Shown: positions 1-64,000 of the stretch, in pieces
Numbering within the stretch: the first letter of the stretch is position 1
How the letters are laid out: the number at the start of each line of letters is the position of its first letter
Source of the DNA: Flavobacteriales bacterium
GTDB lineage: Bacteria > Bacteroidota > Bacteroidia > Flavobacteriales_F > PHOS-HE28
NCBI GenBank assembly: GCA_046329105.1
Contig: JAXLVH010000007.1
Span: 128,515 to 192,514 of the forward strand
Direction of reading: 5' to 3'
DNA: 64,000 bases
Made by a program: the position numbers and the translations under genes
The notes under the pieces: model-generated
What the model was told of the DNA's origin: nothing
What the model saw: only the letters and a program-made list of their open reading frames with translations
The model's database searches: none

Positions 1-1
1 G

Positions 2-1219
2 TGGCCCGGATCGGCCGAAGCACTGGCGCAAGCTGGCGTACTGCCCATTCCGACCAGCAGGACCGAGGCGTGGAAGTACACCCGCGTGGGAAGACTGTTC
101 GATCAGCCGTTTGCGAAGGCGAATGGCCATGCGACGGTGGTGCTTCCGGACCGGCTTCCATTCGCGGCCACGCGCGTGGTCTTCGTGAACGGCCACTTCC
201 GGGCCGACCTCAGCGATGAACTGAAGGTCCAGCGTGGCCTGGTGATCGACAGCTTGATGCGCCACCTCTCGCATGGTCCTGTGCAGGAGAACTACGGCAA
301 GCTGGCCCCCACTGACGATCGCCTCTTCACGGCCATGAACACCGCCGCACCCACGGATGGCATGATCCTGCTGGTGACCCGGGGTGTGAAAGTGGAGAGG
401 CCCATCCACCTCATCCACCTCACCACTGCGGAGCGCCAGCTGGTGCAACCCCGTGACCTGTTCATGCTCCATGATGGTGCGGATGCCGAGGTGATCATCG
501 AACACATCGCGGTGGATGCGCCGGGAGCACTCATCAACAGCGTACGCGAGTGCGTGGTGGGCAAGGGCGCACGACTGACGACACATAAGCTTCAGCGCGA
601 GGGACACCGCACGACAGCGGGAGGTCCTGTGAGCATCAACTTTGACGGGGTGCGCGTGGGCAGCAGGGGGCACTTCAGTTCGAGCACCACGACGCTTGAT
701 GGCGCGTTGGTCCGGAACGATGTGAACGTGGTGCTGGCCGGGCCCGGAGCGCACGCCGAACTGAACGGTGTATACCTGTTGAACGGTACCGCGCATTGCG
801 ACAATCACACGTACATCGGACATGATGTACCGGATTGCACCAGCGACGAGCTCTACAAGGGCATCGTGACGGAGAAGGCCACCGGCGTGTTCAACGGCAA
901 GGTGTACGTGGCGCCCGATGCCCAACGCACCCGGGCGTACCAGAACAACGCCAACATCCTGTTGGGCGACAACGCCAAGGTGTACACCAAGCCCGAGTTG
1001 GAGATCTACGCGGACGATGTGAAGTGCAGCCACGGTTGCACCATCGGCCGCCTGGATGAGAAGGGCCTGTTCTACCTGCGTTCGCGCGGGGTGAGCGAGG
1101 TGGAAGCGCGCCGCATGCTCGCGCACGCGTTCATGACCGATGTGATCGAGCGCATCGCGAACCAGGACTGGCGAGCGCACCTTGCGAACATCATCGATGC
1201 GAAATTGGAAACGCTGTGA
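2..1219 (+). CDS. sufD: Fe-S cluster assembly protein SufD (5' end outside window)
   Basis: The frame stays open back to position 2 and reads ...LPIPTSRTEAWKYT..., the conserved SufD N-terminal motif. The ORF-track start at 86 is an internal Met. The stop overlaps the sufS start (GTGA). Confidence 0.9.
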   Translation, partial: WPGSAEALAQAGVLPIPTSRTEAWKYTRVGRLFDQPFAKANGHATVVLPDRLPFAATRVVFVNGHFRADLSDELKVQRGLVIDSLMRHLSHGPVQENYGKLAPTDDRLFTAMNTAAPTDGMILLVTRGVKVERPIHLIHLTTAERQLVQPRDLFMLHDGADAEVIIEHIAVDAPGALINSVRECVVGKGARLTTHKLQREGHRTTAGGPVSINFDGVRVGSRGHFSSSTTTLDGALVRNDVNVVLAGPGAHAELNGVYLLNGTAHCDNHTYIGHDVPDCTSDELYKGIVTEKATGVFNGKVYVAPDAQRTRAYQNNANILLGDNAKVYTKPELEIYADDVKCSHGCTIGRLDEKGLFYLRSRGVSEVEARRMLAHAFMTDVIERIANQDWRAHLANIIDAKLETL

Positions 1220-2487
1220 GCACCAAGGCCAGCACGGTTGAGAAGAAGGGCTACGACGTTGAGGGGATCCGTGCGCAGTTCCCGATCCTGAGGGAGTTGG
1301 TCCACGGCAAGCCGCTGGTGTACTTCGACAATGCGGCCACCAGCCAGAAGCCGCGCCGCGTGATCAAGGCGGAGAGCGCGTACTACGCCACGATCAACGC
1401 GAACGTGCATCGCGGTGTGCATACCTTGAGCACCAAGGCCACCGAAGCGCAGGAGGCAGCACGGGAGACCATCCGCAAGCACATCCACGCGGAGCACGTG
1501 CACGAGATCATCTTCACGAGTGGCACAACGGCGAGCATCAACCTGGCCGCGGCAAGCCTTGGTCAACTGCTCCTGAAGAAGGGCGACGAGGTGGTGATCA
1601 GCGGGATGGAGCATCACAGCAACATCGTGCCCTGGCAACTGGCATGCGAACGGCACGGAGCGATGCTGAAGGTGATCCCGATCACGGATAACGGGGAGTG
1701 GGATCTTGGCGCGATTCCGGCCCAAGGCCCGAATGACAACGCTCTTCTTTCAGAGAGGACACGCATCCTCGCGATCTCGCACGTCAGCAACACAATGGGC
1801 ACGATCAACCCGGTGAAGAAGCTCATCGCACAGGCGAAGAAGCAGGGGATCACAACCGTGGTGGATGGCGCGCAGGCGATGCCGCACCTTAACATCGATG
1901 TGCAGGACCTCGGTTGCGACCTCTATGCTTTCAGCGGGCACAAGGCCTACGGACCTACCGGGACCGGCGTGTTGTACGGCCGCGAAGAACTGATGGGGTG
2001 CATGCCGCCTTGGCAAGGTGGCGGCGAGATGATCGATACCGTTACGCTGGAGAAGAGCACGTGGGCGAAGTTGCCGTTCAAGTTCGAGGCCGGCACGCCA
2101 CACATCGCCGGCATCATCGGTCTCGGCGAGGCCGTCCGCTGGATGGAGGACTACGACAAGTCAGCGATGGCCGTGCATGAACACCAACTGATCGAGCACG
2201 CGACAAAGGAGCTGCTCGCGATCGAAGGCCTGCGCATCATCGGAACGGCGAAGGAGAAAGCGGGCGTGATCAGCTTCGTCATCGAGGGTGTGCATCATTA
2301 CGACCTCGGCACCCTGCTTGACCAACAAGGTATCGCCGTACGCACGGGCCACCATTGCACGCAGCCGCTGATGGACCGCTTCGGCGTGAGCGGAACGACC
2401 CGGGCCAGCTTCGCGTGCTTCAATACGCTCGCGGAGGTGGATGCCCTGGTAGCCGGGGTGAAGAAAGCGGTGAAGATGTTGCGATGA
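1216..2487 (+). CDS. sufS: cysteine desulfurase SufS (class V aminotransferase)
   Basis: 423 aa with the typical SufS N-terminus (FPIL..LVYFDNAATSQKP) and PLP-fold motifs. The GTG start overlaps the sufD stop. Confidence 0.95.
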   Translation: MSTKASTVEKKGYDVEGIRAQFPILRELVHGKPLVYFDNAATSQKPRRVIKAESAYYATINANVHRGVHTLSTKATEAQEAARETIRKHIHAEHVHEIIFTSGTTASINLAAASLGQLLLKKGDEVVISGMEHHSNIVPWQLACERHGAMLKVIPITDNGEWDLGAIPAQGPNDNALLSERTRILAISHVSNTMGTINPVKKLIAQAKKQGITTVVDGAQAMPHLNIDVQDLGCDLYAFSGHKAYGPTGTGVLYGREELMGCMPPWQGGGEMIDTVTLEKSTWAKLPFKFEAGTPHIAGIIGLGEAVRWMEDYDKSAMAVHEHQLIEHATKELLAIEGLRIIGTAKEKAGVISFVIEGVHHYDLGTLLDQQGIAVRTGHHCTQPLMDRFGVSGTTRASFACFNTLAEVDALVAGVKKAVKMLR

Positions 2488-2536
2488 GATAGGTGAAAGT
2501 GGAAATAGTGGTGAAAAAGTGAAATACAAGTAACCC

Positions 2537-3007
2537 GTGATCATGGAGAACATGACAAACGATCCAGTGAAGCGCGACTGGAACATGAACGGGCTCTATG
2601 ATCTTGGGGAAACGATCTCCGTGGTGGCAGAACAAGCTGGCCGCAAGGTGAACAACTTCAAGGATCTTTGGGTGTGGAAGACCGGCATGGAACTGCTGAA
2701 GCCGGTCTATCAGGTCACACGTAAGCTCCCCAAGGAGGAACTCTATGGATTGACGTCTCAGTTACGTCGGGCTGCTGTATCCGTGCCGAGCAACATTGCC
2801 GAAGGGTGGGGTCGGAACAAGAAGGGATATCTACTGCTTGGCCTGAGCTACTCGCGGGGCTCTCTTCATGAGATCGAGACGCAACTCCTCGCCTGCGTTG
2901 AGCTGGAATTCCTGAAGCATGAGGACATTCAACCCCTGCTGGACAAGATCGCCGGAATAAGCACCGGACTTCTCCGATTCATGAATAACCTGGAGTCGAA
3001 GCGCTGA
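2537..3007 (+). CDS. four-helix bundle protein (TIGR02436, 23S rRNA intervening-sequence protein family)
   Basis: Family-typical motifs FKDLxVW and LTSQLRRAAVSVPSNIAEGWGR. GC is about 52% against ~66% in the flanks. The N-terminal extension is uncertain and the true start may be internal. Confidence 0.8.
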   Translation: MIMENMTNDPVKRDWNMNGLYDLGETISVVAEQAGRKVNNFKDLWVWKTGMELLKPVYQVTRKLPKEELYGLTSQLRRAAVSVPSNIAEGWGRNKKGYLLLGLSYSRGSLHEIETQLLACVELEFLKHEDIQPLLDKIAGISTGLLRFMNNLESKR

Positions 3008-3049
3008 GGCCACTTTATCACCACCCTCACCATTCTCACCACCCTCACC

Positions 3050-3469
3050 GTGTCCCTCGCCCAAACCCAACAAGACCTCGTTGAGGAGTTCGCCCTGTTC
3101 ACGGATTGGCAGGACCGCTACGAACACCTGATCGAATTGGGGAAGGACCTTCCGTTGATCGCACCAGAGAACAAGGTGGATGCGAACCTGGTACGCGGTT
3201 GCCAATCGCGCGTGTGGCTCCATGCGGAACTGAAGAACGGCGTCGTGCATCTCACCGCCGACAGCGATGCCATGATCACCAAAGGCATTGTGGCCCTGCT
3301 CGTTCGCGTGTACAACGACCGTACGCCGCAAGAGATCCTCGGGGCCTCCACGGACTTCATCGACCGGATCGGCCTGCGCGAACACCTGAGTCCCAACCGG
3401 GCGAACGGCCTGAGCGCGATGATCGACCAGATGAAGCGCTACGCACTTGCTTACTCCTCCAACTCATGA
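3050..3469 (+). CDS. sufE: cysteine desulfuration protein SufE
   Basis: 139 aa SufE-fold protein with DWQDRYEHLIELGK and the conserved Cys region (VRGCQSRVWL). Confidence 0.9.
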   Translation: MSLAQTQQDLVEEFALFTDWQDRYEHLIELGKDLPLIAPENKVDANLVRGCQSRVWLHAELKNGVVHLTADSDAMITKGIVALLVRVYNDRTPQEILGASTDFIDRIGLREHLSPNRANGLSAMIDQMKRYALAYSSNS

Positions 3470-3786
3470 CACCCGAGGACAAGCACCAGTTGGAGGAGAG
3501 CATCATCAATGCGCTCAAGTCGGTGTATGATCCGGAGATCCCCGTGGACATCTACGAGCTGGGGCTGATCTACGATGTTGTGGTCCACGACGATGCCAGT
3601 GTGTACATCAAGATGACCCTGACCAGCCCTGCGTGCCCCGTGGCCGGTTCACTGCCCGGTGAGGTGGAACAGAAGGCGGCCGGTGTACAAGGGGTGAAGA
3701 GCGCCAAGGTGGAACTCACCTTCGAGCCGCCTTGGGACCGTACCATGATCAGTGAAGCGGCGCAGTTGGAGCTGGGGTTCATGTGA
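3466..3786 (+). CDS. sufT: SUF-associated DUF59 Fe-S assembly protein (SufT-like)
   Basis: ATG at 3466 overlaps the sufE stop (ATGA). The 106-aa product MTPEDKHQLEESII...TSPACP.. is a typical DUF59/MIP18 protein. The ORF-track entry 3106..3786 is the same frame with a spurious 5' extension. Confidence 0.8.
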   Translation: MTPEDKHQLEESIINALKSVYDPEIPVDIYELGLIYDVVVHDDASVYIKMTLTSPACPVAGSLPGEVEQKAAGVQGVKSAKVELTFEPPWDRTMISEAAQLELGFM

Positions 3787-3856
3787 TACCCTCCCCCGGA
3801 TAGGGGAGGCAGGACCGGGGTGTGGCTACCTACATTTGATGGAAAGTTCCCTGCCT

Positions 3857-4894
3857 ATGCTGACACGCTACATTTCCAGCACCTTCGCGCTCCTGACCGT
3901 GTTGTCGACCTCGGCACAGCTGAGCATCCTCACCCAGTTCGATCCGTCCAACACCGCGGGCACCTGCGGCATCGCGTACAACGCACCGGACGGCGAGATC
4001 ATGGTGATCGGTTGTTCGGCCAGCGTGATAGACCGGTATACCGAGGCCGGGACCTTCCTTTCCTCGGCGAATGTCGTTGGTGAAGGTGCCAATGACGTGG
4101 ACATCGATATGGCGCCGGCGGACCTGGTGATGAACGGCACCTTCGTCGCGCAAGGCCAGTTGTTGTTGGTGAACGGAGAAGTCGGCGTTGCAGAGGTGTA
4201 CGCGATCGACGAGGTGACCAACGAGGTGATCGATACGCTTGTGAGCGGCTTCGGTGTGAGCCACGTGGTGGGCGGCTCGTACCATTCGCAACGGGGCACG
4301 TTCTTCCTGGTGCAGGACATCCAGCCTGGCGGGTTCGACCGCAACCGGATCGCGGAGATCGATGCCACCACGGGCGATACCCTCCGCACGTTCTCCTTGG
4401 ATCCCTATTTCAATGTGAACTATGGCGACCTGGATATTTCCCAGGTCTCAGGCAACCTTTTTCTCGTGAGCAGCGAAGAGAGCGGGATCGCGGAGTTCAC
4501 CCCCGATGGCATGTTCATTGCCGAACATCCGCTGCCTTCCGGAGTGTCCGGCCTGAGCGGTATCGCGCTGGACAATGACCTTGAGGGGGCGTGGGTGTGC
4601 AATACCAGCGGCGTAGTATACAAACTGGGGAATTTTCCCATGGGGACGTTCGGGAACATCGGGACCCCGGACCTTCACGTTCACCCGAATCCAACAAGCG
4701 ATGTGCTATTGGTGACATGTGATCGCGCGAGCACCAACGACGTTATCGCGATCGTCGATGCGGCAGGAAGGACCCTGTTGCGGGAACGCATCACGAACGC
4801 GCTCATGCGGTTGGATGTCTCCCCGCTCCCGGCCGGGCCGTACATCATGCGACTCGAAGCGAGCGGAAAGAGCCGTCGCTTCATGAAGGACTGA
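3857..4894 (+). CDS. T9SS C-terminal-sorting-domain secreted protein, function unknown
   Basis: Signal peptide (MLTRYISSTFALLTVLSTSAQ) and a C-terminal Por-secretion sorting domain (HVHPNPTSDVLLV...YIMRLEASGKSRRF). Start chosen at the internal ATG that begins the signal peptide. Confidence 0.7.
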   Translation: MLTRYISSTFALLTVLSTSAQLSILTQFDPSNTAGTCGIAYNAPDGEIMVIGCSASVIDRYTEAGTFLSSANVVGEGANDVDIDMAPADLVMNGTFVAQGQLLLVNGEVGVAEVYAIDEVTNEVIDTLVSGFGVSHVVGGSYHSQRGTFFLVQDIQPGGFDRNRIAEIDATTGDTLRTFSLDPYFNVNYGDLDISQVSGNLFLVSSEESGIAEFTPDGMFIAEHPLPSGVSGLSGIALDNDLEGAWVCNTSGVVYKLGNFPMGTFGNIGTPDLHVHPNPTSDVLLVTCDRASTNDVIAIVDAAGRTLLRERITNALMRLDVSPLPAGPYIMRLEASGKSRRFMKD

Positions 4895-4899
4895 ACGGA

Positions 4900-5961
4900 T
4901 CACTCCCCGCCCTTCTCCTTCTTCTGCGGCTGAAGCGGGTTGGCGCTCATTCGCTTCCACCGCTCACGGTTCCGGATGATGTCCAGCCCGAGCCACACGG
5001 CGTGTCGAAGGCTGCCGGGGTCCGCCTCGTTCCTGCCGGCGATGCCCAGTCCGGTACCGTGATCCGGTGATGTACGCACGATGGGCAGTCCGGCCGTATA
5101 GTTCACGCCATGTCCGAAGCTGAGGGCCTTGAACGGTGCGAGCCCCTGGTCGTGGTACATGGCGAGCACGCCATCGAAGTGCTTGTAACTGCCGTTGCCG
5201 AAGAAACCATCGGCGGGGTATGGACCCATGGCGTTGATGCCTTCCTCCTGCAGCTTGCGCACGGCGGGCGCGATCCGTTCCTTGTCCTCACTGCCGATAG
5301 CGCCACCATCACCCGCGTGGGGGTTCAGGCCGAGCACGGCGATGCGAGGCTGATTGATACCGAAATCCGACTGCAACGACCTGTTGAACAACCGGGCTTT
5401 GCCGATGATGCGTTCGGTGGTCACGGCCTCGGCCACCTGATTGATCGGCAGGTGACCGGTGACCAGTGCCACACGCAGCCCATCGCCCACCAGGATCATG
5501 AGCACGGGCGAATCGCTACCCGCAAGATGGGAAAGGAACTCGGTGTGACCCGGGAACTGGAAGCCGGCCAGCTGCATGCTGTGCTTGTCGATCGGAGCGG
5601 TCACCAGCATGTCGATCTTGCCCTGGCCGAGGTCCTGCGCAGCGGCTTCAAGGCTTTGGATGGCGTACTTGCTCTGCTGCCCGCTGGGCTTGCCCAGCTC
5701 GATGGGCACATCCTCGTCCCACAGATCCACCACGTTGAATTTGCGTGGTATGATATCGTTCACGCTTTTGACCCCGTGGATCTGCATGTCATCCAGCTTC
5801 AATGCCTTGCGATGGTGGCTCACGGCTTTCACCCCGCAGTACAGCACGGGCGTGATGTCCTGGTGCATCCGGTTGTCCTCAAAGGCCTTCAGCACCACTT
5901 CGAGGCCGACACCGTTGAGGTCGCCGCAACTGATGCCCACTCTCATCGTTTTCTCGCTCAT
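4900..5961 (-). CDS. pdxA: 4-hydroxythreonine-4-phosphate dehydrogenase PdxA
   Basis: 353 aa PdxA-fold protein with the HGTGLGIAG region, recognisable along its full length. Confidence 0.9.
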   Translation of the reverse strand: MSEKTMRVGISCGDLNGVGLEVVLKAFEDNRMHQDITPVLYCGVKAVSHHRKALKLDDMQIHGVKSVNDIIPRKFNVVDLWDEDVPIELGKPSGQQSKYAIQSLEAAAQDLGQGKIDMLVTAPIDKHSMQLAGFQFPGHTEFLSHLAGSDSPVLMILVGDGLRVALVTGHLPINQVAEAVTTERIIGKARLFNRSLQSDFGINQPRIAVLGLNPHAGDGGAIGSEDKERIAPAVRKLQEEGINAMGPYPADGFFGNGSYKHFDGVLAMYHDQGLAPFKALSFGHGVNYTAGLPIVRTSPDHGTGLGIAGRNEADPGSLRHAVWLGLDIIRNRERWKRMSANPLQPQKKEKGGE

Positions 5962-6009
5962 TCTTTCCTGGTGCGGGGCGCCGAGCCCCGGTGTGTTGCC
6001 CGCCCCCCT

Positions 6010-7443
6010 CTACCGCCCGGTGGCGCGGCGTTTGATGAATTCGTAGAACAGCCGTACCCCGACACCGGTGCCACCTTTGGTGCGATATTGATCCCGCTTG
6101 TTGATGAAGGCAGGTCCTGCGATGTCCAGGTGGATGAAAGGCCTGGTCGTGAAGCGCGCGAGGAACTTGCCGGCGGTGATGGCCCCGCCCAGGTCGCTGC
6201 CCATGTTCTTGATATCGGCCACATCGCTCTTGATCTCCTCATCATACTCATCCCAGAACGGCATGCGGGCCAGGCGCTCGTACACCTGCTCACCGGCGTC
6301 GTTGAGCCGCTCGAACTGCTTGTCATCGGCCGTACCCATGGTCACGGTGCCGTAGGTGCCGATCGCACGCATGGCGGCCCCGGTGAGCGTGGCGATGGTG
6401 AAGACGAGTTCGGCATCGAACTGCTCGCCATAGCTGAGCGCGTCCGCAAGGATGATCCGTCCTTCGGCATCGCTGTTCAGGTTCTCCACGGTGAGCCCGC
6501 TGTGCATGCGGATCACGTCACCAGGGGCGTAGGCGTTCCCACCGGGCCGGTTGTCGGTGGCGGGGATCAGGCCGATGACGTGGACAGGAAGTTCCTGCTT
6601 GGCCACGGCCGAGATCGCACAAGCCACCGCTGCGGCCCCGGCCATGTCACACTTCATGGAGTCCATGCTGTTGGGCGTTGGCTTCAGGCTCAGGCCGCCG
6701 GTATCATATACCACGCCCTTGCCCACGAGCAGGATGGGCTTCCTGTTCACCGCGTTCTTGGGCTTCCATTCCAGCACATTGAAGGTGGGAGGATCGATAC
6801 TGCCCTTGTTCACGGCCAGAAGACCGCCCATACCCAGCGCCTCGATACGGCTCTTGTCGAAGGTCTGTAGTTTGAAGCCCGCGTTCCTTGACAAGGTCCA
6901 TAGTTCCTTGCCGAGCTGCACGGCGGTGAGGAAGCTGTTGGGTTCATTCACCAGGTCGCGTGCGGTGAGCACGGCTTCGCACACGTCCACCAATTCGCCC
7001 AGCGCCTTGCTGCTCAGTTCCGGAGCCAGGATGGACAGTTTTTTCAACGAACCGTTCTTGCCGGAGGTCTTGTACTTGCGGAACTCGTACGCCCCGAGCA
7101 CGGCCCCTTCCGCAAGGGCGAGTGTGATCGCGGTATCATTCTGCAGGCTGATCAACTGGGCCTCATCGCGCTTCGCCAGGATCAGTTTCTGGACCATCTC
7201 GTTGCCCGCACAACGGGCCCTTTCGAGTTGGGCGGTCTGCCGACCCTCCCGGATGCGATGCACGAGCACCAACCTTCCGCTGATGTCACACGTGGCCACG
7301 TTGGCATCGCCATTGAGTTGCTCCACCAGGTACTGGCGGTCGTTCCGCTCCAGTTCGAGCCCGCGCAGTTGGGTCGGATCCTTCAGCACGACCAGTGTGT
7401 CCTTGGTCGCACTCGGGGTTTTCGCTTTTATCAGGTTGATCAT
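6010..7443 (-). CDS. pepA: leucyl aminopeptidase (M17 family)
   Basis: M17 signature NTDAEGRIILADALSY. Start placed at MINLIK; the ORF track extends 26 codons further upstream. Confidence 0.85.
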   Translation of the reverse strand: MINLIKAKTPSATKDTLVVLKDPTQLRGLELERNDRQYLVEQLNGDANVATCDISGRLVLVHRIREGRQTAQLERARCAGNEMVQKLILAKRDEAQLISLQNDTAITLALAEGAVLGAYEFRKYKTSGKNGSLKKLSILAPELSSKALGELVDVCEAVLTARDLVNEPNSFLTAVQLGKELWTLSRNAGFKLQTFDKSRIEALGMGGLLAVNKGSIDPPTFNVLEWKPKNAVNRKPILLVGKGVVYDTGGLSLKPTPNSMDSMKCDMAGAAAVACAISAVAKQELPVHVIGLIPATDNRPGGNAYAPGDVIRMHSGLTVENLNSDAEGRIILADALSYGEQFDAELVFTIATLTGAAMRAIGTYGTVTMGTADDKQFERLNDAGEQVYERLARMPFWDEYDEEIKSDVADIKNMGSDLGGAITAGKFLARFTTRPFIHLDIAGPAFINKRDQYRTKGGTGVGVRLFYEFIKRRATGR

Positions 7444-7613
7444 GGGGGCGGGATCCGCTCTTGGGGCCAATGGAAGCAGTGCGGAAGCGGGGCAAGATAG
7501 AAACCGGGTCGCAGGCCTCATGCTCCCCGGGCCACCACCGGCCCCAAGCGTCCTACCGTTCCTCGTTCGGCGTCGGTGCGGCCCGGGAATGTGCGAACTT
7601 CGGCCCGCTGCTC

Positions 7614-10247
7614 ATGAGCATCCTCTTCCGCTCCCTCCTCACCTGCTTTGTGCTGGCGGCCACGCTGCCCTCCTTGGCCACGCACAACGAAGCGGGCGAG
7701 ATCCTGGTTTGCCACCTCGGGGGCCTGGAATACGAGGTCACCATCGTTACGCATACGAACCCGAACTCCCAGGCCGACCGGCCGGAATTCGTGATCGAGT
7801 GGGGCGACGGGGAGTTGGATACCGTGCCCCGCCTGTCCGATACGATCCTCACCTTCGGCTCGGTGCAGGTGAAGCGGAACCTCTATGTGGCCACACACAC
7901 CTACGCTGCGGCCGGGGTGTACACCCTGCAGTACATCGATCCGAACCGTGTGGCGGGCATCATGAACATTGAGGGATCGGTGGACATCCCGATGTGCGTG
8001 CAGTCGCAGATCATCGTAACGGCTGCCCTGAACGACTGCCTGCCGCGCTTCCTGAACGCACCGATCCAGTTGGCATGCATTTACCAGCCCTGGATCCACA
8101 ATCCGGCGGCCTACGATGAGGATGGTGATAGTCTTTCGTATGAGCCGGTGATCTGCCTCGGGCCGGATGGTGATGACCCGAACAGCCTTGGGGATCCCAT
8201 CAGCAACTACCTCTACCCTGACCAGTACATGCCGGGGCCGGGCAATCAGTACTCGATGGATCCGGTCACGGGCACCATCACGTGGGATTCACCCCCCATG
8301 CAAGGCTGGTACAATATCGCCTTCATCGTGCGCGAGTGGCGTGATGGGGCGATGATCGGCTGGGTGGAGCGCGATATGCTCATCATCGTGGTGTCCCCGT
8401 GCGCGAATGAACCACCGGAATTGGGTGAAATGATCGATACCTGTGTGGTCGCTGGAACACCGCTCACCTTCCCGGTCTCCGCCACCGATCCGGACTTCGG
8501 ACAGGTGATCACCCTTCAAGCATTCGGAGGACCCTTGGTGGTCGACCAGAGCCCTGCGGTCTTCACCACCAATCCGGGCACCAGCCCCGTTTCGGGCACG
8601 TTCGCATGGAATACGCAGTGCGCCCATGTCCGCCAGCAACCCTGGCAGGTCACGTTCAGCGTATACGACAACTACAACCCGTCGCTCTATGATTTCGGGG
8701 CCGCGTATGTGACCGTGGTAGCGCCGGCCCCACTGAACCCTTCGGCCACACCGGACGGCAGCATCATGCATCTGGCCTGGGACCCGGACGCGTGTTCCAA
8801 CGCCATTGGATACCGCATTTACAGGAGACAACAGTTGTACGGGTTCAGCCCCGACCACTGCGAGACCGGTGTGCCCGGCTACACCGGTTACACCCTCATC
8901 AGCACCACCACGGGCTGGGGAAGCACCACGTACGATGACCATGACCTGTCCTTCGGGGTAACCTACTGTTACATGGTGACCGCCATTTTCGCGGACCTCG
9001 CCGAGAGTTACGCCAGCGTGGAGTTCTGCAATATGCTCGAACGGGACGTGCCCATCCTGACACATGTGAGCGTGGGCGCCACGGATGTGATCGCCGGTAT
9101 CGATACCGTTCGTTGGAGCAACGCCTGGGACCTGGACACCGTGCAGCATCCGGGCCCGTACCACTTCAAGTTGTTCGTGGGCGATGGTTTCACATCGGCG
9201 AGCACCCTGCTGTACACGAGCGGCCCTTCACCCTTCCTCCAGCATCCGGACACCAGCTACCTGCATACGGGCATCAACACGGTGAACGGAGCACATGCCT
9301 ACCGCGTTGAATTGTACGGTGCGAACGACACTTTCATCGGCAGTGGCAACACCGCCTCCTCGGTCTTCCTGGTGCCGGAACCGAACGATGAAGCGGTGAC
9401 CCTCCACGCGCAGCACAGCACACCTTGGATCAACACGCTGTACGAATACTACCGGGAGACCTCCCCGGACGTGTTCACCCTCGTGGGCACCGGTACCACG
9501 GGCACGTACGTGGACACCGGCCTGGTGAACGGACAGGAATACTGCTGGTACGTGCGCACCACGGGAGCCTACAGCGACCCGTCCATCGTAGCACCGCTCC
9601 TCAACTTCAGCCAGATCGTGTGCGCCAGCCCGGTGGACCTGACACCGCCTTGCCCGCCCACGGTGAGCCTGGACAACGATTGCGAGACACCGCTGAACTC
9701 GCTCACTTGGAACAACCCGAACGAGAGTTGCGCCGACGACACGTACCAGTACCACATCTGGTTCACGCCCTCGTTCGATGAGCCGTTGCAGGTGATCGCC
9801 ACGCTGATCGGCGCGGAGAACACCTTTTACCAGCATACCGACGGACAGAGCGTGGCCGGCTGCTATGCCGTTTCAGCGATCGATACCGTAGGCAACGAAA
9901 GCCTGTTGAGCGATACGGTGTGCGGCGACAATTGCCCGACATACGAACTGCCCAACGTATTCTCGCCCAACAGCGACGGAACGAACGACCTCTTCGTCCC
10001 TTTCCCCTACCGTGGTGTGAAAGAGATCGACCTGCACATCTACAACCGTTGGGGCCAGCTCGTGTTCACCAGTACCGATCCGGACATCGAGTGGCCAGGC
10101 ACCTACAAGAACGCCGGTGAGCCGGTGCCCGATGGTGTGTATTACTACACCTGCGATGTGATGTTACGACGCCTGGCCGGTGACGAACCGCTCCGCTTGA
10201 AGGGCTACGTGCATGTGCTGCGCGGCAACCAGGCCCGTATCAACTGA
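7614..10247 (+). CDS. large secreted protein with gliding-motility-associated / T9SS type B C-terminal domain
   Basis: Signal peptide MSILFRSLLTCFVLAATLPSLA. The C-terminus YELPNVFSPNSDGTNDLFVPFPYRGVKEIDLHIYNRWGQLVF matches the CHU_C type B sorting domain. Confidence 0.8.
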   Translation: MSILFRSLLTCFVLAATLPSLATHNEAGEILVCHLGGLEYEVTIVTHTNPNSQADRPEFVIEWGDGELDTVPRLSDTILTFGSVQVKRNLYVATHTYAAAGVYTLQYIDPNRVAGIMNIEGSVDIPMCVQSQIIVTAALNDCLPRFLNAPIQLACIYQPWIHNPAAYDEDGDSLSYEPVICLGPDGDDPNSLGDPISNYLYPDQYMPGPGNQYSMDPVTGTITWDSPPMQGWYNIAFIVREWRDGAMIGWVERDMLIIVVSPCANEPPELGEMIDTCVVAGTPLTFPVSATDPDFGQVITLQAFGGPLVVDQSPAVFTTNPGTSPVSGTFAWNTQCAHVRQQPWQVTFSVYDNYNPSLYDFGAAYVTVVAPAPLNPSATPDGSIMHLAWDPDACSNAIGYRIYRRQQLYGFSPDHCETGVPGYTGYTLISTTTGWGSTTYDDHDLSFGVTYCYMVTAIFADLAESYASVEFCNMLERDVPILTHVSVGATDVIAGIDTVRWSNAWDLDTVQHPGPYHFKLFVGDGFTSASTLLYTSGPSPFLQHPDTSYLHTGINTVNGAHAYRVELYGANDTFIGSGNTASSVFLVPEPNDEAVTLHAQHSTPWINTLYEYYRETSPDVFTLVGTGTTGTYVDTGLVNGQEYCWYVRTTGAYSDPSIVAPLLNFSQIVCASPVDLTPPCPPTVSLDNDCETPLNSLTWNNPNESCADDTYQYHIWFTPSFDEPLQVIATLIGAENTFYQHTDGQSVAGCYAVSAIDTVGNESLLSDTVCGDNCPTYELPNVFSPNSDGTNDLFVPFPYRGVKEIDLHIYNRWGQLVFTSTDPDIEWPGTYKNAGEPVPDGVYYYTCDVMLRRLAGDEPLRLKGYVHVLRGNQARIN

Positions 10248-10837
10248 TGTTCACGGGCATCGTGGAGGGGACGGGTGAAGTGACCGGGCTGTCGCGGGCC
10301 GGTTCGAATCTTGAACTCGTCGTGCGCGCGAACATCACCGGTGAGTTGCGCATCGACCAGAGTGTGAGCCACAACGGGGTGTGCTTGACGGTAGTGGAGC
10401 TGATGGGCGACCGCTATCGCGTGACCGCCGTGGAAGAGACCCTGCAACGCAGCAACCTCGGCGACTTGAAGCCCGGCGACCCCGTGAACCTTGAACGTTG
10501 CCTGCGCCTGGGCGACCGTTTGGACGGCCACATGGTGCAGGGGCACGTGGACGCCGTGACCACCTGTACGGCCGTGGAAGACCGCGACGGCAGCTGGTGG
10601 TTCTCCTTCGCGCTGCCCGAGCAGAAGCACCTGCTGGTGGAGAAGGGCTCCGTCTGCCTCAACGGCGTGAGCCTGACCATCGCCCAGTTGACGGACCGCG
10701 ACTTCAGCGCGGCGATCATCCCCTACACCTTCGCACACACCAATTTCCATGCACTGCGCCCGGGCCATCGGGTGAACGTGGAATTCGACGTGCTGGGGAA
10801 GTACGTGGAGAGGATCATGCACCTGCGGGCCGGATGA
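10247..10837 (+). CDS. ribE: riboflavin synthase alpha subunit
   Basis: MFTGIVEGTGEV... N-terminus and the duplicated lumazine-binding repeats. The start overlaps the upstream stop (TGATG). Confidence 0.9.
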   Translation: MFTGIVEGTGEVTGLSRAGSNLELVVRANITGELRIDQSVSHNGVCLTVVELMGDRYRVTAVEETLQRSNLGDLKPGDPVNLERCLRLGDRLDGHMVQGHVDAVTTCTAVEDRDGSWWFSFALPEQKHLLVEKGSVCLNGVSLTIAQLTDRDFSAAIIPYTFAHTNFHALRPGHRVNVEFDVLGKYVERIMHLRAG

Positions 10838-10874
10838 GCAGCGAGCGTGGAGCGGATCACGCCATCTTCGCGAC

Positions 10875-13736
10875 ATGTCCGCCCACCCCGATACCGACAA
10901 GCGCCTCTTCCTGCTCGACGCCTTCGCGCTGATCTACCGCGCCTACTTCAGTTTCATCCGCGCACCGCGCGTGAACAGCAAGGGCTTCAACACCAGTGCG
11001 GCCTTCGGTTTCACCACCACCCTGCTGGACCTGATCAAGCGGGAAAGACCCACCCACCTCGCGGTGGTCTTTGATACCTCTGCGCCCACCGAACGGCACG
11101 AGACCTTGCTGGACTACAAGGCCAACCGCGAGGAAATGCCCGACGACATCCGCAGCAATCTGCCATACATCCGCCGCATCATCGAGGCGCTCAACATCCC
11201 CATCCTCGAGAGCGATGGTTACGAGGCCGACGATGTGATCGGCACCCTGGCCAAGAAGGCCGAACTCGAAGGCTACACCACCTTCATGGTGACACCGGAC
11301 AAGGACTTCGGGCAGCTCGTTACGGACCGGATCATCATGTACAAGCCCGGTCGCGGTGGCGATCCACCGGAGAAACTCGGACCCAAGGAGATCCGTGATC
11401 GCTGGGGCGGGCTCAGCAGCACCGAACAGGTCAAGGATATCCTCGGCCTCATGGGCGATGCGGTGGACAACATACCGGGCATACCAGGTATCGGGGAGAA
11501 AACCGCCATCAAACTGGTGCAGCAGTTCGGCTCACTGGAAGGCGTGATCGACGGGGTGGAGCAACTGAAGGGCAAACAGAAGGAGAACGTGATCCAGTTC
11601 GCGGAACAAGGCCGGATGAGCAAGATGCTGGCCACCATCAACACCGACGCGCCGGTGGATCTCGACCACGATGCGTTGCACCTCGATCCGCCGGACAAGG
11701 ACAAGGTGATGGAGGTCTTCAGTGAGCTGGAGTTCAGGACACTGGCCGCCCGTGTGCTCAGCCCTGCGGATGCAGGTGGCGCCGATGCGGGTCCGAAGAG
11801 CAACGGGGCCACCGGTCGGCGCGGGTCCAACGCGCAGGAACCGTCCGCGCAAGTGGACCTGTTCGGCACCACCATGGATGCGGACGGCAACGTGGCGTTG
11901 ACGGAGTTCTCCACCATCGACACGGTGAAGCACCGCTACCTGCTGGAGGACACCAACGAGAAGATGTACATGCTCGCGGCCCAACTGAAGAAACAGCCGC
12001 GTTTCTGTTTCGATACCGAGACCACGGGAACCGATGAGCGTACGGCGGAGCTGGTGGGATTGGCGTTCAGCTTCAAGGCGAACGAGGGCTACTACGTGCC
12101 CGTGCCGGCCGACCGCCAAGAGGCCCAACGCATCGTGGACATCTTCAAACCCGTGCTGGAGAACGAGGCCATCGGCAAGGTGGCGCAGAACGCCAAGTAC
12201 GACATCCGCGTGCTGGCGCGGTACGGCGTGGAGTTGAAGGGACCCCTCTTCGATACCATGGTGGCGCACTACCTGCTGAAGCCCGACCAGCAGAAGCACG
12301 GCATGGACGACATGGCCGAGGCTTACCTGAACTACCGCCCTGTGAGCATCACCGCACTCATCGGCGAGAAGGGGCGCGGCAAGGTGCAGAAGTCCATGCG
12401 CGAGGTGGACCCGGAACTGGTGAAGGAGTACGCCGCCGAGGATGCCGACATCACCTGGCAGCTCGCCCAACGATTCGGGCCGCTGTTGGAGCAGGATGAA
12501 GTGACCGCGCTCTTCAACGAAGTGGAGATGCCGCTGGTGCATGTGCTCGCCGACATGGAGACCGAAGGCATCCGCATCGACATCCCCGCGCTGAAACAGT
12601 TCAGCGAAGAGTTGGGCACGGACCTGCTCCGCCTCCAGGAGGAGATCCATGCGGCCAGCGGTGTGCCCTTCAACATCGACAGCCCCAAGCAACTGGGCGA
12701 CGTGCTCTTTGAAACGTTGAAGCTCGGTGGCGACAGTGTGAAGAAGACCGCAAAGACGGGCCAGTACCAGACCAGTGAGGACATCCTCCAGGGTTTGAGC
12801 AACGCGCACCCGGTGGTACCGCTCATACTGGACTATCGCAGTCTGCGCAAATTGAAGGGGACCTATGTGGATACGCTTCCGGAAGCCGCTGACCCTGTCA
12901 CGCATCGGGTGCATACAAGCTACCTGCAGACCGTGGCGGCCACCGGGCGCCTGGCCAGCAACGACCCGAACCTCCAGAACATCCCCATCCGCACCGAGAA
13001 AGGCCGCGAGATCCGCAAGGCCTTCGTTCCGCGCGATGCGAACTACCAACTGCTCAGTGCCGACTACTCGCAGATCGAATTGCGGATCATCGCGCACATG
13101 AGTGGCGACAAGAACATGCAGGAAGCCTTCCGGCACGGGCTCGATATCCACGCGGCCACGGCGGCCAAGGTGTTCAACGTGGACATCGCTACGGTCACAC
13201 GGGATCAACGGAGTCGGGCCAAGGCCGTCAACTTCGGTATCGCGTACGGCCAGGGTGCGTTCGGGCTTGCCCAGAATCTGGGCATCCCGCGTGCGGAGGC
13301 CAAACAGATCATCGATGACTACTTCGGGCAGTTCCCCGGCGTACGCAACTACATGGACGAGATGATCGGTTTCTGCCGGACCAACGGATACATCAAGACC
13401 CTCATGGGCCGTCGCAGGTATCTGCCGGACATCACCAGCGGCAACAACACCGTGCGCGCACAGGCCGAGCGCATCGCCATCAACGCACCCATGCAGGGCT
13501 CGGCTGCCGACATCATCAAGGTGGCCATGGTGAACATCCATGGCGACCTGAAGCAACGGGGCATGCGCAGCAGGTTGCTGTTGCAGGTGCATGATGAACT
13601 CGTGTTCGATGCCCACAACGACGAGACCGCTGCGTTGAAGGAGTTGGTACGTGATCGTATGGAAGGCGCCCTGGCGCTGGATGTGCCACTTGTTGTTGAC
13701 ATGGCGGTGGGGAAAAACTGGCTGGAGGCGCACTGA
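10875..13736 (+). CDS. polA: DNA polymerase I
   Basis: 953 aa with 5'-3' exonuclease, 3'-5' exonuclease and polymerase palm motifs (e.g. the DYSQIELR region). Confidence 0.95.
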   Translation: MSAHPDTDKRLFLLDAFALIYRAYFSFIRAPRVNSKGFNTSAAFGFTTTLLDLIKRERPTHLAVVFDTSAPTERHETLLDYKANREEMPDDIRSNLPYIRRIIEALNIPILESDGYEADDVIGTLAKKAELEGYTTFMVTPDKDFGQLVTDRIIMYKPGRGGDPPEKLGPKEIRDRWGGLSSTEQVKDILGLMGDAVDNIPGIPGIGEKTAIKLVQQFGSLEGVIDGVEQLKGKQKENVIQFAEQGRMSKMLATINTDAPVDLDHDALHLDPPDKDKVMEVFSELEFRTLAARVLSPADAGGADAGPKSNGATGRRGSNAQEPSAQVDLFGTTMDADGNVALTEFSTIDTVKHRYLLEDTNEKMYMLAAQLKKQPRFCFDTETTGTDERTAELVGLAFSFKANEGYYVPVPADRQEAQRIVDIFKPVLENEAIGKVAQNAKYDIRVLARYGVELKGPLFDTMVAHYLLKPDQQKHGMDDMAEAYLNYRPVSITALIGEKGRGKVQKSMREVDPELVKEYAAEDADITWQLAQRFGPLLEQDEVTALFNEVEMPLVHVLADMETEGIRIDIPALKQFSEELGTDLLRLQEEIHAASGVPFNIDSPKQLGDVLFETLKLGGDSVKKTAKTGQYQTSEDILQGLSNAHPVVPLILDYRSLRKLKGTYVDTLPEAADPVTHRVHTSYLQTVAATGRLASNDPNLQNIPIRTEKGREIRKAFVPRDANYQLLSADYSQIELRIIAHMSGDKNMQEAFRHGLDIHAATAAKVFNVDIATVTRDQRSRAKAVNFGIAYGQGAFGLAQNLGIPRAEAKQIIDDYFGQFPGVRNYMDEMIGFCRTNGYIKTLMGRRRYLPDITSGNNTVRAQAERIAINAPMQGSAADIIKVAMVNIHGDLKQRGMRSRLLLQVHDELVFDAHNDETAALKELVRDRMEGALALDVPLVVDMAVGKNWLEAH

Positions 13737-13793
13737 TCCGTTGCGGCCGAGCGGGACCTTTACCCCGACCTCTCCAAGCACCCCGGAACACAC

Positions 13794-14678
13794 ATGCGCA
13801 CCAGTTGCTGGAACCTCGCCCCGTTGGCGCTGGTCCTCTTGGCGGCCTGCGGTGGCAATGCGCCCCAGCAGGACACGCTCACCACGGACCCCGTCGCCGA
13901 CAGTACCCAGGCCGAACGCCTGCGGAAGACCAAGAACATCTTCCACAACATCCCGAGCCCCATGGAAACGGCCTCGCTCCTGAAAAAGGCCGGAGCCGGG
14001 TATGATAAGAGCGTGCTCAACGATGTGAAGAACGTGGACAACTACACCAGCGCGAGCAAACAAGCACTCAACCTGGGCATCTACGGGGCCGATCTGAGCT
14101 ACGCCGGCGTTTTCAACAACACCCAGGAGAGCATGCTCTACACGGCTTGTGCGCAGAACCTGGCCAAACGGCTCGATGTGGCCAATGCATTCGGGCAGGA
14201 GACCGTGGACCGTATGGAGAAGAACCGCAACGACCGCGACTCCCTGCTCGACATCATCAGCAGTACCTATTGGGATGTGGACGCTTACCTCAAGGACAAT
14301 GGCCGCGACAACATCAGCGCACTCATGATCGCCGGTGGTTGGGTCGAGGGCCTGTACATGGCCACGCAGGTCTGCAAGACCCACGACACGCCCGAGCTCC
14401 GGCAACGCATCGCCGACCAACAGTACCCATTGGGCGAGTTGATCGAACTGATGGGCACGTACAGCACCGATGATCCCGCGGTGAGCGGTGTGAAGAGCGA
14501 CCTGGACGCACTCGCGGGTCTCTTCGCCGCACTGCCCACGCCGGCCGCCAGCACCGTTACCCAGGAGAACGGCGTTGCCGTGATCGGCGGCGGGGCCGCC
14601 CCGGCCGCCATCACCGATGACCAGTTGAAGGCCATCACCGAGAAGACCGCCACCATCCGCAACGGCTATATCAACTGA
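13794..14678 (+). CDS. hypothetical lipoprotein
   Basis: Lipoprotein signal LLAACGG. No family recognised. Confidence 0.5.
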   Translation: MRTSCWNLAPLALVLLAACGGNAPQQDTLTTDPVADSTQAERLRKTKNIFHNIPSPMETASLLKKAGAGYDKSVLNDVKNVDNYTSASKQALNLGIYGADLSYAGVFNNTQESMLYTACAQNLAKRLDVANAFGQETVDRMEKNRNDRDSLLDIISSTYWDVDAYLKDNGRDNISALMIAGGWVEGLYMATQVCKTHDTPELRQRIADQQYPLGELIELMGTYSTDDPAVSGVKSDLDALAGLFAALPTPAASTVTQENGVAVIGGGAAPAAITDDQLKAITEKTATIRNGYIN

Positions 14679-14683
14679 TCCCG

Positions 14684-15121
14684 ATGAAGCACCTCCATCT
14701 GCTCGCCCTCATCGCCGCGATCTCCGCATTGCCCACGGCCGCCACCGCGCAATGCCGTGCGTTCGTGAAGAACAAGTGCGCCGCGAACATGTTGCCGTAC
14801 AAGTTCAACGAGACCTTCAATGCCGCCCAACTCGGCCCCGGCGAGGAGGCGGAGGTGGACCTGACCTTCTTCAGCGGCCAGGACTACAGGCTCATGGTGT
14901 GCGCCCACCCGATCATCGGCGAAGTGAACTGGAAACTTATGGATGGTACCGGTCAGACGCTTTTTGAAAGCCTCGCCAGCGCCCCCAAACCCAGTTTCGA
15001 GTTCAAGGTGGCCACCACGCAGAAGCTCAAAGTGCATATTGACGTGCCAGAGGACAAGTCTTCCGCGACCGAGATGCTCAACTACGGATGCGTCGGTATC
15101 CTGGTCGGCTTCAAGGAGTAG
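14684..15121 (+). CDS. hypothetical secreted protein
   Basis: N-terminal signal peptide. 145 aa, no family recognised. Confidence 0.5.
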   Translation: MKHLHLLALIAAISALPTAATAQCRAFVKNKCAANMLPYKFNETFNAAQLGPGEEAEVDLTFFSGQDYRLMVCAHPIIGEVNWKLMDGTGQTLFESLASAPKPSFEFKVATTQKLKVHIDVPEDKSSATEMLNYGCVGILVGFKE

Positions 15122-15289
15122 CCCTCCATCGATATTCAACCGGACAACGCGGTGGACCCGTCGAAGCGGTCGAACAAGCTCACCGTGTCCCGCCCTTGGT
15201 ATGGCGCCGGACGATCGGAGCGGAGGTCCAATGGTCCCCGGCGCACCCGGTGATCCCTGTCGCCAGGGGTCAAGTTCCGGAGTTGGGCC

Positions 15290-16915
15290 CTACTTCGCAA
15301 GCACGTACCGTGCGTCCTGGAACACGTGCCGGTCCCGCAGGTTCACCGAGATCCCCAAGCGCAGGTAGTTCGTCATCAGGTCATCGCCCCGCTCCGGCAC
15401 ACGCACACGCAAGGTCCAGGCGGCCTCCAGCATCCATCCGCTGCGCGGCTCGATGATCCAGCCGGCCCGTAGTTCGTTATGGTACAGATGTACCATGCTG
15501 GGTCCTCCCAGGTAGTAGCCGTAGTTCTCCAGGCGCCCATCGCTATCGCGCACAGGCCGGGCACTCTCGGGCAGGAACATGTTGTTGCCGTAGCTCTGGT
15601 CGTTCGCCGTACTGGTGTCCTGGCCCAGCACGGCGAAACTGAACACCTCGCGTACGAGCCAGTGGTCCTTCCGCCACTCGCCTTGGACGAGAGCCTCCCA
15701 GAAATTGCTCCCGTACGGGTGCGCCAACGGCTGGTTGAAATGCGCGTAGTTCTGCCGCGTGTCGCTGTGCGTGTACATGAAGGGGCGCACGTAATTGAAC
15801 TCGGCACGAAGGGTGAGGCCCTTCCGGTTGAACGCATCGTGGCCCACCGCACCGAACTGAACGCCCTGCTTGTTGGCGAACCATCCACGGCCCCCGCGCA
15901 CTTCGCGCAACAGGAACTCGTCGAACATGAGCTGGCCGTACAGGAGCGTCCTGCGGCCCACCCGGGTATTCACCGCGAAACCGAGCAACGCGTTGTCCGG
16001 CGAGCCCAGTCCGAATTCGGCAGGCCGGTAGAAGATCACCGGGTTCAGGTAATTGATGTCGAAGCCCCGACGGTACGCCGGGTCGTTATCCTGCCAGATG
16101 ATGGCTTCGAAAAGCGAGATGTTCAGTCGGCTCAACGCGTTCCAGCTGAGGTAGTGCATGCTGGTCCACTTCAGATCGAAGCTGTTCCACTGCCCGTTGG
16201 TGCCGCGTATGTCACTCATGGCGGCGAAGAGGTTCACGTACCGCACCTTCCACACGGTGGTCGTGATCCTCAAGTAGGGATAGCTGTACGCATTGTCGCT
16301 GAGGAACAAGGAGCGCAACCCCTCGCCGAAGAAATTCTTGCCGCGCCCCAGGGTGATGTGGAAGTACTGTCCAGCCTTGTGGTCCACCCAAGCGCTCCAA
16401 TCATGATGGGTGCGCACGGAGCCCGCCCCTGCGTCCCCGTACGCATAGCCCTCCCCGGGCGTCACATGGATGGACCGCACGACGCTGTCCAAATAATTGG
16501 GGAGTGTTTCAGCCCAGACCATGCCGTCCACGTGCAGGCTCCAACGCTTCCCGGCACTCCAGTCCAGTTGGCCACCCAGCCCGGTCCGGAACTTGATCGG
16601 ATCCTTCTCGCCGAATGAACCACCGATCATCGCTTCGGCGAAGGGCGTACCGTACACACCATGCCGGGGTTTGGAGAGGCTGTCCAGCCAGGGCCGCCAC
16701 GCCTTGGGGACCAATGAGTCCGCACCGGGGATCAGCTTCAGGTCCTCCCGCAGATAGGGGCGAATGCCACTGTGGAGTGCGGGATCGGCCTTGATGGACC
16801 GGATACGGCCTCCGATGGGGCCGTCGATGTCCGTGCTCAAAGGCAACCATCCCTGTTGGGCGGTAGCCATGAACGCGGAAAGCAAGGTGGTCACCACCAG
16901 ACAGGTCCTTCTCAT
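15290..16915 (-). CDS. outer-membrane beta-barrel protein (porin-like), paralog 1
   Basis: Signal peptide MRRTCLVVTTLLSAFMATAQQ and aromatic-rich beta-strand periodicity. Clearly homologous to 18034..19614. Its start overlaps the stop of the upstream GT4 gene. Confidence 0.6.
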   Translation of the reverse strand: MRRTCLVVTTLLSAFMATAQQGWLPLSTDIDGPIGGRIRSIKADPALHSGIRPYLREDLKLIPGADSLVPKAWRPWLDSLSKPRHGVYGTPFAEAMIGGSFGEKDPIKFRTGLGGQLDWSAGKRWSLHVDGMVWAETLPNYLDSVVRSIHVTPGEGYAYGDAGAGSVRTHHDWSAWVDHKAGQYFHITLGRGKNFFGEGLRSLFLSDNAYSYPYLRITTTVWKVRYVNLFAAMSDIRGTNGQWNSFDLKWTSMHYLSWNALSRLNISLFEAIIWQDNDPAYRRGFDINYLNPVIFYRPAEFGLGSPDNALLGFAVNTRVGRRTLLYGQLMFDEFLLREVRGGRGWFANKQGVQFGAVGHDAFNRKGLTLRAEFNYVRPFMYTHSDTRQNYAHFNQPLAHPYGSNFWEALVQGEWRKDHWLVREVFSFAVLGQDTSTANDQSYGNNMFLPESARPVRDSDGRLENYGYYLGGPSMVHLYHNELRAGWIIEPRSGWMLEAAWTLRVRVPERGDDLMTNYLRLGISVNLRDRHVFQDARYVLAK

Positions 16916-18027
16916 GGGGCCTTGCGGGAAGTGAGCGTGAAGGGAAGCACCGCCAGTACGAATGCGGTGACACCGAGAACGAGGAGCCCCTTGTTCGGCA
17001 GGATGTCGCGTGTGATCAGGCTGAGCGCGATCATGGCCACCGCGTAGCAATAAAGGATGAGGGTGACGCTCCGGTGCCCGAGACCGAGATCCATCAGGCG
17101 GTGGTGGATGTGGTTGCGGTCGGCCGCCAGTGGACTGCGGCCCTTGGCAAGGCGGATGCTGAAGATGCGCAGGGTGTCCACAAGCGGATAGGCGATCGCG
17201 CTCATGGCGAAGAGCGGCGTGGGCACGGCGGCCAGCCAGCGCGGCAGCTTGCTGACGTCGTGATCGATCACCCGCATGGCCAGGATGCTGATGATGGCCC
17301 CGATGATGAGCGACCCGCTGTCACCCATGAAAATACGAGCGGGATGGTAGTTGAAGACCAGGAAGCCCACCAGGGCACCGGCCAGGGTGAAGGCCAAGAG
17401 GGCCAGCGCAACATCGCCCGCCCAGTACAGCCAAAGGCCATAGGCGCTGGCAGCGATCAGGCCGATGCCGGCGGCCAGGCCGTCCACCCCGTCGATCAGG
17501 TTGAATGCGTTCACCAGCACCACGTACGTGAAGCATGAGAACGCGATGGAGATCTCCTCCGGCAGCTCGTACACGCCGAGGATGCCGTGCATGTCCCGGA
17601 TCCGCACCCCGCCCATCACCACCAGGATGTACGCCACGATCATGTGGCCCACCAGCTTCTTCACCGGGCTGAAGCCGATGATGTCGTCCTTCACGCCGAT
17701 GAAGAACAAGAGCACCATCACCGCAATGGTGAACTTGAAGTCCTTGTACGCCGCACCCATGTCCTGGTACAGGACCTTGAAATCCTCGATGCTGAAGCCC
17801 AACACCGAGGCCTGCGGGAACCACAGGCTGTAGCTGAAGAGGATCGCTGCGAAGATGATGATGCCGCCGATGGTGGGCACGCTACGGCTGTGGATCTTGC
17901 GTTCCTCGCTGGGCTCATCGACCAGGTGCTTCATGCGCGCTACCTTGATCAGGCTGGGCATGGTGAAGAGGGTCACCACGAAGGAGGTGATGAACCCGAG
18001 GAGCAGGATGTACCGGTGCGGTCCCAA
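16912..18027 (-). CDS. glycosyltransferase family 4 (MraY/WecA-type polyprenyl-phosphate sugar-1-phosphate transferase)
   Basis: 371-aa multi-TM protein with the MraY/WecA-like DxxD and cytoplasmic loop motifs. Confidence 0.8.
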   Translation of the reverse strand: MGPHRYILLLGFITSFVVTLFTMPSLIKVARMKHLVDEPSEERKIHSRSVPTIGGIIIFAAILFSYSLWFPQASVLGFSIEDFKVLYQDMGAAYKDFKFTIAVMVLLFFIGVKDDIIGFSPVKKLVGHMIVAYILVVMGGVRIRDMHGILGVYELPEEISIAFSCFTYVVLVNAFNLIDGVDGLAAGIGLIAASAYGLWLYWAGDVALALLAFTLAGALVGFLVFNYHPARIFMGDSGSLIIGAIISILAMRVIDHDVSKLPRWLAAVPTPLFAMSAIAYPLVDTLRIFSIRLAKGRSPLAADRNHIHHRLMDLGLGHRSVTLILYCYAVAMIALSLITRDILPNKGLLVLGVTAFVLAVLPFTLTSRKAP

Positions 18028-18033
18028 TCGGTG

Positions 18034-19614
18034 TCAGTGATCGTAGTAGCGGTTGAACAACCCCGTGCGCAAGCAGACGTAGAGGTAGTGGCAGTTCTGC
18101 GTGTCCGGAGCGGGGTTCACATCACGTGTACTGAGGCCGATGCTCAGGCTCGTGTTCTGGTTGTGGTTGATGCGCCACGCGAAACTCACGTCCAGCCATG
18201 CCCGGGTGCGCTTCACCGCCAGGCTGTCGGCCCCCATGGCATCGCGCGGATCGAAGATGTTCCCCCCGCTCACCGTGGTGGCCGTGGTGTCCACGGTGAA
18301 GGTGGCCAGGCTGCCCTGCACGCGGAACCACCACGTCTGGTTGATGCCGTAGTCGAGGATGGCGACGGCTTCGTTGTATCCGGCACCCAAGGGGCTCGCC
18401 AGCGGTTCGTTGTACTGGCTGTAGCTGCCGCGGGTGAAGCTGCTGGTGTACGCGAACGGGGTTGCGCTGTTGTATTCGGCCAGAAGGTGCAGGTCGCGCA
18501 CCAGGATGTCGAACCATTGGAACCCCGCCTGCCACGCGTAGCGCTGTCGCGCCGGGTCGTCCAGGGCGAATTGGCCATAGACGAAGAACTTGTCGGTGAT
18601 CCGGTATTTGGCATCCAGGCCGATCAGTTGCTTGTGCTCGCCATCGAAGCCGTTCACCAACGTGTTCACCACCGGCACGGGGTTCAGTTGCCAGGCATTG
18701 AACGGCCGCACGCCGGAGCTATCGATGGTGCGCCAGAGCGTGGCTTCGAACAGGCCGAGTTGAACGGGGCCCAGATTCACGCTCAAGTGCTTGAGACCGA
18801 CCCGCCGCCACCAGAAGAGGCTTTCGGCACTCTCCCCGGTGGGCAGCCGGTCGGCCGGGTCGTTCACCGACTGGAAGCGCGCGTTGATCCAGGTGTACTG
18901 CAGGCGCTGATCCGGTGTAATAAAGCTGAACTTCAGGTATGGATACGGGAAGGTATTGTCTCCCAGCAGCACGCTCCGGTATCCGTTGCCAACGAAATGG
19001 CGTCCATTGCCGAACTGCACATTGATCCAGCGGCGAGGGCTCCAGCTCACGTTGCCCATGGCCCACGCGAAATCGAGGCCGCGCTGGTTGAAGGCCTTGA
19101 TGCGCCCCTGCCCGGGCACCACGCCCGTACGTTGGGCGTACTGGTACAGGTACAAGGGAAGCACCGCCTGGTTCTCGTAGAACGTGGTCTGGAAGCTCAC
19201 GTCCTTGCCCAGGTCGGCCTTGATCCAGAAGCCACGCGCGTTGAAGTTGTTGGTGGCCTGGTTGGTGTTGGCCACGGAGGTCTCCACCATGTCGCGTCCC
19301 ATCTCGAAGCGGAACACCGGATCGATGCTCAACTTGAACCCCCCGTGTCTGGCGTTGATCAGGTGCTCGGCGAACAGCTTCTTGGTGAACAGGTAGTAGT
19401 GTCGCCCCTTGTCCGGCCGGAAGCCCATCACGTTGTCCAGATCGGCCCGACTCTCGATCATGGGTCGCAGGCCCGTGTGCATGGTGCTCGTGCGGCAGGC
19501 CCCGTTCCGGTCGATGTCGTAATAGATGTCCCGGTTCAAAGGCACGTCATTCTGCTGGCCGAGGCTCGCACAGGCGCAGCCGCACAGGATCAGGGTGGTC
19601 GCGCAGGAACGCAT
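18034..19614 (-). CDS. outer-membrane beta-barrel protein (porin-like), paralog 2
   Basis: Signal peptide MRSCATTLILCGCACASLGQQ. Shares block similarity with 15290..16915, e.g. the FPYPYLK / YSYPYLR segments. Confidence 0.6.
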   Translation of the reverse strand: MRSCATTLILCGCACASLGQQNDVPLNRDIYYDIDRNGACRTSTMHTGLRPMIESRADLDNVMGFRPDKGRHYYLFTKKLFAEHLINARHGGFKLSIDPVFRFEMGRDMVETSVANTNQATNNFNARGFWIKADLGKDVSFQTTFYENQAVLPLYLYQYAQRTGVVPGQGRIKAFNQRGLDFAWAMGNVSWSPRRWINVQFGNGRHFVGNGYRSVLLGDNTFPYPYLKFSFITPDQRLQYTWINARFQSVNDPADRLPTGESAESLFWWRRVGLKHLSVNLGPVQLGLFEATLWRTIDSSGVRPFNAWQLNPVPVVNTLVNGFDGEHKQLIGLDAKYRITDKFFVYGQFALDDPARQRYAWQAGFQWFDILVRDLHLLAEYNSATPFAYTSSFTRGSYSQYNEPLASPLGAGYNEAVAILDYGINQTWWFRVQGSLATFTVDTTATTVSGGNIFDPRDAMGADSLAVKRTRAWLDVSFAWRINHNQNTSLSIGLSTRDVNPAPDTQNCHYLYVCLRTGLFNRYYDH

Positions 19615-19696
19615 GATGCCGGGCGCCGAAGGTAGAAGGACGGCCCAACCCGCGACCTGCTCCATGCGTACACCGTTCGCCCTTCGAGGGTCCACC

Positions 19697-20083
19697 ATGC
19701 GCTTTCCGCAAGAACGCAATGATCACCTGGTGAACCTGCTCACTATCGCCCGGTTCGACCCATCATCCGAGAACCGCGCAGCCGTGCAGGAGGAATTGTT
19801 GCGTGGCCGTGCTTTGCTCATCGTTCAGGCTCGTCCCGTACCGGGTGATCCGCGCAGTCTGGAGTTCCTGCACGCACCGGTGCTCGATGGCCGCCCCACG
19901 CTGTTCGCCTTCACCAGCGAGGTGGCCTTGCGCAGCTGGTCCACGCAGGACATGGAACTGGTGATCGTGCCGGCCGGGGCATTTTTCCAAGGCTGTCTCA
20001 AGAACGGGATCGGTACCGTGGTGGTGGATGCGAGCACCCCCAACGAGTTGCGCATCGCACTGGGCCGTTCGGCCGCTGCCTGA
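19697..20083 (+). CDS. SseB-family protein (putative)
   Basis: Pattern ..VPG....L.F....DGRPTLFAFTSEVAL...ELVIVPAGAFF resembles the SseB N-terminal domain. Start chosen at the internal ATG. Confidence 0.4.
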   Translation: MRFPQERNDHLVNLLTIARFDPSSENRAAVQEELLRGRALLIVQARPVPGDPRSLEFLHAPVLDGRPTLFAFTSEVALRSWSTQDMELVIVPAGAFFQGCLKNGIGTVVVDASTPNELRIALGRSAAA

Positions 20084-21022
20084 TCAGGCTTTCGCCAGCT
20101 CGCTCTTGGCGAACTCCTCATAAACCGCCGTGATCCCCTCGCGCAAGCCGATGCGGTGCTTCCACCCCAACTTGTGCAAGCGCGAAACATCCATCAGTTT
20201 ACGCGGCGTACCATCGGGCTTCTCGGTGTTCCACTTCAGTTCACCGCTGTAGCCCACGATCTCCTTGATCATCTCGGCGAGCGCCTTGATCGTGAGGTCC
20301 TCGCCCGTACCGATGTTCACGAACAGTTCCTCGTCGTAGTTCTGCAGCAGGAAGAAGCAGGCGTCGGCCAGGTCGTCCACGTGCAGGAACTCGCGCATGG
20401 GCGAGCCCGTGCCCCAGACCTCCACACTCGGGGCGTTCGTGACTTTCGCCGTGTGGAACTTGCGGATGAGCGCGGGCAGCACGTGGCTGTTGTTCAGGTC
20501 GTAGTTGTCGTTGGGCCCGTACAGGTTGGTGGGCATCGCACTGATGTAGTTCACCCCGTACTGACGGCGGTAGCTCTCGGCCATTTTGATACCGGCGATC
20601 TTGGCGATCGCGTATGGCTCGTTCGTCTGCTCGAGCAGCCCGGTGAGCAGGCTTTCCTCCTTCAACGGTTGCGGGGCCATCTTCGGGTATATACACGAGG
20701 AGCCCAGGAACAGCAGCTTCTTCACGCCGTTGCGGTAGGCGCTGTCGATCACGTTGTTCTGGATCATCAGGTTCTCGTGCAGGAACTGCGCGCGGTACAC
20801 GTTGTTGGCATGGATGCCGCCGACTTTCGCCGCTGCGAGCACCACGATGTCCGGCTTCTCACTGGCGAAGAAGTCGCGTACGGGCTGCTGCTCGCGCAGG
20901 TCGAGTTCCTTGCTGGTGCGGGTGACGATGTTGGTGAAACCGTCCTTCTGCAGACGGCGAACGATGGCCGAGCCCACCATGCCGCGGTGGCCGGCGACGA
21001 AGATCTTGTCTGTTTTGTTCAT
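20084..21022 (-). CDS. fcl: GDP-L-fucose synthase
   Basis: 312-aa short-chain dehydrogenase/epimerase with the Fcl N-terminus [15 protein letters not shown]. Confidence 0.9.
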
Positions 21023-21131
21023 CTGTCGAGGCGACGTTCACGTCGTCCGGGATTTTGAAGGTCGTCCTTGAGGGATCCGCACGGATCGGGGCGACATGAA
21101 TGTCGTCCCTGCGGAATGATCGCGAATGCGA

Positions 21132-22247
21132 TCATTCCTGTTCGTGCAGGATCCTATGCCCTCCCTTCTTCAGGTACACGTCGCGCTTGAAAAGCTCCAC
21201 ATCGCTGCTCACCATTTCTTTCACCAGGGCCTTGAGGTCGTACTTGTGCTTCCAGCCGAGCACCCGCTGGGCCTTGCGGGGGTCGCCCTCCAGGTGGTCC
21301 ACTTCCGCCGGGCGGTAGTAGCGCTTGTCGATGGCCACCAGGGTCTTTCCGGTTTTTTTATCGATGCCCTTCTCCTTCTCGCCCTTCCCCTTCCACTCGA
21401 TCCTGATGCCCACCTCGGCGAACGCGAGCTCGATGAAGTGGCGCACGGTGTACGTCTTGCCTGTGGCGAGCACGTAGTCGTCCGGTTTGTCGTGCTGCAA
21501 CATCAGCCACATGCCCTCCACATAGTCCTTGGCATGGCCCCAGTCGCGCTTGGCGTCCATATTGCCGAGGTAGAGTGTTTGCTGCAGGCCGAGCTTGATC
21601 TTGGCCACGGCGCGCGTGATCTTGCGGGTGACGAAGGTCTCACCGCGCAGCGGGCTCTCGTGGTTGAACAGGATGCCGTTGCAGGCAAAAATGTTGTAGC
21701 TCTCGCGGTAGTTCTTGGTGATCCAGAAGCCGTAGAGTTTGGCCACGCCGTACGGGCTCTTTGGGTAGAACGGCGTTTCCTCATTCTGCGCACGGGGCAG
21801 TACGCCGCCATACAGTTCTGAAGTGGAGGCCTGGTAGAAGCGGGTCTTCTTCTCCATACCCAGGATCCGTATGGCTTCCAGGAAGCGGAGCGTACCGATA
21901 CCGTCGGCGTTGGCCGTATACTCGGGCATCTCGAAGCTCACCGCCACATGGCTCATGGCGGCCAGGTTGTAGATCTCGTCCGGTTGGATCTCCTTCACGA
22001 GCCGGAGGCAGTTCACGCTGTCGGTGAGGTCGCCGTAATGCAGGTGGAACGGGCGCCCCTGCTCATGCATGTCATGATAGAGGTGGTCGATGCGGTCCGT
22101 GTTGAACAGGGAACTGCGGCGTTTCACACCGTGTACCTCATACCCCTTGTTCAACAGGAATTCGCTGAGGTAAGCACCGTCCTGACCGGTCACACCGGTG
22201 ATCAGGGCCACTTTACGCTTTTTGCCGGATGCCTTCTTCTTCGCCAT
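21132..22247 (-). CDS. gmd: GDP-mannose 4,6-dehydratase
   Basis: 371 aa; [19 protein letters not shown] is diagnostic for Gmd. Confidence 0.95.
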
Positions 22248-22286
22248 TTCGTCTGGGCGACGCTTGGATCGCCGTGATTTTGGTTG

Positions 22287-23126
<840 letters not shown>

Positions 23127-23187
23127 CGGGCCGAAAATATCCCCGTCATCGCTTGTGACGGAGCCGCACGCGGAGGACTGTCAACGA

Positions 23188-24552
23188 TCAGGGTTTGGCA
23201 TAGCGATCACGGTACTGCCGATAGAGCGCTTTTTGATGGTCGTCCAGCACGATGTGCCGCCCGTCGATGAACGCGTGGACCACGTTGTTGGTGCGCATGT
23301 CCAGCGCGTCGCCGGTGGAAACGAACAAGGTGGCGCTCTTGCCTGTGGTCAGGCTGCCGTAGCGCTGGTCGATACCCAGCACACGAGCGGCGTCGAGGGT
23401 GATGGCTTGCAGGGCCGCTTCGCGCTCCAACCCATAAGCGGCGGCGGTTCCGGCCGTGAAGGCGAGGTTGCGCCCACCGGGCCGCTCCTGGTCCCCTGCA
23501 TAACCCAGGCAGAACCGGACACCTTTGCTCCTTAACAGGACAGGCAGCCTGTAGGGCAGGTCCGTGTCGTCATCGTCGCGCAAGGGCAGGCTGTGAATGC
23601 GGCGCAGGATCACATCCACCTTCTTGTCCCGCAGGAGATCCGCCACCCGCCAAGCATCGTAGCCGCCCACGATCACGGTGCGTTGCACACCCATCGCCTG
23701 TGCGAACAGGACCGCCTCCTGGATCTCCTGCGCCCCATCGGCCTCCACATACAGCGTCATGCTCCCGTTGAAAAGTCCGCGCATGGATCCCATCCGCTGA
23801 TCAACGAGGGGATGCTCCCGGCTGGCCGCGTATGCCGCAGCCTTGCGGAAGAATTCCTCTATCTGTTGTATTTTTTTTGAGCGTTCGTCGGCGCTGGAAC
23901 GACGGGTATCCCCTGGTTCGGCCCACCAGCCCGTGCGTTCGTAGGCCCGGGGCCAGGTCATGCGGATGCCGTCCACCGCACGGATCGGGGCCGCGGCGTT
24001 GTCCCAGGCATCCAACCGCACCACCGTGCTCGATCCGGCGATGGTTCCGCCCCGCGGCGTGACCTGGGCGATCAGAACGCCGTTGGCCCGCACCGTGGGG
24101 ATGATCCGCGAGTCGGTGTTGTAGGCCGATATGGCGCGCACCTCAGGCTCCATGTCACCGGTCTCCTCCTCATCGGCGGTGGAGTTCACCAGATCGATCT
24201 CGTGCAGACCGAGCGTGTTGTCCGGCAGGATCAGTCCGGGGTAGATATGCTGGCCGTCGGTATTGATAACGGTATCATATTTCGCCGTGGTGCCGTAACT
24301 GTGCCCTACGAAGTCGATCGTCCCGTTGCGGAAGCCGACCGCCGCATCGTCTATGACCGTTCCATCCCCCGCATGGACCGTACCGCCCTTCAGCAGGATG
24401 CTCCTTGTCTCCGGAGGTGCGGGCGTGGGCTTCTGGGCCTGTGCGGCAACGGACAACAGGCAGCACGCGATGAGCAGCGCCCCGAGGGTCACGGTACCTG
24501 GTTGGCCGCTGCTGCCCGCCTTCTGTCGCTTGCCGCTTGCTGGCATGTTCAT
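23188..24552 (-). CDS. amidohydrolase-family protein, secreted
   Basis: Signal peptide and a metal-dependent hydrolase fold. Start at the internal Met that overlaps the upstream stop. Confidence 0.7.
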   Translation of the reverse strand: MNMPASGKRQKAGSSGQPGTVTLGALLIACCLLSVAAQAQKPTPAPPETRSILLKGGTVHAGDGTVIDDAAVGFRNGTIDFVGHSYGTTAKYDTVINTDGQHIYPGLILPDNTLGLHEIDLVNSTADEEETGDMEPEVRAISAYNTDSRIIPTVRANGVLIAQVTPRGGTIAGSSTVVRLDAWDNAAAPIRAVDGIRMTWPRAYERTGWWAEPGDTRRSSADERSKKIQQIEEFFRKAAAYAASREHPLVDQRMGSMRGLFNGSMTLYVEADGAQEIQEAVLFAQAMGVQRTVIVGGYDAWRVADLLRDKKVDVILRRIHSLPLRDDDDTDLPYRLPVLLRSKGVRFCLGYAGDQERPGGRNLAFTAGTAAAYGLEREAALQAITLDAARVLGIDQRYGSLTTGKSATLFVSTGDALDMRTNNVVHAFIDGRHIVLDDHQKALYRQYRDRYAKP

Positions 24553-27500
24553 GGCTCTTCCCCGATCGTTCCGCATTCCCAACGACCCCGACCCTCACGT
24601 TCGGCCTTCCGGACCGGCGCTCCCGCCTTCTTCGCCGCGATCATCTTGCTGATGAGCCGCTCGCGTTCCGCCTTGATGGCCGCTCGCAGTTCCCGGTCCA
24701 CTTTCGCATCGAAGCGCCGCACGCCGTCCACGAAGGTCATCTCGGCCTTGGCACCGATGCTCAGCGGGTCCGTGTTCCAAAGCACGATGTCCGCGTCCTT
24801 GCCCGTTTCCACCGAGCCCATGCGGCCGTCCAGGTGAAGGGCCTTCGCGGGGTTCAACGTTACCATTTTCCAGGCATCTTCCGCCGGGACACCACCGTAC
24901 TTCATGGTCTTCGCGGCCTCCTGGTTCAACCTGCGGCCCATCTCGGCATCGTCGCTGTTGATGCACGTGTTCACGCCCTGATCATGGAGCAACGCGGCGT
25001 TGTACGGGATGGCGTCCATGACTTCCATCTTGTAGGCCCACCAATCGCTGAAGGTGGCCGCGTTGGCATCGTGCTTCGCGAGCAGCTCCGCCACCTTGTA
25101 CCCTTCCAGGACATGGGTGAAGGTGTTCACCCGGAAGCCCATGCTGTCGGCCACATGCATGAGCATGGCGATCTCGCTCTGCACGTAGCTGTGGCAGGTG
25201 ATGTGACGCTTCCCTTCCAGGATCCCCACCACCGCATCGAGTTCCAGGTCAGGTCGTGGTGCGGATACCAAGCCGGTGTGATCGCCTTTCCCTCCCTTGG
25301 AGGCACGCTTCGCCTGGGCCCGGGCTATTTCATCCCGGTATTCCTTCGCTCGGAAGAAGGCGTCGTACATCACCTGCTCCACGCCCATGCGTGTGGTCGG
25401 GAAGCGGCCCCCATCGCCCCAGTGGCTGCGCTTCACGTTCTCGCCGAGGGCGAACTTGATGAAGCCCTCCGCACCTTCGATCCTCATGTCATCGGCGTTC
25501 CGGCCCCAACGCAGCTTCACCAGTGCGCTCTGCCCACCGATGGGGTTCGCGCTGCCATGCAGGAGTTGCGCCGCCGTGACCCCGCCCGCGAGCTGGCGGT
25601 AGAGGTCGATGTCGTCCGGATCGATCACATCGCCGATGCGTACTTCGGAGGTCACGGCCTGCGAACCCTCGTTCACGCCCCGTGCGATGGCGATGTGCGA
25701 ATGCTCGTCGATGATACCTGAGGTCAGGTGTTTGCCCGTGGCGTCGATCTCGGTGACCGCTGGCGGACGGCCCGCGAACAAGGCCGTTACCGACAGGTCA
25801 CGCCCCACACCCAGGATGCGGCCGCCCGAGATGCACACATCGGCATCGGTCAGGATCCCCTGTGGCCCGTTGGTCCACACCGTGGCGTTCCGGAAAACCA
25901 GTAGTTCCGTATCGGGCAGCATGGGCACACCGTAGGCCCCCAGCGGGAACCATACCTGTCCTACGGGAGCTGACCAGAGGCTGTCCAGCACGTTCTTCTC
26001 TTTGGGCCCGCCGGTCAGCGCCCCATCCCTCTTCCCTGCCTGCCGCACGGCGCTCCAGGCGGCCCAATCCCCTCCCGGAAGCTGCCCTTGTCCATCCCAG
26101 ATGCCACCACGTTCGTGGATGACCCCGTTCAGCCTGACCGGCCCGTTCATGCCGAATGGGCCGCCGTCGAACAACAGCGAGACCGATGAGCGTTCGATGG
26201 TGATGGCGGCCGTGGTGGTCCGCGTGCTGTCGTCGGGTCGTTGCACGGTGGCCTTCGGGCTGGCCGCCTCACCCGTCACCTTGAGCTTCAGGATATCGCT
26301 GCGCAGATTGAGTGTGAAGGTGCCGCGAGGGTCCTCCAACGGTACCGTCTGTTGGGTAAAGCGCGACCCGGCCACCCAGGTCTCGTGGATGGTGTTGCGC
26401 GGATCGAGCAGGTGGTGCGAACTGATGATGAGGTTGGCCAGCATCCCGGGCTTCAGCACGCCCAGCCGGTCGTCCAGCCGGAAGAACTTCGCGGGCACGG
26501 TGGTCAAGGCGGCGATCGCCGTGGAACTGTCCAGCCCGCAGCGGACCATGTGCCGCAGGGCTTCCCACATGGCCCCGGGTTCATTCAGGCCGTTGCCGGT
26601 GAAGCAGAAGCTGCCACCCGCTTCCGCGATGCGCGCCGCGTTGGTGGGGGCCAGTTCCCAATGTTTCAGTTTCGCCAGGCTCACCTCGAGCGCGGCGAAC
26701 GGGTCCTCCACATCGTACGCTTCGGGCAGGGCCAGCGGGACGATCAACGGGCATTTCGTGGCGAGCACGTCGCCCAGCCGTGCGTACGCATCGCCCGCTT
26801 CCTTCACGATGGGCACCAGCCCGTGTTCCTGGGCGATGCGTGCGATGCGCATCACATCGTTGCGCTCCGATGCCTCGAACACGAGCGGAAGATCCCGTTG
26901 CCCCGCCAGGGCCCGAAGGTCCGCGTCCACTTCGGAAAGCCTCCCTTGCGCCGCGTACCATTCCGCGTCGAACAGCGTTTGCCGCAACAGGGCGATGGCG
27001 CCCATGAGCGAACTCGGGTAGTCATCGGGACTTGTCCCCTTCCTGAAGGAGAAATGTGCCGATGCCGCGGGCAGGATCATGTCTTCCAAGGGCGACCTTC
27101 CGGCGGCCAGCACGGCGCAACCCGTACCCCGCGCAATGCCGTCCATCCGGTGGGTGATGAACGTGGTGATACCCTGTGCGCGCAATGCTTTCTGCCGGTC
27201 CCGGTCCACCACGAACAATTCATCGGCACGAACACCGGCACGAATGGCCCGGTTCCAGTGGCGATCGCCCCGATCGACCGAGGCATCCCGCTCCTTCTTC
27301 CCTGGGCCCAAGGGCTCGTACGGCTCAATGATCCCGGGCCACATATGCATCCCTCGGAGATCATGGATCACCGCGCCAACAGGTATGCTCACTTTCGGGC
27401 CCGTCGCGATGATGCGATCATCCTGGATGAGCACGGTGCCATCGGCAATGACCTCCCCGGGGGCGGGATGCACCGTGGCATGCGTGAAGGCGATCACCGG

Positions 27501-27602
27501 ACGGGCCTTGTCCGCCGGTCCGTTGGCGGGCGGCTTCACCTGGGCCGAGCTCGTCACCACGAACAGTGCGGTACACGCTGAAAGGAACTGGCGGCCGATC
27601 AT
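24549..27602 (-). CDS. large amidohydrolase-family protein with duplicated domains, secreted
   Basis: 1017 aa with a signal peptide and two amidohydrolase-like halves. Confidence 0.7.
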   Translation of the reverse strand: MIGRQFLSACTALFVVTSSAQVKPPANGPADKARPVIAFTHATVHPAPGEVIADGTVLIQDDRIIATGPKVSIPVGAVIHDLRGMHMWPGIIEPYEPLGPGKKERDASVDRGDRHWNRAIRAGVRADELFVVDRDRQKALRAQGITTFITHRMDGIARGTGCAVLAAGRSPLEDMILPAASAHFSFRKGTSPDDYPSSLMGAIALLRQTLFDAEWYAAQGRLSEVDADLRALAGQRDLPLVFEASERNDVMRIARIAQEHGLVPIVKEAGDAYARLGDVLATKCPLIVPLALPEAYDVEDPFAALEVSLAKLKHWELAPTNAARIAEAGGSFCFTGNGLNEPGAMWEALRHMVRCGLDSSTAIAALTTVPAKFFRLDDRLGVLKPGMLANLIISSHHLLDPRNTIHETWVAGSRFTQQTVPLEDPRGTFTLNLRSDILKLKVTGEAASPKATVQRPDDSTRTTTAAITIERSSVSLLFDGGPFGMNGPVRLNGVIHERGGIWDGQGQLPGGDWAAWSAVRQAGKRDGALTGGPKEKNVLDSLWSAPVGQVWFPLGAYGVPMLPDTELLVFRNATVWTNGPQGILTDADVCISGGRILGVGRDLSVTALFAGRPPAVTEIDATGKHLTSGIIDEHSHIAIARGVNEGSQAVTSEVRIGDVIDPDDIDLYRQLAGGVTAAQLLHGSANPIGGQSALVKLRWGRNADDMRIEGAEGFIKFALGENVKRSHWGDGGRFPTTRMGVEQVMYDAFFRAKEYRDEIARAQAKRASKGGKGDHTGLVSAPRPDLELDAVVGILEGKRHITCHSYVQSEIAMLMHVADSMGFRVNTFTHVLEGYKVAELLAKHDANAATFSDWWAYKMEVMDAIPYNAALLHDQGVNTCINSDDAEMGRRLNQEAAKTMKYGGVPAEDAWKMVTLNPAKALHLDGRMGSVETGKDADIVLWNTDPLSIGAKAEMTFVDGVRRFDAKVDRELRAAIKAERERLISKMIAAKKAGAPVRKAEREGRGRWECGTIGEEP

Positions 27603-27743
27603 GAAGCGCGGCGAATGTACCCTTCACCTCCGCTCAAGATGACATCCGGCCCGCTGGTGCGGAGGAGTCCGGATGGAATGCCACTGGCCATGCGCGTGTC
27701 CGACTTCCACTGACCCCGAAGCGGGCGGGTCCACCGCCTACCT

Positions 27744-28244
27744 TTGGCGCGCTCCAACCTCGTGCCCATGGCGGAAGCCAGCCTGCTCTCCCTTTTCCAC
27801 AGCATCCTGCGCTGGCTCATCCTGCTCTCGGTGAGCGTGGCGGGTTTCGCAGCGCTGATCGGTTATTTGCGCAAGGCGCCCATCATCGTCTGGGAGCGCT
27901 CCGTCGCGATCATCGCCATGGTGCTCTGCCATGTGCAACTCGTGCTGGGTCTGGCCTTGTACGCCTTGCGGTTCAAATACTACGGGGAGTTGACCCCGAG
28001 CGGCCGGCAGTCATTCCTCGCACAGTCGGTGGTCCGCTTCTGGAAATTCGAGCACATCGGCATGATGATCCTGGCCATCGCGTTGGTGACCATGGGCCGC
28101 ATGCTCAGCAAGCGTGCCAGGACCGAACCGGGCAAGCAGCTGCGCATCGCCATTTTCTACCTGTTGGGATTGATCATCATGCTGATGATGATCCCTTGGC
28201 CGTTCACCGGGGTCGGGCAGGCACAAGCGATCGGATGGTTCTGA
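27744..28244 (+). CDS. hypothetical integral membrane protein
   Basis: Four predicted TM helices. The start may be the internal Met at 27768. Confidence 0.5.
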   Translation: MARSNLVPMAEASLLSLFHSILRWLILLSVSVAGFAALIGYLRKAPIIVWERSVAIIAMVLCHVQLVLGLALYALRFKYYGELTPSGRQSFLAQSVVRFWKFEHIGMMILAIALVTMGRMLSKRARTEPGKQLRIAIFYLLGLIIMLMMIPWPFTGVGQAQAIGWF

Positions 28245-28573
28245 TGCGGAGAGGTGCCATTGTCCTGTGCATGGCCATCCTGGCGTGCGGTGGTGCGGGG
28301 GGTGATGCGCCCGGTACCGCATCCGAAGCGCCACCTTCACAAGGTGAGATGCTCTTCAACACGCATTGCGCCACCTGCCACGGCCGCACCGGGGATCTCG
28401 GCATGAATGGCGCCAAGGACCTGGTGACGAGCACGATCCCGCGCGACGAGGCCATCGCCGTGATCACCAGTGGCAGGGCCGGCATGATGGCGTACGGAAC
28501 CATGCTCTCCAAGAAGGAGATCGCGGCCGTGACCGACCATGTGCTCACCCTGCGTACGAAGTCCGCCCGATGA
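28244..28573 (+). CDS. c-type cytochrome (class I), lipoprotein
   Basis: CATCH heme-binding motif and lipobox LACGG. ATG overlaps the upstream stop. Confidence 0.8.
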   Translation: MRRGAIVLCMAILACGGAGGDAPGTASEAPPSQGEMLFNTHCATCHGRTGDLGMNGAKDLVTSTIPRDEAIAVITSGRAGMMAYGTMLSKKEIAAVTDHVLTLRTKSAR

Positions 28574-29832
28574 TCGACGTCAGGATCAGTGGCGCACAAG
28601 GTGAAACGGCGGTGCTCGTCGGACTCATCACCGCGCCCGATCGCGACCAGCCCGGGCAGTCCATCGAGCAGGTGACCGAGTACCTCGACGAGTTGGAGTT
28701 CCTGGCCACCACCGCCGACATCCGAACGCTGAAACGCTTCACCCAGAAACTCCACAAGCCCGATGGCCGCACCTATGTAGGCAGCGGCAAGTTGATGGAG
28801 ATCAAGATCTGGATGGAGGAGCACGGCGCGGAGATGGCCATTTTCGATGATGAACTCACGCCCGCCCAGCAGCGCAACCTGGAGAAGGATCTGGGCAAAC
28901 CGGTATTGGACCGTCCCCGCCTGATCCTGGACATCTTCGCCCGGCGCGCCCGCACATCCCACGCCCGCACCCAAGTGGAACTGGCGCGGTACGAGTACAT
29001 GCTGCCGCGACTCACCAAGCTCTGGACCCATTTGGAGCGCCAGCGCGGGGGTACCGGAACTCGCGGTGGTGCGGGCGAGAAGGAGATCGAGACCGACCGC
29101 CGACTGGTGCGCGACCGCATCGCGCTGCTCAAAGGCCAGTTGCGCGATATCGACAAGCAAATGGCCACCCAGCGCGGCAACCGGGGCAAACTTGTCCGTG
29201 TTGCGCTCGTGGGGTACACCAACGTGGGCAAAAGCACGCTCATGAACCTGCTGAGCAAGAGCGAGGTCTTCGCGGAGAACAAGCTCTTCGCCACGCTCGA
29301 CACCACGGTGCGCAAAGTGGTGCTGGGCAACCTCCCATTCCTGCTGAGCGATACGGTGGGCTTCATCCGCAAGCTGCCGCACCAGCTGATCGAGAGCTTC
29401 AAGAGCACACTGGATGAAACGCGCGAGGCCGATCTGCTGCTCCATGTGGTGGACATCAGCCATCATGCCTTCGAGGAACAATACATGACCGTGAAGCAGA
29501 CGCTCAGCGGGATCGGTGCAGGGGACAAGCCCGTGATCACCGTGTTCAACAAGATCGACGCCTACCGACCCGACGCGTACGACCCGCATAGCCTCTCCCG
29601 CGACGGCGGGGACCTGTCGCCCAAGCGCTCCGGCCAGTTCACCCTGGAGGAACTCACCGAAACTTGGATGGCGCGCATGGCCGACGAGGAATGCGTCTTC
29701 ATCAGCGCCGCCCAGCGCGCCAACATCGATGCGCTGCGCAAGCTGTTGTATCAGCGCGTGAAGGCCATCCATGTGGCGCGCTATCCGTACGAGAGCGACC
29801 TGCTGTTCAAGGACGAGTACCTGGAGCCTTGA
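28570..29832 (+). CDS. hflX: GTPase HflX
   Basis: HflX N-terminal domain followed by a G domain (GYTNVGKST, DTVGF). ATG overlaps the cytochrome c stop. Confidence 0.9.
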   Translation: MIDVRISGAQGETAVLVGLITAPDRDQPGQSIEQVTEYLDELEFLATTADIRTLKRFTQKLHKPDGRTYVGSGKLMEIKIWMEEHGAEMAIFDDELTPAQQRNLEKDLGKPVLDRPRLILDIFARRARTSHARTQVELARYEYMLPRLTKLWTHLERQRGGTGTRGGAGEKEIETDRRLVRDRIALLKGQLRDIDKQMATQRGNRGKLVRVALVGYTNVGKSTLMNLLSKSEVFAENKLFATLDTTVRKVVLGNLPFLLSDTVGFIRKLPHQLIESFKSTLDETREADLLLHVVDISHHAFEEQYMTVKQTLSGIGAGDKPVITVFNKIDAYRPDAYDPHSLSRDGGDLSPKRSGQFTLEELTETWMARMADEECVFISAAQRANIDALRKLLYQRVKAIHVARYPYESDLLFKDEYLEP

Positions 29833-29889
29833 GAAGCCCCGGCAAGGCCCGCGCATACACGGCCGTTCGCCCGCGTTACCGCTGAAGGA

Positions 29890-32160
29890 ATGGCCAAAAA
29901 ACAAGCGTCCGGGAAGAAAGGGAAGAAGACCAGGGCCAGGGCGGGGACCAATTGGTTGAAGGTCGCGCTGGTCGTATTCGCGGTGCTGCTCATCGGCTTC
30001 TTCGGCTTCATGCAGGCCGTGCGAGCGGGCCTTTTCGGCAGGCTGCCCACCGAAGAGGAACTGCGATCCATCCGCCACGAACAGGCCACCCTGGTGCTCG
30101 CGGCCGATGGCTCACTCATCGGCAAGCTGTTCGCTGAGGACCGCACCAACGTGCGCTTCGAGGACTTGCCGCAACACCTCATCGATGCGCTCGTCAGCAC
30201 CGAGGACGCGCGCTTTTTCAGCCATCAGGGCGTGGATGGAAGAAGTTATATGCGGGTATTTTTCCGGACCCTGCTCGGTGGCGATGCCAGTGGTGGCGGA
30301 GGGAGCACCATCAGCCAGCAGACGATCAAGAACTTGTACGGACGCCAGAACCACGGCCTGCTCACTGTACCCGTGAACAAGATGAAGGAGGCCCTGGTCG
30401 CCCAACGACTCGAGCGTGTGCTCAGCAAGAACGACGTGCTCACCCTCTACTTCAACTCGGTGCCCTTCGGGGAGAACGTCTTCGGCATCGAGGCCGCGGC
30501 ACAACGGTTCTTCAACACCACCACGCGCCGACTCACCGTGGAGGAGAGTGCCGTGCTGGTGGGCATGCTGAAGGCGAACACCACGTACAACCCACGCCTC
30601 CATCCCGACCGATCACGCGACCGCCGCGACCAGGTCCTCACCCTGATGAAGGAGCACGGCCACCTCAGTCAGGCCGGCCTTGACAGCCTGAAGAACAGGC
30701 CCCTCGTACTGGACTATGAAGGCAACGATGCCTTCGACCTCTACGGCTACTTCAACGCACAGGTGGCGGCACAGGCCCGCACGATCCTGGCCGGAATTGA
30801 AAAAAGCACCGGAAGAACGTATGATATGTACAAGGATGGCCTGCGCATCACCACCACCATCGATCCCGCGCTCCAGGGAGCCGCGGAGCAGGCGCTGCAC
30901 ACCCAGCTCGCCACCATGCAGCAACGCCTCGATCGCGAACTGCGCGCGGCCAAGGCCCGTGCCGCCTGGGAGAAACGCTACAAGCCGAAGGACCGCCGTT
31001 GGAAGACCAACGAACGCATCGTGTGCGGGCTGTACGATCACGGTGGACGCCGGGTGGATACACTGAGCTACCGGGACAGCCTGTGGCACTACCACAAGAT
31101 GCTGCACGGCGCCGTGCTCATGATGGAACCCGGGACCGGAGCCGTGCGCGCGTGGATCGGCGGGAACGACCACCGCTACCTGCCCTACGATCAGGTGCGG
31201 GCCCGACGCTCCGTGGCGAGTACCATCAAGCCGGCCGTGTACGCGGCCGCGATCGAACGGGGCCTGACGCCCTGCGACTACTTCAGCAACGAGAAGAAGA
31301 CCTACGCCGCGTTCGACGACTGGGCCCCGGACAACTTCGGGCACGATACCACCGGTGGGCAGGTGGCCATGTGGTACGCCCTGGCCCGCAGCATGAACCG
31401 GCCCACGGTAGACCTATACTTCCGGACCGGTACGGATACACTGAGGCGCACCTTCGCCGCACTCGGTCTCCCCACCACCGATGTCGACAAACCCGCTGTG
31501 GCCCTCGGTGCGTCCAGCGTGGCGCTGGAAACGCTGGTCCCGGCGTATGGGGCCTTCGCCAACCGCGGCAAGCGGCTACCACCCCGGTTGATCACCCGGA
31601 TCACCGATGCGCAGGGCAAGGTGATCCACGAGGCGAAGGCCCCCAAGCCCCTGCAGGCCCTCAAGGAGTCCACGGCGGCCGCGATCGCGGTCATGCTCCA
31701 GCGGGCGGTGAACGAGGGCACCGGCACCGCCCTGCGCACACGATACGGGCTCTCGGGTCCCTGGGCGGGCAAGACCGGCACCGCGCAGGACTACAGCGAT
31801 GCCTGGTTCGTGGCCTTCACGCCGGGCCTGGTGATCGGCACCCATGTGGGCGCTTTCGACCCGTCAGTACATTTTCAAAGTGCCCATGGTACCGGAGGCG
31901 CACTTGCCCTGCCTATCGCCGGGCAGGTGCTGCAACGGATCGAACGGAGGCCCGACCTGCGCGGGAAGTACGTGCGATCGTTCGACTGGGCCGATGCGTA
32001 TGCGATCGACCTGGATTGCGACCCACGGCGGGAACGTTCACCCTTCGGTGAATGGGTGAAGGATGTGTTCCGGCCGAAAGGCTCCCGAGCGGACAGCTTA
32101 CCGGCCGCACCGAAGAAGGACAAGGGATTCTTCGACCGTTTGTTCAACCGGGAAGACTGA
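29890..32160 (+). CDS. penicillin-binding protein 1A (bifunctional transglycosylase/transpeptidase)
   Basis: GT51 motifs (EDARFFSH, QTIKN) and the transpeptidase SxxK motif (STIKP). Confidence 0.9.
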   Translation: MAKKQASGKKGKKTRARAGTNWLKVALVVFAVLLIGFFGFMQAVRAGLFGRLPTEEELRSIRHEQATLVLAADGSLIGKLFAEDRTNVRFEDLPQHLIDALVSTEDARFFSHQGVDGRSYMRVFFRTLLGGDASGGGGSTISQQTIKNLYGRQNHGLLTVPVNKMKEALVAQRLERVLSKNDVLTLYFNSVPFGENVFGIEAAAQRFFNTTTRRLTVEESAVLVGMLKANTTYNPRLHPDRSRDRRDQVLTLMKEHGHLSQAGLDSLKNRPLVLDYEGNDAFDLYGYFNAQVAAQARTILAGIEKSTGRTYDMYKDGLRITTTIDPALQGAAEQALHTQLATMQQRLDRELRAAKARAAWEKRYKPKDRRWKTNERIVCGLYDHGGRRVDTLSYRDSLWHYHKMLHGAVLMMEPGTGAVRAWIGGNDHRYLPYDQVRARRSVASTIKPAVYAAAIERGLTPCDYFSNEKKTYAAFDDWAPDNFGHDTTGGQVAMWYALARSMNRPTVDLYFRTGTDTLRRTFAALGLPTTDVDKPAVALGASSVALETLVPAYGAFANRGKRLPPRLITRITDAQGKVIHEAKAPKPLQALKESTAAAIAVMLQRAVNEGTGTALRTRYGLSGPWAGKTGTAQDYSDAWFVAFTPGLVIGTHVGAFDPSVHFQSAHGTGGALALPIAGQVLQRIERRPDLRGKYVRSFDWADAYAIDLDCDPRRERSPFGEWVKDVFRPKGSRADSLPAAPKKDKGFFDRLFNRED

Positions 32161-32218
32161 TCCCAACGGACGCGATCGCCGACCGCTGGGTGGCACCGCA
32201 CGAACCGTTCCGTATGGA

Positions 32219-34042
32219 TCACTGCCCGAACGCCTGCATGTCGCACAGCTTGCGGTACTGCCCGCCCGCTGCGTACAGCTGATCATGCGTGCCACGCTCG
32301 ATGATCCGGCCCTGGCCCATCACGCAGATCTCGTCGCAATGCTGGATCGTGCTCAGCCGGTGCGCGATCACCAGACTCGTACGGCCTTCGAGCATTTTGA
32401 AGAGCGCTTCCTGCACCAACCGCTCACTTTCGGTGTCCAGCGCGCTGGTGGCCTCGTCCAGGATCAGGATCGGCGGGTTCTTCAGCACAGCCCGTGCGAT
32501 GGCCAGCCGTTGTTTCTGTCCGCCGCTCAAGCGGTTGCCACCGTCGCCGATGTTCGTCTGGTAGCCCTGTTCCAGTTGCGTGATGAAACCGTGCGCGTTG
32601 GCGATGCGGGCCGCCCGCTCGATGTCGGCCTGCGACACGCCCGGCGCGCCCAGGGCGATGTTGCCCGCCACGGTATCATTGAACAGGATGCTGTCCTGCG
32701 TCACGATGCCCATCAGCGCACGCAGGTCGCGGATGCGCAGACCGCGGGTGTCCTTCCCGTCCATCAATACCGAACCTCCGGTAACGTCGTGGAAGCGCGG
32801 TAGCAGGTTCGCCAGGGTGGTCTTGCCGCCGCCGCTGGTGCCCACGAGTGCCACGCTGCGTCCCTTGGGCACAACGATGTTGATGTCCTGCAGCACAGGC
32901 GCGTTGTCGTACGCGAAGGAGACCTCCTTGAATTCGACCTGATGATCGAAGGAATGCACCGCTTGCGCATCGGCCGCTTCCTTCACGGTGTTCTCCACCG
33001 CCAGCAGATCGAAGATGCGTTGGGCCGCCGCGCCACCCCGCGTTATCGCGCTCCAGCCCTGCGAGAAGCCTTTGATGGGAGCCAGCAGTTGCGAGAAGAT
33101 GATGATGAAGCCCAGGAAGCTGTCGCCGCCCAAGCTGGGCTCCTGGCCCAGCACGAAGCTGCCACCGATGTAGGCGATGGCCGCCATCACCACCGCGCCC
33201 AGTGTTTCGCTCAGGGGCGATGCCAGGTCCTGCCGCCGCATCATGCTCACGTGGGCCCGCATCAATAGCTCGTTCTCGCGGGCGAAACGATGCTGCATGG
33301 CCGCCTCGCTGTTGAATGCTTTGATCACCCGGATGCCCGTCAGGGTCTCTTCCACCCGCGCCAGCAGGTCCGCATCCTTCTCCTGCACCCGGGCGCTGCG
33401 CTTCTTCAGGCTGCGGCTCACCCGTGCGATCAGCAGGCCGCTCACGGGCAGCATCAGCAGCGAGATCCCCGTGAGGCCCGGACTCAAGGTCACCATCGTT
33501 CCCAGGAACATCAGCACGGCGATGGGCTCGCGGAAGACCATTTCGATGTACTGCATCACGGAGAACTCGATCACGTGCAGGTCGCTGGTCATCAGGGCCA
33601 GCAGGTCGCCTTTGCGCTCGTTGCTGTGGTAGCGCAAGGGCAGGTCCAGCAGCTTGCCGTACATCTGTTGGCGCAGGTCGTACACGATGTGGTTGCGGAA
33701 ACGCGTGATCGCCAGCAGGGCCACGTACCGGAACAGGTTCTTGCACGCGAAGAGGCCCACCACCAGAAGGCAGATGGTGAGCAGCGCGCCCATGTTGCCG
33801 TACACCTCGATCAGCCGGGTGAGGCCCCAGTTGAAGGTGCCCTCTAGTCCGTCCTTGGTCCACAGTTCCAGCGGGCGCTCGTGCACCGGCTTCACCTGCC
33901 CCAACAGCAGGCGGAGGAAGGGAATGAAGAGCAGCAGGGACAGCAGGTGGAACACCGTGGCCAGCAGGTTGAACAGCGCGTTCAACACCGCGAAGCGCCG
34001 GTACGGGCGGCCGATGCGGAGGATGCGCAGGAACTGGTGCAT
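32219..34042 (-). CDS. ABC transporter ATP-binding/permease protein (MsbA-like exporter)
   Basis: Six-TM domain plus an NBD with Walker A GTSGGGKTT and signature LSGGQKQR. Start at internal Met 79 of the ORF-track entry. Confidence 0.85.
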   Translation of the reverse strand: MHQFLRILRIGRPYRRFAVLNALFNLLATVFHLLSLLLFIPFLRLLLGQVKPVHERPLELWTKDGLEGTFNWGLTRLIEVYGNMGALLTICLLVVGLFACKNLFRYVALLAITRFRNHIVYDLRQQMYGKLLDLPLRYHSNERKGDLLALMTSDLHVIEFSVMQYIEMVFREPIAVLMFLGTMVTLSPGLTGISLLMLPVSGLLIARVSRSLKKRSARVQEKDADLLARVEETLTGIRVIKAFNSEAAMQHRFARENELLMRAHVSMMRRQDLASPLSETLGAVVMAAIAYIGGSFVLGQEPSLGGDSFLGFIIIFSQLLAPIKGFSQGWSAITRGGAAAQRIFDLLAVENTVKEAADAQAVHSFDHQVEFKEVSFAYDNAPVLQDINIVVPKGRSVALVGTSGGGKTTLANLLPRFHDVTGGSVLMDGKDTRGLRIRDLRALMGIVTQDSILFNDTVAGNIALGAPGVSQADIERAARIANAHGFITQLEQGYQTNIGDGGNRLSGGQKQRLAIARAVLKNPPILILDEATSALDTESERLVQEALFKMLEGRTSLVIAHRLSTIQHCDEICVMGQGRIIERGTHDQLYAAGGQYRKLCDMQAFGQ

Positions 34043-34097
34043 GGGGTCCGGTGCGAATGTAGGGGCATGGTTTTCCGCGCACCTACATTCGCGGCCC

Positions 34098-34439
34098 ATG
34101 GACAGTTTGCGCCAGAACAAGGTGAACAGCCTCCTGCTGAAGGAGATGGCGGCCATCCTCCAGACCGAGAGCCATCGCCTGCTGCCCGGTGGGCTCATCA
34201 CCGTTACCGGCGTGCGGGTGAGCCCCGACCTCGGTGTGGCCCGTGTGTACGTGAGCCTCTTCCCGGTGAAGGACAAGGCCGCAGCGCTGGAGCGCGTACG
34301 CGAGGATGCCCATCACATGCGCGGCATGCTCGGGCGGCGCGTGGGCAAGCACATGCGCGTGATCCCCGAGATCCTCTTCTACCTGGATGATTCGCTCGAC
34401 AAGGCCGAGGAGATCGACAAACTGCTGAAGGGGTCGTAG
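34098..34439 (+). CDS. rbfA: ribosome-binding factor A
   Basis: 113-aa RbfA fold (LLKEMAAIL...VTGVRVSPDLGVARVYVS). The ORF-track entry is 5'-extended. Confidence 0.85.
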   Translation: MDSLRQNKVNSLLLKEMAAILQTESHRLLPGGLITVTGVRVSPDLGVARVYVSLFPVKDKAAALERVREDAHHMRGMLGRRVGKHMRVIPEILFYLDDSLDKAEEIDKLLKGS

Positions 34440-34440
34440 G

Positions 34441-35250
34441 ATGCAGTACGACCCCGTCAAACGCCAGCTCGGTTCGGTCTTCAACCGATCGCCGCTGCTG
34501 CGCAAGTTCTTCTACGGTCTGCTGGACCTGCTGCTGCTGCGCGCCTGGCACATCCACAAGGAGTTGCGGGCGTGGGCGGTCGACAAGAAGGACCGCGCGC
34601 TCACCATTTACGATGCGGGCGCCGGCTACGGCCAGTACAGCTACTGGCTCAGTGGGCTATCTCCCCACTGGAGCATCTCCGCCGTGGATGTGAAGGAGGA
34701 GCAGGTGGCCGATTGCAACGCCTTCTTCCAACGCATCGGTCGTTCCCGGGTGACCTTCAGCGTGGATGACGTGACCACCCATGTGCGACCCGACACCTAC
34801 GAACTGGTGGTGTGCGTGGACGTGATGGAGCACATCCTGGAGGACGAGCGCGCGCTGCGCTGTTACAGCACCAGCCTGAAGCCCGGCGGCATGCTCATCA
34901 TCAGCACCCCCAGCGACCAGGGGGGCAGCGACGTGCATGGCGAAGGCGAGGGTTCCTTCATCGAGGAGCACGTGCGCGACGGGTACAATATCGACGACAT
35001 CCGCGCCAAGTGCCTGCGCAACGGCTTCAGCAAGGTGGAGGCCCGCTACAGCTACGGCGCGCCCGGCAAGGTGAGCTGGAAGCTCAGCATGAAATGGCCC
35101 CTGCTGATGCTGAACGCCAGCAAGCTCTTCTTCATCGTCCTGCCGCTCTACTACCTGATCGCCTATCCCATCGCGTACGTGCTCAACTGGTGCGATGTGG
35201 CCATGAAGCACACCACGGGAACCGGGCTCATTGTGAAGGCGTGGCGGTGA
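34441..35250 (+). CDS. class I SAM-dependent methyltransferase
   Basis: Motif I DAGAGYG and the post-I acidic residue. Confidence 0.7.
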   Translation: MQYDPVKRQLGSVFNRSPLLRKFFYGLLDLLLLRAWHIHKELRAWAVDKKDRALTIYDAGAGYGQYSYWLSGLSPHWSISAVDVKEEQVADCNAFFQRIGRSRVTFSVDDVTTHVRPDTYELVVCVDVMEHILEDERALRCYSTSLKPGGMLIISTPSDQGGSDVHGEGEGSFIEEHVRDGYNIDDIRAKCLRNGFSKVEARYSYGAPGKVSWKLSMKWPLLMLNASKLFFIVLPLYYLIAYPIAYVLNWCDVAMKHTTGTGLIVKAWR

Positions 35251-35337
35251 GGCACGCACCTCTCCAGCCTGTTGCGGAGCCAGCGTCGCGATCAGGATGC
35301 CATACAAACTCCTGATATCTAACAACATATCTCTCAT

Positions 35338-35374
35338 CCCTGCATTTTTACAATAGAATTATAAATTTGCAGGG
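35338..35374 (+). promoter_or_regulatory. 37-nt palindromic element CCCTGCA-N23-TGCAGGG abutting the ATPase ATG; contains a Bacteroidetes-type -7 motif TAAATTTG
   Basis: Read directly from the sequence. TAnnTTTG is the Bacteroidetes sigma-A -7 consensus, implying a leaderless transcript. Confidence 0.4.
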
Positions 35375-36553
35375 ATGGCACACAATCCCTTGATAGACAG
35401 AGGGCTTCTTGTCGTTGTACTGGACCGACTGCACCACTTCCCCGCAGCAGCCATTCTGGGCCCCCGGCAAATCGGCAAGACCACACTCGCACGCATGGTG
35501 GCGGAGCGCGTTGGCAGGCCGGTGTTGTGGCTCGATCTGGAGCGCCCTTCGGATCGCGCTCTCCTGACGGATCCGTACGCCTACCTGCCGCAACATGCCG
35601 ACAAATTGGTAGTGATCGACGAGGTGCAGCGCATGCCCGAGGTGTTCCAGGCGCTTCGCGTGCTGATCGACGAGCGCCGCCGCCCGGGGCGCTTCCTGCT
35701 GTTGGGCTCCTCATCGCCCGAGATCGTGCGCCGCGCTGCCGAATCGCTGGCAGGCCGCATCGCATACATGGACCTCTATCCGCTCAACATGCTGGAAGTC
35801 GGCATGGACCACGCACATGACCTGTGGCTGCGTGGTGGTTACCCCGATGCCTTCCTGGCCCCTTCGAACGGACAGGCGGCCCATGTGCAGCTGGCCATTC
35901 TACGTTCGTTGGTGGAGCGCGATCTGCCCCAACTCGGCCTACCCGCCGCGCCGGAGGTCACGTTCACGCTCCTGCGCATGCTGGCATCGGTGCATGGCCA
36001 GCCGCTCAACATGAGCATGCTGGCCAAGTCCATGGGCCTCACGGTGAGCACCGTGCGTACCTACATCGAATTCTTCGCGCAGGCGTACATCGTTTTCCGC
36101 TTGTACAGCCACCACACCAACACGCGCAAGCGGATCACCAAGGCGCCTAAACTGTACATCACCGACAGCGGCCTGCTGCATGCGCTGCTCAACATCACGG
36201 AATTGGACCAGCTCCGCGCCACGGCCCTCATCGGGCTTTCGTGGGAGGGCTTCGTGGTGCAACAGGTACGAGCGTGGGTGGGCGGCAGGGCCGAACTGCA
36301 CTACTTCCGCACACAGGACGGGGCCGAGCTCGACCTGGTGATCACCCAGGGCACGCGGCCCATGGCGGCCATCGAGATCAAGACCACCGATGCTCCCACC
36401 TTGAGTCGCGGCAACCGCTTCGCCTTTGATGCGGTGGGCGCTCCCGTTGCGCTGATCTGCACACCAACTGCGCAGGACCATGCGCATGGCGGCGGGGTCC
36501 AGGTGTGCTCCTTGGGCACGCTGTGGGCGCATCTGGACCAGGCGCTGCGGTGA
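35375..36553 (+). CDS. AAA+ ATPase with DUF4143 C-terminal domain (AAA_14 family)
   Basis: Walker A GPRQIGKTT, Walker B VVIDEVQ, and a DUF4143-like C-terminal half. Host-like GC. Confidence 0.8.
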   Translation: MAHNPLIDRGLLVVVLDRLHHFPAAAILGPRQIGKTTLARMVAERVGRPVLWLDLERPSDRALLTDPYAYLPQHADKLVVIDEVQRMPEVFQALRVLIDERRRPGRFLLLGSSSPEIVRRAAESLAGRIAYMDLYPLNMLEVGMDHAHDLWLRGGYPDAFLAPSNGQAAHVQLAILRSLVERDLPQLGLPAAPEVTFTLLRMLASVHGQPLNMSMLAKSMGLTVSTVRTYIEFFAQAYIVFRLYSHHTNTRKRITKAPKLYITDSGLLHALLNITELDQLRATALIGLSWEGFVVQQVRAWVGGRAELHYFRTQDGAELDLVITQGTRPMAAIEIKTTDAPTLSRGNRFAFDAVGAPVALICTPTAQDHAHGGGVQVCSLGTLWAHLDQALR

Positions 36554-36663
36554 TGGTCCTCCCGCGCGACTTGGCGCAGCACCGTGCAGGCGGCTATATT
36601 GGCGGCTGGGTTCGTAAAAGGCACACCCGTTCGGCGGATGAACGAAGATCTACGTCGATTCAA

Positions 36664-37736
36664 CGTTAGCCGCAATTAAAACAGACCATGAGTGTTGAGA
36701 TAACTTTATATACTAAAAAATCAACCAAGACGGGATTGATAAAATTTCTGTCAGCAAATAATTTTAAGAAAGCTAGACATTTCATTGATGAGATGAACAC
36801 GCCTGAGAGGATTGGTTTTATGTGGTTTGAATATGACAACTATGAATCAACAACTGGTGTGGAGGCAACAGTAATAAAAATATCAGAGGAAGATAGATAT
36901 AAATATAATTGCTCTGATTGGATATTACACACAAGAACACGAGCCAGTGGGTCATTTGAGGATAAACAGAAGCAGAATGAAATAATAAAAACTGCAAGAC
37001 AGCAATTTGGAGGAACATTATACAACGATTGGTACGGAACAAATAAATATACCAATTTAGATGACTACAGGAAGTTTTCTGCACTTGAAAAGGGTATATC
37101 AATTATAGCCAACGGTTCTTTGGAGAAACTCTCACAAATAAGAAATTGCCTAAATGATTATAGGAACGAAATGTCAGAGACCCTGGCAAACATAAAACCA
37201 GAAAGTATGCGAACAATGCTTGTTTCAATAGACCCAAGTATTGTTCTTTACAACAGTTTAATGCCTTTTCTAGTTTCTGTAATTGAATATTTTTTCGGAC
37301 AAATCTTTGCAAATTATATAAAATACCATGAATCTTCAAGGCGTATGTTAGCCGAAGAAAAAGTAAAGATTGAAATATCAGACGTTATAAGCATCTTAAA
37401 AAGTGAAGATTCCCTTGAACAAATTGTGATGAAGTCTTACAATTTTCAAAATCTTGACTCAATCAACAAAGCATTCAAAAAATACACCTCCATTGATATC
37501 AACGAAACTTTAAGTCAAAAGAAGAAAGTTAGCGGAAAGATAATTAGGGTTTTGACAAACCTAGAGGCCATATTGAACGCAAGACATAAGTTTGTTCACG
37601 AACTTGACATTGATTACTGTTTATCCAAAGAAAAATATTTAGTCAATGTTTCAACGGTGGAAAAGGCGATAGAGTTGACTATTCAACGAATTAAGAAAGA
37701 TGGATTGAATATTGAAATTGAACACTAGCAGCGGCT
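36664..37736 (+). mobile_element. AT-rich (~33% GC) single-gene cassette bracketed by 9-bp inverted repeat GTTAGCCGC / GCGGCTAAC
   Basis: The compositional break against ~66% GC flanks is sharp. The inverted repeat lies 16 bp upstream of the ORF start and overlaps its stop codon. Confidence 0.55.
36688..37728 (+). CDS. hypothetical 346-aa protein with C-terminal HEPN-like motif (Rx4H: NARHKFVHE)
   Basis: Foreign AT-rich codon usage. The Rx4-6H motif near the C-terminus is the HEPN RNase catalytic signature seen in Abi-type proteins. The N-terminal ~250 aa match no family. Confidence 0.5.
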   Translation: MSVEITLYTKKSTKTGLIKFLSANNFKKARHFIDEMNTPERIGFMWFEYDNYESTTGVEATVIKISEEDRYKYNCSDWILHTRTRASGSFEDKQKQNEIIKTARQQFGGTLYNDWYGTNKYTNLDDYRKFSALEKGISIIANGSLEKLSQIRNCLNDYRNEMSETLANIKPESMRTMLVSIDPSIVLYNSLMPFLVSVIEYFFGQIFANYIKYHESSRRMLAEEKVKIEISDVISILKSEDSLEQIVMKSYNFQNLDSINKAFKKYTSIDINETLSQKKKVSGKIIRVLTNLEAILNARHKFVHELDIDYCLSKEKYLVNVSTVEKAIELTIQRIKKDGLNIEIEH

Positions 37737-38070
37737 AACACGGTTTTTGCGTCAGGAGGGCTGACGTGCAATCTTGGAACTTTGTGCTCCGAAACCCGCC
37801 CGAACACAAAGCCCGAAACCGTTAGCGGCACCCCTTCGGAAAGGCAATGAGGTTCGGCACGCACAACGCGGGCACCCCTGCATAGCACATGAATGGCGGA
37901 CTCCCCTGGGCGGCAAGGATCATCGGCAGGGGTGCGTTCGCCCAGGCCGGGATCGAGGTTCCGGTGGAGGCCGATCCGGTCGTTGCTGGAATGCCTCCGA
38001 TCGGGCGCGATCATTCCGAAGCGCATCTGCTTGCGTGATCCGACCCGTCCCGCCGTCCCGCGTTGATCCC

Positions 38071-38367
38071 ATGAACCTCTCCCTCCTCTTCGCCCGCCGC
38101 TACCTCCTGGCCAAACGGAGTACCAACGCGGTGAACATCATCACGGTGATCAGCATCACGGTGGTGGCGGTGGTCACGGCGGCCATGGCGGTGGTGCTCA
38201 TCACCCTCAACGGCATCAGCGCACTGGTGGACAAGTTGTACAGTCCCTTCGATCAGGATGTCACCATCACCTTGCGGGAAGGGAAAACATACCCGCGTGA
38301 TAGCCTGCCGCTGATCGGATCGCAAAGCCGTAACAATGGCGTTTGGAACGTTCAAGAAACTGGCTGA
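38071..38367 (+). pseudogene. N-terminal fragment (98 aa) of a LolC/LolE/FtsX-family ABC permease
   Basis: MNLSLLFARRYLLAKRSTNAVNIITVISITVVAVVTAAMAVVL matches the LolC/E N-terminus and first TM. The ORF stops after 98 codons and does not continue in any frame. Confidence 0.6.
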
Positions 38368-38444
38368 TCGCTTCCGTCGGATCGATCCGGCCGAGAGCGT
38401 ATCCCAGGTACGGTGGGGCCGGATCTTCCCCATGGCCTCAGTAT

Positions 38445-38605
38445 TATTGCAATAGACCTCCGTCCCAATTGCTCAGGGGAATGAAAAAGACTTGTCACGG
38501 TGAGCCTGCCGAACCGGTCCTTGCTTCGCCGTAGCGGCTACGCAAAGGCGCGGTCGATGGGCTCACCGTGACATTCAATAGGAATTACGACGGAGGTCGA
38601 ATGAA
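38445..38605. repeat. palindromic dispersed repeat (R1 family, copy A): TGTCACGGTGAGCC...GGCTCACCGTGACA nested inside outer inverted repeat GACCTCCGTC/GACGGAGGTC
   Basis: Perfect 14-bp inverted repeat. The internal segment GCGCCTTTGCGTAGCCGCTACGGCG is homologous to the tails of copies B and D. Confidence 0.7.
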
Positions 38606-38807
38606 GTAACCATATACCCATGGGCCATTTGTGCCAGAACGGTCGGGAATGGAACGATGCATAACTTTGATCATGCGCGAACAAGGGCCACCACATTGCG
38701 AATGATCCAGGACCCCCCCGGCTCCATCCCCCGATCCGGCAGGCCCGCTCCACGCCGACCACTACACACGACGTGATGCCATGCGGAACCAACGGCCCGG
38801 CCACCTG

Positions 38808-39467
38808 ATGTTCGTTCGATCGTTGTCCGGAGCTCTGGCCGCATTTGCGATGGTCCCTCCGCTCTTGTCCATCGCTCAGTCAAGCACGAGCGCATCATAC
38901 CACGATTGGACACTCCTGGAAAGTCGTGACGGGATCGTGTCCTATCGCGGTGGTACCAAGGTTGATGGGGCTGTTCCCACGAAAGTGGAATTGACGATCG
39001 TGGCGGAACCCGCGGATGTGGTGGCGGCGATCACCGATTTTGACGGGTACAAGGACTGGATACCGTATTGCACGTCCAGCGAGGTTTTGCGAACGGTGAA
39101 CGCTGACGAATGCTACGCGTACTATTTCATTTCACCGCCCATGGTGGCCGACCGGGATGTGGTGGTCCATAGCGTCACGATCAGGGTGATCAATGGATCC
39201 TACGAAGTCGTGATCGCCGATACGCAGGACATGTTGAAGGAGGGGCCGGAGGGTGTCATCCGCATGCCGCACTTCCTCAGCCATTACTGGATCTCGGTGG
39301 ATGGGTCCGGCGTTACGCACATCACCCACATCAACGAAACGACCCTGGGTGGGAGCATTCCCGAGTTCCTCACCAGTTGGTCCAGCCACGGGCAACCGCT
39401 CAGTACCATGCAGGCCTTGAAGGAGCGGATCCTGAAGCACAAGACCTCTGCGCTCCACCAACGCTGA
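38808..39467 (+). CDS. START/SRPBCC lipid-binding domain protein, secreted
   Basis: Signal peptide and a START-like fold (DWIPYC, alternating beta pattern). Confidence 0.55.
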   Translation: MFVRSLSGALAAFAMVPPLLSIAQSSTSASYHDWTLLESRDGIVSYRGGTKVDGAVPTKVELTIVAEPADVVAAITDFDGYKDWIPYCTSSEVLRTVNADECYAYYFISPPMVADRDVVVHSVTIRVINGSYEVVIADTQDMLKEGPEGVIRMPHFLSHYWISVDGSGVTHITHINETTLGGSIPEFLTSWSSHGQPLSTMQALKERILKHKTSALHQR

Positions 39468-39661
39468 CCGCCTGTTCGGGCAGCATGAGCGGCACGCACT
39501 GGTTGAGCCGTACCGGACAATAGCCTCGGGCGGTCACGGGTGAAAGCCTGAACGCCGCCGTGATCATGCCTGCCCGACCTGAGGAATACGGATCGCGGGC
39601 ATCGCCCCCGAACAACCCGAACCGGAAGCAGGGGACCGTACCAGGCGTTCACCCCGCCCGA

Positions 39662-40588
39662 TCATGACGCCAGGAAATCCAGGTTGCGGCGCAATCCCGC
39701 GTATTTGGTGCGTTTGACGGCGCTGCCTTCGAAGAGTTCATCAAAGAGCACCTCGGTCATGTCGTGCCATTCCGCGCTGGAGAGGTCCATCACCCGCTCC
39801 TTCGGTGCGAAGTCGGGCTCATTGTGCGCCGTGCTGAATCGATTCCACGGGCACACGTCCTGACAGATGTCGCAACCGAAGACGCGGTCTGCGAATCGCG
39901 CACGCAGATCCTGCGGCAGCGCGTCCTTCAGCTCGATCGTGAAATAGCTGATGCATTTGCTACCGTCAACCTGATATGGGGCGATGATCGCATCGGTGGG
40001 GCAGGCATCGATGCACCGGCGGCAGGTGCCGCAATGGTCGGTGGCGGGCGCATCGGTCTCCAACTCAAGATCGGTGATCAGTTCGCAGAGGAAAAAGAAG
40101 GAACCCGCACCCTGGCGGATCACGTTGGTATGCTTGCCCTGCCAGCCGATGCCCGCACGTTGGGCCCACGCTTTCTCCAGCACCGGGGCGCTGTCCACGA
40201 AGGCGCGCATGTCCACATCGCCGAAGTGCTCCACGATGAAGGCCATGAGGGGCTTGAGCCGCTTCTTCACCACCTTGTGGTAGTCGCGGCCGTAGGCGTA
40301 GGTGCTCAGTTTGGGTGCGGCGGGGTCCGTCTGCTTCACTGGCGTGTGGTAGTTGTACGCCAGGCTGATCACGCTCTTCGCGCCAGGAACCAGTTTTCGG
40401 GGATCCAAACGCATATCGAAGTGGTTGCCCATCCAGCCCATCTCCCCTTGGCGGCCTTCGCGCAGCCATCGCTCCAAGCGGGGCGCTTCCTCCTCCAGGA
40501 AAGCGGCCTTCGCCATACCGCACGCCATGAACCCGAGTCGATGGGCTTCGGCCTTGATCAGGTCGGCCTTCTCGCGGGGTGTGCGCAT
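39662..40588 (-). CDS. queG: epoxyqueuosine reductase
   Basis: QueG N-terminus plus 4Fe-4S ferredoxin motifs (CGTCRRCIDACPTDAI). Confidence 0.9.
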   Translation of the reverse strand: MRTPREKADLIKAEAHRLGFMACGMAKAAFLEEEAPRLERWLREGRQGEMGWMGNHFDMRLDPRKLVPGAKSVISLAYNYHTPVKQTDPAAPKLSTYAYGRDYHKVVKKRLKPLMAFIVEHFGDVDMRAFVDSAPVLEKAWAQRAGIGWQGKHTNVIRQGAGSFFFLCELITDLELETDAPATDHCGTCRRCIDACPTDAIIAPYQVDGSKCISYFTIELKDALPQDLRARFADRVFGCDICQDVCPWNRFSTAHNEPDFAPKERVMDLSSAEWHDMTEVLFDELFEGSAVKRTKYAGLRRNLDFLAS

Positions 40589-40718
40589 GCGGGCAAGGTA
40601 CAGGCACCGGAGGACCGTTCACAACCGGCCTTACCAGCGTGCCTTCTTGTTCCTGTCCGTTCGATGGCCGGAACAAGATCACTCGCTCGGGATCGGCCGA
40701 CTGAAGAAGGGGTTGGGA

Positions 40719-40877
40719 TCAGGGCTTGATGCCCACCAGCTTGCCGTCCTGGATCACCCACACCTTGGTGCCATGCATCTTGGCAATGCGACGGGCCTCC
40801 TTCGCGGCCCGTTTGAGGGCCTTCGTGACCGCGTCCACAAATTCGTCCGACTGCTTCTTTGCGGATGTTTTACTCAT
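40719..40877 (-). CDS. 52-aa hypothetical protein translationally coupled to the zeta-toxin-like gene
   Basis: MSKTSAKKQSDEFVDAVTKALKRAAKEARRIAKMHGTKVWVIQDGKLVGIKP. Its ATG overlaps the upstream gene's stop (ATGA). It is below the ORF-track size cutoff. Confidence 0.5.
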   Translation of the reverse strand: MSKTSAKKQSDEFVDAVTKALKRAAKEARRIAKMHGTKVWVIQDGKLVGIKP

Positions 40878-41398
40878 GGGTGTCGCTCAAGTAGTAAGGG
40901 AACAGGACCGGAGTTCTCATACACCGCCCAAACATCAGCAAGCGGGCGATAGAGCGCCGCGAAGTTAGGCCATCCGCGTTCGTAGCGTCTACGCACATCG
41001 GCATCCGGCACATGGTGCCCACCATGCTTCACCCGGTGGGCTACACGTCTGATCGCCAGTTCTGCGGACTCCAGCCGAAGGAAGACGATCTCGATGCGGT
41101 AACCATTGTCCTTCATGCGTCGAAGCAGATCCACGTAGGTACGGCCGCTCAGCGTGGATTCCAGCGCGAACGATTCACCTTTTCTGGTCAACCGCTCCAG
41201 TTCCGACAACAACAAGCGACCAGCCGCGCGAGCAGCGAGTTCAGGGTGCAACGGAGAGAGGCCCGAGGCGATCAGGTCCGCATTCACGAAGTGCAGAACA
41301 CCCTCTGCCTCAGTAAGGAACTGACGTGCGAAGGTGGTCTTCCCCGCCCCGTTCGGACCGGCAATGATGATGCACCGGGGTGAAGTGCGCTTCTTCAT
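40874..41398 (-). CDS. zeta-toxin-family P-loop kinase (AAA/UDP-GlcNAc kinase-like)
   Basis: Walker A IIIAGPNGAGKTT near the N-terminus and ~170 aa size typical of zeta toxin domain proteins. Confidence 0.7.
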   Translation of the reverse strand: MKKRTSPRCIIIAGPNGAGKTTFARQFLTEAEGVLHFVNADLIASGLSPLHPELAARAAGRLLLSELERLTRKGESFALESTLSGRTYVDLLRRMKDNGYRIEIVFLRLESAELAIRRVAHRVKHGGHHVPDADVRRRYERGWPNFAALYRPLADVWAVYENSGPVPLLLERHP

Positions 41399-41724
41399 CG
41401 GGCCGTCAACGTGGCCTGACCACCGCATGCCAAGCTCGCGAAGATCAACGTAACTTCGGCTTTCATGGGTTCCCTGTTCCCTGTTCCCTGTTCCCTGTTC
41501 CCTGTTCCGGTTCCAAGCAGCAGATCATCTACGCTCATTCGATAAAGACCTGCCAGCTTGATGGCCCGTTCCGCGCTCAGTTTCACATGCGCGCTTTCCA
41601 ACTCGCTATATGCGGACTGCCCGATGGCCAGCACCTCGGCCAGATCCTCCTGGCTCAGGCCATGTGCCGAACGCAACTCCAGCAAGCGAAGAGCGATGCG
41701 CTTCTGTTCGCGACGATGCTCCAT
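41395..41724 (-). CDS. XRE-family helix-turn-helix protein (putative antitoxin/regulator) with repeat-encoded C-terminal tail
   Basis: HTH LSQEDLAEVLAIGQSAYSELES. The C-terminus GTGNREQGTGNREQGTGNREP is encoded by the heptamer tract. The start is uncertain (Met at 41724 or 41763). Confidence 0.55.
   Translation of the reverse strand: MEHRREQKRIALRLLELRSAHGLSQEDLAEVLAIGQSAYSELESAHVKLSAERAIKLAGLYRMSVDDLLLGTGTGNREQGTGNREPMKAEVTLIFASLACGGQATLTAR
41470..41504. repeat. heptanucleotide tandem repeat (TTCCCTG)x5
   Basis: Five perfect 7-nt units, read directly. They lie inside the 3' coding tail of the HTH gene, ~70 nt upstream of the toxin start. Confidence 0.9.
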
Positions 41725-41832
41725 GAAGCACGAAAGTATACCAGCAACACGCAATATCGGCATTGCCAATGACGATCCGCCGCTTGTTGCTCGAACATTC
41801 GCTCTCACCCTCAAATGGACGAACTTCATGGC

Positions 41833-42309
41833 ATGAGAACGATGATCGGTTTCGCTTGCGCAGCACTGTTGCTGGCAGGTTGTCAGAAAGAAGAGCCTGC
41901 CTCGGACAAAACCAATGTTGTGGCGAACGAGAGTGGCGATAGGGCCATCAAGCTGCGCACGATGGTCTGCGGCGGATGTGACCAGGATGGACACGATTGC
42001 GATTGGTGCGAGTGCGGCGGAGTCCCTTCCAATTGCTTACCGGACGTCATTGTCACCCGGCTTCACAAGCCTGCGGTGGATGAGGTCATCACGGCCATCC
42101 GATCCGGGGATCAGTCCAGTATCAAAACCGCATTCTCGGCGAACGCTTCTGTGCTGGCCCACTACCTGATCGTATCGGATATCGATGCGGTGATCACTGG
42201 CGACGCCTTGGCAACTTCGGAACCCCGCAGCCATGGTGAGCGCTTCATAGTCATTAGCGACCTCCACGATGCCGTCATTTCGGCGTATCCACTTTATGAG
42301 GAGGAATAG
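41833..42309 (+). CDS. hypothetical Cys-rich lipoprotein
   Basis: Lipobox LLLAGCQ and a CGGCDQDGHDCDWCECGG segment. Confidence 0.5.
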   Translation: MRTMIGFACAALLLAGCQKEEPASDKTNVVANESGDRAIKLRTMVCGGCDQDGHDCDWCECGGVPSNCLPDVIVTRLHKPAVDEVITAIRSGDQSSIKTAFSANASVLAHYLIVSDIDAVITGDALATSEPRSHGERFIVISDLHDAVISAYPLYEEE

Positions 42310-42408
42310 ATGGCCGAAGATCCATGCCATCCCTTTTGGCGGGCTGTCCAGCATTGGTCGATATGCCGCAGCCCATGGAGCCAAGGCATAGTTCTTCCTT
42401 CGTGCTAT

Positions 42409-43605
42409 ATGGCTGCATTGGTCGCTGTGATGGTGGCTTTAGGGTCTTGCCGCAGCGCGCCCCCTTCAGAAATAAAACTTGGATGGGGCGATAGCCTTAC
42501 CTACAACACAGGGTTTGCGGTCACCGCTCATCTGAGCGGGCGATGTCCGTGCCCAGACCGTGCGGACAAGAGTGAATGCGTCTATTTCGCCGATGCGGTC
42601 ACTGAGAAGAAAATCGCAATTTTCTCCCTCACAGGATTGTTACTCCAAACCGTCCCACTCGGCGAGGTGCTGAACAACCTCCATCAGATTGATGGTATCA
42701 CTGTGCTGCACCCGGACACCATTGTCATCAACGGAAAGTACAATAACAGGGTCGCCATCATCGACCGGACGGGCCGTTGTTCGGTATTGGCTGACCTTAG
42801 CGAACACATGCGGCGACCTGATGGTTTGACCTACGAACTCTGGACCTCGAATTTCGGCCCATTCGTGCTCGAAAAGCACCTATGCTTCCATGTCTCGCTG
42901 GTCGCCAATTCGATCGGCGGATATTGTGGCCAAGATGCGCCGCGTGTGAATGAAACGTACAGGTATGAATGGCTGGACCGAAACGGCCCCCACTTCGCCT
43001 CCCTCTCATTGGACTCTATAACCGATGGACCACGACTAATATGGGGCCCAACCGAATCGGACAAAGACACCATCCAGAATATCGCGCTGGTGCATCGCCT
43101 CGGATCCTATGCATGCGTCAATGGGCTATGGTTCGCTTTCTCGATCAACAGCCCCGACATCCTCATTCTTGACCCGGTGCGGATGCGCGACGTACGGCGC
43201 ATCCCAGTGCGTTCAGACTTCACCTCCACCTGTCGCGAGCCGGTGATGCTGCCCAAAGGCAAGGTACTCAACCTGCAAGACTCGCTGAATGACAGGCTGT
43301 ACAACGGCGGCTTCATCGAAACCATCCATTTCGATCGACCCAGCCAGCGCTATCTTGTGATTTTGCGCCACCGCGTCATCAAGGAGATCATGGATGGGAA
43401 AGAGCACCGACGCGGGGCCTATACCTTGCAGCAATACGACCGCGACTTCAATTTTATCAATGAAACGCCCATCACCGACAACAAGCACAAATTGCCCTTC
43501 ATGCTCTGTCTCCCGCAAGGCACTTACGTCATCCGTTCCGAGAGCAAACGGGAGAAGATGCGCGGCGTACACATATATGATCGCATCCTGCTTGATGAAC
43601 AATAA
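42409..43605 (+). CDS. hypothetical lipoprotein
   Basis: Lipobox VALGSC at the chosen internal start. No family recognised. Confidence 0.45.
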   Translation: MAALVAVMVALGSCRSAPPSEIKLGWGDSLTYNTGFAVTAHLSGRCPCPDRADKSECVYFADAVTEKKIAIFSLTGLLLQTVPLGEVLNNLHQIDGITVLHPDTIVINGKYNNRVAIIDRTGRCSVLADLSEHMRRPDGLTYELWTSNFGPFVLEKHLCFHVSLVANSIGGYCGQDAPRVNETYRYEWLDRNGPHFASLSLDSITDGPRLIWGPTESDKDTIQNIALVHRLGSYACVNGLWFAFSINSPDILILDPVRMRDVRRIPVRSDFTSTCREPVMLPKGKVLNLQDSLNDRLYNGGFIETIHFDRPSQRYLVILRHRVIKEIMDGKEHRRGAYTLQQYDRDFNFINETPITDNKHKLPFMLCLPQGTYVIRSESKREKMRGVHIYDRILLDEQ

Positions 43606-44089
43606 GACCGTTCCAGCATTCGTACTGCTTTCGGTGGTCGCGGGCTGCCAACACGTGGGCGCGGGCAAGGACAGTGCTACCGAGCAGCTGCGCGGCCTGG
43701 TAGGCCAGTACCGGAACGATGTGCCCATGTCGGGACTGAAATCGATCCTGGTCGTCACTGAAGAAGGATGCCCCGGGTGCAACAAGTCCCTGGCCCGGCT
43801 GGTGGAAGACTACCTGGCCGATACATCAACTCTGGTATGGGTATCCGCCGTGGGGGGCATGGTGGACATCAGCCCCTTCAAAGCCGAGCCGGAACGCGTG
43901 GTTTGGGACTATGGCGATAGTCTGCGGTCCCTCGGGATCATCAAAGGCTCCGGTGCCATCTTTTTGGACTCGGGCAAGATCGATACGGTCATCCAGCTTG
44001 ATGCCCGCAACCTGGGGACCGCGTTGGCGTTGGTTTCCGACCGCCTGAGCACGCCGGCCAACGCTCCGGCGGACAACCCCTCCAGATAG
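43595..44089 (+). CDS. hypothetical lipoprotein with thioredoxin-like CxxC (CPGC)
   Basis: Lipobox VVAGCQ and a CPGC motif. Confidence 0.5.
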   Translation: MNNKTVPAFVLLSVVAGCQHVGAGKDSATEQLRGLVGQYRNDVPMSGLKSILVVTEEGCPGCNKSLARLVEDYLADTSTLVWVSAVGGMVDISPFKAEPERVVWDYGDSLRSLGIIKGSGAIFLDSGKIDTVIQLDARNLGTALALVSDRLSTPANAPADNPSR

Positions 44090-44119
44090 CGTACCCTGCT
44101 GCGCTAAGTTGCGCCCGGC

Positions 44120-44584
44120 TCATTGTTTCCTTCGTTTCAACTCATGCACATCCAGCAGATCCTTCGGACGTGCGCTGCGCACCTTGCTCTCGATCAGGTC
44201 GTCCCGGCCGATCACCCGGTAGCGTGCCAATGGTACCCCGTCCGTTTCGGCGAGTACGCACCGCGACCACGCCTCTTCGAAGGTGCATCCGGGGTTGAAG
44301 CGCGTGATCAATTCGATCTCCTGCTCCGGCGAGATCTTGATCGAAATGTTCTGCTCAGCGGCCAACACCTTCGTCGGGAGCGCGTCGACCTCGTAGCCTA
44401 TGGCCTTCAGCACCGTCAGGAGCCTGTTGAAGTTCTCTGGTGAAGATTCGATCCACAGGTCAATATCGGCTGAATGACGTTTGTAGCCATGGTGATTCAC
44501 CGCCGCGCCTCCGACCATGATGATGCGCAGGCCCTCCCGCTGGGCCAATGAAAGGAACACCTTGACCTCAGCCTCGAACTCCAT
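44120..44584 (-). CDS. nucleotidyltransferase-like protein (putative)
   Basis: GG..N..G..R...DIDLWI is reminiscent of the minimal NTase fold (GS/GG...D.D). Weak call. Confidence 0.35.
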   Translation of the reverse strand: MEFEAEVKVFLSLAQREGLRIIMVGGAAVNHHGYKRHSADIDLWIESSPENFNRLLTVLKAIGYEVDALPTKVLAAEQNISIKISPEQEIELITRFNPGCTFEEAWSRCVLAETDGVPLARYRVIGRDDLIESKVRSARPKDLLDVHELKRRKQ

Positions 44585-44771
44585 CCGCCCGCTTCCAGAT
44601 GATGAAGTTGCCCTTCGCCTCTCCGCGCTCTTCCCGCGTTGGGGGGTTGCGGGTGATCTCGCGCAGATACAGCGCCAAGCGCTCCCACGGTGTCAGCGCC
44701 ATGAACTCCCGCTCGCGCCGGGCGTTGCTCTCCTCCTTCGTCTCAAAACGGATACGGGGATCGGTGCGCAT
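44568..44771 (-). CDS. small hypothetical protein overlapping the start of the NTase-like gene
   Basis: 67-aa ORF with a 17-nt overlap with the downstream gene. No family recognised. Confidence 0.3.
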   Translation of the reverse strand: MRTDPRIRFETKEESNARREREFMALTPWERLALYLREITRNPPTREERGEAKGNFIIWKRADGVRG

Positions 44772-44783
44772 CGTTGGGCGCCG

Positions 44784-46727
44784 TTATGCGGAGGCTATCG
44801 ACTTCTTCACGCCTTTCTGCGGCATCATCTCCTTCACCGCCGCGACGAGCGCAACCTCATCGAATCCACATTCGGCGTAGAGTTCCTTCTGCGACCCGTG
44901 CTCGATCCACTTGTCCGGGATCCCCAAGCGCTTCACGTGGGCACTGTATCCATGATCGGCCATGAACTCCAGCACCGCGCTGCCCATGCCGCCCTGGATG
45001 CAACCGTCCTCGATGGTGATCACATACTTGAACTTGCCGAAGACCTCGTGCAGCAGCATCTCGTCGATGGGCTTGGCGAAACGCATGTCGTAGTGGGCGA
45101 TGGAATACCCTTCCGCCTGTAGCGCATCGATCCCCTTCGCGGCGATGTTGCCGATATGACCGATGCTGAGCACCGCGAGATCATTGCCCGTGCGCACACG
45201 CCGACCGGTACCGATGGGGATCTCCTTGAACGGGGTCTTCCACTCGGTCATCACGCCTTCGCCGCGTGGGTAGCGGATGCTGAAGGGTCCCTGGTCCTTC
45301 AGTTGCGCGGTGTACATCAGGTTGCGCAGTTCCTCCTCGTTCATCGGCGCACTCACGATCATGTTGGGGATGCAACGGAAGTACGCGATATCGAAGGCGC
45401 CATGGTGTGTGGGGCCATCCGCTCCGGCCAGTCCGCCGCGATCCAGGCAAAAGACGACGTGCAGGTTCTGCAAGGCCACATCATGCACCACCTGATCGTA
45501 GGCACGCTGCATGAACGAGCTGTAGATGTTGCAGAACGGTACCATGCCCTGCGTGGCGAGGCCGGCGCTGAAGGTGACGGCGTGCTGTTCGGCGATGCCC
45601 ACATCGAAGGCACGATCGGGCATGGCCTTCATCATGATGTTCAGCGAGCAACCGGTGGGCATGGCCGGTGTGATGCCGACGATCCGATCGTTCTTCTCGG
45701 CCAGTTCCACGATGGTGTGGCCGAAAACATCCTGGTATTTGGGTGGCTGCGGGCTTTTGGGCACCACCTTGATGATCTCGCCGGTCTCCTTGTTGAAGAG
45801 GCCCGGTGCATGCCAGACGGTCGGACTGCCGACCTCCGCAGGCGCGTAGCCCTTGCCTTTCACCGTCACCGTGTGCAACAGCTTGGGGCCGGGGATGTCG
45901 CGCAGGTCCTTCAACACTTTCACAAGGCGCTCCACGTCGTGCCCGTCCACCGGACCGAAGTAGCGGAACTTGAGGCTCTCGAACAGGTTGCTCTGCTTGA
46001 GCAGGGCGGTCTTGAGCGCGGCATCGAACTTCTGCGCAATGGCCTGCGCGTTCGGGCCGAACTTGCTGAGCTTGCCGAGCACCTTCCACACCTCGTCCTT
46101 CACCTTGTTGTAGGTATGGCTGGTGGTGATGTCGGTGAGGTACTCCTTGAGCGCACCCACGTTCGGGTCGATGCTCATGCAGTTGTCGTTGAGCACCACG
46201 AGCAGGTCGCTGTTGGCCGTACCCGCGTGGTTCAGAGCCTCGAAAGCCATGCCGGCGGTCATAGCGCCATCGCCGATCACGGCCACCACCTGGCGATCGT
46301 TCTCGTGCTTGAGCTTGCTGGCGACGGCCATGCCCAGCGCACCGCCCACGGAGGTGGAGCTGTGGCCTACGCCAAAGGTGTCGTACGCGCTCTCACTGCG
46401 CTTGGGAAAGCCGCTGATGCCCTTATGGATGCGATTGGTGTGGAAGACCTCGCGCCTTCCGGTGAGGATCTTATGCCCGTACGCCTGGTGGCCCACATCC
46501 CACACCAGCTGGTCGTAGGGTGTGTTGAACACGTAATGCAGCGCCACGGTCAGTTCCACCACGCCGAGGCTGGCACCGAAATGGCCACCCTTCACGCTCA
46601 CCACATCAATGATGAAATCGCGGAGTTCCTTGCAGACCTGCTCCAACTGGACCTCCTCCAGCTTGCGCAGATCAGCAGGATCCTGGATCCGTTCGAGCAA
46701 GGGGTAGGTGCCAGTGGGTCGGTCCAT
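44784..46727 (-). CDS. dxs: 1-deoxy-D-xylulose-5-phosphate synthase
   Basis: TPP-binding motifs (GHxGxSLG, DVGHQAYGHKILTGRR) and transketolase-like C-terminal domains. Confidence 0.95.
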   Translation of the reverse strand: MDRPTGTYPLLERIQDPADLRKLEEVQLEQVCKELRDFIIDVVSVKGGHFGASLGVVELTVALHYVFNTPYDQLVWDVGHQAYGHKILTGRREVFHTNRIHKGISGFPKRSESAYDTFGVGHSSTSVGGALGMAVASKLKHENDRQVVAVIGDGAMTAGMAFEALNHAGTANSDLLVVLNDNCMSIDPNVGALKEYLTDITTSHTYNKVKDEVWKVLGKLSKFGPNAQAIAQKFDAALKTALLKQSNLFESLKFRYFGPVDGHDVERLVKVLKDLRDIPGPKLLHTVTVKGKGYAPAEVGSPTVWHAPGLFNKETGEIIKVVPKSPQPPKYQDVFGHTIVELAEKNDRIVGITPAMPTGCSLNIMMKAMPDRAFDVGIAEQHAVTFSAGLATQGMVPFCNIYSSFMQRAYDQVVHDVALQNLHVVFCLDRGGLAGADGPTHHGAFDIAYFRCIPNMIVSAPMNEEELRNLMYTAQLKDQGPFSIRYPRGEGVMTEWKTPFKEIPIGTGRRVRTGNDLAVLSIGHIGNIAAKGIDALQAEGYSIAHYDMRFAKPIDEMLLHEVFGKFKYVITIEDGCIQGGMGSAVLEFMADHGYSAHVKRLGIPDKWIEHGSQKELYAECGFDEVALVAAVKEMMPQKGVKKSIASA

Positions 46728-46870
46728 GCGTTGGGGGCTGGAAAAGAGCAACAAAGGTAGAAGGAGGGCGGCTTGCTGTCCCGGTCTTCAACGTGATCCT
46801 GGTCCGTCCATTGTGGAATGGATCAAACCCGGCATGATCTTCGTACTCTAATGGGCATCAACCGAACGCC

Positions 46871-47908
46871 ATGAAACGCTGGACCCTCTTCCCGCTCGCC
46901 ATCGCCATAGGCTCGTCTCTTCTGGCACAGGACACGGCACGCGACAGCACCGGCCTGCCCGGCGATCAATTCAACTTGGAAGGCGCGCTCGACCTCTTCA
47001 AGCGGAACCTTGAGATGGAGGGCTTCGAGAAAGCGCTGAACACCGACAGCAACCGGGTGAACAACCTGGACCTGGACGGCAATGGCCGGATCGACTACGT
47101 GCGGGTGGAGACCCAGCGCGAAGGCAACGCGGCCTATGTGGTGATGAAGGTGGCGGTGAGCGCCACCGAGAGCCAGGACGTGGCGGTGATCGCCATTGAA
47201 AAGACCGGCGAGGAGAGTGCCATCCTCCAGATTATCGGCGATGAGGCCCTGTACGGACCGGATGCGATCGTGGAGCCATACGCCGAGGAACAGGGCATGG
47301 CCCCTTCCAAAGGTCCTTCGGCTCCTGAATTGCATGGCTTCTTCGTCACGGTGAACTGCTGGTTCTGGGAGCCGGTGCCCTGGTTCTTCAGCGACCGCTG
47401 GTACGCCTATCACTCACCTTGGTATTGGGGCTACTATCCGCCGTGGTGGAACACATGGGCCCCGTATGACTGGTTCATCTGGCACGGCTGGTGGGGCTAC
47501 CATCACCACTGGTACCGGCCCTGGGGTAGTTGTCGTGTGGGCTCCGCACAAGCGTTGTACCTGCCCCGTCGGGCGCAGAGTGCAATCGTTCGGGAGCGGT
47601 ACCGGGATGTGCGTGCGCGCTATGAGAAGAACCCCGCCCGCCTGCAGAAGGGACCGGCTGACGGCTTGCAGAAAGAGCGGCATGGGAAAGATGCGGTACG
47701 AGAGCGGCCGGTGACCCCGGATCGCCCTCAACGGGCGAAGGCTCCGGAAGCCCGCCCCAGCAAGGAACCGGGCAAGAACGGAGTGGCCCGGCCCGGCAAA
47801 GCACCACGCCAGCCGGAGGCCCGGCCCGCGCGCAGGCCAGCTAAAGCGCGACCCGCACCCGCGCCGCGGCCGACCCCACGTCCTTCGCCACGGCCACGCG
47901 GCAGATAG
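46871..47908 (+). CDS. secreted protein with Trp/Tyr-rich core and Pro/Arg/Ala-rich C-terminal tail
   Basis: Signal peptide, then a WFWEPVPWFF...WYWGYYPPWWNTWAPYDWFIWHGWWGYHHHWYRPWG segment, then PRPxPRP repeats. Confidence 0.5.
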   Translation: MKRWTLFPLAIAIGSSLLAQDTARDSTGLPGDQFNLEGALDLFKRNLEMEGFEKALNTDSNRVNNLDLDGNGRIDYVRVETQREGNAAYVVMKVAVSATESQDVAVIAIEKTGEESAILQIIGDEALYGPDAIVEPYAEEQGMAPSKGPSAPELHGFFVTVNCWFWEPVPWFFSDRWYAYHSPWYWGYYPPWWNTWAPYDWFIWHGWWGYHHHWYRPWGSCRVGSAQALYLPRRAQSAIVRERYRDVRARYEKNPARLQKGPADGLQKERHGKDAVRERPVTPDRPQRAKAPEARPSKEPGKNGVARPGKAPRQPEARPARRPAKARPAPAPRPTPRPSPRPRGR

Positions 47909-48008
47909 GTCCTCCACATACGGGGATAACAGGAGGCTCCCGGTGGTCGTGATCACCGGGGGCCTTCCGCTTTCCGTACTACCCCTTCTTCAGGAAAGCG
48001 TCCCATCC
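47897..48008. repeat. ~112-bp direct repeat, copy 1 (duplicate of thiL 3' end plus terminator hairpin)
   Basis: About 92% identical to 48420..48532. Re-encodes GWDAFLKKG* and the CCCGGTGGTCGTGATCACCGGG hairpin. Confidence 0.8.
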
Positions 48009-48184
48009 TTCCTGCATTCAGTGATCGCCGCGAGTTCCAACCCGATCGTACGCTGCAAGCCTTGATGACCGGGCACATCCGAATTTGATCGGGTGACTCG
48101 CCCAATCCCCCATTCCCGAGCAAAATAGTGTTCAGACCGGCCTGAACGTGCTGAGGATCGCGTATTCAGAAACGATACCGGCTT

Positions 48185-48330
48185 GTTGCAGCGCTTCGGC
48201 AGGCTCAGCGTGACAGCTCATCGGGAGTGTTCAAGAAAAGTGCTCTTGGACACTCATGTCCCCACTGTCACGCTGAGCCCGCCGACTGCGCCTATGCGTA
48301 GCCGCTCCGGCGAAGTGAGGAGCGCCATAC
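48185..48330. repeat. palindromic dispersed repeat (R1 family, copy B): GGCTCAGCGTGACAG-N48-CTGTCACGCTGAGCC + tail GCCGACTGCGCCTATGCGTAGCCGCTCCGGCGAAGTGAGGAGCGCC
   Basis: Perfect 15-bp inverted repeat. Roughly 85% identical to copy D. Confidence 0.8.
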
Positions 48331-48419
48331 TCCCGTTCCCGGCGCTCGTTCCGGATCTTGAACACAAACACTTGCCCTCACCGATCATCTCGGGTGTCCC
48401 GATCGCTGAAAACAGGGCA

Positions 48420-48532
48420 GCGCGGCAGATAGGTCGTCCACATACTGGAATATCAGGAGGCTCCCGGTGGTCGTGATCACCGGGGGCCTTCCGCTTTCCG
48501 TACTACCCCTTTTTCAGGAATGCGTCCCAGCC
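48420..48532. repeat. ~112-bp direct repeat, copy 2 (authentic thiL 3' end and terminator)
   Basis: See 47897..48008. Confidence 0.8.
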
Positions 48533-49546
48533 CTGCGCGCGCAGCTCGTGCTGGCCGCCCTGCTTGTCGATGAGCGCGTACCCGCTGTTCCTGTCGGTCA
48601 TGTACCCGATCACGGTGAGGCTCGGGTTGCCCTTCACCTTGTCGTAGTCGGCCTGGGCGATGGTGAAAAGCAGTTCGTAGTCCTCGCCGCCGTTGAGCGC
48701 GCAGGTCGTGGGGTCCAGGTTGAAATCGCGGGCGGTCTGATAGGTCCCGGGGTCGATCGGTATTTTTTCGTCGTGGATGCGCACGCCAAGGCCCGAACTG
48801 CGAGCCAGGTGTATGGCCTCGCTGGCCAGTCCATCGCTCACGTCGATCATGGCGGTGGGCCGCACATGCAACTGCTTCAGCAGCGCAATGATGTCCCGCC
48901 GGGCTTCGGGCTTCAACTGGCGCTCGAGGATGTAGTCGTGTCCTTCGAGGTCCGGTTGCGCGCTGGTCTCCCGGAACACGGCCTTCTCGCGCTCCAGCAC
49001 CTGGAGGCCCATGTAGGCGCCGCCCAGATCGCCGCTTACCACCAGCAGATCGTGCTCCTTCGCACCGCTGCGGTACGTGATGTCCTCCTTCCGCGCCGCG
49101 CCGATGGCGGTGATACCGATGACCAGCCCGCTGGTGCTGCTGCACGTGTCGCCGCCCACGAGGTCCACGCCATAGTTCTTGCAGGCCAGCAGCATGCCCT
49201 CGTACAACTCGTCGATGGCCTCTACGGGAAAGCGGTTGCTGAGGGCCAGCGCCACCGTCACCTGTCGGGGTTCGGCGTTCATGGCGTACACATCGCTCAG
49301 GTTCACCACGATGGCCTTGTAGCCCAGGTGCTTCAGCGGCACGTAGCCCAGGTCGAAATGGACACCTTCCACCAGCATATCGGTGGTGACCACTTGGTGC
49401 AGGCCCTGCGGATCCAGAACGGCGGCATCATCGCCGATGCCCTTCACCGAGGAGGGATTCGCGAGACGAACGCGGGAGGCGATGCGCTCGATGAGGCCGA
49501 ATTCGCCGAGGGCGGAGAGTTCGGTGCGGGTGGTTGACTCGGACAT
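48503..49546 (-). CDS. thiL: thiamine-monophosphate kinase
   Basis: AIR-synthase-related fold with the GDDAAVL motif. Confidence 0.85.
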   Translation of the reverse strand: MSESTTRTELSALGEFGLIERIASRVRLANPSSVKGIGDDAAVLDPQGLHQVVTTDMLVEGVHFDLGYVPLKHLGYKAIVVNLSDVYAMNAEPRQVTVALALSNRFPVEAIDELYEGMLLACKNYGVDLVGGDTCSSTSGLVIGITAIGAARKEDITYRSGAKEHDLLVVSGDLGGAYMGLQVLEREKAVFRETSAQPDLEGHDYILERQLKPEARRDIIALLKQLHVRPTAMIDVSDGLASEAIHLARSSGLGVRIHDEKIPIDPGTYQTARDFNLDPTTCALNGGEDYELLFTIAQADYDKVKGNPSLTVIGYMTDRNSGYALIDKQGGQHELRAQGWDAFLKKG

Positions 49547-49631
49547 GGTGCGCGAAGCTATCCCTTCAACATCGCGTAGGGCGAGCACGCACGCTGGAAG
49601 CAGGGCCCAACTCCGTACCTTTGAGGCCCAT

Positions 49632-49646
49632 TTAGAACAGTTCTAA
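49632..49646. promoter_or_regulatory. perfect palindrome TTAGAAC-A-GTTCTAA 46 bp upstream of sufA
   Basis: Read directly. Its position is appropriate for an operator of the sufAB transcription unit. Confidence 0.4.
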
Positions 49647-49691
49647 AGGCGAAAAAGACCCCTCCTCCGCCAAGGCTACGGCGGGCAACGA

Positions 49692-50018
49692 ATGATCAAG
49701 GTGAGCGAGACCGCCAAAAGCGAGGTCACCAAATTGCTGGGCATGGAAGGACGTGGGCCTCAGCACTTCGTACGCGTGGGCGTGAAGGGCGGCGGCTGTT
49801 CCGGCCTGATGTACGACCTGACCTTCGACGACCAGATGAAGGACGGCGACAAGGTCTTTGAGGACAACGGCGTGAAGGTGGTGGTGGACAAGAAGAGCCT
49901 GCTCTACCTGCTGGGCACCACGCTCGACTTCAGCGGTGGTCTCAATGGCAAGGGCTTCCAGTTCGTGAACCCCAACGCCAGCCGGACCTGCGGGTGTGGG
50001 GAGAGTTTTTCGATATGA
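49692..50018 (+). CDS. sufA: HesB/IscA-family Fe-S cluster insertion protein
   Basis: 108 aa with the C-terminal CGCGESF motif. Confidence 0.9.
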   Translation: MIKVSETAKSEVTKLLGMEGRGPQHFVRVGVKGGGCSGLMYDLTFDDQMKDGDKVFEDNGVKVVVDKKSLLYLLGTTLDFSGGLNGKGFQFVNPNASRTCGCGESFSI

Positions 50019-50032
50019 ATCGATACAGTATT

Positions 50033-50139
50033 GAGAATGGTGAAAATGGAGAGAAAGTGATATGCCCTGGACGATGATCAACACCTGTAACCTGTAGTCC
50101 CACTTTCTCACCGCCTTCACCACCCTCACCGTTCTCACC
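50033..50139. repeat. cargo-less copy of the GGTGA-rich / CACC-rich complementary bracket motifs
   Basis: Left arm GAGAATGGTGAAAATGGAGAGAAAGTGA and right arm CCACTTTCTCACCGCCTTCACCACCCTCACCGTTCTCACC are separated by 38 bp. Same architecture as the brackets around 2537..3007. Confidence 0.6.
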
Positions 50140-50148
50140 CGCATTCCT

Positions 50149-51597
50149 ATGGCACAGGACACCGACGATATCCTCCGTGAGGTCACCGAAAAGGAGTACG
50201 CCTACGGTTTTGTCACGAACATCGAGAGCGAGAAGGCCGAGAAGGGCCTGAACGAGGACATCGTACGCTTCATCAGCAAGAAGAAGGAAGAGCCGGAGTG
50301 GATGCTGGAGTGGCGCCTCGAGGCCTTCCGGCTCTGGCAGAAAATGGAAGAGCCCACCTGGGCGCATGTGAACTATCCGAAGATCGATTACCAGGACGCC
50401 TATTACTACAGCGCGCCCAAAAAGAAACCGCAACTCAACAGCTTGGACGAGGCCGACCCCGAGCTGGTGAAGACCTTCGAGAAGCTGGGCATCTCCTTGG
50501 AGGAGCAGAAGCGCCTTGCCGGTGTGGCCGTGGATGTGGTGTTCGACAGCGTGAGTGTGAAGACCACTTTCCAGAAGACATTGAAGGAAAAAGGGATCAT
50601 CTTCTGCTCGTTCAGCGAGGCGGTACGGGAACATCCTGATCTGGTAAAGAAGTACATCGGCAGCGTGGTGCCACGCACGGACAACTACTTCGCCGCGCTC
50701 AACAGCGCCGTGTTCAGCGATGGCAGCTTCTGCTACATCCCGCCAGGAGTACGCTGTCCCATGGAGTTGAGCACCTACTTCCGCATCAACGAGGCCATGA
50801 CCGGCCAGTTCGAGCGCACCCTGCTGATCGCCGACGAGGGCGCTTACGTGAGCTACCTGGAAGGATGCACCGCCCCCATCCGCGATGAGCACCAGTTGCA
50901 CGCCGCCGTGGTGGAACTGGTCGCGCTGAAAGACGCGGAGATCAAGTACAGCACCGTCCAGAACTGGTACCCCGGCGACAAGGACGGCAAGGGCGGCATC
51001 TACAATTTCGTCACCAAGCGTGGCCTTTGCCTCGGCGATCGCAGCAAGATCAGCTGGACGCAGGTTGAGACCGGCAGCGCGATCACTTGGAAGTACCCGA
51101 GTTGCGTGCTCAAAGGCGACCACAGTGCGGGCGAGTTCTATAGCGTGGCCGTGACCAACAACCGCCAGCAGGCCGACACGGGCACCAAGATGACCCACAT
51201 CGGCAAGGGCACCAAGAGCACCATCGTGAGCAAGGGCATCAGCGCGGGCTTTTCCAACAACAGCTACCGTGGACTGGTGAAGATCGGTCGCGGCGCGAAA
51301 GGCGCACGGAACTTCAGCCAGTGCGATTCCCTCCTGCTCGGCGACCGCTGCGGCGCACACACCTTCCCGTACATCGAGAGCGAGAACCCCAACGCCATGG
51401 TGGAGCACGAGGCCACCACCAGCAAGATCGGTGAGGACCAGATCTTCTACCTCAACCAGCGCGGCATCGAGACCGAAAAAGCGGTATCACTCATCGTGAA
51501 CGGCTACTGCAAGGAGGTGCTGAACCAACTGCCGATGGAGTTCGCCGTGGAGGCGCAGAAGTTGTTGGCGGTGAGCTTGGAGGGGAGCGTGGGGTGA
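50149..51597 (+). CDS. sufB: Fe-S cluster assembly protein SufB
   Basis: 482 aa, conserved throughout as SufB. Confidence 0.95.
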
Positions 51598-51610
51598 TCG
51601 GCCAACGTTC

Positions 51611-52054
51611 GTGACCGTGTTCCGGCCGACGGCTGTCGCCATTTCATCCTATGCGGCCATCGGCCCCCAATGGTCATCTGCCTGGAACTGCTCGAGGACC
51701 GAGCGCCGCAACTTTGTCAAGGCCTTGCACTTGGCTGTCTCCGCCGAATTGGCACTGGGAGGCTCTATGTCGAATACAGTGGGTAGTCGAACTTGAGCTT
51801 ACCGGTGAGGAAGTATATCACGTTGATGATGTTTTGGATATTCAGGTAGCCCCTTGCCCTTGCTCTGGCGAGTTGGACCTTTGAATTGATCCCTTCGCGG
51901 ATCCCGTTGGAGAAGTGGTACTTGGTGTGGTTGGTGATGCCAGCCCAATACTGGGCAACGGTCTTCGCGAACTTGACAAAAGGGCCAATGGCTGCATCGG
52001 CGGCCAAGTCACACCAGAAGGCCAGGAAGCTCCTGTTTTAACTAAATGGGTCAC
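51611..52054 (-). mobile_element. ISL3-family insertion-sequence remnant
   Basis: It contains the transposase C-terminal fragment listed next. No intact transposase or clear terminal inverted repeats were found. Confidence 0.55.
51765..52007 (-). pseudogene. ISL3-family transposase, C-terminal ~80-aa fragment
   Basis: ...ITNHTKYHFSNGIREGINSKVQLARARARGYLNIQNIINVIYF matches the conserved ISL3 transposase C-terminus (NxxxEGxNxKIKxxKRxAxGYRN). The N-terminus is absent. Confidence 0.6.
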
Positions 52055-52177
52055 CCAAAGTCGATACGGAAGGTTTTGAGCAGTAGTTGTTGGTCTTGGG
52101 TCTTGGCCAGGATCCTGGTCTGGGAGCGGCCTGAAGCCTGGTCATGGATGGTGATGCCATAGACCATTGCGAGGCAT

Positions 52178-52420
52178 TCAAGGCTCCGCGTCAGCAATGG
52201 CGTGGCCTCATTGAAATCTGCCGAAGCGCTTCGACGGGCTCAGCGTGACATTTCAGGTGCCGCGTCGGCAAGAACGCGACCTCATTGAAACGGTGTGTGG
52301 CGATGTTCCCACGGAACATGGGCTCCACGTCAGCAATCGTATGGCGTCATTGAAACCCGTCGAAGCGGTGAGCTTGCCGAACCGTCGACGGGCTCAGCGT
52401 GACATTTCGGGCTCCACGTC
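52178..52420. repeat. ~139-bp tandem repeat (about 2.1 copies) ending in GGCTCAGCGTGACATTTC
   Basis: Units begin near 52181, 52320 and 52410 (GGGCTCCACGTCAGCAAT...CATTGAAA...CGACGGGCTCAGCGTGACATTTC). They share the R1 core GGCTCAGCGTGACA. Confidence 0.7.
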
Positions 52421-52472
52421 TTTTGTCCATGAAGGCCTTTCCGTTGATCATGCGCCCGATCGGTGGACGCCT

Positions 52473-54200
52473 CTACCGCAGCACGCGCATCACCGGATAG
52501 AGCCGATGCCCCGGCTCGTAGTGCGGCGATCGTTGGTACACCCAGTACAATTGTTGCCACGCATCCGCCGCGAAGGCGGGATCGGTGCTGCGGCGATCGT
52601 TCAACTCCTTTCGCAGTTCCGGGTCCTTGGCCAGCAGTTCTGCGGCGATGCTCTCGAAGACATAATCACTGAACCACTCCTTCTGCTGCAGCACACTGTC
52701 GAAGAAGCCCCAGGCGAAGAACCCGTCCGAGGCCCGTGGCTCGAGCATTTCCATGGCCAGGCGGTCCGTGCGGTGGCCCATGGGCACCAACACATCGCCC
52801 GGGTGGAGTACGACCTCGATGGTGTCCGTGGTGGTGCTGACCCCTTGATGCAGGTAGTGCCCTTCGTACGGTTCGCGCACCGTGCCGAAGTCGGTGATGC
52901 GCTGGGCCTCCACGCGCTCGGTCCGCTCCTCGTTCACGGTGTCCAGTGGAACACCGGCGAGGCGCAACCGCTGGATCACCTCGGGCCAGGCCTGCGGCAC
53001 CAGGTAAGCCACGGGCTTGGTGAGGGTGATCGTCGGGATCGCATGGTCCCGCCATGGCACCAGGGTGTCCATGCGCTGCGACCGGTCGTAGTGCAATTGC
53101 GGCAGGCCCGATACGGCGCTGGGTCGTTCGGAGGCCGTATACCCTTTCCACGGGAGCAGTTCTGTACGCGTGGTATCAATTTGCCAGTTGAGGCCGAAGG
53201 CTTCTGCTGCGGCCGTGTTGCTTCCGGCCTGCATGCGGCTTGTGCGCAGCTCTTCACCGTGCTGATCCATCACGGCGAGCGTGGCCAGCATGAGCTGAAA
53301 GGTGGCGTTCACACGATCGGCGTACGGCTTCAACATGTGCGATTCGGACAGCAGCCCGATGCGCCCTTGGAGCGCGGAGAATCCCGTGCTGTAGCGTGGT
53401 CCGTCCACGAAGCCCTCCAGCCCGTGCTCCGGGGGTCCGTCCACCGTTTCGAAGTACGGGCACATCCCGATGTCCTTGCGCTCCATCCAAGTGTACAGGC
53501 CGGGGAGCAAGTGGTCGTTCGCGAAGGACCTCAGCGTGGGATCCAGCTTGTCGCGATGCGTCAGCAGCAACTCCATCAGGTACCGGTGGTCGGCCCCATC
53601 GCTCACATGCGTTTCCATATAGATGTCCGGATCCCAGCGGGTGAGTGCGGCTACCAGCGATCGGGTATTGCGCGAGTCCATTTTCATGAAGTCACGATTG
53701 AGGTCCAGGTTGCGTGCATTGCCTCGGAAGCCATACGCCTCGGGGCCGTTCTGGTTCACCCGCAGGGCGCCGTTGCGTTGCAGCGCACCTCTCACGTTGT
53801 ACATGGGTACGATGCACACGGCGGTGTGGACGGTGAGCCCCATCAGTTGGTCGCTCTCCAGCAGCGCCCGTGCCAGCAAGAGGCTCGCATCCACGCCGTC
53901 GGGTTCGCCGGGATGGATGCCGTTGGTGATCCACAGGATGTTCTTCCCGCTTGCACGGATGCTGTCGGGGGAGAAGCCGCTGCCATCGCTCACCACGAAG
54001 AGGTGGATGGGGAGTCCGTTGTCGTCGTACCCCATCACCTGCAATTGGGCGCCGGTGTGCAGGCTGTCGAGCTCTGCGTAGCGCGCGATGGCCTCTTGCC
54101 AGGTGGGTGTGGTGTTTCCAGTGAAGGTCCATTGAGCGGCACAATGCGACCAGAGGAAACCAGTGACGGCACACAGGAGCCATCGTGTGCAACAGGACAT
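52473..54200 (-). CDS. M14-family zinc carboxypeptidase, secreted
   Basis: Signal peptide and the HPGE zinc-binding motif (NGIHPGEPDG), with an M14-like fold. Confidence 0.8.
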   Translation of the reverse strand: MSCCTRWLLCAVTGFLWSHCAAQWTFTGNTTPTWQEAIARYAELDSLHTGAQLQVMGYDDNGLPIHLFVVSDGSGFSPDSIRASGKNILWITNGIHPGEPDGVDASLLLARALLESDQLMGLTVHTAVCIVPMYNVRGALQRNGALRVNQNGPEAYGFRGNARNLDLNRDFMKMDSRNTRSLVAALTRWDPDIYMETHVSDGADHRYLMELLLTHRDKLDPTLRSFANDHLLPGLYTWMERKDIGMCPYFETVDGPPEHGLEGFVDGPRYSTGFSALQGRIGLLSESHMLKPYADRVNATFQLMLATLAVMDQHGEELRTSRMQAGSNTAAAEAFGLNWQIDTTRTELLPWKGYTASERPSAVSGLPQLHYDRSQRMDTLVPWRDHAIPTITLTKPVAYLVPQAWPEVIQRLRLAGVPLDTVNEERTERVEAQRITDFGTVREPYEGHYLHQGVSTTTDTIEVVLHPGDVLVPMGHRTDRLAMEMLEPRASDGFFAWGFFDSVLQQKEWFSDYVFESIAAELLAKDPELRKELNDRRSTDPAFAADAWQQLYWVYQRSPHYEPGHRLYPVMRVLR

Positions 54201-54467
54201 CGGGTCAGGCATATGTGAATTTCGGTATGATGATCCGAAGCACCTCCATCGCTCGGCCCGGAGGAAGGGGGGCCTCGATGCGGAACTGCGACAGCGTCAC
54301 CAATGTCGGTCCCCGGGTGTTCCGCGTTCCCATCACGGCAAAGGAACAGCGGGACAACCTCAGGACATCATCGGACCGGCTCCTCAATGATCGTTAACGG
54401 ATCGAGGTCCGTTGAACCTTGTGGCCCGATGCTTGTCACAACACCACCGAACCCAACGTGAACGAAC

Positions 54468-54875
54468 ATGAAGAAGCTATTGATGCTGATGGTGCTGGCC
54501 GCTATGACCGCCACCGTCCAAGCCCAGGACACCGGCAAGAGGACCACTCAGGAAAGGGCTCATGCGCGCTCGGAACGCATGGCCAAGGAACTCGGCCTGA
54601 GTCCGGAGCAACAAGCGAAAGTGGAAGCCATCGACCTGAAGTACGCCGAGCGGTCGCAAGCCTTGCGTGCCGAACGCGAAGCCAAGGAGGATGGGGCACG
54701 GAAGGATGGCCAAGGCCGCGCGATCCGCGATGCGCGCGAGGTGGAAATGAAAGGGGTGCTCACTCCGGAGCAATTCTCGCGGTGGAAGGCGAAGCGCGAC
54801 GAACTGAAAGCGCGCCGTACCGCGCAACACAAAGCGTTGCGCTCAACGAAGAAGGAGGCGATCCCGCAGCAGTAG
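54468..54875 (+). CDS. hypothetical secreted helical protein (Spy/LTXXQ-like)
   Basis: Signal peptide, Lys/Glu/Arg-rich helical repeats and an LSPEQ motif. Confidence 0.45.
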   Translation: MKKLLMLMVLAAMTATVQAQDTGKRTTQERAHARSERMAKELGLSPEQQAKVEAIDLKYAERSQALRAEREAKEDGARKDGQGRAIRDAREVEMKGVLTPEQFSRWKAKRDELKARRTAQHKALRSTKKEAIPQQ

Positions 54876-54953
54876 GAAACGGGATCTTGAAGAGTGTTCC
54901 GTTACCGCACTTCCCAAGAGCCATGGTGAGCACGCTTGCCCTGACGAGGGCTT

Positions 54954-55085
54954 GGCCGGCGGACTTCACGGTTCGGTGGGCTCGCCGCGACACGCCTTTG
55001 TGATCATCCAGGGCGATCGGCATGGAGAAGCATCCAATGAACGCCCCGCGGGATATCGGCGGGGCGTTCGCGTTCACCTGCTTCC
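54954..55085. repeat. ~131-bp direct repeat, copy 1 (duplicate of arsC 3'-flank/terminator)
   Basis: About 88% identical to 55423..55553. Contains a strong hairpin GAACGCCCCGC-gggatatcg-GCGGGGCGTTC. Confidence 0.8.
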
Positions 55086-55274
55086 TGTTTCCAGTGATCG
55101 GGATACCCGTGGCGATCCGCGAGGGCAAAAATTCGTGGTCAAGCGGGCAGGTCAGGTCCGAATACCCGACCCAAGAACGGAAGTGCCCGTCCATCAGCGC
55201 TTGTAGCGCGGGATAGCGCCAGGAGCCGGGATGAGTACTGGGAACAGGAGTATGACGCTTCGGCCCTTCCGGTG

Positions 55275-55410
55275 TCAGGGCAGGCTCGCTCAGCGTGACA
55301 GTTCATAGGGAGTAATAGAACAGTGCTCGTGGACACCCATGACCCCACTGTCACGCTGAGCCGGCCGACTGCGCCTATGCGTAGCCGCTCCGGCGATGCG
55401 AGGAGCGCTA
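55275..55410. repeat. palindromic dispersed repeat (R1 family, copy D)
   Basis: GGCTCGCTCAGCGTGACAG-N45-CTGTCACGCTGAGCC + GGCCGACTGCGCCTATGCGTAGCCGCTCCGGCGATGCGAGGAGCGC. Confidence 0.8.
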
Positions 55411-55422
55411 CAACAAGCCGGT

Positions 55423-55553
55423 ATCGGCGGACTTCACGGTTCGAGGGGCTCGTCGGGACACGCCCTTGTGATCATCCTGGGCGATCGGCAAGGAGGTGCA
55501 TCAAATGAATGCCCCGTGGAATATCGGCGGGGCGTTCGCGCTCACCTGCTTCA
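55423..55553. repeat. ~131-bp direct repeat, copy 2 (abuts the arsC stop)
   Basis: See 54954..55085. Confidence 0.8.
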
Positions 55554-55913
55554 CTTCAACTTCTTCCCGGCGGCGATCATGCCCTCCACGGCCGCCTTCG
55601 TGTTGCCGATGTGGATCGCATCACCCACCACCATCACCGGGCGCTTCAGGAAGGTATACTCCTGCAGGATGTATATGCGGTAGTCCTTCTCGGTGAGCCG
55701 TTTTTCGTGCAAGCCCAGCGGCCGGTATTTCATGGACCGACGGCTGAACAACGCTTCGTAGCTGCCGGCCAACTCCTTCATCCCGTCCAGTTCTTCCGCG
55801 GTGATCGGAGCACTCTTGATCTCGCGCAGGGTGAATTTCCCAAGGTTCGGTATGGAGCCGAGGATGCGCTGGCACGTGCTGCAGGTGGCCAGGTGGTAGA
55901 TGGTCGCGGGCAT
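55551..55913 (-). CDS. ArsC/Spx-family thiol reductase (YffB-like)
   Basis: N-terminal IYHLATCSTCQ with the catalytic Cys in the ArsC-family context. 120 aa. Confidence 0.75.
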   Translation of the reverse strand: MPATIYHLATCSTCQRILGSIPNLGKFTLREIKSAPITAEELDGMKELAGSYEALFSRRSMKYRPLGLHEKRLTEKDYRIYILQEYTFLKRPVMVVGDAIHIGNTKAAVEGMIAAGKKLK

Positions 55914-56091
55914 GCTGGAAGAAGCCTTTTCCGTGCGGTGAACGCGGCGAAGATGGGGCATGATACGCGGTCGGATCATTTTTGACCCCGCCACCCATCC
56001 CTGCAAGTTCCCGTTCATCACATTGGAAACATTTTTCCTTACATAATGTTTCCTGTGTTCCGATGGCATCTATTTTTGCGCTCCCTGAACG

Positions 56092-56763
56092 ATGGCCCCC
56101 GGCAAGAACATACCGCATCCCGCATCCGCGCTGGCACCTGTGGACGACCGTTGGGAGCGCATCGTGGACGGTGCGTGCCGCATTTTCTGGAAGCTCGGCA
56201 TCAAGAGCGTGACCATGGACGATGTGGCCACCCGCCTGGGCATTTCGAAGAAGACGCTCTACCAGTACGTCACCTGCAAGGACGACCTGGTGGGCCGCGT
56301 ACTGAAGCACCAGGAGCAGAGTTATCAGTGCGATATCGAGGCGGTCCGGTCGGTGGAGAAGCAGAACGCCATCGATGAGTTGTACGCCATCACCACCAAG
56401 GTGGCCGCGCACCTCAAGGATATGCACCCCAGCGTCCATTTTGACCTGGAGAAGTACCACCCCGAGGCCTTCCGCACCCTGGTGACCAAGCGCCGTACGG
56501 CGATCTTCCGCAACATGTCCGACAACTTGGAACGGGGCATCCGGGAAGGCCTGTACCGCGAGGACCTCAACGTTCCGATGATCGCCACCATCTACCTGGC
56601 GCGCTTCGATCTGATGTTCGAGGGCAAGTTGGTGCCGCCCGCCACGTTCAATGTGGAGGATCTGCATTGGGAGATCTTCCGGTACCATGTGCGCGGGATC
56701 GCCAGCAGGAAGGGCCTGGATCACCTGGAGAAGAAAATGAACAAGGAACACGGCACCCGATGA
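56092..56763 (+). CDS. TetR/AcrR-family transcriptional regulator
   Basis: HTH VTMDDVATRLGISKKTLYQY. Lies directly upstream of the efflux genes. Confidence 0.85.
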   Translation: MAPGKNIPHPASALAPVDDRWERIVDGACRIFWKLGIKSVTMDDVATRLGISKKTLYQYVTCKDDLVGRVLKHQEQSYQCDIEAVRSVEKQNAIDELYAITTKVAAHLKDMHPSVHFDLEKYHPEAFRTLVTKRRTAIFRNMSDNLERGIREGLYREDLNVPMIATIYLARFDLMFEGKLVPPATFNVEDLHWEIFRYHVRGIASRKGLDHLEKKMNKEHGTR

Positions 56764-58082
56764 GGTCGACCATCACCACTTTCCTTTTCTTGTCGGCAAC
56801 ACTCGGCGCATGTGCGCAGGGTCCCGTGAGCCTGAGTCTGCAACAAGCGGTCGACCTGGCCGCCAAGCAGGGATATGCCGTACAGGCCAGCGCGCTTGAA
56901 GCGGAGAAGACCCTGGCCCGCACCAAGGAGATCACCGCCGTGGGACTGCCGCAGATCAGCGGGTCCGGTACATTGAACAACTACCTGAAAGTGCCCAAGA
57001 TGGTGGTGCCCAACTTCTTCGGTGGAGAGGGTGTGGCGGCCATCGAGTTCGCTCTGCCGTGGAGCATCACGGGTGCGGTCCAGTTGCAGCAGCTGCTCTT
57101 TGATGGCAGCTACCTCGTGGGCCTGCAGGCTGCCAAGGAACTACGCACCAAGAGCGCGATGGACCTGGAGCAAACGGTACTCAACGCCAAAGTGCAGGCC
57201 ACCAAGGCGTACCTGAGCGTACTGGCGGCCGAGGAGGGGGAGCGGATCACGGCGGAAGGTCTGCCACTGCTGGAAAAGGCCTTGGCCGATGCGCAGGTCA
57301 TGTTGGAACAAGGCCTGTTGGAGACCACCGATGCCGACCGCATCACCGTTCAGTTGGACGAGACGCGGAACCAGCAGCGGAACCTGCATCAGCAGTCGAG
57401 CGTGGCACGCTCCTACCTCGCGCTCGTACTCGGCCTGCCCGCCGGCACCCCGATCAGCCTCACCGATGCCCTGCAACCGCTGATCGACGATCCCGCGTGG
57501 GCCGGACTCGCGGATGCGACCTTCGATGCCAACGGGCACATAGACCAGAAGGTGGCGCAGAGCGCCTTGCGACTGGCGGCTATGGACGTGCGCAACAAGA
57601 AGGCCGCCTACCTGCCATCGCTCGGGGGCTTCATCAACTACCAACAAGCTTATAATTACATCGAATTCGATATCGGGAACGGGAGCTGGTGGTTCCCGGG
57701 CTCGATGTGGGGCCTTCAACTGAACGTGCCCATCTTCAGCAGCGGTCGGCGCAAGAACCTGGTGAAGCAGGCCGAGTTCGCCATGGAGCAGGCCGCTGTC
57801 AACGTGAAGGCCACCGAACAACGGCTCCTTGCCGAGCGCGAGCAGCAACAGGCCGTGCTCCGCGCCGCCCAGGATGGTTATGATACCGGAAAAAAGAACC
57901 TCGCACTCGGCAGGAGCATCTTCGAGCGCACCTCCATCAAGTTCAATGAGGGGATGGCCAGCAGCTTCGAACTGACCCAGGAGCACGGCAATTACCTCAC
58001 CGCACAGCAGAATCATATCCAACGCATCATCGCCCTGCTGCAGGCCCGGGCCGATATGCGCAAGGCCCTCGGGGCGTATTGA
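56760..58082 (+). CDS. TolC-family outer-membrane efflux protein
   Basis: Signal peptide and duplicated TolC repeats. The start overlaps the TetR stop. Confidence 0.85.
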   Translation: MRSTITTFLFLSATLGACAQGPVSLSLQQAVDLAAKQGYAVQASALEAEKTLARTKEITAVGLPQISGSGTLNNYLKVPKMVVPNFFGGEGVAAIEFALPWSITGAVQLQQLLFDGSYLVGLQAAKELRTKSAMDLEQTVLNAKVQATKAYLSVLAAEEGERITAEGLPLLEKALADAQVMLEQGLLETTDADRITVQLDETRNQQRNLHQQSSVARSYLALVLGLPAGTPISLTDALQPLIDDPAWAGLADATFDANGHIDQKVAQSALRLAAMDVRNKKAAYLPSLGGFINYQQAYNYIEFDIGNGSWWFPGSMWGLQLNVPIFSSGRRKNLVKQAEFAMEQAAVNVKATEQRLLAEREQQQAVLRAAQDGYDTGKKNLALGRSIFERTSIKFNEGMASSFELTQEHGNYLTAQQNHIQRIIALLQARADMRKALGAY

Positions 58083-58212
58083 CCAAGGACGCACGCACAC
58101 CAGGAACCGGACCAACCGCCCGATCCCGCGTGGAACAGACCACATGCGCTGCCTCACCCGCTACCCGCATCAGCTCCCCTACCGCTCAACTCCCCACCGC
58201 AACTGACCACGC

Positions 58213-59361
58213 ATGAAACGTATCCTTCTCTTCACACTTGTTCCTGTGATCCTCGCGGCATGCGGCGGCACCGACAACAGCGACATCGGGCAGAAGCGCG
58301 CCGAATTGGAACGCCTCAAGAGCCATTACAAGGCCACCGCCGACAGCATCAAGGTGATCGAGGAGTGGTTGGTGGAGCATGACAGCACCATGCGTCGCAA
58401 CCTGCCGGTGGTCTCTTCCGATACCGTGGTGGCGGGGGCTTTCACCCATTACGTGGACGTACACGGCAACGTGCGCGCCGACAAGGCCGCCGCACTCTAT
58501 AGCAACGGCGGGCGCGTGCGCCGGATCCTGGTGCAACCAGGTGATGCGGTGCGGCGCGGCGACCTGATCATCTCGATCGACAACGACATGGCCGCTGAAC
58601 AGATCCAACAGGCCGAGGCCGCCTACGAACTGGCGAAGACCGCCTTCGAGAAGCAGGAGCGCCTGTGGAAGCAAAAGATCGGCAGCGAGATGCAATACCT
58701 CCAGGCCAAAAGCCAGAAGGAACAGGCCGAAGCGGGCCTCGCCACCCTGCGCGAACAACAGCGCCTCACCAACATCACCGCGCCTTTCGACGGCACGGTG
58801 GACGACATCATGGTGCGTGTTGGCGACATGACCAGTCCGCTGCAGCCCGCCGCGCGCGTGGTGGACCTGAGCGGTGTGCAGCTGGAGGCTGATGTGCCCG
58901 AGAGCTACCTCGCCACCATCCGGAACGGCGCACCCGTGAAGGTGAGCTTCCCGAGCCTTGATGTGCATTTCGATGCCACCCTGGCGCATGTGGGCAAGTT
59001 CATCGATCCTTCGAACCGTACGTTCAAGGTGACGGTGCGCGTACCCCAGGGCGAACCGAGCATGCGCCCCAACCTGCTGAGTGACATCAGCATCCAGGAC
59101 CATCACAGCGACAGTGCGCTGGTGGTGCCCGGGCGCGCGGTGCTCCAGGATGTGAAGGGCAACAATTACATCTTCACGTTGGAACCGACCCGCGGCAATG
59201 AGGCCGTCTGCCACAAGGTGATGGTCGATCGCCTGAGTGGATACAAAGGCCGCGTCAGCATTGCACCAGTGACCCCCGGTGCACTGAAGGGCGGAGAACG
59301 GATCGTGGACGAAGGCGCCAAGAATGTCACCGATGGCCTGACTGTGCGCGTGGCGAATTGA
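58213..59361 (+). CDS. efflux RND periplasmic adaptor subunit (HlyD/MFP)
   Basis: Lipobox ILAACGG, a coiled coil, and biotinyl-lipoyl-like and beta-barrel segments. Confidence 0.85.
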   Translation: MKRILLFTLVPVILAACGGTDNSDIGQKRAELERLKSHYKATADSIKVIEEWLVEHDSTMRRNLPVVSSDTVVAGAFTHYVDVHGNVRADKAAALYSNGGRVRRILVQPGDAVRRGDLIISIDNDMAAEQIQQAEAAYELAKTAFEKQERLWKQKIGSEMQYLQAKSQKEQAEAGLATLREQQRLTNITAPFDGTVDDIMVRVGDMTSPLQPAARVVDLSGVQLEADVPESYLATIRNGAPVKVSFPSLDVHFDATLAHVGKFIDPSNRTFKVTVRVPQGEPSMRPNLLSDISIQDHHSDSALVVPGRAVLQDVKGNNYIFTLEPTRGNEAVCHKVMVDRLSGYKGRVSIAPVTPGALKGGERIVDEGAKNVTDGLTVRVAN

Positions 59362-59557
59362 GGAACATCCTCACCACAGAGGCACAGAGGACACAGAGAA
59401 AGACCACATGAAGCGGCAAGGAGCGGATCAGCGAGTGCGAGTTGCATTTCTCGGTGTCTCCGTGCATCTGTGGTGAACACGAATTGAACAATGGCCCCAG
59501 CAGCCCAAGCGCATTCCTCCGTGCCCTCTGTGCCTCTGTGGTGAAAAGCATTCCAGC

Positions 59558-62500
59558 ATGAGCTCACACGACATCGAGAAAGACCTGCACGGACCGGAAC
59601 GCCAGTTCGGCATCACCACCTGGGCGGTGAACAACCGCACCACCGTGATCGTGCTCACCATCCTCATCTGCCTCCTCGGCATCCGCGCCTACATCGTGAT
59701 GCCCAAGGTGAGCTTTCCGGACGTGGTCACGCCCGAGGTGTTCATCGGTACGCCGTACAACAGCAGCTCGGTGGTCGACATCGAGAAACTGATCACCAAG
59801 CCGATCGAGAAGGAGCTGAACACCATTTCCGGCGTCGACGAGATCAAGAGCACCAGCGTCCCCAACTTCAGTTCCATCCACATCAAGTTCGACTACAGCG
59901 TTACGCCCACCGAAGCCCTGCGCAAGGTGAAGGACGCGGTGGACAAGGCGCGTGGCGACAGCGACTTCCCCACGGACCTGCCGAGCGAACCGAACGTGTT
60001 CGAGATGAACTTCTCCGAATTGATACCGGTGATGAACATCAACCTCAGCGGCGACTATCCGCTGGAGCAGCTCCACGAGTACGCCAAGCACCTGGAGGAC
60101 CGCATCGAAGAACTCCCGGAGATCAACAAGGTGGAGATCCGCGGCGTGCCCGAGCGCGAGGTGAAGGTGAGCGTGGACCTCGCCGCCATCGAGATGCTGC
60201 AGTTGAACTTCGACGACATCGCCAACGCGCTGCGCAGCGAGAACCTCACCATGAGCGGCGGGGACATCCTCACCAAGGACCAGCGGCGCAGCGTGCGTGT
60301 GATCGGGGAATTCACGGGCATGGAGCAGATCCGCAACATCGTGGTGAAGAACGAGGGCCAGCGCGAAGTGCGCCTGCGCGATGTGGCCGATGTCAGCTTC
60401 GGCTTCAAGGAGCCCGAGAGTTTCGCACGCGAGTTCGGCAAGAGCGTGGTGATGCTCGATGTGATCAAGCGGGCCGGCGAGAACCTGCTTGATGCCAGCG
60501 ACAAGATCAACGCCATCATCCAGGAGGACCACGGCACTGTGCTGCCCAAGGACCTCACCCTCACCATCACCAGCGACCAGAGCGACCAGACCCGCGTGAG
60601 CGTGGACGAACTGATGAACCACATCGTGCTCGGCGTGATCCTGGTGGTGGGCGTGCTCATGCTCTTCCTCGGTCTGCGGAACGCGGTCTTCGTGGGCCTC
60701 GCCATCCCCATGAGCATGTTCATCTCCTTCACCCTGCTCAACGCGTTCGGTGTCACGCTGAACATGATGGTGCTCTTCGCGCTGATCCTCGCGCTCGGGC
60801 GACTGGTCGACGACGGCATCGTGATCGTGGAGAACATCCACCGCCACATGAGCAACGGGGAACCCGCGCTCAAGGCCACCAAACTCGCCGTGGGCGAAGT
60901 GACCATGCCGATCATCGCCGCCACCACGGCCACCGTGATGGTCTTCGTCCCCCTGCTCTTCTGGCCCGGTATGATGGGCGAGTTCATGAAGTACCTGCCC
61001 ATCACCTTCATGATCGCGCTGGCCAGCTCGCTCTTCGTGGCGCTGGTCGTGAACCCGGCGCTCGCCTCCAAATTCATGAAGGTGGAGGAGGACCACATGC
61101 CGACCGGGAAGATGTGGCGAACGGTGCTGGTACTGGCCATCGCAGGTGCGGTGATCGGCGTGCTCGGAGCGTCCATGAAAAGCAATGCCGTTTTCGGTAT
61201 CGGCATGCTCGCCATCTTCTTCGGCCTGATGGGCATCGCGAACCAGAAGCTGTTCGCCCCGGCGGCCCATTGGTTCCAGTACACCTGGCTGCCCCGCTTG
61301 GAAACCCGCTATCGGCGGTTGTTGCGCTATGCCCTGGCGAAGCACCACCCGCGCACCTTCCTCTTCGGCACCTTCGGCCTCCTGGTCCTGGTGATCGTGG
61401 CGCTCATCGCCTTCCCGGTGCCCAGCGTGTTCTTTCCCACCAACCAGCCGCAATTCATCAATGTCTTCATCGAGGCTCCCATCGGTACAGACATCCTCAA
61501 GACCGACAGTGTGACCCGTCTCGTGGAGGCGCAAGTGATGAAGGTGATCGATGTGCCGACCTACATGGAGGTGCAGGAGGTGAAGAACGACAAGGGTGAA
61601 GTGATCGGTACCGATACGGTGAACTTCCTGGTGAACTCCGTCATCGCCCAGGTGGGAAGAGGTACCAGCGATCCTGGCAGCCAGGAGGTGGAGCTCAGCG
61701 CCACCCCGCACAAGGCACGGATCCAGATCAACTTCGTGAAGTTCGCGGATCGTCACGGTATCAATACGAACGATGTGCTGGCCCGCCTGCAGCACGATGT
61801 GGCCGGCTACCCGGGGGTGATCACCACCATAGCCAAGAACGCCGACGGCCCGCCCATGGGCAAACCCATCAACATCGAGATCCGCGGCAAGGAGATCGAA
61901 GGGCTGCTGGATGAGGCGGAACGCGTGAAGAAGTTCATCGAGGAGAAGAACGTTCCGGGCGTGGAGGCCCTGCGGATCGACATCGACCGCGCGAAGCCCG
62001 AGATGCCCATCGTGATCGATCGCGAGAAGGCGCGGCGCCTCAATGTGAGCACCTACCAGGTGGCCGATGCCATCCGCACCGCGCTATTCGGCAAGGAGGT
62101 GAGCACCTACCGCGTGGAAGGCGACGACGATGACTACGAGATCAACGTGCGCCTGAAGGACGCCTACCGCTACGACACGCAGCGGATCATGGACATGCGC
62201 ATCACCTTCCGCGACATGCTCACCGGCCAGATCCGCCAGGTGCCCATCAGCGCCGTGGCCAAAGAGGAGTACCGCACAACGTTCAGCGCCATCAAGCGCA
62301 AGGACCTGGACCGCGTGGTGCAGGTGAGCAGCAACGTGATCGCCGGTTACAACAACAACGAAGTGGTCGCCACGATCAAGGACGAGATGGCCAGCGGCTT
62401 CGAGGCCAGCGACCGGTTCAACATGCGCTTCACCGGCGAACAGGAGGACCAGGCGAAAGACCAGGGCTTCCTGGGCATGGCGTTCCTCGTGGCCATCTTC

Positions 62501-63091
62501 GTGGTGTTCCTCATCATCGTGGCCCAGTTCAACAGCATCAGCTATCCGGTGATCGTGATGAGCACCGTGGTCTTCTCCACCATCGGCGTGCTGCTCGGCC
62601 TGGTGGTCTTCCGCATGGAGTTCGTGGGGCTGATGACCACTTTGGGTATCATTTCACTCATCGGGGTGGTGGTCAACAACGCGATCGTGCTCATGGATTT
62701 CGCGCGCCTGCTCTTCCAGCGGGCGCAGCGCAAGCTCGGCCTCGATGAGAACACGATCATCCCGATCGAGGAGAGCCGCGAGGCCCTGGTGATCGCCGGG
62801 CACACGCGGTTACGCCCCGTCCTGCTCACCGCGGTAACCGCCGTGCTGGGCCTGCTGCCGCTGGCGATCGGTCTCAACTTCAATTTCTTCACCCTGTTCA
62901 GCGAGCTGGACCCGCACATCCACATGGGCGGCGACAACGTGGTGTTCTGGGGCCCGCTCAGCTGGGCGGTGATCTTCGGGCTCATCTTCGCCACCTTCCT
63001 TACCCTCATCATGGTACCGGTGATGCTGCTGATCGTGCAGAAGATCAAGCACCGCAGGCAGTGGAAGCGATCGCTGCAGGCGAAAGGGTGA
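59558..63091 (+). CDS. efflux RND permease (AcrB/CzcA family)
   Basis: 1177 aa with 12 TM helices and two large periplasmic loops, conserved RND architecture. Confidence 0.9.
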   Translation: MSSHDIEKDLHGPERQFGITTWAVNNRTTVIVLTILICLLGIRAYIVMPKVSFPDVVTPEVFIGTPYNSSSVVDIEKLITKPIEKELNTISGVDEIKSTSVPNFSSIHIKFDYSVTPTEALRKVKDAVDKARGDSDFPTDLPSEPNVFEMNFSELIPVMNINLSGDYPLEQLHEYAKHLEDRIEELPEINKVEIRGVPEREVKVSVDLAAIEMLQLNFDDIANALRSENLTMSGGDILTKDQRRSVRVIGEFTGMEQIRNIVVKNEGQREVRLRDVADVSFGFKEPESFAREFGKSVVMLDVIKRAGENLLDASDKINAIIQEDHGTVLPKDLTLTITSDQSDQTRVSVDELMNHIVLGVILVVGVLMLFLGLRNAVFVGLAIPMSMFISFTLLNAFGVTLNMMVLFALILALGRLVDDGIVIVENIHRHMSNGEPALKATKLAVGEVTMPIIAATTATVMVFVPLLFWPGMMGEFMKYLPITFMIALASSLFVALVVNPALASKFMKVEEDHMPTGKMWRTVLVLAIAGAVIGVLGASMKSNAVFGIGMLAIFFGLMGIANQKLFAPAAHWFQYTWLPRLETRYRRLLRYALAKHHPRTFLFGTFGLLVLVIVALIAFPVPSVFFPTNQPQFINVFIEAPIGTDILKTDSVTRLVEAQVMKVIDVPTYMEVQEVKNDKGEVIGTDTVNFLVNSVIAQVGRGTSDPGSQEVELSATPHKARIQINFVKFADRHGINTNDVLARLQHDVAGYPGVITTIAKNADGPPMGKPINIEIRGKEIEGLLDEAERVKKFIEEKNVPGVEALRIDIDRAKPEMPIVIDREKARRLNVSTYQVADAIRTALFGKEVSTYRVEGDDDDYEINVRLKDAYRYDTQRIMDMRITFRDMLTGQIRQVPISAVAKEEYRTTFSAIKRKDLDRVVQVSSNVIAGYNNNEVVATIKDEMASGFEASDRFNMRFTGEQEDQAKDQGFLGMAFLVAIFVVFLIIVAQFNSISYPVIVMSTVVFSTIGVLLGLVVFRMEFVGLMTTLGIISLIGVVVNNAIVLMDFARLLFQRAQRKLGLDENTIIPIEESREALVIAGHTRLRPVLLTAVTAVLGLLPLAIGLNFNFFTLFSELDPHIHMGGDNVVFWGPLSWAVIFGLIFATFLTLIMVPVMLLIVQKIKHRRQWKRSLQAKG

Positions 63092-63344
63092 GGAAGCCGC
63101 ACGGTCGAGGAACGCCTGAGCGGCCTCATGAAAGCAGGCCCCTTCGCGATGTGCGGCCTTCCTGTAAGGTCTTCGTCAACTTGCGCACGTTGGTTGATGC
63201 CGCAGCTTTTCCTTCAGCACACCCGGGCGGTGTACGGTTGGGTGCCGACCACATGCGCGTATACCGGGAACGCATTGTGCCCTGATCCAGAAGCGATCAC
63301 CCGCCATCCCGCCCGGTAAGGGTCTGCGGTCGATCTCGGGTTCA

Positions 63345-63372
63345 AGGGTGCGAGAGACGTGACTCTCGCACC
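63345..63372 (+). terminator. GC-rich hairpin GGGTGCGAGAG-acgtga-CTCTCGCACCC
   Basis: 11-bp perfect stem about 250 bp downstream of the RND gene. No U-tract follows. Confidence 0.35.
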
Positions 63373-63517
63373 CTCGCACTTACGCACCCCATGGTTCATT
63401 CTGACCACGATGATCGAGGGACCGGATCCTCATCACCGGCCCAGTAGGTGTATTCGCAAATAGTTGCATAACGAAATAATTGATATATTTGCGCCGTTAA
63501 GAACAGCGCTCATTGCC

Positions 63518-63961
63518 ATGAGCACATCAATTGAGCGGATCTCACGCCTGTTGCCCATCACCCTGCGCAACGTCTACCGGTTGATCGCCGTGGAGATGGA
63601 CAAGGGCGGCACCGAGCTCCGCCTGCCCCAGTACGGCATGCTCGACTTCCTGCTCACCCACAGCGAAGCCGTCCAGACGGACCTGGCCAATCACTTCGCG
63701 AAGGACAAGAGCGTTATGCTGCGGCAGCTGGACGAGATGGAGCGCGCCGGTTGGATCGAGCGGCAGATGGACCCCAGCGACCGCCGCCGCAAGAACCTGG
63801 TCGTGACCAAGGCGGGACTCGAAGTGCATCGGAAGGTGAGCAGGATGAGCGCCAAGGTCTTCGCGAAGGTGCTGGAAGGCATGAACGAGAAGGAGGTCGA
63901 CACCTGCCTCAAGGTGCTCGGCCACATGAACGGGATCGCCAACAACACGGATCCGGAATGA
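63518..63961 (+). CDS. MarR-family transcriptional regulator
   Basis: Winged HTH with LRLPQYGMLDFL...DPSDRRRKNLVVTKAG. Preceded by an AT-rich region containing TATATTTG. Confidence 0.8.
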   Translation: MSTSIERISRLLPITLRNVYRLIAVEMDKGGTELRLPQYGMLDFLLTHSEAVQTDLANHFAKDKSVMLRQLDEMERAGWIERQMDPSDRRRKNLVVTKAGLEVHRKVSRMSAKVFAKVLEGMNEKEVDTCLKVLGHMNGIANNTDPE

Positions 63962-63967
63962 AACGCA

Positions 63968-64000
63968 TGAGCACCATAGGGGCCACGGCGCTGTTGCTGG
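63968..64000 (+). CDS. start of a further ORF (truncated by window end)
   Basis: ATG at 63968 followed by an open frame to the window edge. Confidence 0.2.

Follow-up and report, generated by a model that had tools for sequence, protein, structure and literature searches.

A PF05635 four-helix-bundle gene enclosed by repeat-built inverted arms at the sufS-sufE junction: a probable IVS-type cassette in a protein-coding operon

In the 64,000-nt stretch of Flavobacteriales DNA analysed here (the window), the sufS stop and the sufE start are 562 nt apart, and the single open reading frame in this gap (2543-3007, 154 aa) belongs to the protein family found in intervening sequences (IVSs) of 23S rRNA. 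Why such a gene should lie between two genes of a protein-coding operon, and whether the complementary sequences on either side of it make it an element of the IVS kind, are the questions that this locus raises. On balance we favour the reading that it is an IVS-type cassette resident in an mRNA operon, in which the stem is probably a processing or insulating structure. The features concerned are the following.

1216 to 2487, + strand: sufS (cysteine desulfurase), upstream host gene; Pfam Aminotran_5, E 9e-147
2488 to 2526, + strand: left arm, purine-rich degenerate 9-nt repeats (GGTGAAAGT GGAAATAGT GGTGAAAAAGTG)
2543 to 3007, + strand: PF05635/TIGR02436 four-helix-bundle family gene, 154 aa; ATG at 2543, TGA at 3007
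3010 to 3049, + strand: right arm, pyrimidine-rich 9-nt tandem repeats, 3.6 copies of TCACCACCC
3050 to 3469, + strand: sufE, downstream host gene, GTG start; Pfam SufE, E 2e-48
50032 to 50139, + strand: gene-less copy of the cassette arm pair (inverted repeat I8) between a sufA-like gene and sufB, recognised by arm homology to the cassette

The original prediction had the gene fill exactly the interval from the sufS stop to the sufE start and assigned it to the IVS-protein family, and both statements hold: sufS ends at 2487, the sufE GTG stands at 3050, and the protein matches PF05635 at E 7e-31 (107 bits, cut-off 33.8) and TIGR02436 with 101.7 bits (cut-off 24). The ATG at 2543 is kept in orthologs, as CCATGGAGAAC. 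The family signature Q..R...S...NIAEG is present, and Q73, R76, S80, N84-G88 and E110 are invariant among 10 diverse PF05635 members. The protein also matches PDB 2GSC (XCC0516) at E 2.6e-20 (aligned stretch QLRRAAVSVPSNIAEG), and it is from this homology only that it would be expected to fold as a four-helix bundle; a single-sequence AlphaFold2 model had a mean pLDDT of 37.5. Its N-terminal extension of about 38 aa is specific to the lineage found at the sufS|sufE junction. PADLOC returned no match for the cassette gene, which gives it no defence-system membership. Neither a promoter-like nor a terminator-like site was found on the + strand between 1100 and 4000, nor was a TAnnTTTG motif found, and the Bacteroidetes-type -7 motif was found on neither strand. 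Neither the window nor the related loci L001-L007 matched rRNA. No Rfam family reached its gathering threshold in the window or in 24 loci, and none appeared in the two hairpin regions when E values as high as 1 were admitted.

The flanks had been described as imperfect reverse complements of each other, and this is borne out by an inverted repeat (I1, 2482-2521 and 3011-3050) of 40 nt on each side that is 73% complementary. The sufS TGA stop (2485-2487) falls within this 40-nt left arm, the last base of the right arm directly precedes the sufE start codon, and in L049, L070 and L085 the last sufS codon and the stop lie inside the first arm repeat, AGGTGAGAA. When the two arms were folded within a 601-nt region they paired in the minimum-energy structure on both strands, and arms-only hairpins of the sense strand from 9 orthologs had energies of -37 to -46 kcal/mol. 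The pattern TCACCN4TCACCN4TCACC, with at most 2 mismatches, occurs 7 times in the window against 0.24 expected, and five of these matches fall in two suf junctions: the cassette arms have three (the one in the left arm, 2492-2514, is a minus-strand match) and the sufA|sufB hairpin has the other two. The flank-complementarity score of the cassette is reached by only 4% of 202 control genes, which were taken from a crude ORF caller. As a separate matter, the left arm was considered as a three-frame stop array and rejected as such, its 4.33 stops per 50 nt comparing with 3.85 in shuffled sequence (p = 0.28), a composition effect.

The arms are kept in 12 orthologous loci. Among 7 orthologs the mean pairwise identity is 0.89 for the left arm and 0.83 for the right, compared with 0.63-0.70 at third codon positions, and on this comparison the arms, like the gene, are under purifying selection. 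Base-pair covariation was sought in the orthologous arms, where the few changes are mostly non-compensatory and several break pairs; the arms are too conserved for this test to be informative within orthologs, and since substitutions are rarely compensatory, primary sequence and not only pairing may be conserved. It is at the level of the whole arm that pairing is suggested to be a conserved property, from three arm types (TCACC, GAGAAAG and that of L007) each of which is self-complementary. The stem probably forms in the sense transcript.

Comparison with related loci indicates how the insert is distributed. That it is a discrete insert agrees with the relatives, in 28 of which the sufS|sufE spacer is just 5-8 nt; because so many close relatives have only this spacer, the cassette is an accessory insert, and we regard its optional nature as practically certain. 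It is present in about 13 loci (the window, L001-L006, L047, L049, L063, L070, L085 and L114), while about 25 have unrelated small ORFs without arms at the same junction. L083, L111 and L121 carry a 65%-identical gene with different self-complementary arms (GAGAAAGNG / CTTTCTC), with a left arm that in the first two has grown to 109-116 nt, and the Weeksellaceae locus L007 carries a 49%-identical gene with yet another arm type (SufS is 67% identical). Arm type follows gene lineage, TCACC going with the group of 88-93% identity and GAGAAAG with that of 65%. On a tree of SufS and SufE the presence of the cassette is patchy. The cassettes of L001 and L085 are 99.4% identical, compared with 86% for sufS and 79% for sufE, and the near-identical tract extends into both of these genes, which is the pattern that homologous recombination yields. 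The unrelated arm-less ORFs are equally patchy, and together with the L001/L085 tract this means that patchiness is no proof of self-mobility. Of the suggestion that the element is mobile, the patchy presence and the shared 99.4% cassette stand, but the tract looks like recombination and no transposition event was seen. Mobility of its own beyond recombination, by homing or transposition with the arm-only hairpins as derivatives, is quite possible, though we would stop short of calling it probable.

The cassette is also old. A GC content about 14 points below that of the neighbours had been reported; the gene is indeed lower in GC (54.0%, with 52.7% for the gap, 61.6% for sufS and 59.8% for sufE), but the deficit is 6-9 points, and values of 10-14 hold only at third codon positions (68% in the gene, 79-82% in the neighbours). 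This offset is common to all 7 orthologs and dS is about 0.9, which makes the cassette an old resident rather than a recent arrival; on the same two grounds we rejected the idea that the low GC betrays a recent acquisition. With a dN/dS of 0.057, compared with 0.12 for sufE, the cassette protein is under strong purifying selection.

The arrangement is not peculiar to the suf operon. Flank complementarity has a median of 14.5 for 42 PF05635 genes and 7.0 for the 202 control genes (p = 2.7e-14), and the layout of gene plus arms, with arms built of 7-9-nt tandem repeats of varied sequence, recurs at co-directional gene junctions in many phyla. The 46 loci of this comparison had been picked by similarity to the cassette protein. 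The host junctions include CheB|CheA, the small and large subunits of methylmalonyl-CoA mutase, MurT|GatD, ThyA|DHFR, dGTPase|DnaG and hsdS/hsdR, and a second PF05635 cassette is found at sufB|sufC. Each gene lineage is confined to one junction, and 17 further PF05635 loci are all outside 23S genes. The purine-rich arm is upstream of the ORF in 30 of 36 cassettes (purine content 66% in the upstream flank, 37% downstream), and this polarity points to a role at the level of the transcript or of translation. Genes of the family have been recorded between cmr3 and cmr2 (PMC3936711) and, in F. columnare, in the order gmk|4HB|nadD (PMC5524665). In the searchable literature, of which coverage is incomplete, we came across no account of mRNA operons with stem-flanked PF05635 cassettes.

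The closest known systems are the 23S IVSs with an S23p ORF of Leptospira, Coxiella burnetii, Brucella and Xanthomonas, whose protein is of the same family (PF05635/TIGR02436) and whose ORF is likewise enclosed by stem-forming terminal inverted repeats. The S23p ATG of Coxiella is directly preceded by GACAGAT heptamers, three in number, and by an AG-rich stretch, and the 28-bp stem of that IVS is cleaved in vitro by RNase III (PMC4990558). The cassette has the same layout, as had been proposed, with tandem repeats and a purine-rich stretch in the arm directly upstream of the ORF and a complementary arm downstream. Like the 23S IVSs it is sporadic among relatives, and it has in common with them that there are versions without the ORF, which in the case of the CPR rRNA inserts occupy the same sites. 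It differs in its location, which is between two coding genes of a presumed polycistronic mRNA and not at helix 25 or 45 of 23S rRNA, in having a stem that is 73% complementary where that of Coxiella is near-perfect, and in having an ORF under strong purifying selection where that of the Coxiella IVS is decaying. We consider it likely that the cassette is in the same architecture class as the S23p-bearing IVSs, elements on whose nature, mobility and S23p function there is no agreement after more than 30 years (PMC4990558).

One challenge to this reading comes from arms that enclose no gene. A search of the window for the arm pair without the gene, as the original prediction had advised, found a second copy at sufA|sufB (left arm 50032-50059, loop of 41 nt, right arm 50101-50139), which folds at -37.1 kcal/mol on the + strand and -50.1 kcal/mol on the - strand (z about -2.6). 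The pair occurs twice in 64 kb, both times at suf junctions, and 730 kb of related loci yielded no further sites. L069 and L070 also have the gene-less TCACC hairpin at sufA|sufB; in L069 the sufS|sufE junction is empty. Relatives have dozens of gene-less hairpins with arms of other 7-9-nt repeats, at sufD|sufS, sufE|sufT and sufA|sufB, and another stands at the MFP|pump junction of the window. By eye, the loop of the TCACC hairpin resembles the start and the end of the ORF. In alignments against shuffled loops its similarity to the ORF ends was not significant (p = 0.02-0.6), so that the gene-less hairpin need not be a deletion derivative, and the many hairpins of the same build at other operon junctions mean that the hairpin may be the primary element. 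The arms would then belong to the site, as those of a REP- or MITE-like coloniser of junctions, and the four-helix gene would be a passenger or target the loop. Such a reading has to contend with the finding that, in 730 kb, repeat-armed pairs with a score of at least 13 and a loop of more than 300 nt all enclose a PF05635 gene except one, in L109, and that the roughly 25 other ORFs inserted at sufS|sufE are without arms; moreover, arm type tracks gene lineage, and PF05635 genes are armed in phyla far from the Flavobacteriales and in rRNA IVSs. We hold it to be doubtful. Similar observations could be taken to mean that the arms are terminal inverted repeats acting at the level of DNA, in a non-autonomous transposable element that some recombinase mobilises in trans, with any pairing in RNA incidental. 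The presence of the arm pair twice in 64 kb and the variable repeat numbers of L083 and L111 would fit this, and so would the distribution of arm mismatches, since wobble-compatible mismatches number 42 in the sense and 44 in the antisense orientation over 35 cassettes, a near-equality expected of double-stranded DNA or a symmetric site and unexpected under a purely sense-RNA constraint. Filled and empty sites (TGA + 8 nt + ATG), however, reveal no target-site duplication, no transposase lies beside the cassette, the position of an ISL3 fragment (51765-52007) bears no relation to it, and both the confinement of each gene lineage to one junction and the polarity of the arms relative to the ORF argue against it, which makes this explanation unlikely.

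The same mismatches bear on whether the complementarity has any function, or has it in the antisense RNA. The mismatches, at 11 of 40 positions, had been described as mostly A versus G and as G-U wobbles in an antisense transcript; purine transitions account for 6 of the 11, about half and not most. In the window the antisense arms-only hairpin is indeed 10 kcal/mol the more stable (-47.0 against -36.9 kcal/mol), and flanks shuffled with their composition preserved pair strongly too (z is only -2.5 to -3), as would be expected if a purine-rich flank simply faced a pyrimidine-rich leader. The antisense advantage is not kept in relatives, being only -0.6 to +5 kcal/mol in 8 orthologs, and with the lack of strand bias across the 35 cassettes antisense G-U pairing was rejected. 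A low-complexity by-product also sits poorly with arms far more conserved than synonymous sites and with the difference from control genes, and an antisense RNA with the failure to find a minus-strand promoter motif; either is highly improbable. A further alternative is that the gene has been domesticated in the suf operon, for example as an RNA- or protein-binding factor, the arms being a cis-regulatory stem for sufE translation or mRNA stability. The sub-lineage with the 38-aa extension is found only at sufS|sufE, from the PHOS-HE28 family to the Weeksellaceae, its dN/dS is below that of sufE, and its right arm ends at the base immediately before the sufE start codon, all of which would suit such a role. 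Roughly half of the closest relatives nevertheless lack the gene and have a tight 8-nt spacer or unrelated ORFs instead, the family occurs also in unrelated operons and in rRNA, the lack of a PADLOC match counts on the same side, and we know of no Fe-S function in PF05635. Domestication seems distinctly unlikely.

Three other comparisons help to place the cassette. Small inverted repeats between co-transcribed genes, which form stems in mRNA, are familiar as the Correia or NEMIS elements of Neisseria, whose stems are cut by RNase III, and as the REP or BIME elements of enterobacteria, whose stems stabilise the mRNA upstream of them. In the window, the TCACC and CACAGAGG hairpins that lack a gene resemble these, but Correia and REP elements have a fixed consensus and no gene, in contrast to arms which are made of tandem 7-9-nt repeats of many sequences and which, where the loop is large, enclose genes of one particular family. 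Avd, the accessory protein of diversity-generating retroelements (DGRs), is matched by PF05635 (PMC10053308) and belongs to a four-helix-bundle fold family homologous to the cassette protein, which scores 18.7 bits (E 0.0016) against the Avd model NF033474, for which the cut-off is 80 bits. Unlike Avd genes, the cassette gene has sufS and sufE as its immediate neighbours and not a reverse transcriptase or template and variable repeats, and the differences between its arms do not follow the adenine-specific pattern of DGRs. In Beggiatoaceae, Cyanobacteria and Bacteroidetes, direct repeats of the heptamer TAACTGA precede start codons (MacGregor 2015, PMC4679880); the right arms of Chitinophagales PF05635 cassettes (CTAACAACTAACAACTAATAACTAA) and the arrays of L109 are like these in being short tandem heptamers that end a few nt from a start codon, while that study deals with direct repeats only and we found no mention in it of inverted partners or four-helix-bundle genes. 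By analogy only, homing-endonuclease genes, inteins and integron cassettes are also promoterless selfish ORFs inside host transcription units, and each lineage of them is likewise tied to one site, with flanking host sequence co-converted on exchange. The cassette differs from them in having no nuclease or recombinase domain, no splicing and no attC-type site, and in the inverted arms on both sides of its ORF.

The IVS-type cassette that we favour would operate as follows. The promoterless PF05635 gene, between two repeat-built arms of about 40 nt, would be transcribed within the suf mRNA, where the arms would form an imperfect duplex of about 30 bp with the gene as its loop, bringing the sufS stop beside the sufE start. 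This duplex would be a processing or insulating structure, most likely a substrate of RNase III as in the rRNA IVSs; that RNase III in fact cleaves the stem is plausible by analogy, though we would not put it as high as probable. A processing stem would allow a selfish gene to be tolerated cheaply in an essential transcript, and the cassette has probably passed between related genomes by homologous recombination, with the suf genes on either side as the shared sequence.

A gene-plus-stem unit at ordinary operon junctions, with filled and empty alleles in close relatives, would be a general element and not an oddity of rRNA, open to comparative genomics and to simple RNA experiments. It may account for the 'four helix bundle protein' genes wedged in cas, restriction-modification and housekeeping operons, for heptamer arrays upstream of start codons, and for the abundant standalone homologs of Avd. 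A wider and rather speculative extension, which we think unlikely as it stands, is that PF05635 genes with repeat-built inverted arms are one phylum-spanning class of mobile cassette that colonises any highly transcribed RNA. If this were true, the arms and not the rRNA context would define the class, and an rRNA helix or an operon junction would be tolerated as a site because the stem allows processing or read-across. The gene-less hairpins of the Flavobacteriales would then be non-autonomous relatives, as perhaps would the TAACTGA-type arrays of Cyanobacteria and Beggiatoaceae, and the arms would be the target of the Avd-like pentameric protein, which would either take part in RNA processing or copy the element to new sites.

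The four-helix-bundle (4HB) gene that stands with two complementary arms between sufS and sufE is a real feature, and its surroundings in the window are as follows.

1-3786, plus strand: suf block, opening with sufD, which is cut by the window start
1216-2487, plus strand: sufS
2543-3007, plus strand: 4HB gene (PF05635/TIGR02436), 154 aa, PF05635 E 7e-31
3050-3469, plus strand: sufE
3466-3786, plus strand: DUF59/SufT-type gene
49692-52007: second suf region, sufA-sufB and then, on the minus strand, the C-terminal fragment of an ISL3 transposase (51765-52007)

As originally predicted, the 562 nt that separate the stop of sufS from the start of sufE hold nothing besides the 4HB ORF and its flanks. 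The product matches TIGR02436 ('four helix bundle protein') at 101.7 bits (cut-off 24), and aligns across 110 residues with XCC0516, whose structure has been solved (PDB 2GSC; E 2.6e-20). PF05635 is also the Pfam family matching DGR Avd (PMC10053308); the DGR Avd model matches the protein weakly, under the cut-off, and no PADLOC model does. GC content is 54.0% in the gene and 52.7% in the gap, 6-9 points below sufE and sufS (59.8-61.6%) rather than the 14 or so first proposed, a difference of 10-14 points being found for GC3 only. In this genome the suf operon lies in two pieces, sufA-sufB at 49.7-51.6 kb and sufD-sufS-4HB-sufE-sufT at the window start.

A repeat search returned the arms as a 40-nt inverted repeat, 73% complementary (2482-2521 and 3011-3050), bearing out the description of the flanks as imperfect reverse complements. 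The right arm consists of tandem 9-nt repeats (TCACCACCC x3.6) and the left is its degenerate, purine-rich complement. On either strand, the 601-nt region has a minimum-energy fold in which the two arms pair. The periodic TCACC pattern occurs seven times in 64 kb, where 0.24 matches would be expected; five of the seven lie in two suf junctions (three in the cassette arms, two in a sufA/sufB hairpin). The core GGTGA/TCACC (2492-2521, 3018-3049) coincides with part of the extended Shine-Dalgarno/16S 3' tail pairing (GAUCACCUCC); Shine-Dalgarno pairing is seldom used in Flavobacteriia, and AGTGATC-type units are used by several other cassettes.

In a genome scan, six Flavobacteriales MAGs had the same sufS-gene-sufE order with a gene 88-93% identical, and a Weeksellaceae MAG had the same arrangement (gene 49%, SufS 67% identical) with flanks that differ yet are again complementary. 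A metagenome scan with SufE as query gave 80 loci, and among those with a resolvable junction 28 relatives lack the insert, the sufS stop and sufE start being merely 5-8 nt apart. The same cassette occupies L047 (the source of the window), L049, L063, L070, L085 and L114, and a 65%-identical gene, with arms of GAGAAAGNG repeats and their complement, occupies L083, L111 and L121. About 25 loci (L048, L050-L054, L058, L059, L068, L072, L074, L082, L086, L087, L092-L094, L099, L100, L102-L107, L119) hold unrelated, arm-less ORFs of 120-310 aa, encoding lipoprotein-like products with a lipobox, membrane proteins or a TPR protein; nearly all overlap the stop of sufS by ATGA at their start and end about 9 nt short of sufE. 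On a neighbour-joining tree of SufS+SufE the three junction states are interleaved and the nearest relative of the window has an empty site, and as such the interval is an optional slot of which the cassette is one occupant. The junction as a whole is hypervariable in the small accessory genes it holds. An N-terminal extension of about 38 aa is peculiar to the sufS/sufE lineage, from the family of the window to Weeksellaceae, and is compatible with a domesticated suf role or with strict site specificity of the lineage.

Where present, the cassette is an old, functional resident, since its arms are conserved (ortholog identity 0.89 left and 0.83 right, against 0.63-0.70 at third codon positions, both in the gene and in sufE), its dN/dS is 0.057 (dS 0.90; sufE 0.12, dS 0.74) and its GC offset is alike in all seven loci. 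That dS and the constant offset rule out a recent arrival. In contrast to the ORF of the Coxiella IVS (23S rRNA intervening sequence), a decaying remnant, the cassette is not decaying. Arm repeat number is unstable: in the 65%-identical version the left arm has grown to 109-116 nt, with 13-14 copies of GAGAAAGT (L083 2077-2185, L111 3953-4068), against a right arm of 32 nt, and repeat-number instability is likewise reported for the Coxiella heptamers. The cassettes of the related loci L001 and L085 are 99.4% identical, with sufS 86, sufE 79, sufD 82 and sufT 80% identical; the near-identical tract reaches about 260 nt into sufS and about 110 nt into sufE, a footprint left by homologous recombination, or by co-conversion, by way of the host genes. 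Of the proposed mobile element, horizontal movement between genomes therefore stands, but this tract does not demonstrate a transposition mechanism, and no target-site duplication is visible at the cassette.

Across 1100-4000 the plus strand shows neither promoter-like nor terminator-like sites, and a search for the Bacteroidetes -7 motif found none, which suggests that the cassette is transcribed together with suf. Its arms would fold into an imperfect duplex of about 30 bp (15 G-C, 13 A-U and 2 G-U; -36.9 kcal/mol), which by analogy with IVSs may serve for processing of the RNase III type or for insulation. The original prediction favoured the antisense RNA, with mismatches mostly of A versus G pairing as G-U. 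The counts do not agree: purine transitions make up 6 of the 11 mismatches in the 40-nt register, and wobble mismatches across cassettes number 42 sense versus 44 antisense, so that, with no -7 motif, antisense pairing is not supported. A purely sense-RNA constraint on the arms also has two points against it, the same lack of a sense-strand excess and the few compensatory changes among orthologs. The reading as an IVS-like element in an mRNA operon is largely right. The cassette has the layout of the Coxiella burnetii 23S IVS, in which three GACAGAT heptamers and an AG-rich stretch directly precede the S23p ATG and whose 28-bp stem is cut by RNase III in vitro (PMC4990558). For the sufS/sufE cassette, RNase III cleavage and mobility beyond recombination both stand as hypotheses.

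The same arm pair also recurs without a gene, around a 41-nt loop between the sufA-like gene and sufB (50032-50139; -37 kcal/mol on the plus and -50 on the minus strand, z about -2.6). This TCACC hairpin is shared by L069 and L070, and the sufS/sufE site of L069 is empty; its origin as a deletion derivative of the cassette could not be demonstrated. Other relatives have at sufA/sufB hairpins with 8-9-nt repeat arms (CACAGAG, CGCAAAG, CGTTGCG) or a 23-nt spacer, and similar gene-less hairpins occupy sufD/sufS and sufE/sufT in relatives. A further repeat type occupies sufD/sufS or sufA/sufB in relatives and one junction in the window.

59362-59557: gene-less hairpin of repeat CACAGAGGN between an HlyD-type membrane-fusion (MFP) gene and an AcrB-type pump gene; the arms 59371-59401 and 59514-59544 are 90% complementary, and a further copy of the right arm lies at 59449-59478

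Across 730 kb of related sequence, repeat-armed inverted pairs lie at many sites, and all those with loops above 300 nt enclose a PF05635 gene, with the sole exception of L109 (12889-13847). There a carbon-nitrogen hydrolase gene lies between heptamer arrays, TAACNCG-type upstream and, downstream, their complement together with one more array in forward orientation, resembling the TAACTGA repeats of MacGregor 2015 (PMC4679880). The sufD/sufS hairpins of CACAGAGG (L004 2577-2690, L005 2575-2675, L003 2593-2723) carry ATGAAG directly after the left arm, opening an ORF of about 20 codons through the right arm (e.g. MKNNALAFLCALCASVVNRIP) whose TGA stop overlaps the sufS ATG; this mini-ORF may act in coupling, or may be chance. 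Elsewhere in the window, a perfect GTTCCCT x5.7 array (41469-41508) adjoins a small minus-strand ORF, with no complementary partner within 1 kb, and hairpins at 38493-38573, 48196-48285 and 55283-55366 share the core GCTCAGCGTGACAG / CTGTCACGCTGAGC, another dispersed inverted-repeat family, whose sequence bears no relation to that of the TCACC arms.

The literature places PF05635 genes in cas loci, one of them the interval from cmr3 to cmr2 (PMC3936711), and at gmk/nadD in Flavobacterium columnare (PMC5524665). In CPR bacteria they occur within 16S and 23S inserts, beside ORF-less versions. Heptamer direct repeats ending beside start codons were described from Beggiatoaceae, cyanobacteria and Bacteroidetes with no tie to this family (PMC4679880), and we found no description of PF05635 genes with inverted arms at operon junctions in the searchable literature. 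A second PF05635 gene, 26-36% identical, lies at sufB/sufC in seven relatives (L003, L069, L070, L099, L101, L103, L111) with heptamer arms TGATTGC/GCAATCA; the operon break in the window falls at this junction. Of 17 PF05635 loci checked, not one falls inside an rRNA gene. The genes are flanked by co-directional neighbours at gaps of tens of nucleotides, in junctions such as CheB/CheA, methylmalonyl-CoA mutase small/large subunit, MurT/GatD, ThyA/DHFR, dGTPase/DnaG and, as read from the translations, HsdS/HsdR. When the 90-nt flanks on the two sides of a gene were compared, local complementarity had a median score of 14.5 at 42 loci of PF05635 relatives (Bacteroidota, Selenomonadales, Clostridia, Synergistota, Omnitrophota, Patescibacteria and Gammaproteobacteria) versus 7.0 for 202 other genes there (Mann-Whitney p = 2.7e-14). 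The 7-9-nt units repeated in tandem in these arms differ greatly in sequence (e.g. AGGGAAG, AGTGATC, AGATATT, GGGGCGA), and the upstream arm is purine-rich in 30 of 36 cassettes. The sufS/sufE cassette is an optional insert with conserved arms and a conserved protein, recurrent in architecture and exchanged by recombination; the larger result is that PF05635 genes are typically accompanied by repeat-built inverted arms at operon junctions.

Follow-up and report, generated by a model that had tools for sequence, protein, structure and literature searches.

Introduction

Integron gene cassettes are recognised by their 5' end, G|TTRRRY, in which TTRRRY is complementary to the R'' box (RYYYAAC) that the same cassette has past its ORF. 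Their attC sites are imperfect palindromes, R''-L''...L'-R', some 55-150 nt long, whose hairpin fold leaves extrahelical bases on the '' arm. In Vibrio, integron cassettes are known to carry HEPN defence genes (10.1101/2024.07.02.601686). Single attC sites lacking an integron integrase are termed SALINs, and insertion by the attC x attG route was demonstrated experimentally by Loot et al. (10.1101/2022.09.11.507474). The Bacteroidota are a phylum in which integrons have been little studied.

Here, an AT-rich gene was analysed within a 64-kb stretch of DNA (64,000 nt, referred to as the window) from a Flavobacteriales-like activated-sludge bacterium. The best explanation of the locus as a whole, to which a probability of roughly 0.6 is given, is a lone cassette placed in host intergenic DNA and encoding what would be a self-contained HEPN RNase. 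The coordinates of all features are listed in Table 1.

Table 1. Annotated features of the cassette locus and its surroundings (positions in the window).
Feature	Position	Strand	Remarks
Palindrome upstream of ATPase	35335-35377		contains Bacteroidetes-type -7 box TAAATTTG at 35362-35369
AAA_14/DUF4143 ATPase (PADLOC candidate PDC-S01)	35375..36553	+	separate accessory insertion, ~35256-36570
Left flank	36571..36665	+	ancestral host intergenic DNA; 36583-36626 aligns to L045
5' cassette boundary G|TTAGCCGC	36665..36673	+	exact repeat match; crossover between 36665/36666
Integron gene cassette (predicted)	36666..37821	+	1156 bp, 35% GC; 22-nt 5' UTR, one ORF, attC
346-aa ORF, two-domain protein	36688..37728	+	ATG..TAG; AF2 model pLDDT 91.8
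N-terminal alpha/beta domain, aa 1-128	36688..37071	+	without Pfam family
HEPN domain, ~aa 155-335, RiboL-PSP-HEPN type	37150..37692	+
Rx4H predicted catalytic motif R299-H300-K-F-V-H304	37582..37599	+	within NARHKFVHE, aa 297-305
attC	37731..37829	+	putative site, 99 nt, 58% GC; fold and homology to L049/L051 attC
attC R'' box GCGGCTAAC	37731-37739		2 nt past stop codon
attC L'' GGTTT	37742-37746
attC L' AAACC	37816-37820		branched variable region between L'' and L'
attC R' box GTTAGCGGC	37821-37829		crossover after G37821; ~90 nt beyond R''
Right flank	37822..38070	+	non-coding spacer, 66% GC, ~250 bp; starts TTAGCGGC
LolC/E-type permease remnant, 3'-truncated	38071..38367	+	TIGR02212, E 5e-8
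Palindromic repeat	38493-38573		more copies in window

Results

Boundaries and attC site of the predicted cassette

The 346-aa, AT-rich ORF announced in a preliminary description of this DNA was recovered, with a GC content of 0.327 as compared with 0.61-0.66 in the flanks and 0.611 in the whole window. The 9-bp repeats said to bracket it and the third near-copy beyond were found as exact matches, displaced by 1-5 nt from the positions first given: GTTAGCCGC (36665-36673, + strand) and its reverse complement GCGGCTAAC are complementary at 9/9 positions, and TTAGCCGC complements the R'' box of the same cassette without a mismatch. Exact matches of GTTAGCCGC, GCGGCTAAC and GTTAGCGGC occur in the 64 kb at these three sites alone. 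With one mismatch allowed, the 9-mer pattern was found 19 times window-wide where 26 occurrences were expected, and this lack of enrichment means that the significance of the repeats comes from their position, not their count. The three 9-mers are identified from their sequence and placement as the boundaries of an integron cassette, namely the 5' crossover followed by R'' and R' of the attC. The mobility of the gene and its GC contrast would be explained by its being an integron gene cassette, and the horizontal acquisition suggested earlier is borne out. The third variable position of the 5' box is C, not a purine, and likewise in related Bacteroidota cassettes.

In homologous cassettes (L006, L010/L015, L018, L049-52, L048, L047 and L028) the same 5' box precedes the ATG by 19-23 nt. 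Both boxes are placed alike around the ORF in L006, L018 and L049-52, which are arrays of same-strand small ORFs, and in the L006 and L018 arrays each cassette's 5' end is complementary to its own R''. The L028 locus is a complete integron with a divergently adjacent IntI (449.6 bits on TIGR02249, cut-off 265) and attC sites at 9889, 11069, 11571 and 12313; the homologue is its second cassette, with 12-nt box complementarity. Bacteroidota arrays with homologous cassettes adjoin Xer-like recombinases without the IntI-specific insertion.

The attC of the window is identical to that of L049/L051 at 84/91 positions (92%), with a 37-nt internal deletion in the window; L049 and L051 have the upstream sequence and the cassette in common, and their neighbours differ directly after G|TTA. 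The bottom-strand fold comprises 8/9 bp in the R box, a 2-nt bulge on the '' arm and an L stem of 5 bp. Fold z-scores of -1.1 (bottom strand) and -2.3 (top strand) make the structure alone indistinguishable from background, and by an ad hoc measure 52 of the 1888 AAC...GTT pairs in the window (2.8%) reach the stem score of the attC. Two home-made attC scanners were also applied, the local-stem version of which found 3/4 attCs in L028, 9/11 in L018 and 5 in L006; this version missed sites with hybrid R boxes and ranked the window site no higher than background, so that the assignment of the window site rests on positional homology rather than on scanner scores. Being 37 nt shorter than the sites of its relatives, the window attC may no longer be recombinogenic. 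An Rfam scan of 34-40 kb returned a sub-threshold chance match to mir-657 and nothing else. The attCs collected were heterogeneous in length and spacer layout, and hence hard to align reliably.

Isolation and proposed insertion history

Searches of the 64-kb window with five divergent tyrosine recombinases as phmmer queries gave no match, no recombinase pseudogene and no second attC or attC-like cluster was found there, and no integrase lies within +-10 kb of the cassette in conspecific contigs. The AT-rich gene is best placed, on its predicted boundaries, as a single integron cassette outside any integron, similar to a SALIN. Its most likely origin would be a circular cassette from a low-GC Bacteroidota cassette pool, inserted by an integron-type recombinase into a GTT-containing secondary site (...CAACG|TTAGCGGC...) through the attC x attG route, the recombinase having since gone from the vicinity.

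A different history, in which the locus is a decayed integron or CALIN remnant, or an array fragment brought in by homologous or illegitimate recombination, is somewhat unlikely. It draws on the right flank, whose TTAGCGGC start is R'-box-like and which, over the 7 nt that follow the crossover (TTAGCGG), agrees fully with the beginning of the next cassette in the L049 array; this identity is unexpected for a random GWT target, and a piece of an array may thus have arrived by another route. In addition, neither relatives nor other cassette arrays gave a match to the 250-bp right spacer, and the site is a rearrangement hotspot, where L045 has an IS, L043 an additional gene and the window a truncated lolC/E. 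On the other side, the left flank is ancestral host DNA to within ~20 nt of the crossover, the aligned segment matching DNA downstream of a methyltransferase in the closest relative (L045; 77%, E 2e-4), and the lack of a second attC, recombinase gene or recombinase pseudogene in the 64 kb also argues against an array remnant. Moreover, the candidate stem at 37862-38066 is not complementary to the TTAGCGGC start, unlike that of a true next cassette; 37822-38066 was rejected as a second, ORF-less cassette (9-bp stem CAACGCGGG/CCCGCGTTG) on this failure of its R''. Another candidate, the segment 36589-36673 (GCGGCTATA...GTTAGCCGC) as a degenerate upstream attC with the ATPase as its cassette, was discarded: it folds no better than shuffles (z +0.5), it is host intergenic DNA conserved in L045, and no GTT box precedes the ATPase.

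The insertion of a lone cassette predicts an empty-site allele ...CGATTCAACGTTAGCGGCACC..., whose junction, searched as an exact 26-mer, had no match in JGI metagenomes; the event is therefore reconstructed rather than seen. The cassette is present in all 20+ conspecific contigs and in one divergent strain. N-terminally truncated calls in some contigs (302 and 127 aa) proved to be gene-caller differences, the DNA being identical.

The LolC/E-type stub downstream and the palindromic repeat near it were both confirmed. The proposal that the insertion had disrupted lolC/E failed: the stub has an intact start codon, is separated by 250 bp from the cassette upstream of it, and has lost its distal 3' end, after ~aa 81. 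It shares 73% identity with aa 1-81 of a relative's 405-aa permease, to which the homology is limited. A comparison with relatives had been suggested as a check for an intact permease and an empty locus; the former was found as a full 405-409 aa protein after the methyltransferase in L044 and L043, the latter was not.

The encoded protein and its family

The anticipated HEPN features were both found, namely the Rx4H motif, the superfamily signature being Rx4-6H where helix 3 ends, and, in the AF2 model, a predicted four-helix up-and-down bundle. R299, H300 and H304 do not vary among 41 sequences, and the motif is kept in an E. coli homologue. The score of the window protein on PF18735 (21.3 bits) is below the gathering cut-off (28.4), and 32 of the 41 relatives match that profile at E<=1e-3 (best 2e-8); the domain is best described, on these profile matches, as a clade related to PF18735 and not as a curated member. 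The earlier statement that the N-terminal ~250 aa match nothing has to be narrowed, given the extent of the HEPN domain, to ~aa 1-128.

This N-terminal alpha/beta domain occurs almost only with this HEPN domain. It is the more conserved half of the protein (mean column identity 67%, vs 60% for HEPN), with 16 invariant, mostly polar residues, including S54, G57, V58, E59, T82, R83, D92, Q96, N97, N113, D114, G117 and N119. Such conservation is higher than usual for sensor domains and counts against the best explanation. The higher conservation and the invariant residues favour an arrangement in which the HEPN domain is inert or binding-only and the N-terminal domain is the real enzyme, which is judged quite improbable. 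In the preferred reading of a self-contained RNase, the N-terminal domain would restrain the HEPN RNase or choose its RNA target, and a normally latent enzyme would cleave RNA upon a trigger such as phage infection.

A BFVD structure search gave nothing significant, PHROG and a plasmid collection yielded no match and no homologue, respectively, and a literature search by accession found nothing. PADLOC 2.0.0 did not match the window protein or three homologues; for a fourth (L018) a Type IIG enzyme model was matched weakly and in part (E 0.0013). The negative PADLOC and PHROG results count against a defence role. For the family, 94 clusters were returned by a 90%-identity search and 184 by a 50%-identity representative search. 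Genes near the homologues include R-M and toxin-antitoxin genes, AAA_15/21 ATPase, HipA, PIN, caspase, integrases and IS elements. The distant E. coli homologue is cargo of a P2-like prophage, between gpD and ogr and adjoining hok/gef, and was found in 65 of 5426 E. coli genomes. By these neighbourhoods the family appears to bear the hallmarks of a conflict system.

Partner genes and proposed function

No conserved neighbour gene was found across the homologue loci, and the gene is, as far as genomic context indicates, a single-gene unit without a conserved partner. A two-gene ATPase plus HEPN defence, put forward as an alternative in the preliminary description and here taken with the DUF4143 ATPase as sensor and the HEPN protein as effector, is highly improbable. 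The two genes lie next to each other in the same orientation with 134 nt between them, and the ATPase matches its PADLOC candidate at 1e-83; however, a DUF4143 ATPase was found within 8-10 kb at 0/33 non-conspecific homologue loci, and the genes differ in GC (64% vs 33%) and in insertion boundaries, with the cassette boundary between them. The closest relative (L045) has no ATPase at this position. The palindromic promoter described upstream of the ATPase was upheld as a prediction. Between the ATPase and the ORF no TAnnTTTG box and no + strand terminator was found; given this and the short gap, read-through from the ATPase promoter is the probable source of the predicted expression of the cassette ORF, which would lack a promoter of its own.

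The protein is probably a single-gene module with an anti-phage or toxin role, the best guess being a single-protein abortive-infection RNase; the single-gene defence role first proposed stands as a reasonable candidate. That it is instead a selfish element acting as a toxin or by addiction, or an RNase that brings about dormancy under stress, which would stabilise arrays or induce dormancy without a phage trigger, is unlikely. Toxin-antitoxin cassettes are abundant in integron arrays (10.1101/2024.07.02.601686), a dormancy hypothesis for integron HEPN cassettes was advanced by Anantharaman et al. (PMC3710099), and all strains sampled, which come from several countries, have an identical locus, so that it is stably kept. 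Against this, no antitoxin gene lies within the cassette or is conserved beside it, the fixed two-domain architecture suggests intramolecular control, and the prophage and R-M neighbourhoods favour defence.

A broader proposal is made tentatively: the homologues may form an unrecognised single-protein abortive-infection family, in which a new enzyme-like N-terminal domain controls a RiboL-PSP-type HEPN RNase, spread as an integron cassette across at least seven or eight phyla, carried as a moron by P2-like prophages of E. coli, and moved in Bacteroidota by Xer-like recombinases without the IntI-specific insertion, which would constitute a non-canonical integron type.

Comparison with known systems

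With this analysis an AT-rich island becomes a mechanistically readable event, a putative natural and datable escape of a cassette into the chromosome outside integrons, and a hitherto completely uncharacterised protein family, compact and widespread, is defined, for which the E. coli prophage homologue makes phage-challenge and toxicity tests straightforward. Two tempting wrong inferences, the ATPase partner and the disruption of the permease by the insertion, are removed.

The locus resembles isolated SALIN cassettes (10.1101/2022.09.11.507474) in its G|TT crossover at both ends, with the 5' end complementing its own R'', in its promoterless ORF plus attC with no integrase or other att site nearby, and in its probable placement between genes of the host, a short way behind an expressed one. 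It differs in its shortened, structurally weak attC and in a target that is R'-box-like for 8 nt rather than GWT alone; it was found in a Bacteroidota MAG, whereas the experiments of Loot et al. used E. coli with IntI1-3.

Small one-gene cassettes that encode a HEPN effector behind a variable or unknown N-terminus, and that occur both in integrons and elsewhere, are likewise known from the chromosomal integron of Vibrio cholerae (Taranis/AbiJ-like, Esos; Darracq et al., 10.1101/2024.07.02.601686). No sequence relationship to these was detected, no Vibrio proteins were present in the 94 + 184 clusters, and Abi_C was not matched; the Vibrio systems have been tested against phages. With respect to RnlA/LsoA (RNase LS), there is no sequence similarity, a single N-terminal domain instead of two, and no adjacent RnlB/LsoB-type antitoxin. 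With the RiboL-PSP-HEPN family PF18735 (PMC3710099) there is an end-to-end profile match over aa 155-335, and the Rx4H motif and a predicted helical HEPN fold are in common; the window protein differs from it in its sub-threshold score, in having neither an L-PSP/RidA domain nor a ParB operon, and in its new N-terminal alpha/beta domain. Finally, in the 'Integron cassette HEPN' family of Gammaproteobacteria (PDB 3jrt; PMC3710099) an integron cassette likewise encodes a HEPN domain.

Anatomy of the cassette

The AT-rich segment at 36666-37821 (1156 bp) was read as one integron cassette, apparently made up of a single ORF with a 22-nt leader in front and an attC recombination site behind. The ORF (36688-37728) was intact, coding for 346 amino acids, and had a GC content of 0.327, compared with 0.64 for the upstream ATPase gene, 0.66 for the downstream spacer and 0.61 for the whole window. 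Exact copies of the three 9-mers listed in the table were found nowhere else in the 64 kb. When one mismatch was allowed, the window held no excess of the 9-mer pattern (19 matches vs. 26 expected), so the meaning of these repeats lies in their positions.

In a bottom-strand fold of the attC, the R box was paired at 8 of 9 positions, the L stem measured 5 bp and 2 nt bulged out of the '' arm, the arm on which canonical attC sites have their extrahelical bases. By structure alone the site was weak (fold z-scores of -1.1 and -2.3), and in an ad hoc stem score it was equalled by 2.8% of the AAC...GTT pairs of the window, some genuine array sites scoring no higher. Nothing relevant was returned for the region by Rfam, which has no attC family; a sub-threshold match to mir-657 at 38673-38757 (-) (E 0.0055; 30.6 bits, with the gathering score at 69) can almost certainly be put down to a hairpin arisen by chance. 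The attC of the window may have decayed, and its identification relies on position and on sequence homology to real array sites, not on the structure score.

Coordinates of features in the window and in related loci
Feature	Position	Strand	Sequence or remark
9-mer	36665-36673	+	GTTAGCCGC, exact
attC, R'' box	37731-37739		GCGGCTAAC, exact 9-mer
attC, L'', branched variable region and L'	between R'' and R'		L'' GGTTT; L' AAACC
attC, R' box	37821-37829		GTTAGCGGC, exact 9-mer
REP-like palindromes	38493-38573; 48196-48285; 52237-52404; 54979-54992; 55283-55366
Probable toxin-antitoxin pairs	40874-41724; 44120-44771		downstream of queG
Three-gene block	41815-44089		same strand; 164/431/164 aa
Additional gene in L043	8063-8869		268 aa
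IS element in L045	1743-2697		HTH_Tnp_1
Xer-like recombinase in L018 (Christiangramia sp.)	7925-9082		same strand as array
Xer-like recombinase in L010 (Saccharicrinis sp.)	2758-4200		same strand as array
Distant homologue in L053 (Escherichia phage 500465-2)	7001-8023		also in L054 and L055; prophages or remnants near flk/fabB

Homologous cassettes and arrays

A search of 5.8 billion proteins resulted in 94 homologue clusters, nearly all of 340-350 aa and with identities of 34-100%, and DNA was fetched around many of them. In a subset of loci, GTTAGCC(G/A)C was located 19-23 nt upstream of the ATG of the ORF and its exact complement, G(C/T)GGCTAAC, 2 nt past the stop codon; in L028, from a gammaproteobacterial MAG, the latter distance was 7 nt. 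Both boxes were present in the window and in loci L006, L010 and L015 (Saccharicrinis), L018 (Christiangramia), L048 and L049-L052, and degenerate boxes in L016, L019 and L047. In L018 and L006, the homologue was part of a run of same-strand small ORFs with 120-200-nt repeats between them, and the 5' end of each unit (after G|TT) complemented the box behind its own ORF, one chain running from GTTAGCCAC/GTGGCTAAC to GTTGTAAAC/GTTTACAAC, GTTAGGCAC/GTGCCTAAC and onward. Integron cassettes are classically recognised by such a chain, their recombination point lying between the G and the TT of the R' box. A complete integron was present in L028, with a 31%-identical homologue as its second cassette. 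Its divergently oriented integrase reached 449.6 bits on TIGR02249, the model for integron integrases (cut-off 265), and was followed by canonical attC sites (GCCTAAC ... GTTAGGC) that had spacers of 5/6 nt and an L'' longer by one base.

The decisive link between the repeats of the window and these arrays came from homologue P0007 (79% identity). The attC behind it was identical at 84/91 positions to window 37731-37821, save for a 37-nt internal deletion in the window, and had the end ...CCCGAAACC-GTTAGCGG in common with it. Contigs L049 and L051 were identical in the upstream cassette, the HEPN ORF and the attC and differed in their downstream cassettes, with a divergence directly past G|TTA that shows cassette exchange at exactly the predicted point. 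As an integron cassette of the SALIN type (a single attC site lacking an integron integrase), the element would be of a known kind.

The cassette was also a mosaic, its ORF being nearest to that of L047 (91-95% nucleotide identity) and its attC being of the L049 type, so that two unrelated attC types serve one ORF family; the attC of L047 starts with the other type (GGCAATATGGCG...), as in L006 and L048. Directly upstream of the homologue-bearing arrays of L018 and L010, Xer-like tyrosine recombinases with a mutual identity of 42% were detected, which reached 193 bits on TIGR02249, under the integron-integrase cut-off of 265, and in pairwise alignment with true IntI lacked the IntI-specific insertion of ~40 residues. 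These Bacteroidota arrays may represent a non-canonical integron type.

Host locus and probable route of insertion

Comparison with three relatives reveals the ancestral state of the locus. In L044 (methyltransferase 81% identical) the order was ABC transporter, rbfA, methyltransferase, 13 nt, full 405-aa LolC/E-type permease and dus, while the gap between methyltransferase and permease was occupied by an additional gene in L043 and by an IS element in L045 (methyltransferase 93% identical). This short gap is an insertion hotspot of the lineage, and in the window (35256-38070) it holds the ATPase gene and the cassette.

The preliminary description was accurate on the DUF4143 ATPase, the palindromic repeat and the LolC/E stub. 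Its proposal that the insertion had disrupted lolC/E did not hold, given that the cassette lies 250 bp upstream of the intact start codon of the permease. The stub aligned with residues 1-81 of the L044 permease (73% identity), where the alignment ended, and no further permease piece or dus was found in the window; the permease has therefore lost its 3' end, which faces away from the cassette and adjoins a REP-like element. REP-like GC-rich palindromes (core TGTCACG(C/G)TGAGCC) were represented by 9 matches in the window vs. 0.9 expected, and the copy just past the truncation of the stub was located inside a larger inverted repeat, GACCTCCGTC ... GACGGAGGTC (~38456-38598). The region from the methyltransferase to dxs is an accessory island. 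One of its two probable toxin-antitoxin pairs consisted of a zeta-toxin/AAA_33 gene and an HTH_3 gene, and the other of a DUF6036/AbiEii-like nucleotidyltransferase and a 67-aa partner. The three-gene block (lower GC, at 52-57%, and without Pfam or PADLOC match) varies between strains, as the gene sizes in the conspecific contig L002 were different (155 and 391 aa).

A segment of 44 nt behind the ATPase gene (36583-36626) aligned with DNA downstream of the methyltransferase of L045, which has no ATPase. It follows that the left flank of the cassette is ancestral host DNA and that the ATPase gene (~35256-36570), the GC of which is host-like, was inserted separately. The partnership of ATPase and HEPN protein that had been put forward was not borne out either, a DUF4143 ATPase adjoining 0/33 non-conspecific homologue loci. 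The ATPase gene has a -7 box of the Bacteroidetes type (TAAATTTG) 5 nt upstream of its ATG. With the promoterless cassette behind that gene and no predicted terminator between the two, their co-transcription is plausible; this link would be accidental rather than a conserved system.

The cassette was isolated: no tyrosine recombinase was detected in the window (phmmer, five divergent queries including the L028 IntI, 353 ORFs of at least 80 aa), nor was any integrase found within 10 kb in conspecific contigs or any cluster of attC-like sites in the window. A circular cassette would have been inserted at a secondary genomic site, which fits a left flank of ancestral host DNA. This attC x attG route, with a GWT consensus, was demonstrated by Loot et al. 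(10.1101/2022.09.11.507474) and proposed as the origin of isolated cassettes (SALINs). The predicted empty junction (...GATTCAACGTTAGCGGCACC...) was absent from JGI metagenomes, and across the region the conspecific contigs were all identical apart from N-runs or one SNP, which lay outside the cassette. A slightly divergent strain (L046) likewise carried the cassette at the same site, with a few substitutions; its R83T change (~100-120, reverse strand) affects a residue invariant in the family alignment and may correspond to an inactivated allele.

The first 7 nt past the crossover, TTAGCGG, were identical on the host side of the window (37822-37828) and in the next cassette of L049 (9171-9177), after which the sequences diverge. 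This identity is not expected from a random GWT target, and could be explained either by a recombinase preference for R'-box-like targets or by the transfer of a piece of array into the locus. The latter, to which the stretch common to window and array points, is considered rather unlikely, and insertion of a circular cassette is the preferred reading.

The encoded protein and its proposed function

The AlphaFold2 model of the protein (41 homologues) was confident (pLDDT 91.8). Residues ~155-335 matched Pfam HEPN_RiboL-PSP end to end at 21.3 bits, under the curated cut-off of 28.4, and 32 of the 41 relatives matched at E<=1e-3. Besides R299, H300 and H304 (R-x4-H), a glutamate in the HEPN region's first half, E200, was invariant. 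The preliminary description was right in regarding the gene as foreign, HEPN-bearing and a defence candidate, and the C-terminal NARHKFVHE that it reported was confirmed. Residues 1-128 were predicted to fold separately as an alpha/beta domain (pLDDT 92 for this part modelled by itself). Of the two halves this was the better conserved one, with 16 residues invariant and most of those polar, and it had no match in Pfam, NCBIfam, PHROG or PADLOC. A profile search with this domain among 1.84 billion representatives recovered only 184 clusters, nearly all of 330-360 aa and with the domain at the N-terminus, and a weak RiboL-PSP HEPN match was observed in 4/7 distant, roughly full-length members tested (330-365 aa); on these grounds, the N-terminal domain appears to be tied to this type of HEPN domain. 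The protein, whose N-terminal domain is new, is placed in the HEPN superfamily, close to the curated RiboL-PSP-HEPN family but outside it.

No partner gene was conserved across the homologue loci. Upstream genes in various genomes included an unknown 163-aa ORF, a protein kinase, an IS91 transposase, an AAA_15/21 ATPase, AHSA1 cassettes and a dehydrogenase, and genes of conflict and mobility abounded in the neighbourhoods (R-M systems of type I and other types, HipA, PIN, caspase, integrases and IS elements). The E. coli homologue (WP_021293365; 33% identity, 340 aa, RHxxxH motif kept, annotated as hypothetical) occupied the gpD-ogr interval of P2-like prophages or remnants, with hok/gef as a neighbour, and was present in 65/5426 complete E. 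coli genomes. The gpD-ogr site is not known to be one of the P2 hotspots.

PADLOC models gave no hit for the protein, and no published test was found in the literature. Compact anti-phage genes, some of them coding for single-gene HEPN proteins, are known to be stocked in integron cassettes (10.1101/2024.07.02.601686), from which a mechanism is proposed: the protein would most likely be a latent, self-regulated HEPN RNase that infection or stress would activate, leading to cell arrest, with the N-terminal domain acting as regulator or substrate selector. The family is widespread and easy to assay, and both the vehicle, an integron cassette, and the effector class, HEPN, are established concepts. 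The HEPN cassettes of Vibrio have no detectable sequence relation to this protein; its layout is like that of RnlA, but the cassette protein comes without an antitoxin.

Follow-up and report, generated by a model that had tools for sequence, protein, structure and literature searches.

Dispersed hairpin repeats are common and, in themselves, ordinary; to our knowledge, a dedicated enzyme is linked to them essentially only for REP/REPIN sequences, whose partner is the Y1/HUH transposase RAYT. The repeats of that system are imperfect hairpins of 20–40 bp in extragenic DNA, next to a conserved motif; they form inverted doublets and cluster at gene 3' ends, the stem sequence varies by lineage with a constant architecture, and a single-copy, stably located enzyme gene is bracketed in inverted orientation. 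One end of the REP palindrome has a conserved tetranucleotide, GTAG or CGTC (PMC3733652). BIMEs of enterobacteria are mosaics of alternating palindromic units and short motifs between convergent genes. MITEs (Correia, ERIC, Nezha) are intergenic non-coding elements of 150–400 bp with terminal inverted repeats and strong hairpins, able to carry terminators, and IS200/IS605 elements have small subterminal hairpins with an adjacent conserved motif, suggesting single-stranded recognition. As for the minimal GIY-YIG nucleases of the UPF0213/YhbQ/Slx1-like family, a survey of the superfamily from 2006 described them as mainly vertically inherited and suggested a role in DNA or RNA metabolism (PMC1564403).

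The family described here comes from the window, i.e. the whole 64-kb stretch of a high-GC Flavobacteriales genome that was analysed, and its unit is a 25-nt hairpin, the arm. It resembles the REP/REPIN-RAYT system in hairpin form, lineage-dependent stems, inverted doublets, location at gene 3' ends and a bracketed, single-copy, stably located enzyme gene, but it is found mainly in Bacteroidota rather than Proteobacteria, has TGACA and an 11-nt loop instead of 5' GTAG/CGTC, and brackets a gene of unrelated fold, GIY-YIG, a link of association from which we infer mobilisation. It shares mosaic build and location with BIMEs, but the sequence is unrelated and its modules (tail, S, M1, M2) are longer, with composites reaching ~400 bp. 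The MITE traits recur as well, with terminal inverted repeats in the S ends of the composite around copy B and the outer GACCTCCGTC of copy A (copy D has the left S only), but no short fixed target duplication accompanies them, and no matching IS was seen in 90 loci. The analogy with IS200/IS605 is one of logic only; TnpA and TnpB are absent here. Homing endonucleases of the GIY-YIG type, free-standing or intron-borne (I-TevI, Seg proteins), have the same catalytic fold, and their break-and-copy mobility is the mechanism suggested below; they have long DNA-binding domains and one target allele, whereas we see a minimal domain among multicopy hairpins, with neither a C-terminal DNA-binding domain nor an intron, intein or single-target location.

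Repeat copies in the window

Eight matches, with at most one mismatch, to the core GGCTCA[G/C]CGTGACA (GGCTCASCGTGACA) were identified, all confined to the four loci (A to D) at which a sequence-only reading had placed a dispersed palindromic family:

38493 and 38560: core matches of copy A
48202 and 48266: core matches of copy B
52237 and 52391: core matches of copy C
55287 and 55349: core matches of copy D

Shuffled sequences gave 0.07 ± 0.26 matches and reached eight in 0 of 100 trials, which bears that observation out; the family is a genuine, modular one of the REP/BIME/MITE kind. With a covariance model of the arm we found nine arms at E ≤ 0.1, all intergenic and all within the four loci, i.e. 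within 17 kb (38.4–55.4 kb), and none in the other 47 kb of the window. Hundreds of copies genome-wide, as first suggested, do not follow from this distribution. Hairpin plus tail are 89.4% identical between B and D over 123 nt, A and B are 88% identical over 50 nt, and the tail of A matches those of B and D at 85–88% in inverted orientation. Single-strand folding against shuffles gave z = −7.4 for A (−42.1 kcal/mol as DNA), −7.0 for B and −4.2 for D. The parts of the copies are as follows:

38452..38600: copy A, palindromic element of ~150 nt with outer inverted repeat GACCTCCGTC...GACGGAGGTC
38493..38517, − strand: complete arm of A, stem type CGG/CCG (covariance-model match 38491–38519, −, 38.9 bits, E = 5e-8)
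38518..38549: tail module of A, small imperfect hairpin around GCGTAGCCGCTACGGC, between both arms
38550..38573, + strand: second arm of A, loop shorter by one base (covariance-model match 38548–38575, +, E = 0.011)
48009..48416: composite element Y of copy B, ~400 bp, bounded by inverted S motifs CCTGnnTTCAGnGATCG
~48009–48030 (left) and 48397–48416 (right): S motifs of Y(B), 14/19 matching
48130..48147, − strand: module M2 of Y(B), terminator-like hairpin plus T-run in thiL direction
48191..48215, + strand: left arm of B, GCGCTTCGGCAGGCTCAGCGTGACA (covariance model 44.9 bits, E = 1.6e-9)
48266..48325, − strand: right arm of B (covariance model 26 bits)
52169..52420: copy C, degenerate array with three tandem units of ~70 nt (52169–52355)
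52226–52250 and 52382–52404, + strand: full arms of C
52366–52384, − strand: truncated arm of C
55084..55424: composite element Y of copy D, ~340 bp, truncated within module M2
55084–55103: S motif of Y(D), followed by M1
55288–55302 and 55349–55368: arms of Y(D)
55369–55404: tail of Y(D)

Copy A follows a truncated LolC/E N-terminal fragment and runs from the outer inverted repeat through arm and tail hairpin to the second arm; elements of this type are also present at loci L007, L011 and L013. The right arm of B is split between ...GCCGA and GCGC by a 36-nt tail hairpin (48286–48321), as seen by comparison with the uninterrupted arms of L003, L004 and L010. Modules of Y(B) were also found in D, L002, L009, L014 and L016, with the terminator-like M2 conserved in L016 and L052. 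In copy C two left arms run in the same direction and a third, opposite arm is truncated; the copy lies ~220 bp away from the remnant of an ISL3 transposase. In Y(D) the right S end is absent; L016 has the same left part and a longer right part. As the sequence-only reading had it, the two arms enclose the tail in A, whereas in B and D the tail lies outside the pair. Its perfect inverted repeat of 14–15 bp holds for A (14 bp), B (15 bp) and D (14 bp, because the left arm begins CGCTCA), but C has no clean inverted pair.

Rfam gave no match at gathering score over the whole window, and sub-threshold chance matches only for the elements plus four related loci; readings as a group II intron or another known RNA were rejected on this ground. 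Integration sites of the tRNA or tmRNA kind were not detected.

The confinement of the window arms to 38.4–55.4 kb could be read as a local segmental duplication within this 17-kb region, with no family behind it, and restriction of the core to these loci had been named as the sign of such an origin. Instead, the arm-plus-tail signature was found on 17 metagenome contigs, ~10 of them unrelated loci absent from the window, the arm is present in many other genomes, its generalised form in many Bacteroidota MAGs, and the flanks of the four copies are mutually unrelated; local duplication is thereby refuted and scarcely credible. A first search of genome contigs with the arm-plus-tail pattern returned zero matches, and plasmid, phage and IMG/VR searches gave none.

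Structure and covariation of the arm

Each arm, 25 nt long, is a repeat unit in itself and has a covarying stem; the unit is not the 14–15-bp inverted repeat as such. The arm consensus, [A/G]NNN-T-TCGRCRRGCTC-A-N'N'N'-TGACA, consists of a 5-bp stem, the conserved 11-nt loop TCGRCRRGCTC and the conserved flank TGACA; GTAG or CGTC is absent at the arm foot, and GTAG is present inside the tail module. We compiled 104 arms with an anchor pattern and hand selection, leaving out 38 indel variants and chance coding matches, so that the loop conservation is partly by construction. Pairing within these arms reached 93.1% versus 80.0 ± 0.8% in shuffles (0/500), double-sided stem changes numbered 49 versus 7.7, and slid controls paired at 14–55%. 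There are at least seven complementary stem types, with compensatory changes in three of the five stem pairs, and in doublets of mixed stem type each arm is still self-complementary. Such covariation shows that a folded single strand is under selection, with DNA and RNA inseparable in this respect; after exclusion of the anchored pair, no G-T versus A-C strand asymmetry was seen. An isolated arm, predicted at −3.2 kcal/mol, folds no better than shuffles.

Arms are arranged as inverted doublets (F-loop-R, in B and D), as back-to-back R-F doublets (A and C) and, at loci outside the window, as tandem arrays, and they combine with the tail hairpin and the S, M1 and M2 modules. Selection on a folded strand, DNA or RNA alike, would also be expected if the arms were host structural or regulatory hairpins, whether terminators, insulators, binding sites for proteins, mRNA stabilisers or an RNA motif, that recombination had spread; GIY-YIG genes would then be selfish passengers of the homing type that land on the multicopy arms and do not propagate them. 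Such roles agree with the placement of copies between convergent genes and at the 3' ends of genes, and with the terminator-like hairpin carried by Y, but arms occur in either orientation relative to neighbouring genes and have no Rfam match.

Flank duplications and probable insertion history

Every copy had been said to sit at a site of local rearrangement. Copies do lie at gene 3' ends and rearrangement junctions, but the thiL and arsC genes themselves are not duplicated: the supposed gene duplications are 120–128-bp direct duplications of the local downstream intergenic spacer, which bracket the inserts at B and D.

47889..48012: X_a(B), first spacer copy, 92–94% identical to 48413–48536
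48413..48536: X_b(B), second spacer copy, overlapping and adjoining the real thiL 3' end
48503–49588, − strand: thiL, AIRS domains
54957..55084: X_a(D), first spacer copy downstream of the arsC-family gene, 89% identical to 55425–55552
55425..55552: X_b(D), second spacer copy, ending at the arsC-family stop codon
55551–56069, − strand: arsC-family gene

The duplicated stretches consist of 3' spacer plus at most 8–11 codons of the gene. X_a(B) contains the stop of a 345-aa ORF, the GC hairpin CCCGGTG...CACCGGG and what is left of the final eight thiL codons, read as WDAFLKKG* with synonymous differences only, whereas X_a(D) opens with a degenerate arm (54966–54994; marginal covariance-model match, E = 0.44) and has the hairpin GAACGCCCCGCGG...CGGCGGGGCGTTC. 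Having no T-run, the X hairpins were not called by a simple scan for canonical intrinsic terminators. A diversity-generating retroelement was considered for the ~125-bp repeats and rejected, since the mismatches are of all types and not adenine-specific; the neighbouring ORFs include no reverse transcriptase.

From this anatomy we infer insertion with duplication at B and D. A search for an empty site gave none at either locus. For B, ThiL relatives (85–90% identity) share no DNA past the thiL stop, and the insertion is already present in a 96%-identical MAG contig (L052) and an NCBI contig (L089); for D, the closest of the other ArsC-family proteins are at most 78% identical and lie in different contexts without arms. 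The right S is missing from D and the second spacer copy from L016, so that one clean insertion is too simple a history.

These data bear on a conventional origin, in which the repeats are MITEs or REPs moved by transposases, either of the DDE type, with S-bounded Y elements as IS deletion derivatives, or of the RAYT/IS200 Y1 type, and the GIY-YIG genes are bystanders. The inverted S ends of Y(B), the termination of other copies by S, the outer inverted repeats of A-type elements and the ISL3 remnant near C all fit such an origin. Against it, none of the four copies shows a short target duplication of fixed length, the 120–128-bp length seen at B and D is explained by no standard transposase, an IS with S ends occurs in none of 90 loci, and the conserved motif is TGACA rather than GTAG/CGTC.

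Association with GIY-YIG nuclease genes

A RAYT/IS200-like transposase had been suggested as the partner to look for. None of the ORFs scanned in the window was a Y1 transposase and no RAYT/IS200 link to arms was seen; the arm-adjoining gene is instead a small UPF0213/Slx1-like GIY-YIG gene, bracketed by arms in 9 of 10 loci examined, one of them labelled Candidatus Binatia. Four of the ten were reached via arms (L004, L024, L041, L048) and six independently via protein homology; canonical arms flank both sides in five of these six (L061, L062, L063, L065, L077), and L068 has a different flanking repeat. The genes lie at intergenic sites unrelated to one another. Of the arms closest to the gene, the upstream one is R-oriented in 8/9 loci and the downstream one F-oriented in 9/9; by covariance model, arms within these loci adjoin the gene only, and the control loci L018, L020, L085 and L087 have zero arms. 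An arm-encoded peptide stands at the start or end of 21 of 120 homologous ORFs, and the stop codon is often within the TGA of an arm. In the MAG SMAG_U3660, a GIY-YIG locus (L062) coexists with dispersed arms (L026) of the same two stem types. At L004 the exact arm-plus-tail signature of the window adjoins the gene, and the same metagenome assembly also yields the window-identical contigs L006 and L016. A 43-nt array at L004 is a plain tandem repeat and not a CRISPR, as its ‘spacers’ repeat themselves.

The arm-flanked protein matches Pfam GIY-YIG (PF01541; 5.6e-18 and 2.6e-19), with the UPF0213 structures 1YWL and 1ZG2 as best PDB matches (E about 1e-10); the match to T5orf172 is weak and overlapping, and that to TIGR01453 weak and partial (18.6 bits, cutoff 56). 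Its core of ~95 aa is a minimal catalytic domain, to which no accessory domain is attached. Two GIY-YIG proteins followed across many samples, P0228 and P0142, were each at a single locus throughout, so that movement of identical GIY-YIG genes between loci was rejected; a stable single locus is RAYT-like, and mobility of the gene itself is not indicated.

REP doublets around their own enzyme gene are a known RAYT pattern (PMC3116915, PMC3733652) that a transposase-driven origin would share, but here the bracketed gene is of another kind and its orientation is fixed, and we regard such an origin as quite improbable. The association alone would also suit passengers landing on host hairpins, GIY-YIG enzymes being classic homing endonucleases (PMC1564403). 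We nevertheless consider this unlikely: a NUMOD-type DNA-binding extension is absent from the protein, and the fixed orientation, with stop codons often supplied by the arm, resembles a co-evolving unit.

Proposed mechanism and significance

The window copies are best explained as mosaic palindromic repeats comparable to REP/REPIN/BIME, and as non-autonomous ones because the window has no GIY-YIG gene. A REP/REPIN/BIME-like system with a GIY-YIG nuclease as partner enzyme has, in our judgement, an even chance of being correct. The nuclease is proposed to act on the arms because the same arm brackets such genes across phyla. Encoded elsewhere in this genome, it would recognise the arm hairpin in extruded or single-stranded DNA and nick near TGACA; repair might then copy from another arm-bearing locus, by which modules would spread and reshuffle, with arm copies becoming recombination and rearrangement hot spots as a side effect. 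Insertion could leave ~125-bp duplications of the convergent-gene spacer, and both flanking genes would thus retain their 3' ends. A broader proposal is tentative and rather doubtful, namely a second, independent partnership of the REP-RAYT type, in which minimal Slx1/UPF0213 GIY-YIG proteins, in place of a HUH transposase, maintain and spread covarying mini-hairpins genome-wide, across Bacteroidota and other phyla, with ~125-bp target duplications on insertion.

No description of an arm-GIY-YIG repeat system was found in the searchable literature; the 25-nt arm unit, the bracketing of GIY-YIG genes and the long spacer duplications around the B and D composites are new here. If made at insertion, the 125-bp flank duplications would reflect a mechanism unlike that of known transposases. 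If true, the system would account for a class of repeats that break assemblies in Bacteroidota MAGs, together with spurious ORFs of the ‘VTLSLSKG / FDKLRVT’ type; it would also be a second natural case of a lasting partnership between repeat and enzyme, and would point to a function, the first, for the large orphan UPF0213/YhbQ/Slx1-like family.

Repeat copies and their genomic setting

Eight matches to the core GGCTCA[G/C]CGTGACA lie in the whole window (GC ~61%), against 0.07 expected from dinucleotide-preserving shuffles, and all of them fall at the four loci to which the sequence-only reading had assigned a dispersed palindromic repeat family. These copies (A to D), and the direct spacer duplications found around two of them, are as follows.

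Repeat copies and associated duplications in the window
38493-38573: copy A, arm-tail-arm
48202-48279: copy B, arm-loop-arm hairpin, then a ~45-nt tail
Copy C: a pair of arms in direct orientation plus a truncated one in the opposite orientation, within a 3 x ~70-nt tandem
55287-55362: copy D, arm-loop-arm hairpin, then a ~45-nt tail
47889-48012 and 48413-48536: spacer duplication at B, direct, 92-94% identical
54957-55084 and 55425-55552: spacer duplication at D, direct, 89% identical

The modular layout described earlier was recovered, with the tail between the arms in A and after the hairpin in B and D. B and D share 89% identity over 123 nt, A and B 88% over 50 nt, and the single strands of A, B and D are predicted to fold far more stably than shuffles (z = -7.4, -7.0 and -4.2). 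Comparison of B and D with uninterrupted arms identifies the tail as an insert, a small hairpin of 36 nt that interrupts an arm between ...GCCGA and GCGC.

All four copies are located at gene 3' ends or junctions. Copy A is preceded by a truncated LolC/E N-terminal fragment; B separates a convergent 345-aa ORF (+) from thiL (-); C has an ISL3 transposase remnant on one side and, on the other, an M14 peptidase gene with its 3' end towards the copy; D is flanked by a Spy/CpxP-like gene (+) and by the arsC-family gene (-). The thiL product matches a protein from a "Flavobacteriales bacterium" MAG at 100% identity, which places the window in a high-GC Bacteroidota lineage. The family of dispersed hairpins at rearrangement junctions is real and modular, and its REP/MITE-like label was right in kind.

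The surroundings contain further features. The LolC/E fragment directly follows a low-GC island (35375-38433; GC 0.47 at 36-38 kb vs ~0.62 around) encoding a DUF4143/AAA_14 ATPase (35375-36553) and a 346-aa ORF (36688-37728) with a weak HEPN RiboL-PSP match; this island resembles acquired DNA, possibly with a role in defence. In the ISL3-family remnant (51765-52007, -), ~220 bp from copy C, the match to the DDE_Tnp_ISL3 profile is limited to its final ~60 residues. An unrelated 31-nt inverted repeat, TCACCACAGAGGCACAGAGGACACAGAGAAA (59371-59401 / 59514-59544), is 90% complementary with its arms 112 nt apart, and short 9-nt periodic repeats of CTCACCACC type (3008-3051, 50107-50132, 60554-60589) may be coding repeats.

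The arm as the repeat unit

Sequence comparison shows the arm to be the repeat unit: 25 nt made of a 5-bp stem, an 11-nt loop and TGACA, present in two orientations (R and F). Arms were gathered by an anchor pattern and then hand-filtered. Most of the 142 distinct arms have, at positions 2-4, a trinucleotide that is reverse-complementary to the variable one preceding TGACA (CGC/GCG 59, CCC/GGG 8, TCC/GGA 6, GTC/GAC 5; TGG/CCA, CGG/CCG and TGC/GCA 3 each), a complementarity missing from chance coding matches. In a test on the 104 indel-free arms, 93.1% of cells are paired vs 80.0 +/- 0.8 in shuffles (0/500), double-sided changes number 49 vs 7.7, and sliding the partner columns reduces pairing to 14-55%. 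The loop, T-C-G-R-C-R-R, lies outside the anchor pattern and is 97-100% conserved at four positions. Since each arm of the mixed-stem-type doublets in four fetched loci (L062, L026, L041 and L077) is still self-complementary, the constraint is on the intra-arm hairpin and not just on the long palindrome. An isolated arm is thermodynamically unstable in fold prediction, and the arm data do not separate DNA from RNA as the folding strand.

Composite elements and flank duplications

Copies B and D belong to a composite element type, Y, also found in L002, L009, L014 and L016, with the modules S, M1, arm pair, tail and M2. The S motif, CCTGTTTYCAGYGATCGGGA, forms the element end, inverted at both ends in B and present at the left only in D; M2 carries a terminator-like hairpin.

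The duplications of thiL and arsC proposed from the sequence were recast: a direct duplication does bracket each of B and D, but what is duplicated is local 3' spacer and not the genes themselves. Neither segment has further copies in the window, and in the fetched loci they appear only where a contig covers the matching locus of a related strain. The B segment begins 9-15 nt within the 345-aa ORF and reaches ~33 nt into thiL; its relic of the thiL end differs from the real one by synonymous changes only (WDAFLKKG*). The D segment reaches as far as the stop codon of arsC. As a result of the duplication, both convergent genes retain an intact 3' end and hairpin. A degenerate arm (CGGTTCGGTGGGCTCGCCGCGACA) opens both D spacer copies (54966-54994, 55434-55462), so either an older arm was already there or the "target" is partly element-derived.

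The B insertion is older than the divergence from L052, a MAG with 96% identity; no empty site was found for B or D. The 125-bp duplications might stem from nicks with a wide stagger, from a circle with captured spacer that integrated in Campbell fashion, or from template switching.

Spread and probable rearrangement in other genomes

Pattern search found the arm+tail signature in none of the GTDB species representatives and on 17 metagenome contigs. Some of these carry window loci from related strains (B in L001 and L006, A in L005, D in L012 and L017); ~10 represent different loci, on which the alternative of local duplication, with the core confined to the window loci, fails. The shorter arm pattern yielded 38 genome loci, ~25 of them in Bacteroidota (GC 33-67%) and some in other phyla; the remaining genome matches look like chance occurrences within coding sequence. 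Database searches gave no plasmid, phage or viral match for the family, and no Rfam family matched.

Contig L016 shares the left half of D, with 98.9% identity to window 54313-55426, then diverges inside the element (L016 1091-1290) into a fuller element and enters another gene, of 491 aa, at its 3' end. The most likely reading is that dispersed copies recombined, in a strain rearranged at the element; a chimeric low-coverage assembly is the alternative. The contig has an internal ~90-nt direct repeat (851-940 and 1194-1281). Separately, relatives carry an arsC-family gene on a 486-bp segment, 99.4% identical between L085 (2425-2910) and L087 (1822-2307), in entirely different neighbourhoods: either this gene is itself mobile or recombination takes place at its borders, in both cases independently of arms.

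A GIY-YIG nuclease gene as probable partner

Locus L004, from the same assembly as the window-identical contigs, bears the exact arm+tail signature of the window, in the order 43-nt tandem arm array, 129-aa ORF and B/D-type hairpin with tail. The ORF encodes a GIY-YIG domain protein (PF01541, 5.6e-18) whose closest structures are of UPF0213 (1YWL, 1ZG2). The array (1045-1630; ~12 arm units, 43-nt period) lies directly upstream of this gene; a CRISPR was ruled out, because the inter-arm segments are themselves repeated.

The same adjacency was seen in L024, L041 and L048. As an independent test, protein homologs of the L004 product were searched and six loci fetched. In five of these (L061, L062, L063, L077 and L065, the last labelled Candidatus Binatia) the gene is flanked on either side by canonical arms. 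By the arm covariance model, arms in these GIY-YIG loci occur only beside the gene, and none is detected in four control loci taken from related genomes. Upstream of the gene, the closest arm has R orientation in 8/9 loci; downstream, the closest arm has F orientation in 9/9 and often provides the TGA stop codon of the gene, and an arm-encoded peptide (STGSA-stop, HAEPxEA) ends or starts the ORF in 21/120 homologs. In MAG SMAG_U3660, a GIY-YIG locus (L062) and dispersed arrays (L026) have the same two stem types.

The sixth locus, L068, has a different flanking repeat. Here (1270-1990), in a genome of 63% GC, direct copies of CCTCATGCTGAGGAGCGAGCA...GTCTCGAAGCACGAGG together with CTTCGAGA...CTCAGGATGAGG units surround the homolog; this suggests that the gene-repeat partnership reaches other repeat sequence classes.

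The architecture and genomics of the arm family parallel those of REP/REPIN-RAYT systems and BIMEs, but it lacks the GTAG/CGTC tag and, among the ORFs scanned, the Y1 transposase partner (RAYT), both of them diagnostic of REP-RAYT, as well as the short fixed target duplication of MITEs. In the searchable literature, covering few subscription journals, neither the core nor its peptide read-outs are mentioned, and no link between GIY-YIG proteins and repeats is described. A 2006 survey described the bacterial Slx1-like GIY-YIG group as minimal-domain proteins with mainly vertical inheritance (PMC1564403). Two of the GIY-YIG proteins, followed across many samples, each keep one stable locus, as RAYTs do and unlike insertion sequences.

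No GIY-YIG gene is present in the window, and its copies are therefore non-autonomous. The RAYT that the sequence-only reading proposed to look for was not seen among the ORFs scanned: arms bracket UPF0213/Slx1-like GIY-YIG nuclease genes, and such a nuclease is most likely the partner enzyme of the family. That it acts on the arms themselves is a proposal to which we give roughly even chances.

Follow-up and report, generated by a model that had tools for sequence, protein, structure and literature searches.

Repeat-driven phase variation is, to our knowledge, known almost solely from host-adapted pathogens, in surface structures or restriction-modification genes, and the Bacteroidota are better known for invertible promoters. 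In the phase-variable restriction-modification genes of Campylobacter and Helicobacter (e.g., cj0031/cj0032), repeat length fuses or splits adjacent open reading frames (ORFs), which we take to be the same behavior as at the locus described here, a heptanucleotide tract between a regulator gene and a kinase gene in a 64-kb stretch of Flavobacteriales DNA (the window, by which we mean the whole stretch). Tracts of the cj0031/cj0032 type are homopolymeric (poly-G or poly-C), belong to host-adapted pathogens, and have a non-functional split state, whereas the window has a heptameric unit, an environmental host from the Bacteroidota, and two halves that both stay potentially functional. A heptanucleotide repeat within coding sequence underlies the phase variation of NeuO, an O-acetyltransferase of the E. 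coli K1 prophage CUS-3 (PMC13001214). The tract of the window resembles that of NeuO in having a 7-nt unit within an ORF, in the return of the frame at every third unit with in-frame units adding a 7-aa module, and in a unit number that differs among natural genomes (PMC13001214). The NeuO tract, however, sits at the 5′ end, toggles between ON (n divisible by 3) and OFF, spans 3–53 units, and has a measured rate (PMC13001214), while the tract of the window is placed between two domains or genes, spans 2–8 units, and has out-of-frame states that are not null.

The kinase and its neighbors recall several toxin–antitoxin systems. The AvrRxo1:Arc1 pair of Xanthomonas is similar in that the toxin is a zeta-family kinase and the antitoxin is encoded downstream (PMC4938570), but AvrRxo1 has 414–421 aa and a type III secretion signal and phosphorylates NAD, compared with 174 aa in the window kinase, and Arc1 is a helical protein of 98 aa with a YY motif, to which the window's 52-aa basic partner, a predicted helix plus hairpin, has no similarity. 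The kinase Rv0366c is likewise short (197 vs 174 aa) and likewise lacks the GTXR UDP-GlcNAc motif, and its Walker Lys and Ser/Thr, Asp, Arg, and His residues (K15/S16/D36/R116/H122), compared by residue positions, have the same spacing as K20/T21/D41/R122/H128 of the window kinase (PMC6362051); the antitoxin of this PezAT-Mtb system, Rv0367c (RHH plus a PezA-like domain), is encoded upstream, and a small downstream partner is not described. PezA shares with the window an XRE helix-turn-helix (HTH) upstream of the toxin, omega-epsilon-zeta shares the three genes with a separate regulator, and EzeT is a zeta toxin fused in cis to a partner domain (PMC10532202), although the gene order here is regulator, kinase, small protein and the fusion partner at this locus is a DNA-binding domain and not a demonstrated antitoxin. 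The first-pass annotation of this DNA had called the gene order non-canonical; unusual it is, but both of its elements have precedents, the downstream antitoxin in AvrRxo1:Arc1 and the upstream XRE HTH in PezA. In our full-text literature searches, no toxin–antitoxin module under SSR control came up, and literature searches for COG4185 and for phase-variable toxin–antitoxin systems returned nothing or nothing relevant.

Organization of the locus

Three genes on the minus strand make up the locus. The XRE-type HTH gene (41724..41395; ATG at 41724, stop at 41397..41395) encodes 109 aa in the window, where the repeat number n is 5, and its product comprises the HTH domain (residues 1–70), the repeat-encoded GTGNREQGTGNRE, and a 24-aa tail. 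Its TGA stop overlaps the ATG of a zeta/PezT-like P-loop kinase gene (41398..40874; ATG at 41398, stop at 40876..40874; 174 aa), and a 52-aa gene (40877..40719) follows 3′ of the kinase across a further ATGA, such that two ATGA overlaps join the HTH, kinase, and 52-aa genes. ORFs and translations thus bear out the three overlapping genes and both junctions as originally annotated. A second in-frame ATG is located 5′ of the kinase start, at 41428, and corresponds to a 184-aa product.

The HTH start is separated by a divergent intergenic region of 90 nt (41725..41814) from a plus-strand three-gene lipoprotein-like operon (ORF map). This region is the presumed promoter/operator region. No sigma-70-type promoter, terminator, or inverted repeat of at least 8 nt was found upstream of the HTH gene in a scan that does not cover Bacteroidota promoters, and 40000..42500 had no Rfam matches. 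A GCAAT-N6-ATTGC element (5 + 5 nt) was noticed by eye in 41725..41814. The divergent neighbors vary in annotated length (431/398/391 aa and 164/158/155 aa) and were considered as a second variable site, which we rejected, since the differences are consistent with alternative starts, Met34/Met41 and Met7/Met10, that precede lipoprotein signal peptides.

The heptanucleotide repeat, the length-variable element of the locus, occupies 41469..41508 and reads on the minus (coding) strand as (GGAACAG)x5 at 41508..41474 followed by GGAAC; the (TTCCCTG)x5 initially annotated at 41470..41504 is the same tract in a different register. Tandem Repeats Finder reported a single period-7 array at 41469..41508 (5.7 copies, 100% matches, score 80), by far the strongest tandem array in the 64-kb window and the only perfect repeat there to combine a unit of at least 4 bases with at least 4 copies. 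Even three tandem units had an expectation of 0.00 in 100 dinucleotide-preserving shuffles. The tract is perfect, has a unit not divisible by 3, and lies within or adjoining an ORF, as expected of an SSR contingency locus, and it is placed 3′ of the complete HTH domain, 75 nt before the kinase ATG.

Reading frames generated by the repeat

Modeling the frame through the repeat and the spacer that leads to the kinase ATG (41399..41468, minus strand) for n=1–9 yielded three recurring outcomes. With n=2, 5, or 8, a separate HTH protein is coupled to the kinase through ATGA; with n=3, 6, or 9, HTH and kinase form an in-frame fusion (278 aa at n=3); and with n=1, 4, or 7, the HTH gene stops early, as at n=4, where a truncated HTH ends in ..GNP* 67 nt upstream of the kinase start and the spacer is untranslated. 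The spacer accordingly encodes the HTH tail at n=2, 5, and 8, and the fusion linker HESRSYVDLRELGMRWSGHVDGP at n=3. The first-pass annotation had held that one unit more or less would alter the C-terminus and stop of the HTH gene as well as its overlap with the kinase start. The register does move as predicted in all three respects, but the in-frame HTH–kinase fusion had not been foreseen.

None of the three frames destroys the kinase ORF, and all of them retain the kinase's own ancestral start codon, which means that the repeat is not a simple toxin ON/OFF switch and that it is architecture and coupling that change. The original proposal of a switch controlling a toxin therefore holds as far as the change of frame but not as plain ON/OFF control, and the phenotypic effect of the frame changes may be small given that the kinase start is kept throughout. 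The 24-aa HTH tail occurs in several amino-acid variants and contains no recognizable domain. In an AlphaFold2 model of the n=3 fusion, built on an alignment from which HTH-only sequences were left out, five helices were placed at 2–70 and residues 71–107 had pLDDT values below 50, and the linker between HTH and kinase is thus predicted to be disordered.

Length alleles in public assemblies

Alleles with n=2, 3, 4, 5, and 8 were found at the same syntenic locus in public assemblies of one wastewater Flavobacteriales species, at loci 99.2–99.97% identical to the window; repeat number thus varies among close relatives, where the first-pass annotation had named invariance as a ground for refutation. 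The n=3 allele was carried by L001–L010 and L019 and the n=5 allele by L011–L018 and L020–L023. Exact-sequence look-ups matched the predicted n=2 product to P0132 and the predicted n=4 product to P0121, and the listed members of the same clusters added further n=4 (P0126, P0144) and n=8 (P0125) forms; these protein-derived alleles were confirmed by the DNA of L069–L075. The modeled products for n=1, 6, 7, and 9, along with further n=8 and n=2 variants, were absent from the protein collection in exact look-ups. When JGI metagenome contigs were scanned with a gapped DNA pattern for n=1–9, three matches were returned, all n=5; the scan is no guide to frequencies, since it missed a JGI n=3 contig known by another route.

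The possibility that the differences in repeat number are artefacts of assembly or sequencing is negligible in our estimation. All of the data are metagenome assemblies, several of the allele-bearing contigs measure 0.7–1.3 kb, and some (L023, L070) end near the repeat; nonetheless, n=3 and n=5 each occur, with identical flanks, in at least 10 independent samples that span projects and assemblers (ENA, JGI, NCBI MAGs, Logan), n=4 occurs in three independent samples, and the tract, at 14–56 nt, is below read and k-mer length and differs by exact multiples of 7.

Repeat length and flanking haplotype are separable. Over 4.6 kb, L019 (n=3) does not differ from the window (n=5) at any variable site. 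Backbone A was found with n=3, 4, and 5 and backbone B with n=3 and 5, a variant-block background with n=4 and 5, and recombinant backgrounds with n=2 and 5; the n=4 allele appeared on two A-type backgrounds. That n=3 and n=5 both turn up on each of the two flanking SNP backbones indicates that length changes independently of the flanking haplotype, although n=3 is mostly linked to backbone B and n=5 to A, a linkage that is not complete, and recombination could have contributed by carrying alleles between backbones. The n=4 allele is rare (3 loci plus 4 listed protein forms, each from 1–2 contigs), compared with tens each for n=3 and n=5. No sample among the approximately 40 assembled contigs showed two alleles. 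Slippage would be the mutational process behind this series.

Several of these observations suit a neutral account, in which a microsatellite arose by chance duplication in a tolerant linker and drifts in length, fusing and splitting the genes without regulatory or adaptive role. By about residue 70, ahead of the repeat, the HTH domain is complete, and disorder is predicted for the linker; the kinase holds the ancestral start of HTH-less homologues; the tail of the coupled state is short, variable, and not recognizably conserved; the two common alleles are largely haplotype-linked; and the tract, with its range of 2–8 units in public assemblies, is short and the sole SSR locus in 64 kb of a genome that does not look SSR-rich. 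We nevertheless regard neutrality as possible but doubtful. Five alleles and repeated homoplasy at about 99% identity imply that the tract mutates far faster than point substitutions accumulate, the tract is free of imperfections in every allele, and the marked under-representation of n=4 relative to n=3 and n=5 suggests selection among states. The coupling, too, is likely to matter, given a GC-rich leader without an obvious initiation signal and a lineage in which the kinase start overlaps the upstream stop.

The kinase and its small partner

Assignment of the kinase to the zeta-toxin family, made at first from its Walker motif, gained support from Pfam and Foldseek, which place it in the zeta/PezT superfamily. 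It matched Pfam Zeta_toxin PF06414 with E=4.4e-12 and 46.3 bits against a cut-off of 22.3 (profile positions 12–175 of 199), a family found in all 120 homologues among the matches listed, and its top Foldseek matches were PezT and zeta. The Walker A motif GPNGAGKT at residues 14–21 was invariant in 30 homologues. Also invariant is D41 (FVNAD), 21 residues after the Walker Lys, whose putative equivalence to the catalytic substrate-deprotonating Asp of the family (Asp67 in zeta, Asp66 in PezT, Asp36 in Rv0366c, with K15 preceding D36 in the latter; PMC6362051) is by spacing only. The UDP-N-acetylglucosamine-binding motif GTXR is absent from the kinase, where the conserved segment is ESTLSGxTY instead, and by analogy with the argument made for Rv0366c (PMC6362051) the substrate is probably not UDP-GlcNAc. 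The start of the kinase, MKKRTSPRC..., matches that of HTH-less homologues.

Could the frame changes simply be disabling indels in a gene that is dispensable or harmful? Nearly all backbone-B n=3 contigs carry the substitutions G14D, in the invariant first glycine of Walker A, and A112L, as does one n=5 contig, and toxins of the AvrRxo1 type are often inactivated in nature (PMC4938570). Such decay is improbable, however, as an account of the locus as a whole. Every backbone-A and recombinant-backbone contig with n=2, 3, 4, or 5 encodes one and the same intact kinase, except L017 (n=5), whose kinase has three substitutions and is still full-length; 15 of the 22 polymorphic kinase sites are synonymous; the kinase ORF survives all frames; no stop or frameshift was seen inside the kinase or 52-aa gene in approximately 40 contigs; and the 52-aa protein is identical or one residue different in all locus contigs. 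That G14D might be specific to the fused state was considered and rejected, as L075 combines G14D with n=5.

The 52-aa protein is basic (pI 10.4), with no family in Pfam, NCBIfam, or PADLOC and no meaningful match among PDB sequences, where only de novo designed helices were hit (E>0.3). A profile search recovered 328 representative relatives, the alignment of which has the invariant core KRAAKEARR..HGTK.W. In a model of the natural kinase–small-protein fusion P0023, computed from an alignment of such fusions and of kinases, the small-protein part forms a helix at 184–211 and a hairpin at 215–227, such that the 52-aa protein is predicted to be one long helix plus a beta-hairpin. The partner lies directly 3′ of the kinase in at least 26 of the 32 loci with a full-length kinase, across many phyla (Verrucomicrobiota, Dehalococcoidia, Nitrospirales, Planctomycetota, Proteobacteria, Cyanobium, and others), and the next ORF after the kinase begins at −3 in 14 of these loci. 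Neighbors of the pair vary and are often restriction-modification (HsdS-like) or helicase genes. Natural fusions of the kinase with the small protein are occasional (P0023, P0028, P0050, P0051) and may be frameshift errors. Where a conserved trio had first been supposed, the conserved unit is the kinase and its downstream small protein, and the HTH gene is confined to this species and one sister species.

The pair has the generic layout of type II toxin–antitoxin systems, i.e., small co-directional genes that overlap or abut and stay paired across contexts, and the 52-aa protein is a candidate antitoxin or cofactor. A tentative alternative, which we judge possible without favoring it, sees no toxin–antitoxin system in the pair: the kinase would be a non-toxic enzyme acting on nucleic acids or nucleotides (e.g., in repair or modification), the small basic protein would serve it as cofactor or as DNA/RNA-binding partner, and the repeat would modulate a regulator–enzyme fusion instead of a toxin. 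The very basic character of both proteins (pI about 10), the missing GTXR motif, the stable synteny of the pair beside dxs in related Flavobacteriales, and the lack of a match of the kinase/52-aa pair to any PADLOC or NCBIfam toxin model are compatible with such a role. Against it stand the above-threshold Zeta_toxin match and the best Foldseek matches (PezT, zeta), the catalytic-residue spacing equal to that of the validated short toxin Rv0366c, the 60–64% identity of the pair across phyla and in unrelated contexts, as mobile toxin–antitoxin or defence modules typically show, and the tiny overlapping partner gene, which they typically include.

Origin of the HTH gene

The HTH protein matches Pfam HTH_3 (E=1e-10, residues 16–68), and it has no counterpart of the three-helix toxin-binding domain of the epsilon/PezA type, with predicted disorder following residue 70. 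No relatives of it were found beyond the window's species and the sister-species protein P0008, and a phmmer search with the window's HTH (E<=0.01) detected neither an HTH nor any other conserved upstream gene in 38 loci from other phyla, nor was one seen in the nearest HTH-less relatives. In P0008, a non-repetitive linker joins HTH and kinase into one protein of 271 aa that has no internal ATG; this length equals 278 minus 7 aa, the equivalent of zero repeat units. The fusion, fixed in the sister species, is common among the natural alleles of the window's species. In the HTH-less relatives P0006 and P0010, the kinase and 52-aa genes sit directly behind dxs, with a GTGA overlap in L065. Judging from this distribution of sequences, the HTH is a recent addition in the window's lineage, and it was probably first joined to the kinase as a fusion. 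The dxs-linked relatives with their GTGA overlap indicate that the kinase has been read in tandem with whatever ORF precedes it, and translation of the kinase may depend on the upstream ORF.

Proposed mechanism

We lean, with slightly better than even confidence, towards the reading that a hypermutable SSR in a disordered linker makes three interconvertible HTH/kinase architectures and that the kinase and 52-aa protein form a toxin–antitoxin-like pair. Gain or loss of a 7-nt unit, most simply by slipped-strand mispairing, would shift the frame of the HTH relative to the kinase. In state F (n divisible by 3), a single HTH–linker–kinase polypeptide would be made; in state C (n = 2 mod 3, as in the window), the HTH stop would fall on the kinase start, with the kinase and 52-aa protein translationally coupled; and in state T (n = 1 mod 3), the HTH would be truncated just past the repeat, 67 nt upstream of the kinase, and coupling would be lost. 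These three states would be heritable and interconvertible, and switching may be slow, if the 2–8 units here are set against the 3–53 of NeuO. The kinase and 52-aa genes would constitute an old, widely transferred two-gene module, most plausibly toxin–antitoxin-like, in which the antitoxin gene comes after the toxin gene, as in AvrRxo1:Arc1; the roles of the kinase as toxin and of its partner as antitoxin are thus putative.

A bolder version, which we consider rather unlikely, is that of a three-state contingency switch of a zeta-like toxin kinase, alternately HTH-tethered, co-translated with a 52-aa antidote, or uncoupled at low expression, that serves bet-hedging at the population level, the pair being an undescribed phylum-spanning toxin–antitoxin family. 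The DNA-tethered fusion would then be self-repressing or held inactive on its own operator, and the module would be of the toxin–antitoxin or abortive-infection type in an uncultured free-living member of the Flavobacteriales. Any adaptive, bet-hedging value of the repeat variation is, in our view, conjectural.

Conclusions

The locus presents a coding heptamer in environmental Flavobacteriales that occurs in at least five lengths and by which a regulator and a toxin-like kinase are fused, coupled, or uncoupled. The kinase and 52-aa pair is a widespread, uncharacterized two-gene family that would lend itself readily to toxin–antitoxin and phage-defence screens. Should the states prove phenotypically distinct, contingency loci would reach toxin–antitoxin or defence-type modules and free-living bacteria, a logic of domain fusion would take its place beside ON/OFF switching, and the alleles would offer a natural linker-length series for study.

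Module architecture and reading frames

The minus strand of the window carries three consecutive open reading frames in the same orientation, with ATGA overlaps at both junctions. The first encodes an XRE-type helix-turn-helix (HTH) protein of 109 aa (ATG at 41724, TGA at 41397..41395; Pfam HTH_3, E=1e-10, residues 16-68), the second a 174-aa P-loop kinase with the Walker A motif GPNGAGKT (ATG at 41398, running to 40874), and the third a small basic protein of 52 aa (40877..40719) without a match in Pfam, NCBIfam or PADLOC. Inside the HTH gene, ahead of the kinase start, lies a perfect period-7 array (41469..41508; coding strand (GGAACAG)x5 then GGAAC), to which Tandem Repeats Finder assigned 5.7 copies with 100% matches. 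It is the sole sizeable perfect repeat within the 64 kb, and three tandem heptamer units were expected 0.00 times in shuffled sequence. The genes, overlaps and tract were thus accurately described in the first-pass annotation.

The further claim that gain or loss of a unit shifts the HTH frame, its stop and its relation to the kinase start was borne out by rebuilding the locus in silico with 1-9 units (n; five in the window). In the modelled n=2, 5 and 8 alleles, the HTH frame extends 24 codons beyond the repeat and stops within the ATGA of the kinase start; at n=3, 6 and 9 the HTH and kinase frames merge into one HTH–linker–kinase protein (278 aa at n=3); and at n=1, 4 and 7 the HTH ends right after the repeat (...GNP, then stop), 67 nt short of the kinase ATG. 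All three registers are found in nature, and the kinase and 52-aa ORFs are intact in each.

Natural length alleles

The best kinase homologue (P0001; 99% identical), from Flavobacteriales metagenome-assembled genomes, is a 278-aa protein with HTH and Zeta_toxin domains that matches the modelled n=3 fusion exactly. Among the fetched homologous loci, three units were present in L001-L010 and L019 and five in L011-L018 and L020, at 99.2-99.97% identity to the window, and synteny was kept throughout (dxs, two small genes, three divergent genes, the module, queG and a START-domain gene). When the modelled products were looked up as exact sequences among about 15 billion proteins, those of n=2 (P0132) and n=4 (P0121) were present and those of n=1, 6, 7 and 9 absent, while members listed in the same clusters comprised further n=4 products (P0126, P0144) and one of n=8 (P0125). 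Contig DNA of the look-up alleles bears out these unit counts, and a pattern scan of JGI contigs gave three additional n=5 cases. The variation in repeat number on which the first-pass annotation had staked its reading is therefore present in close relatives, at n=2, 3, 4, 5 and 8. Tens of contigs carry n=3 and tens n=5, with only three to four carrying n=4, a scarcity that may be due to selection against uncoupling or to history alone.

The 1.1-kb module contains 37 SNP sites that resolve into two main backbones, A (that of the window) and B, plus recombinants. Backbone A occurs with n=5 (the window and many others), n=4 (L072, L073) and n=3 (L019), the last being the same as the window at all variable sites over the 4.6 kb compared; an A-type background with 12 clustered SNPs occurs with n=5 (L017) and n=4 (L071). 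Backbone B occurs with n=3 (L001-L010) and n=5 (L075), recombinant backgrounds with n=2 (L069) and n=5 (L021, L074), and n=8 (L070) sits on another variant background. Because five lengths and homoplasy are found at about 99% identity, and the tract is perfect in every allele, these alignments show a tract that mutates much faster than its surroundings. Such is the behaviour expected from slipped-strand mispairing, which is supported here at the population level; within single samples, no two length alleles were seen in the assembled contigs. The slippage proposed in the first-pass annotation is thus supported for populations, on the five lengths and the homoplasy; the repeat is not a plain ON/OFF switch of a toxin.

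The 12 clustered SNPs of L017 and L071, at kinase codons about 40-67 (window about 41200..41280), cause S45T, R57C and A58T on an otherwise near-identical background, and look like a short recombination tract from a diverged allele.

Identity of the kinase and the small protein

The kinase was correctly called zeta-toxin-like, as it matches Pfam Zeta_toxin (PF06414) at E=4.4e-12 and 46.3 bits (cut-off 22.3), and the structure modelled for P0023, a natural fusion of kinase and small protein (mean pLDDT 81), had PezT (2p5t) and zeta (3q8x, 1gvn) as its top Foldseek matches (E about 1e-8). Pnkp1 was the sole full-length match in a PDB profile search. Residues G14, K20, T21, D41, R118, R122 and H128 are invariant, and the GTXR UDP-GlcNAc motif is absent from the kinase. 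GTXR is also absent from Rv0366c, a 197-aa zeta-like toxin that is bacteriostatic and neutralised by its neighbour (PMC6362051); going by residue numbers rather than an alignment, the spacing of Lys/Thr, Asp, Arg and His here appears to match that reported for it. In the P0023 model the 52-aa protein is predicted to form one long basic helix and a beta-hairpin, and it shares with the kinase a pI of about 10. There are precedents for zeta-family toxins with a downstream antitoxin (AvrRxo1:Arc1; PMC4938570), for an upstream XRE HTH partner (PezA) and for partner and toxin fused in cis (EzeT; PMC10532202). Based on the Foldseek matches, residue spacing, lack of GTXR and these precedents, we file the kinase within the zeta/PezT superfamily, as neither a canonical UDP-GlcNAc kinase nor part of an epsilon/zeta or PezAT operon; a putative toxin with a downstream antidote is the most likely working model, one that we favour with reasonable confidence but do not regard as established.

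Single ORFs joining kinase and small protein (P0023, P0028, P0050, P0051; 225-253 aa) occur occasionally in low-coverage contigs; they are either genuine Rosetta-stone fusions or errors that shifted the frame at the ATGA overlap.

Origin and distribution

The kinase query matched 7889 proteins; all 120 of the matches listed are 63-99% identical, about 175 aa long and carry the Zeta_toxin domain, and a profile search with the 52-aa protein yielded 328 representative proteins. In one-genome-per-species contigs, 32 loci contained a full-length kinase, with the small partner directly downstream in at least 26 and the first ORF after the kinase beginning at -3 in 14 of those loci. Hosts of the pair include Verrucomicrobiota, Sumerlaeota, Dehalococcoidia, Nitrospirales, Planctomycetota, Cyanobium and several Proteobacteria, and the surveyed neighbourhoods are unrelated, with HsdS-like, UvrD-like and large helicase or methylase-like genes among them. 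These homologues mark the kinase and its small partner as an old and widespread pair. Upstream of it, a relative of the window's HTH was not detected at any of the surveyed loci (phmmer, E<=0.01). Across phyla, at loci L024-L056, the small partner, a basic, predicted helix-hairpin protein of roughly 50 aa, has the core motif RAAKxARRxAxxHGT[KP]xxxxxDGK. The pair is often beside restriction-modification or helicase genes, as in L050, which has an HsdS-like C-terminus upstream, and in L024, where genes of 989 aa and 888 aa flank the pair.

In the closest HTH-less relatives, likewise Flavobacteriales (kinases P0006, 85% identical, and P0010, 79%), the pair lies immediately behind dxs (L065 2480..2520, L066 2470..2520), the kinase start overlapping the dxs stop (GTGA) in L065; dxs is 93/89% and the kinase 85/79% identical to those of the window. 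This synteny is unusually stable for a presumed toxin–antitoxin pair. The window lineage has about 3 kb inserted between dxs and the kinase, comprising a 67-aa gene, a DUF6036/AbiEii-like nucleotidyltransferase, three divergent lipoprotein-like genes and the HTH, relatives of which were found in this species and one sister species only. In the sister species, HTH and kinase form one 271-aa protein (P0008; kinase 85% identical), 7 aa shorter than the n=3 fusion. Since P0008 is fused, its linker is non-repetitive and it has no ATG at the kinase start, the heptamer tract is an expansion specific to the window's species, within the linker of an HTH–kinase gene that was probably fused beforehand. 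AlphaFold2 modelled the n=3 fusion as five HTH helices (2-70), a segment with pLDDT below 50 (71-107) and then the kinase, so the repeat is predicted to lie in a disordered linker tolerant of 7-aa insertions. The three-gene module first suggested thus needs revising: the locus is no conserved trio but a conserved two-gene core with a recently added HTH, variably fused to the kinase.

Within the insert, the 67-aa gene overlaps the 154-aa nucleotidyltransferase gene directly downstream of dxs (44120..44771, minus strand; Pfam 8e-06, PADLOC AbiEii 9e-04), and the two are probably a second toxin–antitoxin-like pair. The three divergent genes (41815..44089, plus strand; longest ORFs 164, 431 and 164 aa) carry signal sequences of the lipoprotein type (LLLAGC, MVALGSC) and matched nothing in Pfam or PADLOC. 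They and the HTH gene flank a common 90-nt intergenic region, and the HTH may chiefly regulate these three genes. On the other side of the module, colinearity with the backbone-B locus L001 stops at 37885, leaving a strain-variable segment (window about 35375..37885, L001 7792..8837) in which L001 has a GmrSD_N (DUF262) type IV restriction-like protein and the window instead an AAA_14/DUF4143 ATPase (35375..36553) and a weak HEPN (RiboL-PSP) protein (36688..37728). The segment looks like a small flexible defence islet.

Proposed working of the locus

The kinase of this lineage would always be read in tandem with a preceding ORF, dxs in the relatives and the HTH here, and its leader is GC-rich with no obvious independent initiation signal. 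For both reasons, output of the kinase and small protein would follow the upstream ribosomes, which would stop at the ATGA (n=2, 5, 8), continue through the fusion (n=3) or stop 67 nt early (n=4). In the fused form, the kinase would be bound to the DNA sites and dimer of the HTH, which could change autoregulation and kinase availability. Several features speak against a strong adaptive role of the repeat: the kinase start is retained, the tail unconserved, the tract short and haplotype linkage partial.

Backbone B (L001-L010, L075) carries G14D in the invariant first Walker A glycine (codon 14, 41357..41359), to which A112L is added in the ten full-length B contigs (L001-L010). G14D is probably a kinase-dead allele common in the population and, affecting an invariant glycine, points to a kinase that part of the population can do without or carries at a cost. 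A tie between G14D and the fused state was ruled out, as the substitution occurs with n=5 as well as n=3.

The locus is a putative SSR contingency locus whose nearest analogue is NeuO, likewise with a heptamer repeat, although at 3-53 units the NeuO repeat makes the tract here short by comparison (PMC13001214). It is unusual in its host, its target and its three-state fusion/fission outcome.
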